Part shown: piece after piece, positions 1 to 64,000 of the stretch
Position numbering within the stretch: the stretch's first letter is position 1
Layout of the letters: every line of letters starts with the position of its first letter
Assembly: GCA_905178155.1 (NCBI GenBank)
Contig: CAJINV010000020.1
Location: forward strand, 248,001-312,000
Origin: Amoebophrya sp. A120
Lineage: Eukaryota; Protista; Dinoflagellata
Reading direction: 5' to 3'
Length of the DNA stretch: 64,000 nt
The notes under the pieces: generated by a model
Told to the model about the DNA's origin: nothing
The model's input: only the letters and a program-made list of their open reading frames with translations
Database searches by the model: none
Translations under genes and position numbers: made by a program

Positions 1-2420
1 CAAACGCCTTGCGCAACAGGTACTTCTCGCACCGGGGCTTTCCCGTCTCTTCGTCGCGGCACATCTTCTGCGCTGGGTCCATGGAAAACGCAAAGTCCAG
101 AAACCTGCGGTCCAAGAAGGGCACCCGCGCCTCCAGACTCCAGGCCATCGTGGCCTTGTTCGCGCGGAGACAATCGTACTTGGACAGCTGCGCCACCTTG
201 CGCAGCGTTTCCTCGTGAAATTCCTCACGGTTGGGCGCCTTGTGGAAGTAGAGGTACCCGCCAAAAATCTCGTCCGCGCCCTCACCGGAGAGCACCATTT
301 TGATGCCCGTGGCCCGGATTTTTCGGCTCATCAAGAACATCGGGGTGGAGGCCCGGATCGTGGTCACGTCAAAGGTTTCGATGTGGTAAATCACCTGTTG
401 TGTGGTGGGGAATGTGACCACGGGGATAATTCTTCTGTTTTTGCAAAATGTAAAGAGCGCACTACAAGAATAGGTGCTGCATTGACATTCACCTGCACGG
501 TTGGTTCTTCTGTGGAAGCGAATTTACGCAACTCGTCGTACCGAGTTTGCATATCTACGCAGTTTTACTCTACCCGCAACAAGCGGCACCTGTTCCGGAC
601 TTCCAAGCTCCTGCATTTTCACAAGACCTAGCACCACCTAGAGTAGCAAAGTACCTCTCGCAGCGCGTCGATTCCCTGCTGCAAGGTAAAAGTGTAGGCG
701 TGATGCACCGTTCCGAGAAAATCCGCTACTTGCTTTGCCGCCTTGTGGTCGGGACTGTTTTCGAGGCCGATGCAGAAGGAGTGCAATCGCGAAAGTCGCA
801 GCGGTGCCTCCGACCCGCTCTGTGCGCACTGATCGGCGCCCTGCGCGCGGATGGCCTTGGCCGTGATGGAAGCAACCAGGGAACTGTCCAATTTATGCAT
901 GGGAAATACGGGGCTCCGCTAGTCTGAAAAGAAGTAGATTTTTTGTACGTTCAGTTTAATTTCCACGCGAGGAAGGGAGCACATTGCGGTACTATTAGCG
1001 CGAAACAACGCTGCCTCACTGTTGGTACGCTCAGAGCGACTCCGCGACGTTGCGGACTACGCATAACCAGAGTAATTCCTAAAACCTGTGGTGCCTACGT
1101 GCGCATTCTAGAACACTGCATTGTGCGTATTCATCCGAGAGTTTCTGCATGACAAGCTAAATCCACCGTCTCCTTCTTCCAGACCCGCGGAACATGAACA
1201 TCGTATTTCCCGTGCATACAAGCCTCCCGACAGCAAAACTCCGTACGGCACGTCCGCCATTAGATGGGATTTCACGGAGTCCTCAAAGGCGTGCCGCAGC
1301 TCCGCTGGCGTGATGCGCTTCTGTGGCGGCGGCGGGTAGGCGCTGAGGACCTTGTGGTCCTGCAGAAACCAGGCGGTTTTGCTGTCGCCGACTAAATACG
1401 GCTCAAACTTCTGCGTTCGCGAGTCGTACACCATACCGGGCGGAAATTCGTGGAACTGCACGCACTCCTTGACCAGCACCTTCATCTCCGACGCCACCCA
1501 GAAACTGCCGTCCTTCCCCTGGCCGTAGTAGAGGGGGATAATCCCGATCGCGTCCCGGGCCACCACGAAAGCCCCCGTTCGCTCGTCCAGGATCACGCAC
1601 CCGAACATGCCGCACACCTGGTTCTTTTTCAAAAACTCCGCGCCGTCCCGCGCGTAGAGGTGGAGAAGGTGTTGTGGAATGGAAAATTTGTTTTGTTTCC
1701 TCCGACAACAAGAGTGAATCGATACAGAGCTGCCTACACAAGCATACTAGCGCTTGCGCGTTTTATACAAACTCTACTTGTTGCCTTGTCGTGGAAGTAC
1801 ATATACAAGTGGAACATCCTCGTCCTCCGATGAAATTACTCACCAAACACAAAAGGAATGGACCCTGCTGATGTTGTGGCACACTTACAAAAAAGCCTCC
1901 CAAACTGTGGTAGCTACTTCTAACCGTTCTTTCTTTTCCTCCAAGACCAAAAGTGATTCTCCCCTGTTGTGTGGAAAAAACGAATAATAATCCCAGTTGA
2001 TAAAATTTCGCAGTCCGAGCCGGTCCTGGGGCAGGCTTCCAGTTCCGTGTCGCTGGTCCCTTCCTCCTTCACGCTCCCGCTGCTTCGGCTGCCGCCGGCC
2101 GCGCCCGTGGCGCGCAGGCTCCGGCGCAGGCGGATCTCGTCTGCCGAGGCGTCGAAAAACTTCTCCTCCAGCTCCACGTGGTTGTAGATTTCGCCGTTGA
2201 CGCCGAGGACCAAAGAATCGTCCTTCCGCGTGTAGAGCGGCTGGTCGCCAGATTCCGGATCGACAATGGCTAGACGTTCGTGACAGATGATGTTTTTCGC
2301 GGACACGTGGATGCCGCTCCAGTCCGGGCCACGGTGCCGGATCATCTTTTGCAACTCGATCGCCCGCTTTCGGTACGCCGGGGCGTCCGGCAGACCCAGA
2401 ATCGCCAAAATGCCGCACAT
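1..2420 (-). CDS. ASNS: Glutamine-hydrolysing asparagine synthetase (3' end runs off the window); introns ~1669-2003, 890-1219, 395-654
   Basis: Ntn start [45 protein letters not shown]|[44 protein letters not shown] reconstructed across exons. Confidence 0.96.
890..1219 (-). mobile_element. Introner-type intron (GT-TT) in ASNS
   Basis: 17-bp TIR TATGCAYGGGAAATACG (894-910 / 1202-1218, 1 mismatch); flanks GCTTG/AATTG; removal restores SGGL-DSS. Confidence 0.88.
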
Positions 2421-3347
2421 TATAATTGCTGCCCTTGAACAACTGAATCCTTTGTGCAAGTACTTCTTTGCGGGTTGAAAACAAATTTCAAATTCAATTG
2501 TGGTTATCCGTCCCGTCTTCAGCTAGAACGAAACCAATGGCAATCAACCACAGGTGCGTACTTGTGATGTGGGAGCCAAAGGAAAGACTCTTGCAGCGTG
2601 CTAAACTCTGCGGGTGGAATAAACCTAGTACGGGGGACAACGGGACAAATCCTTCAGAGGGCAAAGATAGGTACAGATAGGTAAAAGAGGCGGCCAAAAT
2701 CGGCTTGAAAAAACACCGGGGCGAAGAAGAAATGTTTGTCTCACAGAATCTGAAACGGAAAGACGGCTTACTATCCAGTGCACCAGCGTCGCTTGTTGAT
2801 GAGCCATCGCTTCAAGAAAGTGCTGCTACTTTGCCATAGAGATAGGCGCTACGCTGCGATGAATACGTATATTCGCTGATCTTCTTGAAACCGATCATCT
2901 TCTTGCACAACTACAGCGATAGAAAGATCTTCCGTGTCGTCCATGAAGTCGGTTTTTTTCTGTTTTGGCATTTTCGGATTTTGTATGATCTGATTTGGAT
3001 CTTGGTTCGCACGCGAGTGTGTACCGACGCAGACAGGGGTGGAATCGAAGTCCTGACCATTACTCTATCGTTCTGTAGAAACTCACTACTATAATCAAAC
3101 CAACCTACTGGGAAAAAGAACAAACGAATAGGTGTGCTCGTAATTTGAGGCAACTTCGTTGGCCTCAAGATAGCGCACAATAAAATGAAATCTTGCCGCG
3201 CATACCGCTACATAGAATTTTAGAAACGTATGAATCCAGAATTTGCCGCGCGCGGAACCGGAATACTCGGACTCATAACACGATTATCTTGAAAGGCATC
3301 GGATCGGTACTTACTTGCAGCGAGATGGCCCAGACAGGCAGACACGC

Positions 3348-4430
3348 TTAACTCAGCCACGACAGTTGTACTTTGCTTTCCTTTTTATCATTTTCCTTTT
3401 TTTCTAAATCAGTCAGGTTTGCGTACTCACTTCCCAACTGGCGGGGAAGGATGTAAACTTCAAAGCCAGCCTGTTCCAATAATGGCTTCAGCGTCGGAGT
3501 GACATCGAACAGCCACTCCCAGAGGTTGCCGTCGTCGGGGGTCCTCCTCTGCACGTTAATAACCGCATCCCCGTAGACGACGTCGACGTGCGTATTCCCG
3601 AGACCGGCTTCCTCTTCGCATATTTTCGCGAAGGCGGCGCAAATTTGCCTGGCCTGCTTGGCATTCGAATCGGCGGACAGCTGACGCATTCTCGCCGCGC
3701 TGAGCTTCGGCGTCACTTGGGTGTCCACAGCTGCGTCGCCGACAAATTCCAGGATCTTTCGCTTCACCGGGTCAGTTATGGAACGGAAATCCTCAACAGG
3801 CCACATCAATACTCTCACGCGCGCTGCAGTTTCACATCACACTGCAAAGGACAAAAGCCCTGAAATGCTGGCTACTGATGCAAGAAACAGATAGTAAATG
3901 CCTCCTTTTTGTAGTGTTTCTTGGTACATTGACATCATTCAAACTTCGACTTCTATGAACCCGCCGAAGATTTCTCAGCGATATCATCGATGCCGCCATG
4001 GGCCGCCCACCCGGTATTCTTTGCGGCACACAGGTTCCACATCTGTTGCATGAGAATGTTGGCAATTTTTGAATCAAGTAGTTACACTGTCACTCCGGCG
4101 ACAGCACCGAACTAATTACGTGCGCAAACAACACAAAAGAGAATCGCTTACATTCAGGCACAGATTCACGATTTTTCGACGGCACACACGGGGCACCCGG
4201 TTAAATTCGATGTCCCGGATTTTTGTCTCCAGCTCTGCGAGAGTGCGGCCTGGCTTCAACAGCGGGAAGGGTGGAGGGGCGGCCGGTTCCACTGCTGCAG
4301 GCGCTTGCGCTGCTGCCGCACCTACCGCTGCCGCCGCGCCGTCATCTGCTGCTACGTCTGCTCCTCCTTCGTCGTTGGCGTTTGGATTAGCCACCGCTGC
4401 CTGTCCGCCACGGTTACGACGGGGAGGCAT
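3348..4430 (-). CDS. Unknown MPPRR-family protein, paralog 1 (~253 aa; exons 4430-4152, 4042-3985, 3772-3348)
   Basis: GT-AG intron 4043-4151 at the family-conserved site plus extra AT-TG intron 3773-3984; spliced length 762 nt in frame; aligns with four neighbours. Confidence 0.85.
3773..3984 (-). mobile_element. Degenerate introner unique to paralog 1
   Basis: Ends TATCGCTGAGAAATCTTC vs revcomp TATGGAACGGAAATCCTC; flanks GATGA/ACTGA; removal restores GGID-DPVK. Confidence 0.7.
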
Positions 4431-5098
4431 TCTGTTTTTGATCCAACTACGTAAGCCGAGATCCGACACAGGTTTCTGTCTCTTACTCTTTTTCTGTCCG
4501 AAATAATATTCTTTCGGTTTCGAGTACGTAGGCACTGATTTACCGGCCAGGAGGCATACAAGAATCTATATATATGCAGACTCGAAGTGAGTGTGAGAAG
4601 GAACACAATCTGAAAGTGAAGGAACTACTTTCGGTGGTTGCCACAAGTCAGAGACCGCTCAAATTCAACACACAGGTACAGCCTTGGACACGATGTATCC
4701 GCTAAACTTGACTGGCGATGGAAAGAAAGGGGATGAAGCATTAAACAAATCTGGATACGTGGCTGTAGTGCGGGTACATAGATCAAGTTCTTCGAGAACA
4801 AAATTGCTTGCGCAACCCGAGCGACAAAAAATCTGCTCGAAAACGCTAGACAGGAGACCGGCACGGACACAGTACGTGTGAGCGGTCAAGTGCTCATTTT
4901 GAAAGACGGAATTTGGAGCTCGCCAGTCAGGGCCAAGCACTGATGTTCGCAAACTGAAGATCAAGCGCGGCAGCCACGTGAATCACGCGAACGCTTGGTA
5001 AAGTCCAACAGAGGTTTCGTCTAAGCATTTCTAGCAGGAGCAGACAGTGGATTGACAGTGCGTAAATGGAACAGGAGAGAGTGTACGAAAACAATGGC

Positions 5099-6000
5099 TT
5101 ACTGTTTACTCGACCAGGATACTCCCAGTAGTCCTCTGCCTTTCCAGTTTTTGTCTTCTTCTTTCTCCGCGTCTGCTTTCACCGGCATCGGCTCCACGGT
5201 GAAGCCGGCCTTTTCAATCATGGACTTGAGATGCGGGTTGTAAGCGAGCAACCACACCCACCAGTTAGTTTCGTCTTTGGGGAAAGGGACCAATCCCTCT
5301 ACGACATCATCATAAGCTACCTCGGCATGAGGATTTCCGCAGCCCGCCCACTCCTCGACTTTTGGAAGCAGCTTTGCGATGATATCAGCAGCCTTGTTAC
5401 GATGGTATTTGTCCTGGATTTCCCTTATTCGCGCGGCGGAAAATCCCGGCGCGATTTGCCCCTCCATTGGCGCGTCTCCCACGAAGTCCAGAATCCTCGT
5501 CTTCACTTCCTCGGGGATCCCGCCTCGAGCCGCATACCCTGTGTTCTTTGCCGCGATCAAATCCCAAACCTAGTTTTTTATGTAGTTTCTATTTGCGAAG
5601 ATCTCCAAGGAAATACGGGCGCAACACTCACCTGGAAAAAGAGGCTGCTTGTTTTACGAAGTTTGAAGCTCTCAAGCATCCGGCCTCACGGTGCCACTTG
5701 TCGCTGAAAAAGAGCAACAGCAGCAAGTACGTTCAAGCCCAAGTTTGCCGCCTTCCGCCGACACAATTTTGGCACCCGTTCGTACTGGAGACTCGTCAAC
5801 TTTGCGTGCAATGCCTCCAAGGTCCGACCAGCTTCGAACAGCGGAAACGGGGGTGGGGGCCGCATGGGCTGCTGCTGCTGCTCCGCTGGATTTTGCGCAG
5901 CCACGTCCGGGTTCTCCGCCACTGCAACTTGGTCGCCATTTGGCGGCGGTGCCTCTGGCTGTGCTGCCGCGGCTCGGTTACGGTTGCGTCGCGGGGGCAT
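5099..6000 (-). CDS. Unknown MPPRR-family protein, paralog 2 (~246 aa; intron 5570-5730)
   Basis: Two ORFs joined in frame by a GT-AG intron at LN|VWDL. Confidence 0.88.
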
Positions 6001-6799
6001 AGTTTATTGGTTTCGCCTTTTCACAAAATGCGCGAAGACATAAGTAAGTAACTTCCAGTTCACAAAAATGTCATTGGATTTTGAGGTGCTAAAAAAAATT
6101 TCGTCTCTAGATGATCAAACAAATCACCAGCAAAAGGCTTCTGCACGGTACCTCCACACGAGTTCTCAAAAAAAAATCATGAACGAAAAGCCACGACACT
6201 TTGCTGTTTGCTCAGTCGAAGATCCTCCTTGTTTTATCTTCTCTCCGCGTTTTGCGTTGGGCGGAAAGTGCACTAATCAAAAACGAAAATCTGGAATCGA
6301 CGCTCGACTCAAAACCCCAGTAGAAGCTCCAAATTATTTTTTCACCACCACGGAAGACCGACAGCGGTGAGATTCATGTATCTTCGCGGATCTACGTCGA
6401 CAGAGCCGCGAACTGAACTCTCGTTCGTCGCTAAGAAACCCCATCCGCCACACTATAGAGAAGAACAATGAGAATAGAATGAGAGCCAGCCTTTTAGGAG
6501 GGGAAAAAGCAGCTACAACGGCCCTTTTCTGCTTTTCTTGCTATTCGGTCGGTGCTTTGTTCTTTGATACACGATTCGCACAGCAATACTGACAGGTTTT
6601 TGGAGTCGTGAACAGAATTATCTGAAACCAAGCAAACAAGTCTGTTGTACCCGTTCAAACTGATTCTACTCGACTCTTCAGCACCAAATCTCACTTACTT
6701 TTTCATCTTTCTTCTGCAACGATATAAGTAATCGAAGCAGCGCTGTTCGATAAACTTTTGAAGTTTAATTGGCCCACCACCGGCAGCACCAGAAACCAC

Positions 6800-9451
6800 T
6801 TACAACTCCGCGCTCTCTTTCTCCTCTTTTTCCTTCTTCGTTTCCGTCTTCGGGCCCTTCGGCTTCTTCTCCTAGGGTATGCAGCGAAAATAATACGACA
6901 CAGTCAGCACCAGATCGTGAGGAGGAGGAGGTCAAAGAAATACAGACGTGAAAATACCTCTACTGCACTTCTCCATGCGCATTTTTGTACTAAGTACCTG
7001 CAGCTGGTCTCGCTTGCGCGTAGTTGCACAACACAATCTTCAACTACGTATGGATCACGCGAATCAATATCATACAACTGCTTGTCGCGAACTGACAAAT
7101 TATCATGCGGAATTCATGCATGGAAAATACGCACGACCTAACACGTTGGCAGCAAAACACTGACAGGTCTCCGCACTCAGACGACTTTTTTCCTCTCTCT
7201 CCTGCGTGCCGAGGCTCTACAGTGACCGCATCATTTCTGGATAGTCTTCGGCTTCTTCGCTTTCTGCACCAGCTTGATCATCTTCAGGTCCGCCACGATT
7301 CCCTCCCGCATGCCCTTCTTCATGGTTTCCTGTGATTTGGCGGTCAACCGGGCCACCTCCGCGTCCACGGCCGCCAGGTCCTTGCTGCCCCACTTCTCCC
7401 ACGCCGACAGCTCGTCCTCGTCGCACCCTATCCACTGCAAACATGTCCTCGGTGTCTGGAATGTAGTTGTCATGCCAACATGTTGCGCACGGTCATGACC
7501 AGGCCAGCACGGCAAGACTAGGGAGCTACGCATGACAAGGTTATTTCTAACGGCTCCCTGATGCAGCCTTGTCCGCATGTCAAAAGAGTTCACATTTTCG
7601 CATCACAAACGGGGAGCGCTGATCGTGGTGCACAACATGCATCATACATTTTGGTTATTCTATGGTACCCCAATTGCATGTACGAAACTTCCAGACTTGT
7701 TCCAGACCCAGACATCATATCTTCCACGCATACAGCCCTCCTTGGCCGCGAAGTCGCACTTGACTACCCGTTTCTTTTTACCGTTGATCTTCAGAATCTC
7801 CATGCGGAAAACCAGCACGTCGCCGCCCTTGATCTTGGCCCCGCTTTATCCGTAGGAAAAACGTATCTACCCCGTTGTAGTCGAGATGTGAATAATGCTA
7901 GACAGATCCAGAAGCTTTGATGGGAGTAAGGCACGACAACTTTGGCTCCGTAGTGTTGTCGTTGGTGCAGCCGGAATCACAGATCGACTAATATCCCATC
8001 ATGATTAGTACAGCATGACGAACTATTCCATCCCGCCAAACACCACTAGACACTGACACAACTACAACTCCTCATGAGCAGGCTCCTGTACTGCATGAGA
8101 CACATTCTGTGGATGCAGATCTGCATGACAAATACGGGTAGACAAGTACGTTTTTACAGTTGCTACGCTGCCGCCGTCGCCGTAGCCCAATTCCGACGGG
8201 ATGTACATTTCCCACTTGTCTCCTTCCACTATCCCACAGAAAAAAGCAGGCAGGTTATATTTGAATTTGTAATGCAAAAATAAACACACAAAAAAATCTG
8301 TATTGCATATCCTAAGAAGCATGCTATGGGGCCGCCCATAACAGATTTTTCCGTGTAGTTATTTTTGCATTACAAATTATATGACCTGCCTGCTTTTTTC
8401 TGTGGGATATCCACCATGAGCTGCATAGCCTCGGTCCAGCCCTTAATCACCTGGTTCGGCGCGAAGGTGGTGGGCTCGCCGCGCTTGTTATGCATTGCAA
8501 AAGTACTATCGCACTCGTAGTGATCATCGCAATGATGCATGGCAAGTCTTTTGTCTTGAGGTGAAGCAGCATGACAAATTCCATTGGTCATCATGCTGAG
8601 GCAATTTGTAATGCAGTCACTACTAGTACGATAATTTTACCTTGCATACTTGTAGGAGGAGTCGAATTCCGCCCAGTCCGCCTCGTATCCTGAGTAAAAA
8701 CGTACCCACGCCAGAGTTGTAATGCAGATTTGCAAAGACAGGAAGACTTGTAATGCGCATCCCCATGAGAGCCATTTCCAATCGTGTTTTGAAATTTGTG
8801 ATGCTGTGAACAGGATGAGCAGATTAATCTGTGACGCGGCTGCACTTGCTAACCTGCACTACACTGCATAGTGCAACTTGTCATGCGTGACTCACAAAAC
8901 TCCTAGGTTTGTGTTGCAAAATCCTCATCCTGACTCTGGTGTGGGTACGTTTTTACTCAGGATACCTCGTCCTTGTCAATCATATCCGGGGTCAGCGCGG
9001 GCGTGGTGCCCGCGTAGTGGCACTCGCAGGGAGAGTATGCACTGCAAATTTACGTCTGGGTGTGGATTTGTACTAAAAATGCGCGTGGATCGATACGACA
9101 CGGATCTGCATTGCATGAAGAGGAGTTGTGAGCTTTTTCCTGCTCGTGCTGCAAGCCAATTATTTGTCATGTGATTTACGAATGAATCTGCGCTGGGTCC
9201 CCAGTACAAATAATTCATCGAATCTTTCCCGACCCAGACGATGACGAAATTGCAGTTGATATGGAGTCCTTAGTGGGCGCGTACTTCCCCTTGCCCTTTT
9301 TCAGCACCTTGTACTGCAGCCCGGACGGCAGCGTGACCACGCCTTCGCGCGCCTTGTTTTCCTCCAGGAACTTCAACCCTTCCTCGTTGGTTCCCGCCAA
9401 AACCGTAGTGGCCGCCGTGAGGGCGGACAGGTAGACGGAACGAGAGAACAT
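6800..9451 (-). CDS. Secreted/ER FKBP-type peptidyl-prolyl isomerase with C-terminal helical extension (~260 aa, 8 exons)
   Basis: Signal peptide; [82 protein letters not shown]; ends SAEL* (ER-retention-like); exon sum 783 nt. Confidence 0.9.
6874..7244 (-). mobile_element. Degenerate introner-type intron (FKBP intron 7)
   Basis: TAT...ATA ends, TSD lost; -1/+4 cut gives in-frame KPKKEKKPK; exact boundary uncertain. Confidence 0.5.
7425..7733 (-). mobile_element. Introner (GT-GT), FKBP intron 6
   Basis: TAT...ATA ends with internal TGTCTGG inverted blocks; TSD GGCTG/GGGTG; restores EGC-DEDE. Confidence 0.78.
7843..8166 (-). mobile_element. Introner (GT-GC), FKBP intron 5
   Basis: Degenerate TIR containing AAAAACGTA; TSD CAGCG/AAGCG; restores GGS-GAKIKGG. 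Confidence 0.75.
8226..8410 (-). mobile_element. Introner (AT-GG), FKBP intron 4
   Basis: Perfect 26-bp TIR TATCCCACAGAAAAAAGCAGGCAGGT; perfect 5-bp TSD GTGGA. Confidence 0.92.
8485..8649 (-). mobile_element. Introner (GT-AA), FKBP intron 3
   Basis: TATGCA ends; perfect TSD ACAAG; restores SSYK-RGEP. Confidence 0.82.
8682..8965 (-). mobile_element. Introner family A (GT-AG), FKBP intron 2
   Basis: ~32-bp TIR TATCCTGAGTAAAAACGTACCCAC..; perfect TSD CGAGG; homologous over its length to 26995-27273. Confidence 0.93.
9032..9262 (-). mobile_element. Introner (AT-CT), FKBP intron 1
   Basis: TIR TATCAACTGCAATTT / TATGCACTGCAAATT; flanks CTCCA/CTCTC; restores KDSPCECHY. Confidence 0.8.
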
Positions 9452-10176
9452 GATTTTGTTTTTTCGTTGGTTGGAGAAATGAGAAGCCAGGAGATAGTAT
9501 AGTAGCAATGATAACCGAGGCGCGAAAAATCGATCTGACTGGCCGTGAAGGTACTCTTATACTAACTACTCTTACTCGTAAGAGAGGACCGCAAAGTCCG
9601 AGCGTTCGTGGGTGAAGCGAGAAAAACAGTTTTCTTCTGCTCTGGTCGACCTGCAGGAGCTCGTGTGCGAGATAGTAAAAACTTGAACTTGATGATCATG
9701 ATTCCTCGGGCAGAGCGGAAAAAAGAGCTCGAACCAAAAAAAGGCAGCACCATCGGTTGATCGGTGGCATCGGCCAATGAGTTCCTTGTTTGATCATTGC
9801 AAGTAGTTGGAGTTCGTGCGCGCTGGACATTTTGTATGAATTGCATTATCAGGCAGAGAGATTATGTTGTTGGTCGGCATGAGGACAAGAGCATCGCGAT
9901 CATCATAGTTTTTTCCTTTGGACGAGAGAGAGATGGAATCTTTATCTTTTTTCGAAACATAACAGAATGAGTTCTAAACAACACCTCTGTCTTCGGGTAG
10001 ACTTCAGTCCCTTCTGCTACTTTTTATTTGTCCTTCGGGTTTCCTTGTCATCGACCAAAACAGAAGCGCTTTCGACATATCAATGTGGATTCGCGAACAA
10101 GACGGCGAAAAGAGAAACTGGATCGGATCGCTTCAGACTATTTTCGGAAGTGGAGTTCGCGGATGATAGGCACGGT

Positions 10177-11063
10177 TTAGCCCCACTCGACCCTCAGCAC
10201 TCCCTTCTCCTTCCATTGCTTGTCTTCCTCCTTCTCGGCGTCTGGCTTTGCGGGCACCGCGGTTGCAGTAAAGCCAGCCCGTTCAATGGCTTCTTTCACG
10301 GCTGGCACAATTTTCAACAGAGATTCCCAGTAGTTTGCGTCGGGCTTCTGCGACGGGATGCCGCAACTATTTTTCACCGCGTCTTCAAACTTAATGTTTA
10401 CGCCAACATTCCCCAGCTTCGTCGCCTTCTCGCAAAGCGGCAAGATGTTGTCGATGATTTTTGCTGCCATCTGGCGGTGCGTCGCAGCGGTCATCTCTTT
10501 CATGCGCCGCGCGGCGAAACCCGGGTTCGTCTGGCCCTCGAGTGGTGCGTCGCCGACGAAACTGAGAATGATTCGCTTGAGCGGGTCGTCTAAGCCGCCG
10601 TGCTCGGCGTAGCCCATATTCTTCGCGGCGCAAAGGTTCCACATCTTTCATATTTATTTCGTTGGGTCCAATTTTTCTCTGTCAAAACAAAGCAGCAGCA
10701 ATGTACTTGGTCCGTGCGACACCGTAGAGGTTTGTTTGTGGACACGACACGACAAAATCATAGATGAAAATCGACAACAATATCAAATACGTTGAGCCCG
10801 AGGTTCGCAAACTTTCGTCGCGCAACACGCGGCGCCCTCTCGTACTCGAGATCCAGCAGCTTGGCTTGCAAATCGTTCGCTGTCCGTCCGGGGACCTGCA
10901 GCGGAAACGGTGGAGGCGCAATTGCTGGCGGTGCTTGTTGGTTTACCGCTGGGACTTGCTCTCCTGGCGCCGGCTCGACCGGTGCCGCTGCAGCCGCCTG
11001 CGCTTGTGCCCCTGCCGCGGCCGCGGCGCCCTGTGCTCGGTTGCGATTGCGACGTGGTGGCAT
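10177..11063 (-). CDS. Unknown MPPRR-family protein, paralog 3 (~246 aa; intron 10645-10790)
   Basis: GT-AG intron at LN|MWNL; conserved blocks shared with other copies. Confidence 0.88.
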
Positions 11064-11566
11064 GATGATGATGACCAGCAGTACTTGTACTTTAATGGAT
11101 CATTCGACAACTACTTTTACTGCCTGTCTGAGCCTGAAGCCGAACAAAAAAAGCGCATTACTCCGAGAAAAGAAGTACTACATGTACATCTCCCGACTGC
11201 AGCAACAATTTTTTTTTACCGACAATACAAAAATGCCATGCTTTCTAGACTTGCTAGGATACTGTAATGAAACCTGTAACGATAAAGTCCTTGTATCGGA
11301 TCCTGTCTGAACACCGCGAGGCGGAAGTTATGCTTGTCGCTCCCTTGCTGGGCCTTTAATACGCTGCAATACGAAAATCGCCACTCCAGTAATAGCCGTA
11401 TACATTTGTCGTCAAACTCATCGCGGAAAACACGTCAGAAAATGCAACGAGAGACTGCAGTAGTACATCAGCTATCGGAATGAGCGACCAAATTGCGGCA
11501 TCTTTTCAAGGGGTTAACTAATGCTGGTTTTAGGTCTAGGTTGTAGCAGTCGCAGCTTCACAAACC

Positions 11567-12476
11567 TCAGCTCCACACCAACCACAGCACGCTATGCTCC
11601 TTCCACTGTTTCTTTGCTTCCGTGTCCTCGTCTGGCTTCACTGGCTGAATCTGCAGTGTAAACCCCGCTTCTTCGAGAGACTCCTTCAGAGACGGCAGGA
11701 AGGCAAACAGCCACTCCCACCAGTTCGATTCTGGACTGTCGAATGGATGGCAGTCCTCGTCTAGGTCGTCAAGAATCGCCTCACTATACTCTATCGAAAC
11801 GCGCGGATTTCCTTCTTCCGCAGCCTCGTTGCACATCGGCAGGATAATGTCTGCAATTTGTGCCGCCATCTTTTCCTTTTTCCGCTTTGCTATTTGCTTC
11901 ATGCGCTTCGCGTTCAGCAGCGGGTTGATACTTCCGGAAGAGGCCGCGTCGCCAATGAACTCAAGAATGTTCCGCTTAATCGGATCATCGAGCCCTCCAT
12001 GTTTCGCATATCCGGTGTTTTTGGCACAGCACAAATTCCAAACCTGAAAACGACGTTCCATGTAGATCTGATGCAGATCTCGTCTCCGTTTAAGATATAA
12101 ACAGCACCTATTTACATTCCCCACACATTCAGGAGGACAACAGTCTGAAAATTGTACTTAATTACACGGAAGTGAATACATTGACTCCCAAATTTGCGAA
12201 TTTGCGGCGCACCAATCGGGGCAGCCGATCGTATTCAATCTCCGCCAACTTTGTCTGCAGCCCGTTGGCAGTCCGTCCAGGCTGTAGGAGTGGAAACGGG
12301 GGCTCAACGACAGGCGCAGCGGCTGCAGGGGCTTGTGGTTCTGGTTGCTCCCCGTCCGCTAGACCGCCTGCCGGTTCGGCCACTACTTCGCCCACTGGCG
12401 GAGGGTCTTCGCGTTGGGCGGCGCCCCCAGCGCCAGCAACAGGTTGCGCCAAACCATCATTTCGTCGCGGCGGCAT
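11567..12476 (-). CDS. Unknown MPPRR-family protein, paralog 4 (~257 aa; intron 12044-12179)
   Basis: GT-AG intron at VN|VWNL; conserved blocks. Confidence 0.88.
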
Positions 12477-13366
12477 GATTTTCTATGGTATTCTGTTTCT
12501 TCTGAAGACTCTAAAGACGGAATGGGGACACGATCAATGCGCCATCTCGAGCGTCACATCGAAACACAGAACGGCCCTCCAGAAGATTAAAGAAGAAGCG
12601 CTACCTCCTAGCTACGCATCCGGCTTGAGTAAAGAATATGTTCAAGCTTTCCAATACCCACTTCTTGCGTTCAAAGTTTCGTGGGTCTTCTTGCTTTAGC
12701 TTTTATTTCACACTGATAATTAAAGTTCAACATTTTTTTAAAGGTCTCGCCTTTTGATAAATTCTCGGTATAATTGCCCCCTCTGAACTTCTTTTCGTGC
12801 GGCGCCGTGATCTTTCGACATTCTCCATTGCTCGACAGCTGCAATTTCGAATGCTTCTTGAACCACAGGTCTTTTCGAGAAAAGCTGCGCCTGTGTCAGA
12901 AACTCGTGCTGCAATTGCTGTTTCTTGTGTCTAGTCACATAGATCGGGTTAACGCGACTGCTGGCACACAAAAAGACTACAGCCGCAGATCATACTCTTT
13001 ACGAAACACTTGGTTGGAGCATCAAGATCAACAGTCCTTTCTTATCATAACGAAATCAAGATGCCGCCAAGCAAAGTAAAGATCGTGCTCATCTCCTCCA
13101 GCACAAAGGTCGTGAGCGTCTCAAACGGAATTCGGGATCATGACTGGCAGAGTTTAGTTGAGCAGTAATGATAAGTGGCACAAAACCAAGATCACAGGTT
13201 GCGAACAGCATCGACGTTGGTATCCTGCCGCGGGTGTCTCACATTGCGAATTTGTTTTTTCGTCAAAAAAATACAGGCTGAAACTTCGCGAACTGTGGCC
13301 GCTAGAGCGCCAGAGCTCCGATCATCGTTCTTCGTCAGACTTCCACTGATTTACCAACATCGGGAG

Positions 13367-14271
13367 CTACTCGAATTCCCAATTAACTCGCAGGAGACTT
13401 TCTAATTTCTGCTTCTTGCTTTTATCGTCCTCGCCAGCTTCGTCGATCGGCACGCACCGCAATTCAAATCCGGCACGCTCGAGAGCAGGCTTTAGCAGAG
13501 GGTTCACACGAAATATCTTTCCCCACCAATTGGACTCCAGATTGTCGGTAGGGATCAAACCGTCAACAACGTCCCCAAACCGTATGGAGCCTCCTTTATT
13601 TCCCATTGCGGCCTGCCGTTCACAGATCGGCAAGATTTTGTCTGTTATCTCCTTTGCCTTCTTCTCGTTAAATTGAGAGCGTATTCCCCTCATTCGGTGC
13701 GCCGTGAGCTGCGGATTAATCTCGACCGTTGGAGCCGCGTCACCGACGAATTCAAGAATGCAAGTTTTCACCGGGTCCGGGATTCCGCCGCGCTCCGCAT
13801 AGCCAGTACGCTTTGCCGCCAAGAGATCCCAGACCTGTTTGGTATTGAAAGAATGGCAGGACTATAGATTGATGCAAAACAGACGAATCCAGTACGGGAG
13901 CACAAGTTTTCACGATACTACAAGTTTTCGACTCCGTGCACCTCTAGCTCTACTGCACTTTGGTTCATTTAAAGACCCAAAATACTTACATTGAGACAGA
14001 GATTGGCGACTTTTCTGCGAGACCGTCGCGGAGCCCGGTCATATTCGATATCGGCCACCTTCTTGTGCAGCTCGACCAGCGTGCGTCCGGGTGCGAATAA
14101 GGGAAACGGTGGCGGTGCAGGGGCGGGAAGCTGCTCCTGCGCAGGCTGGGCTGCTGCTGCTGCTTCTGCTTCTGCTGCAGCCGGTTGGGCCGGTGCGGCT
14201 GCAGCCGGTTGAGCCGGCGCTGCTGCTGCCGGTTGGGCTTGAGCCTGATTGCGATTCCGACGCGGCGGCAT
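13367..14271 (-). CDS. Unknown MPPRR-family protein, paralog 5 (~249 aa; intron 13835-13989)
   Basis: GTAAGT...CAG intron at LN|VWDL; conserved blocks. Confidence 0.88.
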
Positions 14272-14749
14272 GGTTATATATCGAGGGTGCAGTCCTGCAA
14301 GGAAGATTTGCGCTACCAAACGAAATTATCACACGAAAGGAGGCGCGAAACTGATTCACGCTTTCACTTATTGTTTTTCACTTTTTCTAGAAAAAATCGC
14401 TACCAAGAAGCCATTTGCGAAGTGAAGCATCAAGCCTATCTCACTAGAACACGAAAAGTACTCCGAAAATCTCCATGTTTTGTGTGTGTCACAATCACTT
14501 TCGCGAATCTATTAACACTGGAGATAACACTGGAGAGCTGTATGCATCCGAACTTTGTATGTGCGAACTTCTCACGATGTATCCCTCGTCCTCGCGTCAC
14601 AAGCGCGGAAGCACTAGTACTCGCTTTGACAGTATGAACAAGCCGGTACGCAGCAGAAAAAAATCACATCGGCGCAATCGACTGCTGTACAACTTACAGC
14701 GTAGATAAATCCGCCCAGAAATTTGTCAATGTCGTCGTCCTTTTGATTT

Positions 14750-15421
14750 TCACTTATACTTCAGCGCTTCAATGATTGCCAAGGTCCACGGGACCAGATC
14801 TTTTGGCGTTCTCGATGTGATCACGTTTCGATCTACCACGACCGGCGCGTCTACGAATTCTGCACCGGCGTTTTCCAAGTCGTCCTTTATTGCGTGAAAC
14901 GCCGTTACTTTCAAACCCTTGCACAGCGGTTGTCTGCTTTCCGGACAGCCCCCGTTGAGACTCTTCCTCGCGCTGCACAGCATCCACGGTCCGTGGCAGA
15001 TGGCGGCAACTGGTTTACTCTTCAGGAAGCAGTTGGTCACAAAGTCCTTCATCGCCGCGTCTCGGCGGTAGTAATCCGGTGCAAAGCCCCCGGGACAGAT
15101 GACCGCGTCGAAATCCGCGGGATTCGCATCGGATATGTGCTGATCGACGAGTGTTGGGTATCCGTATTTCCCGGTCACCTGGAGTGCAGAGAGAACAGAT
15201 CGAGGATTTTTAGTGCAGAAAAGGAAATTCAAATTCGTCGATCATCATGTGAAAAACCATTTTAAAAAACCACTTGATCTCACTTTCGTTCCTGGCTTGT
15301 GCAGGGAGATGTGCTTTACTTCCGCCCCCTCCTCCTGCAGTCGAATTTGCGGATAGCATACTTCCAGGTCCTCGTACGTGAAGTCTAGGATGATCGCAAC
15401 TCTCTTCCCCTTCAGCGCCAT
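14750..15421 (-). CDS. pfpI: DJ-1/PfpI family protein (PfpI/YhbO-like); intron 15179-15283
   Basis: GKRVAIIL..YEDLEV.YP..RLQEEGAEV, FDAVICPGGFAPD, nucleophile elbow AICHGPW, VVVDRNVITSRTPKDL. Confidence 0.92.
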
Positions 15422-16903
15422 GGTCTCCAGCTATCTGCTACGGTCGTAGTGTAAATGCTGAAAAAATTATGAAACTGGAAGGCTGGTACTCCTTTGTTGT
15501 AGTGTCTAAAAAAATGTTCTGCAGTGCGACTCGGGAAAATCAATACTTTTTTGGCCCTGCAGAATCGCCTGTATCATGTGGAAGACAAGGCTGAAGACAA
15601 GAACCTGTGCCACGAAGGCCGTTGATCACGATCTTACGCTCCTCCGAGCGGACAAAATAGAGGTCGCGGCGATGGTCATGGGGCAGGGGTACTAAAGTCC
15701 GATCTCCATCTGGCCGACGAGCGAGAGTAGGTACAGTGCCGCAACCGTAACTACTGCAGATCCTTTCTACTAGGAGATCACACACTTCACAAACAGATCC
15801 TCTCTTCTGGTGATCGCATCCTCGGGATCTTGTTTCATGACAGCGTACCAGCGCGCTGCCGGGGCTGGTCTCCAATAAATTTGCTTGCTCGACCCCGTTT
15901 ATTGGCACACTTTTCACTGAGAAACCGCATCCCGAGCAGCCTTTGAAGAATGTTCTTGAGAGTTCTCTGATTGGACAACACGTCTATGTCACATCATCTC
16001 TCGCCACCAGCACCCGTGACGGGTTCAGGGAATCTGTGCTGTCCGCAGCAAGAACTCCCGTCTAACCTCCATAGTGCATCAAGTTGGATTTTTTACAAAT
16101 GGTTCGTTCTTGTCACAAAAATCTATACAAAGCCTCCAATCGCGGTGAAGACTGCCTCGACATCTATGACTCCAATGGTGCTACAACTATTTGGTGCAAA
16201 ATTGATGTGCAACAGAGAACTGCGAAGAAGATTTTTCTCGCCTTATGCACAGAAGGACATACACGGTGGTCCGGAGACATGGTGTTGCGCAACACGGGTC
16301 AGGTAGCAGGGGCGCACTGCTACTGACGCTAATTACAACATTATGCGCTAGTTGTAACTCTATATACAAAACCTGAACTGCCAAAGAACATGAAAAGTCA
16401 CGTTTTGTCAAAAGAATGTTATTCAATTTTAGTGTCACCACAGCAGATTAAGTGTAGAAAATTAGGATGGTTGATTTCTGCTTCTTCGGGCCCTGCGTGC
16501 AGGCAATTTTTCTTTCTGGTCGACAAGTCGGACCTCCGGTGTGGGTCTTCTATCGCACCCCGGTGTAGAGCGGCTTGCGCTCTCCGGGCTTTTTCGCAGC
16601 GGCTGCCTTCTGCTTTGCGGCCGCCGGAGCGGTGACGCGGCCGGCATGGATGGAGTAGCTGTCAAACCGCTCGTTTCCGGTTGTCGGCGGCGTGCCCGTC
16701 CCGGTTGTCACTGAATTTATGTTTGAACATTCTTGTGGCATAAATAGTAAATCTTGTTTTTTCCTCCATGCATCTCACCACAAAAAAAAACGGTGCAGAC
16801 AACACAAAAAAAAACACCATACCGGGCGGCGCGTGGCGCACGGCGGGGCGGTAGTTCGGTACCCGCACCTCGGCAGTGGTGGAGTATGTGCAGGCCTTTT
16901 TGT

Positions 16904-19900
16904 TCACCATACTCGCATCGGGTGCACCTGTTGATAGAAATTTAGCAAAAAGATGAAGTTGCTTTTCAAGAGGCCGCATTGGGGGGCCAGTGGACGTCGC
17001 TGTACTTCTAAAGATAACCCACCCTCAGAGTCATAGCAAATTTTTCAACACGCCCGGCTCGCAAAAAAACTTCATTCAGCAATCCGCGCCGTACTTACAT
17101 GTGCTGACTTCCAAAAAAAACTCACAACACCTGTACCTTTCGCTTGCGAATTACTCACCGGCTGCGCGATAACCACCGGAACCCTTGGGTGCACAGCAGT
17201 GACGGTCGGCACGGCGGCTCCGGCCGCGAACGCCACCCCGCCGGTACCGTTCAAACAGCTCGGCGCGGCGCTGCCCTGCGCGGCGGCTTCCGTCCGCAAC
17301 TTCAAGGACAGAGCCGCCTGCGTTTGCTTGGTTTCGTGCGTCAAGTGCCGCGTTTGCTCCAGCAGGTGCTCCCGCTCGAGCTGCAGATTCGCGTTCCTCC
17401 GGACCAGACTTTCATTTTCCTGCACGGCTTGCACCAACTTCGTGCGCAGCGTGATTTCCCTCGCGGCAAGATGGCGGGCGGTGGGTTTTCGTTGGTCTAT
17501 GCAATACAAATTTGCTGTACATGTACAAAATGCATCACAAATTTCACCAACTTGGAGCATGCCACTTGTGATGCTGAATAGAATTAAAAGAAAGCCTTGT
17601 CATGCAGAAACCGCATTTGTACATGTACAGGAAATTTACTGTGGATATGGTCGGCGTCATTATTGTTCCTTCTCCTGGGCGGTTCATCACCTACTTCTGT
17701 GATGATTTCTGTGTTGTTGTGCACCACTACCGAGGAGCTGGAACTGCCGGACAAGCTGCACGCAGTCGTCCCGTCGTTCCTCGCAGCAGCCTCTACTTGG
17801 GCGGTCGTGTGTTCTTGCAGGAGTAGTTGTATCTCCTCCACCTCCGCAGGCGTCGTTTCCGCATTATAGGCCCGATTCAGGTGCGCCTTCAGTTCGGAAA
17901 TTTGCAGCACGTAGTCGCGGACAAATTTCTCGGCCTCCTGGTGCTTGTTCTGCTTGAGAAACTCGGTGCCGATCTTCGCACGTCGTTCGTACACCCGCTT
18001 TTCGTCTTCGAGCTCCTGAATTCGCCGCGCTAAACTGCTCAGCTGGTGCTCCTGGTAAAACAAAACTTCCGCCCAGAGCGCGTCCGCATGCTCGCTGGCC
18101 TCCACGGCTTCTAGGGAGGTTGTAGCGCTCGAATCTGAAAGTTCGTTGATGTGTGAGGATGATAATGCTTAACAATGTACTGTTTTGGGAAGTAAAGAGA
18201 TGTGCAACACCAACAAACAGGTGTATGTCTCTCTTTCCTTTAGAACTGGCTTTTATAAAGTATCTAGCATTTGCCCAGGAGCTGCACTAATCTCCACCTG
18301 CCACTCCCTTGCGCTCCTCGGCGAGGCGGATGCTGCGGTTGTTCAGTTGCGTATAGAGGTCGCCCGTATTTGCGTTCAGCGTACTGCGCAAAATCTCTAG
18401 CACGTCGTAGTGCGTCTGCAGGTACTGTCGCTCCTGTAACAGCGCCCAGCACGCCTGCCCATACGCGCCGCCCTGCCGTCCCTCGGCGAGCTCCGGATAC
18501 TTGGTCAAAAGCCTGAGGGAATTTCAATTTTGTATGAAGAAGCATGATCTTTTGTTTCCTCGGTTTTCTTCTTTCCTTTTTACGGTATATCTCGATGAGT
18601 TGAGCATGAGAAACACAAAGACGCATGCGAACCTACGCATCACAAAGAAATCTTAAGAGAACCTGTTCGGGTCTGAAACCAGGAACTCGTTGAAATCGTA
18701 ACCGAAGTTTTCCTCCCGCTCGTCGTCAAATTCCCGCTTTTATCCAAATGAAAAACCAGCCCTAGCACATCTCCTCAACGTCAACCGAGAGAAATGTCTT
18801 ATTTCTTTACGTGCGCACAAAAGGCTAAGGCATGTGCCTTGCACGTCGAAGAGGCAGAAACAAACGCCTGTTCGTCGCCTCGGCCCCCTATTCCACAACA
18901 ACATGCCTACATCCTCATCCGCAAGTCGTGGGAAGAAAAAAAATTTGCAAGACACTCTCCCGGTCGTGAAGAGAAGTACTAGATTGGCATTTTTCCCCTT
19001 CATAGCTCCTTCTGCGTGCCGACGTTTTCCGTGGGGCGGCGGAACTGCGCGACCTCGGATTTCAACGCGGTGATTTCTTCGTGCTTGGTATCAAAGAGAA
19101 AAAAGCCGCAACCCCATACAAAACAGAGAATTTCTGTTGCTGGATTTCTGTACACAAAGCAGCGTCGTGTTGCAGGAAGCGCTTGGAGGCTTTTTCTAAG
19201 CCTGGTTTGGTATGCAAAAGGCTAGCAGTTACGCATGGCAGACAGCTTTGCAGTAGGCAAAAGCGCATGACAGATTGGCTGTGGAATGCTCCCGATAGCT
19301 CCCAATTACACCACATGCAAGACAGACCTGCTTTGTGGTCACAAATCAGCATCACAAATTTCCAATCCGAGTATGGGAAGGGGAACTTTTTCCGTACGAT
19401 ACTTGGCTTCGGACTCCTCCTCCAACTGGGCTACCTTCATCTGCGCCTTGTTCTGCTCTGTGGTGGCGGTTTGGAGTTCCTGTTTAGTCGCCTCCAGGGC
19501 CTGCGTGAGTTCTTTCACGCGCGGGTGCATCTTGTCCAGCTCGCGCTTGAAGGCTTCGCCCTGCCGGGCGCCTTGCCGCACGTTCGCGAGCTCCGCGGTC
19601 AGCTCCGCCATGGCCTGTTTCATGTTCCCCAACTCGATCTCCAGACCCTGTGTGGAGGTGGGTACAGATTTGTATTTGTTCGATCGCAGCTTCAAAAGTA
19701 AGCAGAATTTCTTGAAAAGCAGGAGCCAGAACATGCATATCAACGCCTACTTCCGTAAAGGTGCAAAGACTCCGCAGGAGAGAAGTAAACTGTAACATGA
19801 AACAGTCCCCTTACGTCCGCCTGCTGGGCCTTTTTCCGCGTTCCCACCAGGTCTTGCTCCACGCTGTGCAGCTTCGCGCGGTAGTCCTGTTCCGCCGCTG

Positions 19901-22339
19901 CCACTTGTTCCTGGAACGCCTTTTGCATGCGCGCTTCGGACACGCTTCGCTCGTGCCGCAGCTGTTCATTTTCCCGGCGCAGCTCGGCAATCTGCTCCAG
20001 GTGGAAACGCACAGAAGGGTCCTGCTCTCCGGTTGTATGTTGCTTTATTGCATCAGCGCTTTTAATATCCACCCGGTCGGTGGAGGCCGCTGGTTGCGCT
20101 GCGGAGGTGGTGCTGGTGGGCTGCGACAGATCCGGTTGGAGGACGTGATCGCGGCCGGAGCGGCTGCCACCTGGTGTTGTTGTTCAGTTACATATTTTAT
20201 GCAATCTCTCACGAAGATCCTTGTCGGGTCGTTATTCTTTTGATAAGTGAAATTGTTGTCACTGCGTCGTGAAAGAAAGTACTAAATCACGTTGAAAACA
20301 ACGACAACCGTTGATTATAAACCAACAGAATCACTGTACGTCTCGACAACGCTGCTTGCTGTTCCTCCTCCGCACTGGTACTCGTCAGTGCCTCGTCCGC
20401 AAGTAAAGGGACTACTGCTTTCCCGGCGACCTCCGCCTTGCCCGTGACGCTACTCGCCAGCACGTTGCGCGCACTCCGCGGCACCAAAACCGCCGGCCGC
20501 AGGTCGTCCGCCGGTGTTGCGATGTCGAACGGGGAACCGACGCCCGCGAAACTGTTGTCGTTGGGAGTGTCGCCGCTGATTACAGGTGGCGCCGGCCGGC
20601 TGATGCTGTTCTCCCGCGACGCATCAACCTCCCGCGTACGTTGTTCTCCCGATGCGTAGTGGGGGAACGGTTCTTGATGTGCACTTGAAGTAGATGATGA
20701 AGAATTCTTGGGGTACTGATCCACAACTTCACCACCAAGAAGGAGCTGGTGCTCTTTTGGCTGATGTAGTTCCTCTGTGCGTTTGTTCTGCGTGGAGCTC
20801 TGCACCATCGGCGAATTTTCCTCGTCACTGTAATCCAAACTGTGGTTGCCCGGACTGCGGTTACTGCTCCCGCGCCAGCCGGCCACGTCTTCCAAGGTGG
20901 GCCCCCGGATGTCGCGCGCCGAGTGCAAAGAATCCTCTCCCGGGGTCGCAACAAACGCTCGCGGGTTATTCGGTATTTGCGCTGTTGATGTTCCTCCTGG
21001 TACTCCTGAAAATTCGTCCACCTGGTGGCAATCGTCCGCTGGTGGAAACGTACTGTTTTGATGCCTGGACGTCAAGCGTGAAGAACTCGCGGACGCGCTG
21101 GTTCCAATGATACGCTCCAGCTGCGCCTGGTCCGGTGTCCGAAGGCTTCTGTTGCCATGTTGTTGTTCGAGAAGTTGTTGTTCGTTACTGGATGTTGACG
21201 TCACCCCTACAACCTCACTCGCCGTCGACGTCGGATACTGTCGCGCCACGTAGTCCGCCAAGTGCTGCGGCGGTGCGGAGCTGGTGCTGCTCGACGCCTG
21301 CGGCTTGTTCAACACTACTGAGTGCGAAGACACTGCGGACCCGTAGCTGGACGTGTGCTGGGGCGCCGTCTGGGGCGTGCCACTATCGAACATGTCATCG
21401 GAGCTGTTGGTGGACCGCTCCCTTCCGAGGGGGACCACGAACGCGTTAGAGGCATTAGTGGCGTCAAATTGTTCTGTAGTTGTCGTATTTCCAGCTGTTG
21501 TCCTCGCCCCGGCCTGCTCCGCTGGGGCGTCCACCACGTCCTCCGTGTCTAAAACATCCTCCATATTCGGCCGCTCCGTCAGATTCGTGCTGGCCGCTGC
21601 GGTCGCAGGTGAGAGCTGCTCGTGCACGGGCGGGTGCATGTTGCGCAGGTCCAGCATCGGCACCCCGTCGGCCGAGAACCGCCGGCTCTTCGCTGACGCG
21701 GTGTCGGGCGTGGGCCGGGAAAGCAGGATGGTCTCCGGGCTGGCGTTGAGGCCTCCCGTCAGGGAACTTTGTCCGCGGTTCTTGCTTTCCCCGCCGGCAG
21801 ACAACGGCAACTCGGGCGTGCCGTGCTCCGCCGGGGTGTGGTAGGACATGTCGCTGTGCCGCATCTTCGTGGGCGGCGACGCGGCCACGCTGACCACCGG
21901 TGGGGTGTGCGGGTGGTCAGACGAAGTGGCGGATGGTTTATTCTCATTTTCGCCTGTTCTTTTTCCCGAAATCTGCTCGCCCTGTGGATTGCTGGACTGA
22001 GCGTTGGTTATTTTCACCTCCGCCGGCACGTCCTCGGGGGCCGTGTTGAAACCTGGATGAAATAACCAAGTATATGGAAAAAGCGCTGAATCTTTCAAAC
22101 CCAATTTTGACGTCCGTTCTTCCTTCTCGACCACTCTCTCGAAGTTCGGGCGCCAAGTAAGTTAAGCTTGCGCAAAATCATGCAATGTGGCAACAGGCGG
22201 CATGTTATGCAATAACACTGGATAATTTTACCTTCATCATCGTCCTCCCCATCGAATCCGCCTTCTGCGTAGTACTGATCTAGCCCGGAGCCCCACTCGT
22301 CCAGATTCGCGGGCGTCGCGCTACTGCTAGCGCTGCTCA
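16904..22339 (-). CDS. Large multi-exon protein: low-complexity N-terminal half and long coiled-coil C-terminal half; function unknown; 3' end uncertain
   Basis: Chain of minus-strand ORFs (22339, 22134-20287, 20072, 19743, 18508, 18105, 17560); the junctions checked join in frame via GT-AG or introner introns; heptad-rich E/Q/L/R sequence. Confidence 0.65.
17494..17648 (-). mobile_element. Introner (AT-CC)
   Basis: ~35-bp imperfect TIR containing AAATTTSCTGTACATGTACAAA; perfect TSD GACCA. Confidence 0.88.
18737..19005 (-). mobile_element. Degenerate introner (CT-AG)
   Basis: TAT...ATA ends; flanks GGAGC/AAAGC; restores TQKE-REFDD. Confidence 0.62.
19085..19402 (-). mobile_element. Introner (GT-AA)
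   Basis: Degenerate TIR TATC..GAAAAAG..CCCATAC; perfect TSD CCAAG; restores EAK-HEEI. Confidence 0.82.
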
Positions 22340-23131
22340 TGGTGCGAGAGGAAACGTGTGGTCCTCACAGCTGCATTTGTCAATGTGAAGCTCTTTTTCG
22401 TGTGGTGCTTTGTAAGTATACATTAATACATTTTTACCATGCTAAAACGAGTAGTGGAAATAATATCTTTGGCGGAGGCCATGATTTTTACGTCAATCTC
22501 CAGTTCCATGTAGTGGTGCCTTGCGGTGAAAATGATATCCAGCAAAAACGAAAAAAGAACCTACGGAAGTGTACAGAATGTACGGAAACAAGTTAAGTGT
22601 GAGATGAACCAGAAAGCAATTATAACCATGACAAAAATGCATATCCACTGCTGTTCAACTAGAAACTCCTTGCGCACCAAAAGCCTCCTCTCTCCTCGAA
22701 CCGGATGTGTTGTGTTGTACGTAGAAGTTCCTGTTGCCATAAAACGACGATACAAGGCAGCAGTTTCGACAAGTTGACGATCGAAGCCAAAATTCTTTCG
22801 CGACGATTATGGAAGAAACCACGACGACCTGAGAGGGCCGCAGCCGAACGCCCCGTCCGCAGCGCCGAGACGACGAAAATGGTGCGAACAGCATAAGTAA
22901 GTAAAAGCAAATTTCATCGAGAAGAACACGCACGCTTCATCAAATGCATGGGTTCTAGAAAAAAACCGCGTGTGGTTGATATGGTCAGCCAGTTTGAGGT
23001 GGCTGTTGTTGTAGTTGTTCCCAAACAATCTTACAATTATCTTTTTCTCCGCGCGAAACATAGTTTTGGCCCCTACTAGCTGCAAAGATTCATTTATCTT
23101 ACAAATAGATCACGACTGCATACAATCACCG

Positions 23132-24486
23132 CTATGAAACTTCAAAATACTCCCTATTTTCCAAACGCCGACCTTCTGCGACGAATTCCGCCACCTCGTC
23201 CCAGTTCCCAGGAACGTACTGCAAACAGACTGCGTTGACGCAGTGTCGCTGCGACCCCGGTCGGGTTTCGTTGAAAAACGCGTGCCCTAAATGCCCCTCG
23301 CACCGCCGACAAAGGATTTCGCACCGCTTTTTCGGAAAATCCAGCCGCAGCGCGACGTGGTACCCGTATTTTCCCCTGGAAAAGAGACACCGGTTGAAGG
23401 CCGGCCAGCCGTGGTGGTTACTGCGGAACCGGGAATCGGACCGGTAGAGCGGCAGGCCGCAGGCGGTACAGCGGAAGTAGCCTAAGACTACCATCGGGGG
23501 TGCGACGTGGGAGGTTGCGTCTGCTCCTGAGAATTGCGTAGGAGGAGGAGGAGCCTCACTGTATTTGTTCTTCCCCTGCGAAGAAGTAACGACGCCGGGA
23601 TTTGTATCGCCTGGTGTTACTGATTTAGCAATGCCAAAATACTGGTCCCAGTCTTTTTCCAAATCTGCCTTTTCCGTTCCTTCCTCCCGCATCACGTAAA
23701 ACGCTTCCGCGGAAAGCATTCTTTTCCACTCGTCGTTCGTCTTCTGCACAACAGAAAAAAGGCTATTCCTACTTTGTTTATGCATTTCCCCCGCACTCGT
23801 CCTCGGTACCATTTTGTCGCCCGCGAGCAACACGCTTGGGCTTTCCATCACTCTTTTCTGCAGCGTTTCCCACGTCACGAAGTTCTCGACCCAGTCGATT
23901 TGCTTCTTCTTCACGAATATCGAATGCGGATGTGTCTGGGTCTGAAAATAGAATGCAAGTCTGTCATGCTTGTCGCCCATGACTTTCAGCTCTGTGATGC
24001 ATGAGCAGGAAAAGCGCCACCTCTTGTCTGTCATGCAAAAACGCAGCTTGTCATGCAGAACACGCAACACACAGGAGCTCAAGACCTTGTCATGCTTGGC
24101 TGCGTATTGCAGTGCGCCTACCATTTGCAAATTAGCAGCACAAGTTTCCAGACCAAGACATATTCGCACTGGATAGCGAAGTTCTGAAAGTCCCCATCCG
24201 GGTCGTTGTTTAACGCCTGTTCGCTGCGCTCGATTTGCTCCTGCAGCTGCGTCATGTAATCCACACGCTTCCGCACCTTTTCCACCTCCGGCTTCGCCGT
24301 TTCCAGCGCGTCCCGCAGATTGTCGGCAATTCCCTGGGAGGACCTCCGCACGGCGCTGGCGCGCTTCAAAAGCTCGTCTACATTCAGGGCGGACGTACGG
24401 GGGGCAGTGGAGGGGCTTGAGGTGGACGTCGGTGAAGACGGCGAGAGTGGGGTGCTCAGTTGTACGGATGTTGACGCGAGGGGCAT
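23132..24486 (-). CDS. msrB: Methionine-R-sulfoxide reductase B with N-terminal coiled-coil extension; intron 23914-24176
   Basis: EWKRMLS.EAFYVMREEGTE, CTACGLPLY, GWPAF, EILCRRCEGHLGHAF, catalytic RHCVN; start at first ATG is inferred. Confidence 0.88.
23914..24176 (-). mobile_element. Introner family B (CT-CG) in msrB
   Basis: TIR TATC..TGC..ATRTGTCTKGGTCTG; TSD TTCGC/TTCGT; homologous to 44940-45190. Confidence 0.88.
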
Positions 24487-25039
24487 TTTTGCTTTGAGCG
24501 CAAGGACGGGGCTTGGGGTTTGTTGAATCACATTTACTTCTGTGCGAAACGGGTTGAACTTGAACGACACTTGGATCGGGTGTGTGTGTTTTAGATAAGA
24601 AGAGCAGTTGACATTAATGCAGAAGGGTTGGGTTCAGGGTTCTGTACATGAAAGAGCATTATTCTATCGAAGAGGACCTCCAATCCGTCAGCGGTGGCCG
24701 AAGAGCGGGCAATTACCGTCTTTGGCTTTCTTTGCTGGACATCTTGGAAAATAAGAGTATCAACCGAGGATGTAGTACCAACCGATGTGTAGAAAACACC
24801 TCCAGAAGAACACTTACAGAACTATCCGCCCTAGCGGAGATATGCCACTTGTTGTGCGCTCTCTCTTCTGCTCGCGCTGTTGTATAGCCTTTCATTGTCA
24901 TGTGTATGCGAAATCTAATGCGAAGTTCAAGTTCAGTTGTGTATTCCCAAGTAAATAAAACAAAGCGATAGCACAGGCGCCGCGAGCAGTTCTGATTCAT
25001 GAGGACTGAAGAACCCGAGGAACACCGTCCCGCTCCTCT

Positions 25040-28000
25040 TCATATCACCTTCGAGCGCGCGGCCGCGTTTCCGGCCGCGGTGGCCGCTGGACCGCCCCCG
25101 ACGTGGTACATAGGCAGGGTCTGCTCCTTCGTCCCGCCGGTAAAAGCGCTTCGTGGCGGCGAATCAGCCAACGGATTGGGCATGCTGTAGTTGGCCAGCT
25201 CTAACCCCTTCGAGCCCATCTTTTCCTCCAGCCACGCCACCGCGCCGGGATCCGTCAGCTTCCGCACCCACTTTTGCGCTGCTCCCAACACCAAGGGGCT
25301 GGTTAAGAGCGAAAACGTGGCGGCGCCCAGGAGCAACAGGTGCACCTTGTTGCTGAACACCCCCCAGTATGAAATGCAAAAATATCGCGCTAGTAGTAAT
25401 TGCAATACAGCTTAGCTTAGCATTGAAAAATGGAATTTGTCATGCTGGTTTACCTTGGGAAGCAGATTTGTCATGCGTACTTATCCGCAGTTAGTACGAG
25501 TGCGTTACATTTGCAATTCATACCCAGGACTTGCCCTTCGCAAGAATTAAAAACGCGAACTCCCCCACGTGGGACAAGCAGAGGGAGATGTAGAGTGCGA
25601 TGGTCAATCTCTGTCCGCCGCAGGCGACTAAGTGCAGCATGGTGGTGAAGAACTTCAAAAACGTCAGGCCCGCCCACACGACGACGATAATCAGAAAGTT
25701 ATCGTACAGGAACAGCGGTCGCATCATCAGCCCAATGTAGCCGAAAAAGATCAGCATGAAGAACTCCTTCAACGGGCGGATCACGTCGGACGCCACGTCT
25801 TTGCAGGGTGGGGGCAGGGCGCAGCCGGCAAGAAACGCGCCGACCTCCTTAGAGAACGTCCCCAGCTGCTCCTATGCACTGCAAATATGTCTGGGTTTGG
25901 AAGACTGCAACTTGTGATGCTGCTTTTGCTTCCCACAAAAATCTGCATTGCGTGAGCAGCAAGAGAAGTTGAGTTTTTGCTTCGCGGAAGTGGCATTTCT
26001 CATGCGATATAGGCATCAGGAACCCCTCACGATGAAATGTGTGATGCTAGGGCAACATACACGACAGACACTATGGGTCATGCAAAATGTGCATCACAAA
26101 CAGTCGCACTCTTTTCGGCCCAGACAAATTTCCATTTGATAGCTCCCCTACTAACACGACCAGTAAACACCAGAGGACGAGCAGCAGCTGCTGTACTTCG
26201 TAGGATTTCCGGAAGTAGTGGTCAAAGATCTTTTTGTTGCGGGACACAAAGTATGAAGTGCAAATTATATGTCTGGGTCTTCTGGAGGAACTTGTGATGC
26301 TGAACGCGGGATAATTGACCCGTTTCCAAGTGCTACCAAGCATGACAAGCCTGTATCGGGTTTTCTCGTAGGTAGTACGCATCACAAACTGCGTCTCAAA
26401 AGGACAAAAAACCGCTGCTCTTGCTGGTCATGCAACACAGAAATTGCACGAATGCTAGACAAGCATCAGAAGCTCTCGGTCCTTTCCAGCGCCAGTCACA
26501 TATTTGCAGTGCATACAAAGCACGCGAGCAAACCCCCCGTACCGAAGAACAGAAACATCTGCACGATGGACATTTCAAACTGGACGAGCGAGAGGTTGAA
26601 GTGCTTGTTTTTCGGTACCTGCGCGTTGAAGAGAATGGGAAACACGGCGAGCGCGACGGCGAGAATCAGGTCCTGCGTCACGAGGATGGAAATCAACGCG
26701 TTGGACTGGATCGAGACCCCGTGGTCGGTGAGCGCGGACCGCTTCAATATCACCGGTCCCTTGCTGTCCGCGGGGCGGATTTTGGAGGACGCGCTCCCGC
26801 GCCGGCTGTAGCTGCGGCGGTTGGTCACGCCCCGGGGGCTGGGCGCGCCCTGGGCCGAGTCCACCTCGGACAGGACCCGGCTGGACTTGTTCCGGTCGCT
26901 CGCGGACCCGTCGTTCTTCTCGGACACGTGGCCATTTGCGGCGCCGGAGGAGGAGGACGACGCGCCGTGGCCGCTGCCCGTGCTAGAGGCGACTTATCCT
27001 GAGTAAAAACGTACCCACCCCAGAGTTGTCATGCAGATTTGCCATGACAGGAACATTTGTGACGCGCAACCCCATGACAGGCATTTTCAATCGTGTTTGG
27101 GAACTTGTAATGCTGTAAACAGGATCCGAAGGTCGATTTGTGATGCGGCTTTCCTTGCTAACTTGCACTACCTTACGGACTGAAACTTGTCATGCGTGAC
27201 TCACAAAACTCCTAGGCTTGTGTTGCAAAATCCCCATCCTGACTCTGCTGTGGGTACGTTTTTACTCAGGATACGACTAACGCGGTACTGGACACACTGA
27301 CAAACACGCCTACTAAAATTGCCTCCTGCAAATCCGTGCCAAGCACCGTCGCAAGGAAGGAAAAAACGGCGACCAGAGAAAACGTCACGAAGAGACCTGG
27401 GAATAAAGGTGTCGGGAGAAATTTCTACTACCTGCTTCCGATCATACCCATGGTACGACATAGCTGCGTTTTATTAGGTTTAGTCTAGTCTGTTGCGAGC
27501 GAGTTTCGAAAAAAAAAATACCTCCCGTCACCGCGGCTCGCCAGGCCTTGAGTATGCGGCGCAGGGAGAAGCTGAAGCCCAGTTCGAACATGAGGAACAC
27601 TAGCCCCAACTCCGCCACGCTCTCCACTTGCACGTGCTCTTGGATCATGTTCCAACCGCCCGGACCGCACACGGACCCGCCCAGCACGCAGCCGAGCGCC
27701 ATGTCCAGCCGGACGAAGCGGATTAGTAGGGCGAACACGCTGCAGAAGAACAGCAGCACGCACAGATCCCGCAGAAACCGCGAGTTATAACAGTGCACAA
27801 CTCCCCCTCCCCCTCCTTTGTCATGCAAAATGCCTAATTTACGCCTTGGCTCTTGGCCCTGTTTGCATGACAAGTTCTAGCAGCCCAAATAGCACTATAT
27901 TCCAGTGCAAATTTGTCATGCAAAACCAGCACCCTTGCTGATGCTTGTATTGCTGTTCATGCCATACAAATGAGGGGGAGGGGGAGTTGTGCACTTTTAT

Positions 28001-29396
28001 ACGAGTCCGCCGGGATGCTGAAGTCGGCCTTGCGCGACAGCACGTAGTGATCGCCGTCCGCGTCGATGAACTCGTCCACTTTCTTCGCGCCCGCGAATAC
28101 GTCGTCCTCATCAGACGAGGTGCTGCTTATTGTGTTCATGTCGCTATTAAAAGGGTCGTTGCCATTGTTCTCTGTTGCGTCGCCAGCAGCATCTCTCCCC
28201 ATCCCACTACCATTCCCGCTCCCCGCGCCGGAAGTAGAACTACGGCTACTGCTTCGAAGCCGCGCGGCGGCCGCGACGCGGGCGAGCGTCGCCGCGGAGG
28301 AGGTAGAGCTGCTGCTACTACTACTCCCACCAAGCGCTTGCGACGCACTACTGCTGCCCATGATCGCGAAGTGCGTGACCGGCTCGCCGGACACCAGCGG
28401 CAGGATGTGCCGCTCATCCAGCCGCCGGGTGGCGGCGGCGAAGAGGGATTCTTCGGGGAGGATTTTCAAGTTCCCCGCGCTGCTGTGCGGACGGAAGTTG
28501 TCGACCCACTGCTTCGGGATCTCGCACCAGAAGACCTCCACGGTGACGCGCTCCTCGGGGTCCCACGCGGGCGCGGTCACGCGGATGGCGTCGCCGTTGC
28601 GGGTCAGCTGGCCGTCGACCATTTTGGATTTGGCGTTTTGGGTCGAGAAAAAACGGATCCCGATCTTCTCCCGGTGCGCCGGGAGGAACCGCGGCAGCGG
28701 GAACTCCGGCCGGATCTCGATGGACGTGCTGCGCCCGCCGATGATGGTCGGCGGGCTAATGGTCAGGTCGCCGAAGTCCTTGTACACCCGGAACAGCGCG
28801 CCGTCGTACGGATCCAGGTCGTGCGGAATCTCGAAGGGCTTGGTGGGCTCGAAATGGCTTGTTGATGTCGGAGGTGCTGGTGCTGCGCGGGGCCCGTCGT
28901 CCTCGCTCGGGGTCGCGGTAGAAGTCCTCTTCGGGGTAGAAGTGGTAGAAGATGTTCCATCGTCGCGCCCACCCGCCTTTCTTTCGTCCCCGGAAGAAGC
29001 CGAGGCTTCTTGCTGTTTCTGTTTGCAGTCGAGCACGCTCCAAGCCCAAACGTCGGTGACGTCCCGCGGAAGCTCGAGCACGAACTCGGTATAGCCGTCG
29101 CCGCGGCCCACTTCCGTCCCGGAGACCAACCGCGGGACGTCCGGCGGCGGCCGCAGAGGAGCGGGGTGGTCCTCGGCATCTTTATTCTCGGGGCTAGTGG
29201 CCGAGGACGTCGGTTTTGTTGGATGCCGGAGCGGCAGCAGGATAAAGCAAGAACTGCCATCCCGCCGGCGAACCTTGAGCTGCGTCGAGTCGACCGGCCC
29301 GCACTCGGGCTCGAGCCGGATCCACGCGCGCGCATGATGCGGGATCAGACACACGAGCGAGGCTGCCGCGAGACACGTCCTCCGCCGGTCGCGCAT
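25040..29396 (-). CDS. CPA2 cation/H+ antiporter (KEA4-6/TMCO3-like K+ efflux antiporter) with signal peptide and long N-terminal region
   Basis: DSRFLRDLCVLL, GSVCGPGGWNMI, VESVAELGLVFLMFELGFSFS, VGVFVSVSSTALV, ILVTQDL, EVGAFLAG, IRPLKEFFMLIFFGYIG, SHVGEFAFLI. Confidence 0.9.
25364..25523 (-). mobile_element. Introner (GT-GG)
   Basis: TIR TATGAAWTGCAAA; perfect TSD CTGGG; restores KSW-GVF. Confidence 0.85.
25869..26142 (-). mobile_element. Introner family B-like (CT-AG)
   Basis: TIR TAT..TG.AAAT.TGTCTGGG; perfect TSD GGAGC; restores VGE-QLG. Confidence 0.88.
26248..26516 (-). mobile_element. Introner family B-like (GT-TT)
   Basis: TIR TATG.A.TGCAAAT; perfect TSD CTTTG; restores ACF-VSR. 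Confidence 0.88.
26991..27274 (-). mobile_element. Introner family A (GT-TC)
   Basis: TIR TATCCTGAGTAAAAACGTACCCAC..CAGAGT; perfect TSD AGTCG; homologous to 8686-8964. Confidence 0.93.
27782..28002 (-). mobile_element. Introner (GT-TC)
   Basis: 30-bp TIR TATAAMAGTGCACAACTCCCCCTCCCCCTC (1 mismatch); perfect TSD ACTCG; restores PADS-RFLRD. Confidence 0.93.
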
Positions 29397-32300
29397 AGTG
29401 CAGAAGTGAGAAATGGAACCGTCGCGCGGTGCTTTGTCATCGATCCTCGCGATACAAGAAAGAACAAACGTAAGCGAGCGAGAGGATGCAGCAAAGTGAA
29501 TCAAGAGTAAACTTGTGTTTATTCCTCGAGGTATGGCGTCGCTGTAGAAGGTTTTAACTAGATCACTTGTTTATCGTGTGGATGCAGCTCGTTACAACTT
29601 CTCTGATCGCCTATCGCGCTGCGGTGTTTTGAAAAGCGACAGGACATTTTCTCGGTTTATGGTACGCGACAATCCAAAGAGTAAGCTTGGTTGTGCAGGT
29701 TGAGTGAAACGCGGTGCGAACAAGTGCGGCTCTCCGGCACAGTTTCCCTCTGTCGTATGTGACGCTGCTGCCCGCGCGCCGGGCGACCCCCGCAGACGTT
29801 TCCTCATTGGGAGCGATCCTAAAGAATCCGCCGGCAAATTCAGTGCCCGGCGGACCGTGGCGCGCGGGCCGAATCGCACACCGCGCGGTCCTGCGGAACC
29901 TCGAATTGAAAGCGCGGTGGATGCATCGTGCCCCGCCCGGCGGGCAATGACGCGACAAATCCCCGTCGAAAAACACGCGGGGGCGACCAGTTTGGCGCGG
30001 CCCGTCCCCGTTTTGTGCCTGATTCGCGGCGGCCCTTGCGCCCGGCCCGGGTGGACATAGGAAAGCCGGACCCTGTCCCCTCCTACACCGGCCTGAGTCG
30101 GCCCAAGCCCCACCCGCGGAACCCGGGTTGCTTTGCATACACCCCGGGGGCCGGATACTGTACCCGGGGCCTTTCGTAGGGATGAAACGGGACCGCGGGG
30201 CACCCGGGTAGCCGCGTTGTGCCCCTGCTCCCGCCGCGCATGTTAAGGGGCGGAATCGGACACCGGGGGGGGGGGGGGGGGGGAGTGCGATCGATTCTCC
30301 AGACGTCTAGTCCGGCTGTCTTCCATATAAGGCGGACGTCGAGAATCCATCACAGACCACAGCGTTCAGGGCCGTTTCCATCGGCTGGCCTCCATATTGA
30401 ATATTGTGGCCACCTTGGTGATCTTTCCCGGATCTTCAAAATTTTCCAAAATTGCAAAAGTCGCTTGCCTCGTTGTGTAGCATCCAAGTTACGTGCGATA
30501 CCCCTGCAATATGCATATTGCTTTCATTTTTACGTCATATGTACATTTTTACATTAAAGTTACATCATGAACAAAGGGCCCTGCTGTATCTCTCAACTTT
30601 TTCAAAAAATTGCAAAATTCCAAAACTGGAAAGCGCACAGAAAATTTTCTGCAAAAGGAGTAACTATTGCACCAATTTGCTACAAATGTCCAATATTATT
30701 TTATTGGCAAGACACAAACACTCTCACACGCCCGAAATTTTCAGTGATTTTCAAAATAAGAAAAACTAAAAACGTCACGACTTTCAATTTTTCGTATAAA
30801 GTAAAGCGGTGACAGTTGTTAAAGTGCTTTGCTCTTAATATTTATTGTTTGCAGACTCTGTGTCTTTATTTTTTCTTTAAATAGTACCACAATAATTTTT
30901 TTTAAAAAAATCAAAAAAGCAAAAATTTTGAAAATGATAAGAGTGCCTAATAAATCTTTCAGAATTTGGATACATTAAGAGCTTAGGTATTTTTTCTCTT
31001 GCTTTGTGATGTATGGGTGCTCCTGTGGTTGAATTATCATGATATTTCTGATTTTTTAAAATTTTCAAAATTTTCAAAAATTCACGATGTAAAAAAATCC
31101 AACATAATCATGAAAAATAAAGCAAATTGGGCGTGTGTATCGTCATGTATGTGCATCACATAGGTCCAGTAGAGTCCACGTGTGTAATTTTCTGCTATTT
31201 TTCCAATATTTGGGAAATCTGAAAAAAATGGTAAAATTGCGGCGTGCCTAATTATTTAGCCAATCAGGCTGACCCCTTACATTCCATCAGTGATGGCGTA
31301 CCACCTTGGCTTCCGCACATACCAGCCAAATCAGGCCTAGCGTTTTCTGCACAATTTTAAGAAATTTAAAAAATTCAGGCCACCGCCCTCCTGCCCCCGA
31401 CCTTCCTCCCTGGTGGCCCACCCCGGGAATCCAGCGCAAAGCTTCGTCGTGGGGCGTTGCGAATCGGGTGCCGCGCCTGCCTTGTATCCCCCAAAGCCGA
31501 TCCGCCCCCACCGCAGGGCCCGCCTGCCAAGCCTTTGGTGTCCTTGCTGCTTGACGGGGCTTGGGGGGGTACGGGGCCCCTGCCCTTTTGCCACCGCCGG
31601 AAGCCCGCGGCAAAAGCCCCGGACCGATGCCGCACCCGCCCGCCTCGCCACGCTGGCCCAGGCGGAGCCTCTTACCCAAGCGGGCTTGCTGCAAAACCGG
31701 CCCGGGCGGCGCCAAGCTCGTTGTGCGCGGCGCCCTGTTTATCGCCCGTATCCGGTTAAGACGGCTGCCGCGGCGCCCGGCTGAAAATTCTAAGAACCGC
31801 GGCGCTCCGGCGGTTTTCGCCGACCGCGCGGAGCCCGGGAACATAAACAGCTGAAGCGACGTTCCACCTGTTTCCAGTCCGTCGTCTTTTAACCGGTCGC
31901 AAGCGGTCCAATCGCACACGCAGCGGCCGCCCAGCGCTCCCAAAGCCGACAAAGCGCCCGCACGCCTCTCGATGCGCTGTCTGCACTCGAGAGCCCCCCG
32001 CGCCGCCCGGCGAAAGTACAGGCCCAGGACTCCTGCCGAGCCCGCTCTGTGTACGTCCTGGTAGCGTGCGGCGGGTCTCTTCGCGACTGCGTCGGAGGGC
32101 GGTGGCCGAGCTCGTCCAGGAGGCGTAGTCTTCGCACTGGCCATGCGACGCGCCATGATACCACTGCCATCCATAGGCGAAATAAATGAAAACAACATTT
32201 AGTGTGATGCAAAGCTGCTCGGAAGCATCGCGATGCTCGCTCTCTCGCCAGACCGCGATTCTGCGCGGGTTTCGAGCAGTTCTCTTCCCGAAAGAAATTT

Positions 32301-33395
32301 CGCACAACTTTTCGTCTTGACGCAAACGCGATTTGCAGTCCGTGATGATGCTTACATACGACTGTGCACGCGCCACCGGCACTTGCGCAAAACGCGATAC
32401 AATTTGTGCGACGCGACGAGTCGCTCTTAGCAATGTATGCACACATGTTTCATGAAGCATGACACAGTTAAATGCAAACAGAAATCCAGAGTGTAGAAGA
32501 GCTAAAAGAAGTTACTTACTTAGCTGCCTCCTCCTCTGGTGCTATCACTCGGAAAAAAAAGTCGCGCCCCAGTAGTCGACTGCACATCGCGATCTCAGGT
32601 AGTGGCTGTGCGCTAGTGTTTCTATGAAGCAGTGAGCAGTGTCTGGTGCCAGCGCTGCTTTGTTCCCGCGTAAAAGAAAATTAGTTCATCGATCAGCTCG
32701 ATTTATGCAAGAACGTCACGACATGCTGTTGATTGTTCCTTGGTACCAAATCGAATTTTATCGGATCCGAATCGACACACAGTGCCCTGCGTCTTGTCGC
32801 CTTTCCACAAGTAGGCTTCGAGCGCGGTCAGCTAGTGCGGTCCTTATCATGTCATGCTGTCAAGATTCTCGTTGGTCTTTAGTTAAGTACGCGATCCCTC
32901 TTTTCAGATTCGGATCCACCCGGAGCTGCAAGTAGTACGCTCCAGTAGTTCCGCTAAAGTTCCAAAGCAAACAAGACAAAGCGAATATGATCTGGAAAAC
33001 AACATAAATACAGCATGCGGCCGGCGGTTAGTCATTGCCCTGCTGCGTTTCGATGTTTCATCAAAATTTCTACCTCTGCACTATCTGAAAAAATAGCTTT
33101 CGCAACTACGAAACAAATCTTGAACCTATTCCTACAAAATATCTACAACAGCGGTGTACTCTCAGCCTTTGCCCTAACTGTTAGTTGAACAGTACTAGGC
33201 CTAGAAGAAGAAGCAGCTGATAGGTACAAAAATTTGAGCAATTAAAAGGATCTTCTGGTAGTGCACATCACAGTTTATTTTAGAAGTAAAATTTTTTGAA
33301 CGGCAAGATAGAACGTTATCATTGAAGGGAACAAAGTACAACTTTATTCATCGTATCCCATTGCATATACTTGTCGAATAAAACATCAAGACAAA
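29397..33395. promoter_or_regulatory. Divergent strand-switch region: GC-rich arm, AT-rich core, GC-rich arm
   Basis: All genes to the left are minus strand and all to the right are plus; GC arms ~29760-30290 and ~31380-32120; A/T-tract core ~30420-31260; the regulatory role is inferred. Confidence 0.5.
30265..30283 (+). repeat. G19 homopolymer
   Basis: 19 consecutive G at the GC/AT transition. Confidence 0.9.
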
Positions 33396-36300
33396 ATGAG
33401 TCGGCCCGCGCCTCGGAGTACCTTCCAGAAGCCGGAGAATGCGCTTCGTCGGGCGAAGGAACTCGATTCGGTGGGAAACCACGAAGATGCCCTGGCTTTG
33501 CTCGGTAGGATTATACTTTTTGAATCTATTCCAAGCAAGTCTTGCATTATTTTTTTCTTACTGTAAGTCCGCATTACAAATTTTATTTCTCATGCGGAGG
33601 AAATTTGTAATGCATTTGTACAGGTGACGTGATGGGCAATCGGAAGTTCAAGAACAGCAATACGTTGCACGTAATGGAGCAGATTGCCATCTTCGCCCTC
33701 GCGGGCCTGTCCGTGCCCCTGAAGGACCTGAAATCCGCCCGGGACATTCTGATCAACTACCGTTCCATGACGCAAACCACGGCGACGTCGTCCCTGGAAA
33801 AGGTGGTCCGCGAGTTTCGGTCCGCGGCGGAAAAACTCGTGACCGACAGCAAGGAGAAGGCGTCTTCCCTCGCCAAGGGTTTAGATGATGCCCCGGAGGA
33901 CCTGGAAACGCTGGACACCCCGGACAACGCGCTGCGCAAAGCGCTGAAGCCCAAGAACGTCCGGGAGCAGGAGAAGAAGGAGCGGGAGGTATCCTAAGTA
34001 AAAATGCCCCCACCCCAGAGTTGTCATGCAAATCTGCATGCCAAAAAAGTTTCTCATGCGGAGCCCCATGAGAACCATTGTCTAATCCTTTTTTGGAATT
34101 TGTGATGCTAGGATCAGCATGATATGTAGTGAGGTCACCGAACGGTTCTAACCAGGGAGTTTTTTTGACATATACCCTACAAAACGACCGGCACTTTTCA
34201 AGCGACCGGAAGCGTTTTTTAACATAAAAAATTCCAATTATCAAGCGGCCTTGGCTGACCTGGCACCGAATCGCCAGCGGATTCTATCGGTCGCCGCTTG
34301 AAAAAACGACGCAGAGGAGCCAGCAAAAGGAGCGCCATTCTGAGGCGCCCACCGCCTTAGTTTCTGGCGGTTTGGGGCGCCCAAAAGGGCGCCTGGAAAA
34401 AACGCGCCCAAAATCAGAACAGCGAAACAGCATGGCACGGCCGCGATTTCGGAGCATTTTTGGCGGCCGCGAAAGCGGCCGCGTTTTCGCCGGTTTCAGA
34501 GCCTCGGAAGCTTTGCAAAAAGCGCCGGCGCGAAAAATAAAAACGCAAAAAAGAAAAAGCGCGCCAGACGCGCAAAGCCAATCCGCATGTTATGGGCCCG
34601 ATTTTTCTTCGCTTTTTGGGCGCCCCCCGTGGCACCCGGATCGGCCCCATAGCATGGGGGCTGGCTTTCTGAAAGGAAAATCGGGAATTTGCCAAAATTT
34701 GCGACGTTTATCAAGCGGCCGCCATAGCGTGCGGCCTAACGTTACTCACGGCGGTATGGCGAGCCCAGAAAAAGCAAAGCCGCGGCCAAGGCAACGGCCG
34801 GCAAGAAAACGCCCACGACCTCACTACCTCCGCCCCGGCGGCTATATTTGGTATGCTACATCTGTGATGCTTCGGAGCTAGCTAAACAGGATTCCACTAC
34901 GAGGATAAACTTGTCATGCGAAACAACCAGAGGTGGCTGATTTGTCTAGCGGATTTCCCATCTTGACTCTGGTGTGGGGAGATTTTTACTCAGGATAGTC
35001 GGTGCTGGAAAACATCCGGTTCATGTGGGAAACCTACAAGCAGATTCTGGACGTTTTCAAAACCAACGGGAAGACGGAAGACTTGTATTTCTATTTATAC
35101 TTGAATTCATTGTTTTCATACTTATTACTTACACAGCAGGGGCTACAGTTTGTTTCTGGATTTGTGGTCTGTCTTCAGGTATGGTTTGTTTTTGTCATGC
35201 GAGTTGTATTGGATGAACCACGAAATCCACTAAACTCCTTCCAGGTACAACGAAACCGCCCAGCGCGCCCTGACCTTCTGCATGGAGAACCGCCGAACGA
35301 ACGAATTTAAAAAGTTGTGCGATCTCCTGCGAAACAATTACCAGAACCTGTTCAAGCGCGCATCCGCTACCGGAGTCTACCCACCGCATGCGGTAATATC
35401 TAAGGGGTTTTTTCCTCGAATAAAAGTTTGATGTGCTCATGCAGAATCCACTCATCAGTTTCTTTTTGTCATGCGAGACGTGTGGTCACGTTGAAAGAAA
35501 ATCTTCATTTTCACAGGTTAACCCGACGGACAAGGACACAATCGGGCGAACCATCGACACACGGTGCTTTCAGCTGAAGGTTTCCGGCGAATTAGCGCTC
35601 TGGAAGGAATGCTTCAACACCGCGGAGGATCTTTATTCCCTGATGACAAAGAGTACTATACCGATGTTGCTTGCAGTTTTGGCGCGAAGATGATGAAGTT
35701 TTTGTCATGTACAGCCCGCGAAACTAGACAATACTTAGAGCATATGAACAAGATCTACTTGTTAGCGCCGCAGTTAAGTGATTCGCTTTTCACCTATCCC
35801 GTACTAGCTGATTCATTTTCTGTTATGAAAAAACCTAAAACCCAGCAGCATACATTACTCCTGTATACAAAACAAAACAACAGAAAAACCGCGTGCCGCC
35901 ACGCTGGCGCAGTACTACGACTTTTTGTCGCAGATCTGTTTCAAGTCTGGGTCCTTTTTATTCCACGCCTACGCCCTGGTCCGCAACTACACCCTGCACA
36001 AGATCAACCAGAAGAGTTTCCAAGGCGAGGAAAAGACCCGCATGGCGAGTATCGCGGTCCTCGCAACCATGTGCGTTTCTGGGCATTTGCACGAGACTGG
36101 GGAATCCTTCGGGCCCGACCAGGCGGAGGTGGAGAAGCTGCGCCGCATGGCCCAGCTGTTCAACGTGGCCACCGTGCCCACGAAGAACACGTTGAAGACG
36201 GACTTGCAAATCCGGGAAATCCTCATCGACGCGCTTCCCGCGGTGCGCAAATTGTACCAGCTGATCGAGCTCGCGCCGCAGGTCGGCAAGGGTTTCTTGT

Positions 36301-39300
36301 ATTCGAAGGACATCTGCGCCAAGTGCAAGCCGATGTTGGACGAGCTGCGAGCAAACCCGGACACGGCCGTGTATGTTGATTGAATTATTGATGTTATAGG
36401 ATTTAGGATTTTTGCATGAATTGATATGTTGCGGGGGCCACATGGTAGTTTGATGCGACGTGAACAAGTCCGGGCAGCTTCTAAACAGACAATCTAAATG
36501 ATGCTAAATCATAAATAATCTTGATCTTTTGCAGGCAGCGAACATGAAATGGTAGGTCCCTACCTCACACATCAACCGCAAATAACATGGAAAAAAATCC
36601 TACAAATACAGGTACTGTGACCAGCTCCAGAAGGTGATCTTTTTCCGTCTGCTCGGGCAGCTGGCACGGGTGTATTCCACCATGACCGTGGAGCAGCTGA
36701 AGAAATTGTGCCAGCCCATCGTTGACTTCCCGACCGCCGAGAAGTGGATGATCAGCAGCGCGCGCGACAGCGGCGTGCACGTGCAGTTGGACTACGTTCG
36801 GGCAGTGGTGGTTTTCGGTATTGATAGATGATAATACGAAAGAACTTTTTACATGGGTGGAATTTTGTGATAGGGTGGATAGATCTAGCACCGCGTGCCC
36901 TTTGTAATGTTTTACTACTTACACATACGCCATTTCTTCTTGCCACAGATCACATTTCGTGGTCGAGTTGTTTGGTGTCATTCAGTTTTACTTACTTACT
37001 CCCGCGCATTACAAACTGGAAATACAAGAACCCTTCACGACCCTGAAAATACAAACCATTCAACAGCCAACAAGACGTCCAACGATTTGTCCACCCTCCG
37101 GCAGCCGTTGATCAACATGAGTGACACCACGTTAGGGCAACTGGCCAAGGTCTTCCCCGGGTTGGAGCAGTCCAGGAAAGCGGACCAGCGGTCCGAACTC
37201 TTCGGCGTGCTAAAGGACAAAAAGGAGAAGGAGCAGGTGGAAATCGAGAACCGCGTGAACGAGATCGAGCGGCGCAACAAGGAAAAGGCGGAGAACGAGA
37301 AGGTGGAACAGGAAAGGAAGGAGCGCCAGGTGCTGCAGCAGAAGGCCCGCGACCAGAAGGACACGCAGGCGCGGCTCGAGGCCGAGAAGAAACGCCGGGC
37401 GGACGAGGCGGCCAAGAGCAGGCGAAACGACCTGGACAAGCGGCGCATGATGGAAGTAATTGAGGAACTGCGGAAAATTTACTACGAGCAAAACATCAAG
37501 ATCGGGGAGTACAATCTGAACGACATTTCAGAGCAGGACTTGGAAAAGCTCGAACTCACCTTCATCGAACAAGAGCGCACACGGATCATCCAGAAGGACC
37601 GCACGGACAAGGTGCGCCAGAGGAAACAGGAAGCCAAGCGAGTAGACCACCTGGCCCGCGCGTTCCGCCTGATCGCGGCCGACAAGATCCCGGAGAAAGC
37701 GGAACTTTTGCGGGAGGAGCAGGAAGAAATCCTGGCAAAACTCGAAGAGGAAAAGATCGCCGCCGCAAAACTCGAATTCGAGAGAAATTCGGAGAAGAAG
37801 AAACTCGCGGTATTTTTTCATAGAATTGATTCTACTATGTTGTCGGCTGTAGTTTGATACTTGTCGATTTGTACTATTTACTCGCAGTGGTACTGCCCCA
37901 GCGTTTGCATAATATCATCATGTAGACCACCAGGTAAGTGGACTAATGCAGTGCATAGAATTATTGACAAGTGATCTTCTCTGCTACAATGAGACAAATG
38001 TTCAACATCACAAAACCTTCTTAGATCGCCGCCTTGGCCGGCATCAAAGCGTGGCAGGACGTGCACATCGGCAAGAGGGAGGTCGAGTACCAGGAGAAGC
38101 TGCGATTGAAACAGAAACAGGAGTGGGAGAAGAAGTGCATGCGGGCGGTGCGGGCGTATATGATGGACATGGAACAGAAGGAGCGGGAACGGGAAGAGGC
38201 AGAGGAAGAGGAGCGACTCATGCGGGAGGCCGAGGAAAAGGAAGCGAAGGAGCAGGCAGACAGGGAAGCCAGGTTGGAAGCCAGAAAAGCACAGGAGGTA
38301 TAGAACTTCTATGATATAAATACAGGCGACGTTTGTCAGTATTGAAAAATGGTTCACAGCGGTTATGTGCTGTCGCTCATCTAACATTTGTCAATAGCTT
38401 CAACATCATGCGCGGAGCAAGTCTTTTTGTACACTAGCGTGTGTATTTATTCCTGTTGGTGTTGTCTGCATTATTTCTTTGCTCCGCTTGTTCACCGTAA
38501 GTATGCGAAAACGGAGTAGCATTTCTGGAAAAACCCAGAATATAAACCATTCTCTCCATCGATCTCTATCAAAGGCCGAGCGTGAGCAGAACAACCGCGA
38601 CATGGACAAGGGGAAGCGTGAGGACAAGGGTGGCAAGTCCTCCGCACCCCACGCCAACGGGAACAGCAGCAACTGGCGGGACGAGGAACCGCGAGGTGGA
38701 GACAAGGGGAAATCCTCGATGAAAGCGAACGGGGACAGCGGGAAGTTCAGCTCAAGTCGAGGAGACAAGGACGGGAAAGACGGCAAGGGATCATCGTTCG
38801 GGAAGTCCGACAGGTTCGGGGGGAAGGACAACAAGGACAGCCGAAAGGACGACGACCGCGATTTCGGAAATTTGCGGGACCGAGGGAGCAACGAAAGGTC
38901 CTTCGACGACCGTCCCTTCGGGGCCAAGCGGGGCGACAAGGGCAAGGGCAAAAACGACCGCCGAATGGACGACGGGGACGACTGGCGAGGGGCCCGCGGC
39001 GGCGCCGCACCCGAGCGAGGGGAAAAGGAACCGCCAGCAGAAAAGAGTGAAGAGGGCGGAGCGGGAGCAAGGTACTGTCACTTTTACAATTTTTCACCAC
39101 CGTGAAGTTGATTTTCCAATGCTGGTGTTGTTGAAGTTGATTTATCGCAAATAAAGGGAAGATCATACACAAGAACTGTGCATGCTCTTGATTGTAATTC
39201 GCGACATCATTATTTTCAAAAAGAGCATTAATTCATTCCCATTTTCAAAAAACAACAGACCCATCCCCGCCTGGAAAAAATACGCCATGGAAAAGAAGAA

Positions 39301-39328
39301 AGGTGCTCCACCGGCTGAGGGCGCATAG
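33396..39328 (+). CDS. EIF3A: Eukaryotic translation initiation factor 3 subunit A (multi-exon)
   Basis: FQKPENALRRAKEL, RFMWETYKQILDV, DTRCFQL..ELALWKECF, LARVYSTM (PCI region), DHLARAFR, charged and RGG/D-rich tail. Confidence 0.93.
33989..35001 (+). mobile_element. Introner family A (GT-CG) enlarged by a nested insertion
   Basis: TIR TATCCTRAGTAAAAAT..CCCCAC.CCAGAGT; flanks GGAGG/GTCGG; restores ERE-VLENIRF; 1013 nt versus 284 nt for its relatives. Confidence 0.88.
34126..34827. mobile_element. Nested MITE-like element
   Basis: 11-bp TIR GTAGTGAGGTC/GACCTCACTAC; internal direct repeat TTATCAAGCGGCC x2; no TSD found. Confidence 0.6.
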
Positions 39329-40911
39329 ACGAGGAGCAGTGCCAACATGTTGCTGGGTATAGCTTGGTACGGTGATATGAGAAAAAAACAAACATCTTCA
39401 ACACTATTCTATGCACAAAACGTCGAAATGAAAAGAACAACCTCAAGGTCGAAAAATGAAAAGTAACAGTTACAATTTTTTCTGTAGCACTGGGGTATCA
39501 TGGCACGAAGATGCGAGGGGACAGCGCGAGGTTTAAATAAATCCGTTCCCCTTGTCGTCTCGATTGACCGGTGCTATGTGCAGATATTGCAGCGCACTGT
39601 ATCCGGTGTAGTGCGATTGCAAAAAATGAAAGTGCAGTAAAAGAAAATTCTCAAGAAGTATCTTCTACTATCAGCTTGTGTTTATCCGATTCATTGTTAC
39701 TTACACCGAAGATGTTGGAAAGTAGGCGTTTTATCACTCTGTTTCACACGACTGAAATGGCGATTCAGAACGACACATGTACGACAGACCAGATAATTTT
39801 GCGTTGGTGAAGAAACTGGCAAATCTAAACAAAAGAAATGGCGCAGTTTCAAAATGATCACCAGTATTAAACTAGCTGATGGGACGAAGATAAAGTTGAC
39901 AACGACAACCTATAAGACTTATTGGTATCACAAAAAAGCAACCCTCACTGCATCTACTTCTCCGGACGACTAAATACTTTTCACAACATCTTTCACAACC
40001 ACGGCGAAATAAAACTGTAGCGCGGGGGACATTGTCCAAGCAAAAACTTTTATCATGTGTAACAACTTTTACTCGTGTCTATCTCTAATGGTACAGTATC
40101 ACTAGAATGTAACATAAATGGGAAGACTTTTCATCAGCGGATTGCAGAAGCCCAAATGTACGAGCAGAAGATAAAGTTCCAAAACAACTTCTGGATTCAG
40201 CATTGGTTTCATCCACTTTTCTGATTTCTAGACTTTACATGATGTAGATGGTGCTATTAAAGCCGCGACTTTATTTTGCGGATCATCGAGACCTTCGCAG
40301 CAATTTTCGCCTTTTAGGAAAAAAAAATGATAGTACTAGGTCGTACAAAGAGCGCCATAGCTGCGTCATCGCGGCTATTCGTGGTGGTGGTGCCGTGCAA
40401 CTTCTCCTGTTCTTTCCGGATTTCAACCGCTTTCTGTTTTGCTTTGGTCCCCGTGGTGCCCGTTTGGGAGGACGTCAGTGCGGGTGGAGGGAAGTCGTGG
40501 CTCATTGAGATTTTTGAAAAGTGTTTCCTCCGGCCTATCAGTTGAGCGTGTGCGTGTCAGGGTTATTTTCTCTTTTGTTGTTCATTTTCTTCTGAGCGAC
40601 ATGAGAAATAAACGAAAACTTGCGGCACGACGAGGTTTCAGAGGGTGTCGCAAATGCAGAGTTTTTTTCCGCATCCTGTAGAGTGTGAGGGAACGTTAAG
40701 AAACAAGTCCACGTGTTCTGATAAAGCCAAACCCCAGCGTCAGCCTGAGGCTTAGTTCTAGACGCGGAAGTAGTTACGGATAAATAATTCTTTTCTATAC
40801 GAGCGATCCACAGCACCTCTGTATCTGTATTTGTACATATCCAGTCGTCTTGAAAACGTGTTTTCTGCTACTGCGAACGATTTATCTATCAATTCGAATA
40901 TCTCGAACAAA

Positions 40912-43900
40912 ATGCCGGACCCGCCGCCTCGGAATGCGTTTTTTAATCCGGATAGGCAGCCCTCAGCGACCGGGGGCGCAACAAGCGGCGCAGCCGTAGC
41001 GCAGCAACGGATGAAGCAAACGACGTGGGTACTTTTCGCGTCTATCAAGAAAGAGGATAAGGACCAAAATCTGATTGCGCAATAGGGTGAAACTATTTCA
41101 GTAGATTCGGGCAGTAGAGCCACGCTCTGCACCGCATTTTTCACACGTGATGGCTACTACAGGCATGGGACGAGATGCTGTGATAGTAGGGACTAGAAGA
41201 ACTACTCGATTAAGAAAGCGCATTTATTAGACCGAGTCCTGGTGGAGGACAAGGAATTGTAGGATCCTGTCACATGATCTTCAAACCCTCCACATACTGT
41301 AACTAGGCGAGCCGGCTCCAGCAGACCGGGACCACTTCCAAGGGGCCGTGCAAGCCATCCCACGAGCACTCCGCCATGATTGGAACAACCGCTGCGGGGG
41401 GCAGTGGCTCCGCGACAGGAGGGAACCTGATCAACAGCAGCACTTCGGCTTCTTCCCTCGTCCTCCCCACACTTTTAACCAGCAGCGTGGTGAATCCCGC
41501 CACGGCTGCGAGCAGTAAGCCGGTCACCGAACGGAGTGCTGGGAGCGGCTGCAACACGAAGACAGAGGAGGAGGAGACCACCAGCCGCACCACTTCGGAG
41601 TACGGCGACGACACACCCCCGGTGATCCGCCGGCGGGGGAGGTACTTCTATTGCGCATTTCTGTCTATCATGCATAAAAATGCATCACATAAAATATTGT
41701 TGCAATTTCATAGGCAGCTTACCTACTCATGTTGGCGCAATACAAGAAAATTTCTCATGCAAAACCTGCATGTTAGTGACTTTTTCGCACTGCTTTCTCT
41801 CCACATACTACATCCAGGCGGTCCTCCACATCCTCTATGAAGCGGCGGGCGATGTTGCAGCGGCAAGTGGCGCCGCCGGTGCACATCAACCCGTCGACGG
41901 ACTCGGATTGCCAGTCGCCTTGGGATATCAAGCGCAAATATGTCCTCGGCGGCGTCTGGGAAGTTGTAATGCCAAAATGGAATGATAGGCGCAATTTTGG
42001 GACGCCATGTGTTGTTGTGTATTCCGCATGGCACATTGCGTTTTTGCATGCCAGGTAAGGGGCCCTCATTTATTTCGACGTCTTGCCCATGCGTCACATA
42101 GGTCTTGTGCTTGTCAGACATACATGACAGTCTTCCAGACCACCAGATCGATAGAGTTGCAATGCATACTGGAGTGCCCTCCGCCCCTGGTTCTCTCGGA
42201 CGACGAACGGTACAGCTGCAGCTCGGGGTCCCACCGCCGGCTGCACCGGAAATGCTCGGACGTGGGATCGGAAATCACCCTCGGTGACGCGGACGGCTTG
42301 TCGCAACTGTTCGACGGCGACAGCCCGCGCACCGTGAAGTCGCAGGAAAACAAAAGCTCCTTTCTGCACGTCGGTGGAACTACTTCTACTACGGGGAGTG
42401 CGCTGCTGAAAAACCCCGCGCCCGTCACGCCGGCAAGTAACAAATAAGCGTTTTGCTGTACTATGTTGAGAAAATGCAACATGGAAATCAAATTACTAGA
42501 CTAAAGCCAGTGCACCGCTCTTCGGCCGCTGTTCTACCGCACCGCCACAGCATGAAGATGACAGCACACACGCATTCTTCCATAATTTGCATAAAGAAAC
42601 AAATTTCATCCCCAGGTATCGGCAGCAACCACCTGAATGACTTATCCAAACCGCCGACGCCGCAAATTACATCGCCGAAACCCGGCAACCCGAATGCCAA
42701 GCCCTACCACCCGGTGATCCGCGACAAGGAACGGTTCGTGCAGCGGGTCAGTCAGCAGCAGAAAAAGACGATGAACAACAACGAGGAGCAGCTGCGGGAC
42801 ATGACCATTTTTTCCGGGAAAGAAATGTCCGATATTATGGACTACTTTCTCACCAACGTCGGCGACCGCAAGAACAAAAAATCCTCCTCCTCCAGCAGCA
42901 GCTCCCAGTGCGGACTGACGAAAGCGAAGCACCAAGAGTTCCACAGTGAGCTTGCGAAAAAACGGTTCGCACAGTACGACGACCACAGCAGCAGTACGAA
43001 AATGGGAGAAAGTGGTACTTTGCTGCTGAAGTGTACTGATCTTCCGAAATTTCAAACTCTTGATTTCTAGTAGAGGGGAGATACTTGTTGCGAGGTCAAG
43101 ACCTTTGGGACAGAATTTAATTATTTCAAAAGTCACTTTTATTTCACACGACGTACAACACGATTTACTTCAGCCTCGCACCTGTTTGGCCGGCGGAACA
43201 GCAACGCGGATTGCTTGCGCGGCAGATCCGACTCCACGGATTCAAAGGCCACCACCCGGTCGGCGCCAAATGCCTGTCGGTTGGTCAAAGTGGCTGCTGG
43301 GGAATTCAGTTCGGTATAGTATTAGTGACTGCAGCTGAAGAGAGTACATATCGCAGGGGCAATTTTGTAAGGATCACGTAGAGAACTACTTGGGTCGGCG
43401 ACGGCGTGTGCTGGGAACACGTTTTTTGATGAGGAAAATTATCATGGCAACAAGTGTAGTTTCCATTTCGAAATAATCAATTTTGCACAAAAATCTATCA
43501 AATCGCAGGAAGCAGCTGCCGATAGTCGGGGTGCCACGCCCTGCAGCCAGCGTTCGGCGCCGGCGCAGAAGCTCCGCAGTGTCAACCGGGCGCTGCTGGC
43601 GACGCACACCGCAAGTTTTGTTGGGGCGGACAAGGAGCAGGAGGCGGTGGAACCAATTGCATCTTCATCAACCGCTCCTGTTTTCGTATCGGGAACATCG
43701 ATCGAGCTGCAGCAGAACACAAGTTGTTCGTCGCCTTCGCTAGCAGATTCCTGCGCTGTAGCTGCAGTCAAAGCAGGAACTAGTGCCGATCTTGACGGAG
43801 CAGGGACCATGGGGAGTGGCTTCGTTTTGGCAGCTTCTACCGAGGAAGATGTTGCACCGCCTTCGGGAGAAGAACGGGCGGCATTCGGCACCGAGCCTGT

Positions 43901-46732
43901 GGATCTCGCAGCCGGTTTGGGGGAATCTACTGGAGGTGAACAACAAAAAAAATCGTCCGCTTGTTCCTCGATCAGTACCACAACAGCTTTGGTTTCATCC
44001 TCTGCCGCTGGTGAAAACGCAGCAGCGGCTGCAGTGTCGCAAACTGTACCAACTACTGGAGAAGATGAGCAATCCGTGCAGATGAAGAAGAGATCTGGGA
44101 ACAACCATGGTGCCACGATGGGTGGTAGTGCGAAAGCTACGAATGCCTGCGAACAGCAAGGAAGAAACTCAACAGTCAAAGAGACAGCAGAAGAACTCGT
44201 AACGGAAAACAATATTGGGTCTACTCCGATAGAAAAACAAGAACTGAGCGCTTCCAAAAATTTGCCGGACGAGCATGGGCAAAGTACAGCAGCGAAGCCC
44301 GACAGCATCGGTACGACCGAATCAAAAAAATCTTCTACCACGTCTCCGGAATTGACGAGAAAAGCAACAAACTTGGCCTCCGCGGTGTCGTCGACGAAGT
44401 TGGAGGATGCTTGTGCGGCAAATCTTGCGGCTGCAAACTGCTCCCCAACCACTTCCTCGACCACCTGCTCGCCGCAAACCACTTCCACCGGTCATAATTT
44501 CTCCACGTCCCCGACGCGCTCGGTGAAGCCCTCTTTTCTCGCGACACTGACGGGAAAGAACAAAATTAGCACCTCTGTTCAAGTGGAAATGAGAAGGGAG
44601 AAAGAGCCTGGTGGCTTCAGTACTACTGCAAGCGGGTACGGAGTCGTGGGAACTTCCCTGCTGAGCAGTAGCGGTAACAAGCAATCCATGGTGACCTCCA
44701 GTTGCACACAATTACCCTTCACGACCAGTTCCGGGAACATGGCCCGAGGTTGTACTACTGCTGGGTCCTCTACTTCCGCTGCAGGTCAACAGCAGGGTGC
44801 CGCTTCCATGTCCATGCAGGGCAACACCTTCACCTCCTGGATCGGGGACAGCAAGGGCAAGCAGAACAGCTGCAGCCCAACGTTGCCGCCCCCGTTGAGC
44901 AGCACGAAGCACTTTCCGGAGTTGTCCGCGTCTCAGTCATATGGATTGCAAATATGTCTGGGTCTGGAAACTTGTAGTGCTCAAAGTGAATGATAGACGC
45001 GCCACAATGCGCAGCTATGCATGATAAATTTTGTGGCTGCCTTGTCTTACGTATTCCGCATGGCAAACTGCCTTTTTGCATGACAGTTAAGAGGGCTCTT
45101 TCGTGCCTATGCAACACAGATTCTCGAGTCATGCCAGACAAGCATGACAGACTTGCATTCTTCCAGACCCAGACATTTTTGCAGTTGATAAATCAAGCTT
45201 AACCCTGTCGCCCCCGAACGGCAGAGACGGGCAGCTTTCCAGCCGCAGCTCGGGATCCGCAGAGGGGGAACTGCACCACGGGAAGACGAATCAGGGCGGG
45301 AAGCAAGCCAAGTCCTCGCGGGTGGGAGCGGCTACTTCAACATCTTCTGCGCAACAGAGCGAGAACAAGTTGTCTCCCGCCCCGGCGCAGCCCGGATCTT
45401 CATCTTCAAGTGGTTCTAGCACGACGGGCAGTCCGAACCAGAGCAGCAAAAGTGTTCAACAGGCGAATATTAAGCAAGGTGGTCCTTCTAGTACTGGTAC
45501 TACCTCCAACAGCATGATGAACACAGCCTCGAGCACTTGTTCCACCACCGTCTGCTCAAAAACAGCTACGGTAAATAAAGCCACATCTTCAGCTAGCACA
45601 TCGATTTCTTCTACAGAGAACACGACGAAGGTGGATCAACAACACCTTCCCACCTCCTCTCCCGCCGCACCAGAACAACTGGTGCGCACCTCCTGGAGCG
45701 CGAAAATGCAGCAGAATAAGTCAACCTCGTCCGCCGGCGCACCCGCAACTGCATCGGCAAATGGGAATAACAGCACTTCCTTCCAGCCGGCGCCGCGCAC
45801 TGCTGCAACCAGCAAGCAGCAGGGAGGTAGTAGTTCTACTTCTACTACAACTTCTTCGAGGGGACCAGTTACCTCTGCGAGCTGCAATCTGGTGCAGCAG
45901 CAGCAACAGCGGCAGAAGGATCATACTACCGCTAGTACAACCGTGAACAGTGCAAAAAGTAGCTGCAAAAATAACACCACTACGACATCATCAAAGAACT
46001 ACTCGCTCTCTACTTCATCGGGAGGTTCTACCACGGTGGAGCGGAAAGAAACCACCCTGGACGAGCCGGTGTGTCTACTCGGCCCGGAAGTGATGCCGCT
46101 GGAATCGGTTTCGGTGAGCACCTCGGGGGCCACGGGCTCCGGTCCGGCCCACGCGAAAAATGGAGTTCCGGGCGACGAATCTTTCGGCGCGTCGCCGCGC
46201 CGGCGTACGCGACCCGTTGACCGTTCCAGATTGCTACAGCTATGCATAATTGCAAAAGTTGATGTGTCATACTACATATAGATTGATGTCCATCGTAACT
46301 TTTTTGAAGAAGAGAAATAACCGAAGAACTTCTCATGCAGAGTTTTTTCAAGGTACGAAAATAAAACAGGCTTGTCATGCGACATTTTACAGTTAGTACA
46401 TACAACTTCGATTTTGCACAGGATAGCAGCAGAGCCGCGACAACATGCGAAACCAGCGGGCGAACCGGCAGCAAGGGTCAGCAGCTTCGACGGGGGTATA
46501 ATTTGTATTGTTCGTGAAATATTTTTCATCATACATTCGAATTTCAATTTCTTCATGTTCATATGCCTTTGCAGATTTGAAAATTCCTACGCGCGTTTTA
46601 TTCTTGCAGAATAGACAGAGTTCTTGAGGCCAGAAATAAACCATTGTGTATTCCGAGGTACCCGGCGGCACGACGGGGACGATTGGCAGCCTGAACGCGC
46701 AGAGCGCCAACCGCCAGCACCTGCGCGGCTGA
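40912..46732 (+). CDS. Very large Ser/Thr-rich low-complexity protein of unknown function (multi-exon)
   Basis: Plus-strand ORF chain from MPDPPPRNAFF to ..RQHLRG*; 3' joins checked in frame, internal joins approximate. Confidence 0.6.
44939..45194 (+). mobile_element. Introner family B (AT-TC)
   Basis: TIR TAT..TGCAAA.ATGTCTGGGTCTGGAA; TSD AGTCA/AATCA; joins the 43647 and 45322 ORFs in frame. Confidence 0.88.
46240..46429 (+). mobile_element. Introner (CT-AG)
   Basis: TAT..TGCAAAA TIR; TSD ACAGC/GCAGC; in-frame join LLQ-QSRD. Confidence 0.75.
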
Positions 46733-49416
46733 GGATACTGAACAGTTTCGGGTTGGTTCTTTGTGTGAGAAAATTACAACATCTTCATGGAACGAACTTT
46801 TTTTCTTCTTTTCGTACTTAATCGTGTCCTCTCTACTCGCGTAGTTTGTGTTCAAAATGTGGATGCTCTCGCGGGACTCGACAGGAATAAACAGGACTAC
46901 GCGGGAGCGGCAGGAGTCGCAAACTTCATATGCCTCTTGGATCATTCGCTAGGGTAGTTGTCTGCCTGGGGAAAAGTCGCAATTTCTTCACATCTATTTT
47001 ACGAACAACATCGATGCTGGTCAACATCATCCCCAGATGAACTGAAGTAGCTGCTACCTGTCTTGATATTTTATGAAAAAAAGAATAAAGTCGGGTTATT
47101 TCCTCCTCGACTTTGAAAATTCTTATCTTACATTGATTCGTTGGTCTCGTTGTTCCAAAGTTTGACCGATGAAAAGTAAAAATCCCACTCTTGGTCCAAA
47201 GTTTTTGAAAAATCTTGAGTTTTTTAGCATGACTATCACCTCTCTATAGCTTTCTTTGCATATTAAGAACTACTGCCTCGAGCACCTGAAGCCGCTAGCA
47301 CTTGCTATGCAAACCTGAGGCCCGGAAAAGTTGTGGACGCGCTTCTGGGGTCTGCTGCGATCTAAAACGCGATCGCGGGGGCCCGGATGAAGATCTTGTC
47401 CATAGTCTGTACTTTTTCTTCTCGTCTATCTATACAGCGCGTAGATAGGGCGTACATAAAGAATGTCAATTTATTGTGCCGCACAATAGTTGCGGTTCTT
47501 CCACCGGGAGAAAAGTCGAAGGAGTAAAAAGCTTCGGTCAACTTTTTTTCTCTAAATTTCGCAATTTCTTGGCAGCATCATCCGACTACATGCTCACTAC
47601 TTACTCTGCAATAGGCCCATTTTCAACGTCCTGCGTCGATTCCACTGTCGACGCGAAAATAACGAATGCTTCGCATGCAAACAATCAACTTGGCTGCAAT
47701 ATTATTGATTCCTATATCGTATTTCAAATACCCAAATACCAGCGCGATCAGTGGTTTGCGGTAGCTGGTGCCCCCGCATAGAGTTACAACTCTTGTTGAT
47801 GTATAGGCACCGCATTGATTGTCGGGTACTATTTTGTGACGGGCAGAAGTTATTTTTACATCGTAACTATTTTTACTTAGCAAAAAATCTACACCCCTGT
47901 AGGTACTGCAGCGCGACAAGAACAGTCGTCGCACGAATTGGTCTTGTTTGTTTTGTATTCAGATTGGTAACATCTAACATCAAATTTCGTATTCGTTTCT
48001 AATTATATCCGTGCAATGTACTCCTCCTTCACATCTTTCAACCATCGCTTCAAGATTGATGCGACCACTCATCATTCGCACGCTATTAACAAAAACCGGG
48101 CCTCGACATGGTTCCTTTACTTGAGGGCCGATGGTCGAGCAGGATCATCCGCAGTATCTATTTTAAAAACATGCGGTTCTCGTTGAAGCTATCATTTTTC
48201 TCTCTGATTACTTTTTTCCACTTACGACGCACTTGTAAATTCGGCGGAAAAAATCGTTCCTCCGATTTATACCAGTAATGAATCCTTCAGCTTTACTTAG
48301 GTCTTTTTAGCCCAGCTGTCGAAAAAGTTGACGCTCGGGTCCTGCAGCACAGCGAGAGCAGGGAAAATATCTTTTGAAATCTGATGACAAACTTCGTCCT
48401 TCTACGCTTTAATACAACCGACTGGAGCAGTTGTTGTGAAAAATACTTTATTCCGGTCAAACTTTGACTGGTGGTTTCTTCGCCTTCTTGCGCGAAAACA
48501 ATAAACGGCATTGCACTCGACGCACTCGGGAAGATGAGCAGAACACTTTAGATCTCTTGCAGATTATTTTTACGCCGTAGTACAACAAACTTCGTTTTGC
48601 CACTTATCTTCGCAGTAAAATCTTGATTTCTACTGCATTTTAGCATTTTAGAAAAGTCTAGTATTCGGTACTAATAAAAGACGTCTTCTTTCGAGTACAA
48701 AATGAACTTACAACCACTGCGGCCAACCGTTCTTTATTTTTCGCCGAAAAATTCTTGGTCGCAATACCAATATCGTCTCTGTGGTTTTTACTAGCAGAAA
48801 CGTGGAGAGCACAGTCAAAGTGGACCGATATGTTCTTGAAACTGTGTTCCAAAACCAAAAGCGAAGGTCGAAACAACACGTGACTGCGATCAAAAATTTT
48901 TAGCTGTGAAAATCGAAGCCTCATGTGAGTCAAATTTGCCGATCCTGAAAAAGAGCTAGAAAGTTTCGTGAAGATGACCAAAATTATTTGCGAATGATGT
49001 CCAACAAATTTGCCGATCTTTTTCTTTGCAACCTTTTTCAAACGTTCTCCAGATCCGCCGCAATTATATCTTTTCGACACGTGACAGGCGAGTCTAAGCA
49101 GTACCCAAGTTCTGAATACAGTACACCCGAAAGAAGCTGTATCAAGACTCAAGAGTCAGAAGCTACTACCGCAAGAAGTGTAGTACTACCCCACCCCCGT
49201 TTGGTAGTTTGTTGTTCCTTAGCTGATTTATTGCGGTCGTCCAGAGTTTTGTCTAGTAGCACGTAGAAGACAACCGCAAGAATAGTAGTAGCTATTTTCC
49301 TCCTCCTCCTACATTCCTCGCTTCTTTTTTTTCGAGTCATCCGCGCAAAGTAGCGACCTGGAAAGCGATAGTACATCAAGTTAGATTGAATAAGCACCGC
49401 TCCCCGAGAAGACATC

Positions 49417-51485
49417 ATGTCGATCCCTGTGTACGGAAGGAGAAGAGGGTGGGTGCCTCGCAACCCGGGGGACTTTGGGGATGGCGGCGCGTTCCCGGAA
49501 ATTCTGGTGCCGCAATACCCATTGTTGATGGGAAAGCCGGGTGTAAAGCCTACGGGAGGAGGTAAAGAGCAATTTGTTTATAACTGTTTCTTGACGTAAA
49601 ACTTGGAGTTTTCATCGCTCTACTCCCCGCAGAGGAGGTTGTTGTTCGAGCAAGTTTTCATCTACTTCCCTGCTGCCCCTGAATATAATGGATGCAAAGA
49701 GCAGCCACCGCAGAATTTTGAATTGCGCAATAAGATCGATGTTCAAAAATCCTCCAACATCAACTACTACTACCTACAGATAACAAGACCATCGCCCTCC
49801 AAACGGGGGCGGACGGAAAAATCGCGTACGATGCGATCGCCCGCCAGGGTCGGTCCGCGGACAAGCTCGCGGTGTACACCAACGCCGCGTCCATGAAGGA
49901 AAAATGGTCCCGCTCGGAGGCACTAGTGAGGCCCGAAGCGGAGGTGGACGCCGTGAACACGAGTCGGACGCAGCTCGCGCTGCAAGAAATATTGAAGAAA
50001 AAAGTGTCCGTGGCAGCTTCCCAACTAAATCCGGGCGGAAACGAGAAAAAGTCCAACTTTGTGAAGTACACGCCCGACGAGGACGCGCCGGGGTATAACC
50101 CCGAGGCCGCGAACCGGGTCATCAAAATCACGGAGCGAGCGGTGGACCCGCTGATGCCACCAAGGTTCAAGCACAAGAAAGTGCCAAGAGGACCAGGTAT
50201 AGAAATCGAAATGACAATAGATATTACCGGTAGTGTTTCAGTTTGACACCTCAACATCTAGGATTACATGAACAAAGTACGTATTTCTACTGTACTACTC
50301 CACTTCCACCAGCAATATCGCACGATATAAAAATTACCTACAACTCTAGGCACCCCTCCCCCGCCGCGGCACCATTCCCCCCCGAGAAAACTGACCGCCG
50401 CGGACCAGAAGGCGTGGATAATACCGCCGTGCGTGTCCAACTGGAAAAACAACCGCGGGTACACCATCCCATTGGACAAACGTATCGCCGCGGACGGAAG
50501 GAATCTGCAGGACAGTATCGTGTCCGACGGCCACGCCGAGATGGCGGAATCGCTTTACCAGGCCGAGATGAAGGCGCGCGAAGAGGTCCAGATCCGCGCC
50601 AACCTCGCCCGGCAACGGAAGATCGAGGACGCGCAGACCGCGGAGGAGGAGATGAAAAAGGCGGCGCGGGAGGCCCGGGAAGCGGCGCTGCAGCTGCAGG
50701 GCACGGCCAGACAGCGACAAGATTTGGAATCGAAGGACGAGCAAGACCGGCGATACAGGGAGGAAATCGCAAAAGAGAACAGGAGAGAAGTGGAGAGGCA
50801 ATTTAGGATGGACAAAGCGGGGAACAAGAAACGTATTGATATATTGGGGTTTTTTGTCAACATTTAGAAGCGTTTTTTTGTGCCGCATACTGTGAGTTCC
50901 GGATAGGAACAGCATGCATTTTTGACCTGGACATTACATACCTTGGTGCATGAACAAAAATAAAAATTCTCTACTGATCCGATTTTTCTAGTTGAGAATC
51001 TGCATCGTCGTTCAGTATGTTGTAAAGACCAAAAGATATTTCTAAGCAACTCCGCAAACTACACGACGTGATACTCTACAGGCGGCCGCGACCGCGACGA
51101 GGAGCGCGACGTGTCGGAGCGCGTGGCGCTCGGGCAGAAGGTCCAGCCGACGCGACAGGAGACGCTGTACGACACGCGTCTGATGAACCAGTCCGCGGGA
51201 ATGGACGCTGGGTTCGGCTCCGACGAGCGGTACCAAGTGTTTGATAAGCCGCTGTTCACGGAGAAGGACAGCAACAATTTCTACAAGCACGACAAGGACC
51301 GCCTGGAAGACGGCACCAAGGGGCTCGGGTTCGGGCAAAACGACGAGCTCGGGCAGAGCGAGCGCGACGCCGGGAAGTTCGGCGTGTCGGTGCAGTTTGA
51401 GCGGGACGAGGAGGCGGACAAGGACAAAGACGACTTCGGGGTCGATCGCATGTACAAAAAAGCCAAGCGGGACGAAATTTGGTGA
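49417..51485 (+). CDS. SNW1: SNW/SKIP (Prp45) spliceosomal protein, 4 exons
   Basis: DFGDGGAFPEI.VPQYPL.MG, DPLMPPRFKHKKVPRGP, WIIPPCVSNWKNNRGYTIPLDKR.AADGR, RDVSERVALG, YDTRLMNQ, VQFE. Confidence 0.96.
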
Positions 51486-53667
51486 AGAGCGTCGACCTGG
51501 TCCACTTCGATGTCTGCGTTCGTTTTCAGCATGACTACTTCCCGGCCTTTGAGTGTGTAGGCTGTAGGCGGAACAGCGCCATGATTTATGTGCTGTTATG
51601 GCCACTGGGACGGCGGCGCAGGGGACCTGGTGTTTGTGCCGGGATGAAGAAAATTGTGCATACTGACACAAACGCGATCTTCTTCGCAGCACTTGGCGAC
51701 ATTTTGGCATAAGGGAAAAGAAAACACATGCGACACATCATATAATACAAACATCGCTTGAGCCTGAGGCAGGGCCGTCGTCACTGGCTTTGCAAAACGC
51801 CGGCAGTCGTGTTCCTCGGGTCGGAAATTTCTATGTGCGATTCGATGTTTCCGGTTCGAATTGAAGTGAAAGTTCAAGGTTTCATGTGCAGGAAGCGGAA
51901 GCTGTGTGAAGCGAGATCTGGGACTTGGATCATACGGAAAATTTTCAAGGACCACGCAAATTTGCGATCAAGAATTGGAGGAGCCTGCGCGAAAAGCGCG
52001 AAACTAGTATGCCCATATTCTGCCAGAATATAGTACGTGTTGTCGAGTTTTAGTTTTGGAAAAAACCTTCGTTTCGTCGCAATTTCGTTTGGGTATTCGA
52101 GTGTGTGTAGCGTTAAACATGTACTTCCGCGTGTCTTTCTCCTACGGCGGGTCACTTGCAAGGTAAGTGCTCGAATTGGAAGTCGCTGAGATACAGATAG
52201 GCTGGGGCTTCGTGGCAAAAATCGTGCGAAGCTTCATACGGTCGTTTTCGCGGGAAAAAAATGCCAGTCGCTTGTGTGATCGAATGATAACCAGATGGAT
52301 AGAACCCTCGTTCCTTGTCTTGTCGCTCAGAGTGAGCATCAACTAGCTTTCGCAGCTCGGACAAGGATGCACTTTCTCGTGATAACAAGGAAGGACATTC
52401 GGATCGTGCACAGCCTAACGAGGCGTGCGCATCAATTTGTCATATCAGTGAAGTAGAGCGCTGCAGCAGCAGTAGAACTACGACAGCCCCCCTCCTCCTT
52501 TCGTGGATTGATTTGAAATTAACACTGTACGAGGACGAACGGCACTGCTACAAACATGGCTACAGCTGCGAGTCGAACCGGTCCTCTGCTGGAGGTCCCA
52601 CAACGCGGCTCTCTCGGTAGCGTGCCTTCGGTCATCCTGCCTGCGCAAAGGGATCGCCCTTTTATTTGCGCCCCGGTCCAGGAGATTACCGGGCGCCAGC
52701 AGGTGAAACTGGAGGGAAGCCGCAACGTGTCCTCCGATAATCTATTGCCCGACACCGTCTCGCCAAACAAGGGGCAGCCGGTGTTGTGTCTGCCCATGAT
52801 CAAGCCGTCCTCTTGTGCGGCTGGTGTGGTATTGGGTAGTTTCGGAGTACTACTACCTGCCTTTCCGCCGACGAAAAAAAGGGGTAAAGGAGCAACAGGA
52901 GAATCGTCAGTAAACGGCAGACGCCAGCCGGGGAGTGGGGGAAGTAGCCCAAGCAGAGGTGCGCTTCATCAGCTTGCTACAACTCGTGTCTATTTTCGGA
53001 ACAAGTGCGACCTCAGTAAACCACAGAACCGTGGTACCACACCAGACGTTTTGAATACGTTTTATTTCTGACGACGTGCAGAAGTTTAAAATGCAACGAT
53101 GTTATAGACGATGGCTGTTGCAGCAGAGAACAAGAGCAACAGCGGAGAAGACCAGGTGCGTTCCTACGCGGCGAAGTGCAAGAAAAACGGCGACAGCAGC
53201 CGTCTTGCCAGACTGTTCGGCGAAGACCTTGCCAACTTGTAATTAACATTTGTCTAGGCCGGAAATCGAAATAACTTAGTCGGGACGCAAAATCTCCGGT
53301 CACGGCCTTTTGCTCTAGCAGTATGGAAACATTTGGATTTGAGATCAAGAGCAGGATCATGCTGACCAGCAATACTGAAGAAGTCCTCGGTTGGAAGATC
53401 TGTGGGCGTGGTGAAAAATGCAGATCTATTTGTTTCATCGTCTCGCTGGCCCGTTTCTGAACATCTGATGAAATAATAACAGACAGTGAAGGATACGAAA
53501 AGCAAAAAGTACCTACGCAGATACAACATCACTTTTATTTGACGCTACGACTCTCTATTATCGCGGCCAAGCGACGTTTTATTTCGTTGTACTACATCCA
53601 CCTTCGTTTACCTCGTCTATCTTTCTTACCCCTCACCTACACCTAGAAGCAAAACGAGCAGCCCAGC

Positions 53668-54603
53668 ATGGTGTTTATGATTCTGCAAGTGAAGGCGGAC
53701 CTGGAGAACCTGGACAAGCTTGTGTTTCCCCCGGACCATTTCTGGACCATGGATATCAAGAACTCGCAGGCGGAAGAGTACCGGGAAAGAATAACGGTGA
53801 ACAAGGACGATAAAGTCGAGATTCCCAACACAAAGAACGCCACGGCAAACTTTTTGGTGAAATGGGAGGACGCGAAGCAGCACAGCAGTATTTTTTTTTT
53901 TTTTGCGAAAGTGACGTTGTATCTATCCCATGGCTATTTCCGCCGGAAGAAGATGTCGGGAGCAAGTGATATGGGATTGGGCAAGAGCCGCTGCTGCGGC
54001 TACTTACTTCCCCCTGTTCTTGCGCGACTCGTGTGCAGAAGCCCAGGTCTGTACAAAGAAATTCCTGTGTCTGCTGCTGCAAAGTCTCACGTGGCAACCG
54101 ACCAAATTCTGCATAAACAGGTATCAGCATCGCGGAGCCTTCGCGAACAGGGCCTTTGAAGGGAAAAAAACTCGACGGGGAATACACCAACAGCGGGCAG
54201 TGGCAAGACATTGTAGCCTTCGAGTGCAGAGGAGCGGAGCCCTGCAAATACTACCCAACCCGGGGCTACGTGGTCGTGAATGCCAAGGGGAACTACATTC
54301 CAGACGTATAAACTTAGTGACTTTTGTCCTCAAGCAACTGTAATGCAATGTATGAAAGTTCGAAGTCGAGTTTCGTTTTCGATTCTACTACTACTTCTAC
54401 TACTACTCTGCTACTACTCTACTACTACTACTTCTGCAGTACGTCGAAGCTCGCATTTTAAATGGATTGCGATAGTTGAAAACAAACCTCATGAACAGGT
54501 CGACCTGGAGGATCCCGAGGGTTGGTGCGGCTACGACGAGCAACAACAGGATTCGATCGGCGTTTACAACTTCGAAGCGAGGTTTGTCCATGTGAAAAAG
54601 TAA
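53668..54603 (+). CDS. CZIB: DUF866 / CXXC zinc-binding protein (C1orf123-like), 3 exons
   Basis: LQVKADLENL, ANFLVKW, IVAFECRGAEP, VDLED..WCGYDE...SIGV; two GT-AG introns. Confidence 0.85.
54386..54432. repeat. Imperfect (CTA)n microsatellite in intron
   Basis: ctactactacttctactactactctgctactactctactactactac. Confidence 0.8.
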
Positions 54604-55393
54604 ACCTAAACACCCGGTGAGCATTGACATAAGCATAAAGCAGCGCAGCGACAAAAAAGGAAAAAGGAATATAACTACTTGGCCCTTAGGTGGGTAGAAA
54701 AAAAAATAAATCACCAGATGAGAAAACAACTCGCAATCAAATGAGTCCACACCACTACTGAAAGGGTGTGTCGTCCGCCATACAACATGGTGAGCCTCTC
54801 GCTTGTTCGTACATAGTGTAATTTTTCATAGTGCAATGTATGAAGTAGACGGAGAACGACTGCGTCGTTAGTATCACACCCCCGAACACAAGCTGCAATC
54901 GCGGCGAAGTTTCATTTTCGTGATGAGCAGCACTTCGTTGGCGCTTCGTATCGACTCGTTTTCGTTAATATCGAGCCATATGGATGAGTTCTTCGTGTAT
55001 AGGCTGACATGTTGTAATATCGGGAGTGAAAGAGCATTCGAATTCGTTGTCGCTTCTTCTTGGCTGCTTCGTCGCGATCTTTCGGAAGTGCTATCGAATC
55101 GTGCTGGTCCGTCGGGCAAGAATCTTATCGTTTATTTTGCTCAGTTTTTTTGGCTAAGCAGGATTTTTTTACCCCGTCGACTTTCTGACTCTGTTTTGTT
55201 GAAGCAGGCAGTCCTTCTCTGCTTCATTTCTTTACGAAAAGTATTTACAGCATCAACCACCGACAAATCCAGTTATTTTTTCTTCCACCACAGGGGGGTA
55301 ATTGTGGTGCGTGTTAGTTTCATTTTGTACTGGAAAAGTAAACGGCTCTTAGTAGAAGAAGCCGGTTACTAACCGTAGTCCGAAATCTTCAAG

Positions 55394-57098
55394 ATGGGTA
55401 ACTGCTTCTGCCCGAAATCAGAAGCTGCCGGGGTGGAGCTGCGGGAGGAACAGCCGGTCGATGGAAGGGAAAAAAGGCCTGCGCACACTTTCACCAACGG
55501 AGCGGTGTATACCGGAGAGTGGGTAAACGACTCGCGGGACGGCTACGGCACCCAGAATTGGCCAGACGGAGCGGTGTATGAAGGTATCTATAAGTGGTAG
55601 CAGTGCGATTTCGTATCATGTATAGGTGTAGGCATGAACTTCCCTGAAGACTGCTGGACTCTCAGCATTGTATGTGAGGCGCAATACAAAAAACTCAATT
55701 GCAAAGGTCAATGGAAGGACGATAAGGCACATGGCTTCGGAAAGTTTATCCACACGGATGGAGACATATACGAAGGGCAGTGGCACGCGGATAAGGCACA
55801 AGGGGACGGAACTTACTACCACGAAGACGGCTCAAAATACACCGGGCAGTGGTAACTACAACTTGCTGTTTCAGGTCTTTGTTATTGCGGTTGGTCATGC
55901 GAAAATACACATCACAACCACAAGAGAGTACCGGTGACGGTGTGTTTTGCAGGACCACATGACATCAGATGAAAATGCAACATCATTCAAAACTCATAAT
56001 ACCAGGCACGAAGATAAGCAGCACGGGTACGGCGTAGAGCAGTGGCCAGACGGTGCGAAGTATGAAGGGCAGTATGTCGCGGGAAAGAAGGAAGGCGAAG
56101 GACGATTCAGCTGGGACGATGGTATAGTAGAAGTGTACAGCACGACTTCTTTGCGATTGGTACGCCAAAAACGCATGACAGAGAAACTTGAAATTTCCAG
56201 TAGCAGCGCGAGCAGCGGTTCTTGCACAAGGCGGGTTACTACTAGTGTCATACGAAAACAAAGTACATGAAAACTCACAGGTTCATCCTACAAGGGCGAA
56301 TTCAAGCTGAACGAAATTCATATGAGAACGAGAAAGTGGAGATAATTACCGTGACGTCCTCCGGTTTACGCTGACATGCATAGAATACCGCGTTCAATAA
56401 AAGGCGTAAAAAGCCCTGTGTGCCGTTTGCGAAGCATGAAGGTAGTCTGTCGCTGTTGCAGCGATCTTGTTTATTATATTCGTTTTACCACAGTACAACG
56501 TCGCAATCGCGATCATTATCTCACTTCTCCCCTTGCACACCCCACGGCCTCGGCGTGTACGTGTGGGCGGACGGGCGACGCTTCGAGGGCCAGTGGCAGA
56601 AGTCGCGGATGCACGGTAGCGGCACGTTTTCCTGGAGCGACGGGCGAGTTTACAAGGGCGAGTACAACAACGACCAGAAGCACGGCTTCGGCGAGTTCAC
56701 CTGGCCAGACGGACGAAAATACGCGGGCCAGTGGTTCAACGCCAAGCAACACGGTTCGGGCACCTACACTATGCATTGCAAAAATATCTGGGTCTGGGAA
56801 GTTGAAACTTGTAATGCTAGCTTTACATTACTGAGAAATCAGTTTTGCATAAGCAACAAACGACGCAGCCGCTTTTGTCATGCAAAAACGCAGTTTCTCA
56901 TGCGGACTTCCTATAAAAAAGCAGTCTGTCTGGAATGTTGTCCTGCTGGGCTGCATTCGGAAGTGTTTCCATCATCCCCATTTTAGCATCACAAGTTTCC
57001 AGACCCAGACATATTTGCATTTGATATACACCAACGTCAAGGGCGAATCGCGGGAGGGCGTCTGGGAAGAGGGACGGAGGATCAAGTGGAACAATTAA
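55394..57098 (+). CDS. MORN-repeat protein with predicted N-terminal acylation (MGNCFC)
   Basis: Tandem YxGxWxxxxxHGxG repeats across ~6 exons; N-terminal MG plus Cys. Confidence 0.92.
56769..57030 (+). mobile_element. Introner family B (CT-CA), inverted relative to transcription compared with 44940 and 23918
   Basis: TIR TAT..TGCAAA.AT.TCTGGGTCTGG; perfect TSD TACAC; restores GTY-TNVKG. Confidence 0.9.
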
Positions 57099-57977
57099 GG
57101 TCGAAGTTGTAAATAAAAATCCCTAAAACGACCCTGGTGTGCTATGGAGTGACTCATGATCAAACCAACAATTATTCAATTTAGCAACAGATTGAGACCT
57201 GTAGAACAATGCTGCAATCTAGAAAGTTTCAAGTTCAACGTATGGCTGTGTTTCTGCGCAATGGAAAATATGGTGTATGCAGTGTCGTGATAATGATCAG
57301 ATAAAATGTTTCAGATGTCGTCGTGGAAAGCAACACAGACGTAATAGGGTTTTATTCTTGTAAAAAACTGTAAATCAGTTGTGTAAGACAGGGGGAACGG
57401 AGGTATCGTAAATTTCTCCCAAACAGTCGGAATAACTGATCCCGTGGGCGCATCCTCTGATGGCGGTGCACTGAGAAACCAAAACAGGCACAGTGATTGC
57501 ACCTTCACACGCGCACGACAGACGGTACTGAAGTTGCAGATATGCTAATGTACCAAAATTGCAAGATAGAAGGACGAGGAAAAAATTCTCGCTTTGATGG
57601 GGTTTTTCCATTGGTGTCTGCTAAATGAGACGGTTGAAGCGCATACGTATGTTTTCTTTCCCACGTCGATGGAGCCCGTGTTGTTTGGGTTTCTTTTTTC
57701 TGCTTCAACGTGGTCTGCTTTTTCGCATCGGACTTTTGTCGTTCTGCTTCTTCCTTTCGGAGTTTTTTCGGTCCTAGTGTTGATCATGGAAAATCCGCGT
57801 CGGTCTTACGATCAGAATAGGATCCACGTAACATCGGACAGACGGCATTAAATCTCTAAAAGCACAGCACAAATAAGAGTCCCGATTAAGTACTTCCACT
57901 TTTTTTAGTTGAAGCGATCTTTATTACTCTCGTTTTGAAAAACTACCGAAATCGCGCTATCGAAACAAAAACAAAAA

Positions 57978-60041
<2,064 letters not shown>

Positions 60042-61063
60042 GTAGAACCTCCAGACGGAAGTAGTGCGGCTTCTTTTTGCAAATTCGTGAGCGATATGGC
60101 CTACGAAGATTTTGTGGTGCGCATCTATAATCCCGCACGATGATCATCAGTGTCACCCCAGCGATAGATGATAGAACCGCTCCTGCTGTATTTACATAAG
60201 ATAGAAACACGAGAAGCTCTACATGAAAACGAAACTACACAACGAACTTCAGCGATCGATTACAAGATGTTGATGCTCTATATCACTGTTTTGCTTTATA
60301 TCAACAATGAACCGAGCAGCTATCATGTTGTCGCGAGAGCACATGTCTGTAGCTAGTATCAATATGTACATTACTCATCCTAGCGATCGACTACATGCTT
60401 TCACGGTGTCGTTTTCTTGCACGAGAGGCAGGAAAGCGTGCCGGTATCGCTGTACATATAACACTGCACTGGACGGTAATTGAACAAGTCAGGTTTTGCA
60501 AAGGACAATATTGTGTCGTCAAAAATATTGAAAATGCTTGTCAAAGTGGTCCTGTGTTGCAGGACAACAAGGTTTAGAGGGCACGAGAAAGTGTCATCTA
60601 TGTCGAAGCTGCTCGGGCGCTGTTGCAATCACTACAGAGCAGACACTCCACTACCAGTGTGAATTCGGTGCCGGCTTCTGTGAGTCGCCGTTGCAACAAT
60701 CTTCGGGAAATACAATCGAAAAGTCGGTTATTCAAGGTCGGACTGTACTCGGTTTGAAGGTGACAAAATAATGTCCGGAGCACTGGAGCGTGTCTGCGCA
60801 AGTCAATGTTTTCGGCCCCCGTCGATTGGCCTAGACAGAAAGAGGTGTCGGTCTCCCTTGTTTGAAGTAGTCGCAGCATCACCTTCGTCCAATCGGTCCG
60901 CGTTTGTTCTTGTAGCGGATTTGTATTAGTGTTTTTTTGTAGAGCACGGACCGAAAAGCAATGACAAAGAAACGAGGCTTCGCAACGCACGAGTTCTTAC
61001 CCAGGAGCCCTTTGCTGGTACTTCACTCATCCCAGTAATAAAACTGGCACGACCACATCACGT

Positions 61064-61803
61064 ATGACCAATCAATTAACCAGAACGCGCGCCCCACGTG
61101 GTGGTGTGTGGGCGTGTGTCTCTCGCATGGCACTCGTATATTTTTTCAGCAGAACCGTTGTCCTCCGCTGCAACGGTCTGCAGTTTCGTCAAATTGCATC
61201 GGATCGGAAATTCTTCGGGAAAGATCAGATGAGGGACAGCAGCTCCACGCCCGCATTCCCAGTTTTGTCGGAGTCACACACGATCCTAGAATCGCCCAGC
61301 GCGCTGCTGGAAAGCTTTGAAGGACCTCGTAACTGGAGAACGGAAGAGGCAGACTTTGAGGCCGAGAGGGGGCTGGCAGATGGCAGAATTCAAAGCGTCC
61401 CTGTTTCGATGGGCAGTCAAAGCTTCCCTGGTTCGACGCGCAGTCAAAGCTTCCCTGGTTCGACGCGCAGTCAAAGCTTCCCTGGTTCATCGACGCGCAG
61501 TCAAAGCCGGCAGGCAGGTGGCGAAGATGGGTCATTGACTGCAGCCGGTGGTGGCGGGTCGGAAGTTGTGGACCCGGACACGGAGGTACGGAGTTCTTCA
61601 TGCTCAATTTTACTAGCAGCCGAGCCATATATATTCCAATCTTCGCAGTTGATTCCGGCTACAGTCATGTACCTAAGCTTCTATTTTGATCGTACATTGC
61701 AACATATGTATTCCAAAAGGCATAACGAGCACCAGCAAGCAAAAGAGGCAGGGCGCGGAAGCGGGAGAAAAAAAAGCCCGCTGTTCATCATCGCTGCCGA
61801 GCG
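61064..61803 (+). CDS. Putative secreted protein of unknown function (5' part; downstream structure obscured by assembly errors)
   Basis: Long ORF with hydrophobic N-terminal stretch and SQSFPGSTR repeats; co-oriented with the block. Confidence 0.4.
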
Positions 61804-62419
61804 NTCAAATTGCATCGGATCGGAAATTCTTCGGGAAAGATCAGATGAGGGACAGCAGCTCCACGCCCGCATTCCCAGTTTTGTCGGAGTCACACACGAT
61901 CCTAGAATCGCCCAGCGCGCTGCTGGAAAGCTTTGAAGGACCTCGTAACTGGAGAACGGAAGAGGCAGACTTTGAGGCCGAGAGGGGGCTGGCAGATGGC
62001 AGAATTCAAAGCGTCCCTGTTTCGATGGGCAGTCAAAGCTTCCCTGGTTCGACGCGCAGTCAAAGCTTCCCTGGTTCGACGCGCAGTCAAAGCTTCCCTG
62101 GTTCATCGACGCGCAGTCAAAGCCGGCAGGCAGGTGGCGAAGATGGGTCATTGACTGCAGCCGGTGGTGGCGGGTCGGAAGTTGTGGACCCGGACACGGA
62201 GGTACGGAGTTCTTCATGCTCAATTTTACTAGCAGCCGAGCCATATATATTCCAATCTTCGCAGTTGATTCCGGCTACAGTCATGTACCTAAGCTTCTAT
62301 TTTGATCGTACATTGCAACATATGTATTCCAAAAGGCATAACGAGCACCAGCAAGCAAAAGAGGCAGGGCGCGGAAGCGGGAGAAAAAAAAGCCCGCTGT
62401 TCATCATCGCTGCCGAGCG
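61189..62419. other. 615-bp tandem duplication split by a single N: probable scaffolding artefact
   Basis: 61189-61803 matches 61805-62419 with N at 61804. Confidence 0.85.
61413..61506 (+). repeat. 27-bp tandem repeat x3 (encodes SQSFPGSTR)
   Basis: gcagtcaaagcttccctggttcgacgc repeated; third unit has a 3-nt insertion. Confidence 0.85.
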
Positions 62420-63001
62420 GCCTTGCGCGAGCTCTCTGTTGCTGCGGATGCCCCGTCGCATGGATGCAAGCGAACCGGGTGGCCCGGATCCAGGGCCCCG
62501 ACATTGTTCGCGTGGCTTGATGACCAGAGGGCGTCCAGGCGACTCGGGACACAGTTTGGGGCTACGCGCCTCGGCTTTCAGGAGTATGCGCCGTCCGCAC
62601 CGGGTGGCCCGAATCGTGGTTCGCGGTGGCTGCCATCCGGCCTGAGCCCATTGCTTCTGCTTGCCCTCCGGCCTCCTCCGATTCAGTCCTGCAATCATTT
62701 CCTGCGATCTCCCCCGCCGACCTCCTCCTCCGGATCTCCGACCTCCTCCTTTGGCCCTCGCCCCGAATTCGTCAGGTCGGGCACGGGGGGGGGGAATTAC
62801 GGGCGCGAGGAGGAGGGGGAGGTCGGATGCGGGCCGGAGAAGGCCAGCAGCGGGATGGAGGAGGAGGTCGAGCTTGGGAAGGTGGAGGTCATGGGGGGCG
62901 GCAAAGGTAGCGGCCTTCTGAGGCGCTCGCGCACCTATTTCCGCCGATCTTGGGCACCCAAAAAGGGGCGCCGGAAAATTGGTGGAGGGGAAGAAAGAGC
63001 G

Positions 63002-63635
63002 NNNNNNNNNNNNNNNNNNNNNNNNNNNNNNNNNNNNNNNNNNNNNNNNNNNNNNNNNNNNNNNNNNNNNNNNNNNNNNNNNNNNNNNNNNNNNNNNNNN
63101 NNNNNNNNNNNNNNNNNNNNNNNNNNNNNNNNNNNNNNNNNNNNNNNNNNNNNNNNNNNNNNNNNNNNNNNNNNNNNNNNNNNNNNNNNNNNNNNNNNNN
63201 NNNNNNNNNNNNNNNNNNNNNNNNNNNNNNNNNNNNNNNNNNNNNNNNNNNNNNNNNNNNNNNNNNNNNNNNNNNNNNNNNNNNNNNNNNNNNNNNNNNN
63301 NNNNNNNNNNNNNNNNNNNNNNNNNNNNNNNNNNNNNNNNNNNNNNNNNNNNNNNNNNNNNNNNNNNNNNNNNNNNNNNNNNNNNNNNNNNNNNNNNNNN
63401 NNNNNNNNNNNNNNNNNNNNNNNNNNNNNNNNNNNNNNNNNNNNNNNNNNNNNNNNNNNNNNNNNNNNNNNNNNNNNNNNNNNNNNNNNNNNNNNNNNNN
63501 NNNNNNNNNNNNNNNNNNNNNNNNNNNNNNNNNNNNNNNNNNNNNNNNNNNNNNNNNNNNNNNNNNNNNNNNNNNNNNNNNNNNNNNNNNNNNNNNNNNN
63601 NNNNNNNNNNNNNNNNNNNNNNNNNNNNNNNNNNG
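63002..63635. other. Assembly gap with duplicated flanks
   Basis: Run of N; 62791-63001 recurs at 63636-63846. Confidence 0.95.
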
Positions 63636-64000
63636 GGGGAATTACGGGCGCGAGGAGGAGGGGGAGGTCGGATGCGGGCCGGAGAAGGCCAGCAGCGGGA
63701 TGGAGGAGGAGGTCGAGCTTGGGAAGGTGGAGGTCATGGGGGGCGGCAAAGGTAGCGGCCTTCTGAGGCGCTCGCGCACCTATTTCCGCCGATCTTGGGC
63801 ACCCAAAAAGGGGCGCCGGAAAATTGGTGGAGGGGAAGAAAGAGCGGGCCCGCATGGTATGGGCCTCATTTTGGCCTGTATTTGAAGGCCGCAAAGCCGG
63901 CCGAAAAAGTCGGCCATTTGTAATGCGGGGAGCAAGCCAAAAAGCGCGGCCCCTTAACAAAAAAGAACCAAAAAACGCAAAGTCCGCCAAAGGCAACAGG

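What the first reader, a model, noticed from the sequence alone, without database searches (positions are those of the whole stretch)
8682..57030. The same element works as an intron in both orientations relative to transcription
Family A (TIR TATCCTGAGTAAAAACG): on the plus strand the CAGAGTTGTMATGCA end is on the left in all three copies, but hosts FKBP (8682) and the antiporter (26991) are minus-strand while eIF3a (33989) is plus-strand. Family B: the GGAAACTTGT.RTGCT end is 5' in the transcript at 44939 and in msrB but 3' in the MORN gene (56769). The frame is restored in each case. Inference: no strand-specific branch point or polypyrimidine tract is needed, and mobility is DNA-based rather than by reverse splicing.
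Basis: partly seen in the sequence, partly recalled or inferred. Interest (0 to 1): 0.8.

Follow-up and report, generated by a model that had tools for sequence, protein, structure and literature searches.

The report
Jumping introns that work either way
In a parasitic marine dinoflagellate, short jumping DNA elements sit inside genes facing either way and are still cut out of the messenger RNA without the usual GT-AG signals, likely because their mirror-image ends tell the splicing machinery where to cut; the elements are known, but this either-way behaviour narrows how they are likely spliced.

Summary
Observation confirmed. The window is Amoebophrya sp. A120 (two host proteins match A120 records 100%), and the elements are its published TIR introners (Farhat 2021). 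Families A and B both occur in both transcript orientations, also within one gene. In 196 copies with a called host strand, all 7 families of 4 or more copies show both orientations (A 35:23, B 37:20). Each copy has a 5-bp target-site duplication of free sequence. Removing element+5 nt restores the frame in 43 of 46 testable outside copies; only 12 of 181 could be GT..AG. Spliced contigs list the joint for eIF3a and 41926; depth arithmetic and annotated FKBP and msrB proteins cover opposite-facing copies. An available in-frame GT..AG is bypassed twice. DNA transposition is well supported. 'No strand-specific signal' holds for the element interior only; a signal may sit in the symmetric ends. 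Either-orientation introners are known (Aureococcus, Polarella), but the classes described take canonical-type splice sites from the duplication, the element end or adjacent bases. What my searches did not find in print is orientation- and site-free splicing set by the terminal repeat. New variant of a known kind.

The parts
8686..8964 (-). Family A introner in FKBP, FKBP-type orientation; perfect 5-bp duplication; intron 8682-8965
   Evidence: removed in annotated A120 protein P0003
7847..8165 (-). Diverged family A copy in the same FKBP gene, opposite orientation to 8686 (eIF3a-type)
   Evidence: (trimmed score 78 reverse vs 29 same, approximate bounds)
26995..27273 (-). Family A introner in the Na/H antiporter gene, FKBP-type orientation; no GT..AG register at element+5
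   Evidence: skipped in contig X1 record 2 by depth and length arithmetic
33990..34997 (+). Diverged family A copy with about 730 bp extra interior, in eIF3a; spliced as 1013 nt (element+5), bypassing an in-frame GT..AG of 1010 nt
   Evidence: listed joint 33987>35001 in X1 and X3
44940..45190 (+). Family B introner, reference orientation, in a large low-complexity gene of no known family
   Evidence: frame only, no read joint seen
23918..24175 (-). Family B introner in msrB, same transcript orientation as 44940; first intron base C
56770..57026 (+). Family B introner in the MORN gene, opposite transcript orientation to 44940
   Evidence: homology-based frame, no read joint seen
41926..42168 (+). 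Family B copy, same orientation as 44940; spliced as element+5 with no GT..AG register
   Evidence: listed joint 41922>42171
26252..26515 (-). Family B copy in the antiporter gene, MORN-type orientation
   Evidence: (reverse to 56770 on + strand, 98 vs 29)
25873..26141 (-). Family B-related copy in the antiporter gene, opposite to its neighbour 26252
7429..7732 (-). Family B-related copy in FKBP; GT..AG (element+2) available but the annotated protein uses element+5
8489..8648 (-). Family C introner in FKBP
25368..25522 (-). Family C introner in the antiporter gene, opposite transcript orientation to 8489
   Evidence: (69 reverse vs 29 same)
8230..8409 (-). Further TIR introner in FKBP
9036..9261 (-). 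Further TIR introner in FKBP; imperfect duplication shows the fifth base comes from the right copy
27786..28001 (-). Further TIR introner in the antiporter gene
56321..56539 (+). Decayed TIR introner in the MORN gene (duplication 2 of 5)
58169..58420 (+). TIR introner in a papain-family protease gene
59417..59625 (+). TIR introner in the same protease gene; GT..AG alternative available
894..1218 (-). TIR introner, frame not tested
17498..17647 (-). TIR introner, frame not tested
19089..19401 (-). TIR introner, frame not tested

Best explanation
These are TIR elements of Amoebophrya A120 with 5-bp target duplications that lie in exons in both orientations and are removed from the RNA as element plus 5 bases, and they are likely non-autonomous DNA transposons whose mirror-image ends are likely read by a modified spliceosome in place of the usual GT-AG signals. 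Steps: (1) Shown: TIRs, 5-bp duplication of free sequence, both orientations, element+5 removal. (2) Inferred, about 0.9: a DDE transposase acting in trans inserts them; TA..TA ends resemble IS3EU/GingerRoot. (3) Shown within limits: the 5' cut lies 1 or 2 bases before the TIR if there is one fixed register; 1 base is favoured, which makes the intron start N-UAU and end AUA-NNNN. (4) Inferred, about 0.55: the TIR's UAU fills positions +2 to +4 of the ordinary A120 donor (GUA in 24 of 25 ordinary introns), with +1 relaxed in a cell where U1 was not found. The 3' cut is then set at a fixed distance from the other TIR, by its U-run/AUA sequence or its pairing with the 5' end, not by scanning for AG. 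Because both ends carry the same TIR, orientation does not matter.
For: Orientation: 7 of 7 families show both, with 0 inconsistent alignment edges. Among family A copies at least 85% identical, 6 vs 12. The host-strand caller was right at 22 of 22 window elements (19 with their gene left out of training, 3 in genes never trained on), and the strand of 5 of 5 Pfam hits agreed with its direction. Duplication. Its bases are unconstrained (fifth base G 65, A 51, C 43, T 37 of 196), and only 12 of 181 copies have any GT..AG register at element+5. Frame offset 0 in 11 of 11 and 22 of 24 copies of the two orientations. Splicing: listed joints of 1013 and 248 nt. The fully spliced antiporter contig predicts bin depth 15.69 against 15.7 seen, and any single retained intron gives at most 11.6. 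msrB predicts 9.37/7.51 against 9.38/7.52. Annotated FKBP and msrB proteins agree. Register: at or before -1 from msrB and 9036, at or after -2 from the eIF3a joint. Spliceosome link: ordinary donors are GTA 24 of 25, GTAT 12 of 25. Where the two fifth bases differ, the intronic one is G in 6 of 12 and the exonic one in 0 of 12 (sign test p=0.03, post hoc). Farhat found most spliceosome parts but no U1. Both strands fold a long terminal stem (z -8.0 and -9.4).
Against: No test touched the splicing machinery. No AG is needed, and an available in-frame AG is bypassed in 2 of 2 cases that could be checked, which is unlike a normal spliceosome. G-U pairs are not enriched over A-C in the stems (109 vs 92, p=0.26; 112 vs 102), and TIR positions 4-8 pair in only 45-74% of copies, so RNA pairing as such shows no sign of selection. 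The terminal TA may be a transposase constraint that matches the donor by chance. No drift to AG is seen at the 3' end (6 vs 7 of 43). Family B leans to one orientation (37:20, p=0.03; 35:16, p=0.01). Only 46 of 181 outside copies had flanks clear enough for the frame test, and 3 of them were out of frame. Runs X1 and X3 are RNA by guess, X9 and X11 gave 0 reads, and no DNA run was laid as control. No transposase was sought or found here; Farhat found none in A120.
Confidence: 0.55

Rival explanations
1. Same DNA transposons, but they are cut out by a separate, non-spliceosomal nuclease and ligase that recognises the paired TIR ends, as proposed for euglenid nonconventional introns.
For: Free first base and no AG. 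An available GT..AG is bypassed. A strong terminal stem forms on either strand. Euglena nonconventional introns follow a paired motif with fixed spacers and unknown machinery (abstract).
Against: The TIR's TA matches the ordinary donor's +2/+3, there is a weak lean to G at the first base, there is no G-U enrichment, and the stem is loose at positions 4-8.
Confidence: 0.3
2. Ordinary spliceosomal chemistry with a strand-specific branch point supplied by loose sequence in the interior of either strand; orientation independence then only reflects a very permissive branch signal.
For: Ordinary A120 introns show no clear pyrimidine tract in their last 20 bases, only few G, so the signals are weak anyway. 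113 of 196 elements carry the internal motif on both strands.
Against: It does not explain the fixed element+5 length or the bypassed AG. Family A has the motif on one strand only and works both ways.
Confidence: 0.1
3. The non-canonical joints are reverse-transcriptase template switches across hairpins flanked by 5-bp repeats, or excision at DNA level, not RNA splicing.
For: Hairpin plus short direct repeat is the classic setting for this artefact (own knowledge). No DNA run or direct RNA data were laid here.
Against: Unspliced forms end the ORF early in 18 of 19 tested elements, eIF3a among them. The main full-length eIF3a contig skips the element together with nine GT..AG introns in two samples. 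Copies with 3-of-5 repeats and loose stems are skipped exactly, and FKBP homologues have no indels at the six junctions.
Confidence: 0.03
4. The elements spread as RNA by reverse splicing.
For: None found.
Against: Both orientations in 7 of 7 families and exact 5-bp duplications.
Confidence: 0.02

Closest known systems
Amoebophrya A120 introner elements (Farhat et al. 2021, PMC7789003)
   Same: Same organism; TIR consensus TAT, seven free bases, AAA; 3-5 nt direct repeats, with 5-bp examples in Fig. S19; non-canonical ends; hairpin model. These are members.
   Different: In the text and supplement legends I searched, 'orientation' refers only to genes and 'strand' does not occur. The paper doubts transposase-based mobility and gives no single removal rule or AG-bypass case. 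Its figures were not seen.
Either-orientation introners of Aureococcus and Polarella glacialis (Roy et al. preprint 10.1101/2020.10.14.339549, citing Huff 2016)
   Same: TIR/TSD DNA transposons that make introns in either orientation, often with a bias to one.
   Different: In the passages seen, they take GT/GC/GA and AG sites from a constrained duplication (GHNN, GHN6, AGGH, NAGGH), the element end or adjacent bases. Here the duplication is free and most copies have no canonical register.
Euglenid nonconventional introns (PMC12501133; review PMC11282704)
   Same: Non-canonical ends, paired motifs near both ends with fixed spacers, TSD-like repeats.
   Different: Different motif (CAG/CTG) and spacing, and a purine is required after the intron; unrelated lineage; orientation not addressed in what I saw.
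Fritillaria non-canonical introners
   Same: MITE-derived introns with TIRs and duplications, removed by a U2 spliceosome.
   Different: There the splice sites are the TIR ends with preferred dinucleotides (AG-AC, AG-AT) and U1 is kept; here the cut is likely offset into the duplication and U1 was not detected.
IS3EU/GingerRoot DNA transposons (PMC10045372)
   Same: TA..TA termini. An A120 introner family with TIRs and an integrase-like ORF is reported.
   Different: Their duplication is usually 6 bp, here it is 5 bp; no transposase is linked to these families.

Membership tests
Amoebophrya A120 introner elements | Lies in the A120 genome | tested here: met
   P0003 and P0216, named Amoebophrya sp. 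A120, match window exons 100%
Amoebophrya A120 introner elements | Inverted repeat TAT + 7 bases + AAA at intron ends | tested here: met
   A at positions 11-13 in 191-195 of 196 at each end; TAT and part of the A-richness were search conditions
Amoebophrya A120 introner elements | 3-5 nt direct repeat at the boundaries | tested here: met
   5 bp: 65 of 81 exact; 21 of 21 window elements at least 3 of 5
Amoebophrya A120 introner elements | Repeated family, removed from transcripts, mostly non-canonical ends | tested here: met
MITE / non-autonomous TIR DNA transposon | Short, TIRs, fixed-length duplication, many dispersed copies, either orientation | tested here: met
   119-417 bp within a 110-450 bp search range
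MITE / non-autonomous TIR DNA transposon | Cognate autonomous element with the same TIRs | not tested
   No whole genome is held; the literature conflicts
Aureococcus/Polarella-type bidirectional introner | Makes introns in either orientation | tested here: met
Aureococcus/Polarella-type bidirectional introner | Canonical-type splice dinucleotides carried by the element or taken from the duplication | tested here: not met
   12 of 181 with any GT..AG register; first base free
IS3EU/GingerRoot | TA..TA termini | tested here: met
IS3EU/GingerRoot | 6-bp duplication (usual) | tested here: not met
   0 of 81 with 6 bp
IS3EU/GingerRoot | IS3-like DDE transposase | not tested
   No autonomous copy in hand
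U2 spliceosomal intron | GT..AG ends | tested here: not met
U2 spliceosomal intron | Lariat with branch adenosine, snRNP dependence | not testable with these tools
   Needs lariat sequencing or knock-down

The most novel reading that the evidence does not exclude
A120 runs a second splicing code in which a transposon's terminal repeat alone fixes both cut sites by distance (1 base before one end, 4 bases after the other). Any insertion, at any 5-base site and in either direction, would then be removed without a scar even when a GT..AG is on offer, by a rewired U1-less spliceosome or a separate machine. That would make exons a free target for the transposon and explain tens of thousands of non-canonical introns with one rule.
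Probability: 0.4. Interest if true: 0.8.

Novelty: new variant of a known kind. Interest (0 to 1): 0.5.

Why it matters
How Amoebophrya removes its non-canonical introns (over 60% of all its introns) is an open question raised by Farhat et al.. Orientation independence with a free target site confines the needed information to the symmetric 14-18 terminal bases and their distance from the cuts. That gives a small, testable design: TIR swaps, spacer changes and lariat mapping. It also argues for DNA transposition, where that paper was doubtful. Gene finders and introner screens that demand same-orientation or GT-AG ends (one published screen required 5' to align with 5') would miss about half of such copies.

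Tried and rejected
Internal motif TTGTNATGC as branch point: rejected. It follows the element strand, shows no clear sense bias in 25 ordinary introns (4:2 for the exact motif, 7:3, 7:8 and 17:16 for looser forms) and is absent from 15 kb of exons. G-U versus A-C asymmetry as a sign of RNA-level pairing: no signal. Drift to AG at the 3' end: none. G at the first intron base in the window (13 of 22) versus outside loci (57 of 181, p=0.016): post hoc and differently sampled, so used only as a hint. Viral-contig scan: 16 single or tandem motif hits, none with the longer family A end; not used. Raw-read runs X9 and X11 laid 0 reads, so no test; no RNA holder is listed as such on record. The MORN protein search returned no A120 record. 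Pfam found families in only 5 of 120 flanking ORFs, so strand validation outside the window is thin. The asparagine-synthetase-like gene model could not be built. Earlier scan notes: nothing. Huff 2016 and Roy 2023 (journal version) are not held. Rows dropped: of 131 family A hits, 25 at edges, 17 incomplete and 8 duplicates were dropped, and 22 of the 81 left had no host call; 107 of 303 elements had no host call.
Full report
What the window is. No whole genome is held. The first FKBP exon returned a 100% match named Amoebophrya sp. A120 (P0003), and the msrB exon did too (P0216). The TIR form, TAT plus seven bases plus AAA, is the A120 consensus of Farhat et al. 2021 (PMC7789003, section 11). 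The elements are therefore the published A120 introner elements.

Observation. The family A TIR occurs 8 times against 0.15 by chance. With the symmetric ends trimmed, 8686, 26995 and 33990 align on the same strand; 44940 aligns to the reverse complement of 23918 and of 56770. Hosts and strands are confirmed by Pfam and the A120 records. So family A and family B each face both ways relative to transcription. I curated 22 TIR elements; 21 of the first 21 have a 5-bp direct repeat matching at 3 or more bases, 11 of them exact.

Are they spliced in both orientations? Laying four runs on 23400-43300 gave contigs in X1 and X3 (RNA by guess, but they skip ordinary GT..AG introns) and 0 reads in X9 and X11. 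Of 25 joints, 15 were shown. They include eIF3a (1013 nt, element 1008+5) and 41926 (248 nt, element 243+5). For the joints not shown, contig lengths and depths decide. The fully spliced antiporter contig predicts 15.69 in the bin where 15.7 is seen, while retaining any one intron gives 6.4-11.6. Spliced msrB predicts 9.37 and 7.51 against 9.38 and 7.52. This covers 26995 and 26252, the opposite-facing copies, by inference and not by a listed joint. The annotated FKBP lacks all six elements, each as element+5, and aligns without gaps at those junctions to four homologues. My msrB splice equals the annotated protein at 363 of 363 residues. The MORN and 44940 copies rest on frame and homology only.

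Wider count. The 80 listed come from one assembly (prefix JACKZZ01), with copies up to 98% identical to the window's. A coding model called the host strand correctly at 22 of 22 window elements, 19 with their gene left out and 3 in genes never trained on, and 5 of 5 Pfam hits agreed in direction. Of 81 complete family A copies, 65 have an exact 5-bp duplication and none has 4, 6 or 7 bp. Of 59 with a host call, 24 face one way and 35 the other (p=0.19), and 6 vs 12 among copies at least 85% identical. A de novo search found 303 elements (0 in shuffled sequence), 196 with a host call. All 7 families of at least 4 copies show both orientations: 35:23, 37:20, 15:15, 5:5, 5:5, 2:2, 3:1. Family B leans one way (p=0.01-0.03). 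Where both flanks were clearly coding (46 of 181), removing element+5 kept the frame in 43: 11 of 11 in one orientation and 22 of 24 in the other, 10 of 11 unassigned. The sample is biased to loci that hold family A and to one assembly.

What the splice rule looks like. The duplication is free: the first intron base is G 65, A 51, C 43, T 37 of 196, and only 12 of 181 copies have any GT..AG register at element+5. Where G flanks both ends, an in-frame GT..AG intron of element+2 is possible, yet eIF3a and FKBP 7429 (from annotation) use element+5. Imperfect duplications bound the 5' cut to -2 or -1 before the TIR, if one register holds. [quoted passage not shown] In 12 copies whose fifth bases differ, the intronic one is G in 6 and the exonic one in none (post hoc). 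The conserved parts of the ends are TAT (a search condition) and the A-run at 11-13, which pairs in 97-98% of copies, while positions 4-8 pair in 45-74%. G-U is not favoured over A-C. The internal motif is tied to the element strand and is no branch point; that it binds a transposase is a guess.

Mechanism. Most likely (0.55) a U1-less spliceosome reads the TIR as donor and sets the acceptor by distance from the other TIR. A separate nuclease-ligase (0.3) is the main rival. A permissive interior branch point, template switching and reverse splicing are unlikely.

Comparison. Introns made in either orientation are described for Aureococcus and several Polarella classes; in the passages seen they use canonical-type sites from a constrained duplication, the element end or adjacent bases. 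Euglena nonconventional introns use a paired motif with fixed spacers. TA..TA ends recall IS3EU/GingerRoot, whose duplication is usually 6 bp, and an A120 TIR introner with an integrase-like ORF is reported. I found no statement of orientation independence or AG bypass for Amoebophrya in searches or in term look-ups. Papers seen: PMC7789003 abstract, passages, sections 10-12 and 16, and supplement legends (no figures); PMC12130899 passages and section 6 (datasets not seen; they may bear on novelty); the Roy preprint, PMC9860276, PMC11282704, PMC10045372, PMC12621601, PMC13326754 and bioRxiv 2025.08.15.670264 as passages; PMC12501133 abstract and outline. Huff 2016, Roy 2023 and Henriet 2019 were not seen and are cited only through others.

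Verdict. Real and well supported, in a known family of elements. The either-orientation property is known in kind. The site-free, AG-bypassing removal rule is the new part and makes an open question testable. Interest 0.5.

Noticed in passing
window 7429-9261: All six introns within the first 236 codons of FKBP are TIR introners, of at least three families and including two family A copies facing opposite ways.
   Followed up: yes
window about 34120-34860: About 730 bp extra inside the eIF3a family A copy, with a short inverted repeat near its ends; one end is 97% like L098, and part is 75% like sequence beside the assembly gap at 62901-62978. Probably a nested mobile element.
   Followed up: partly
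elements throughout; e.g. window 8686-8964: The 9-base internal motif recurs five times at the same spacing in both intact family A copies, all on one element strand, and is absent from 15 kb of exons; possibly a protein-binding site on DNA.
   Followed up: partly
25 ordinary introns in the modelled genes: Ordinary GT..AG introns start GTA in 24 of 25 and have G-poor, A/C/T-rich 3' ends without a clear pyrimidine tract.
   Followed up: partly
window 3400-14300: Five diverged tandem copies of a small minus-strand gene (repeat families D5, D6, D9, D10); function not examined.
   Followed up: no
window 61189-62400 and 62790-63846: Exact 616-bp-spaced duplication across a single N, and a 212-bp exact repeat on both sides of the N gap; probably assembly artefacts.
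   Followed up: no
window 30040-32700: Gene-free stretch with an AT-rich block then a GC-rich block at the switch from minus-strand to plus-strand genes; no contigs of X1 or X3 lie on it.
   Followed up: no
window 23132-24613: A 493-codon stop-free frame runs through the msrB element on the host strand, so a retained element would still read through from another frame; the annotated protein uses the spliced form.
   Followed up: partly
window 49417-51485: The splicing factor SNW1/SKIP gene carries only three ordinary GT..AG introns and no TIR element.
   Followed up: no
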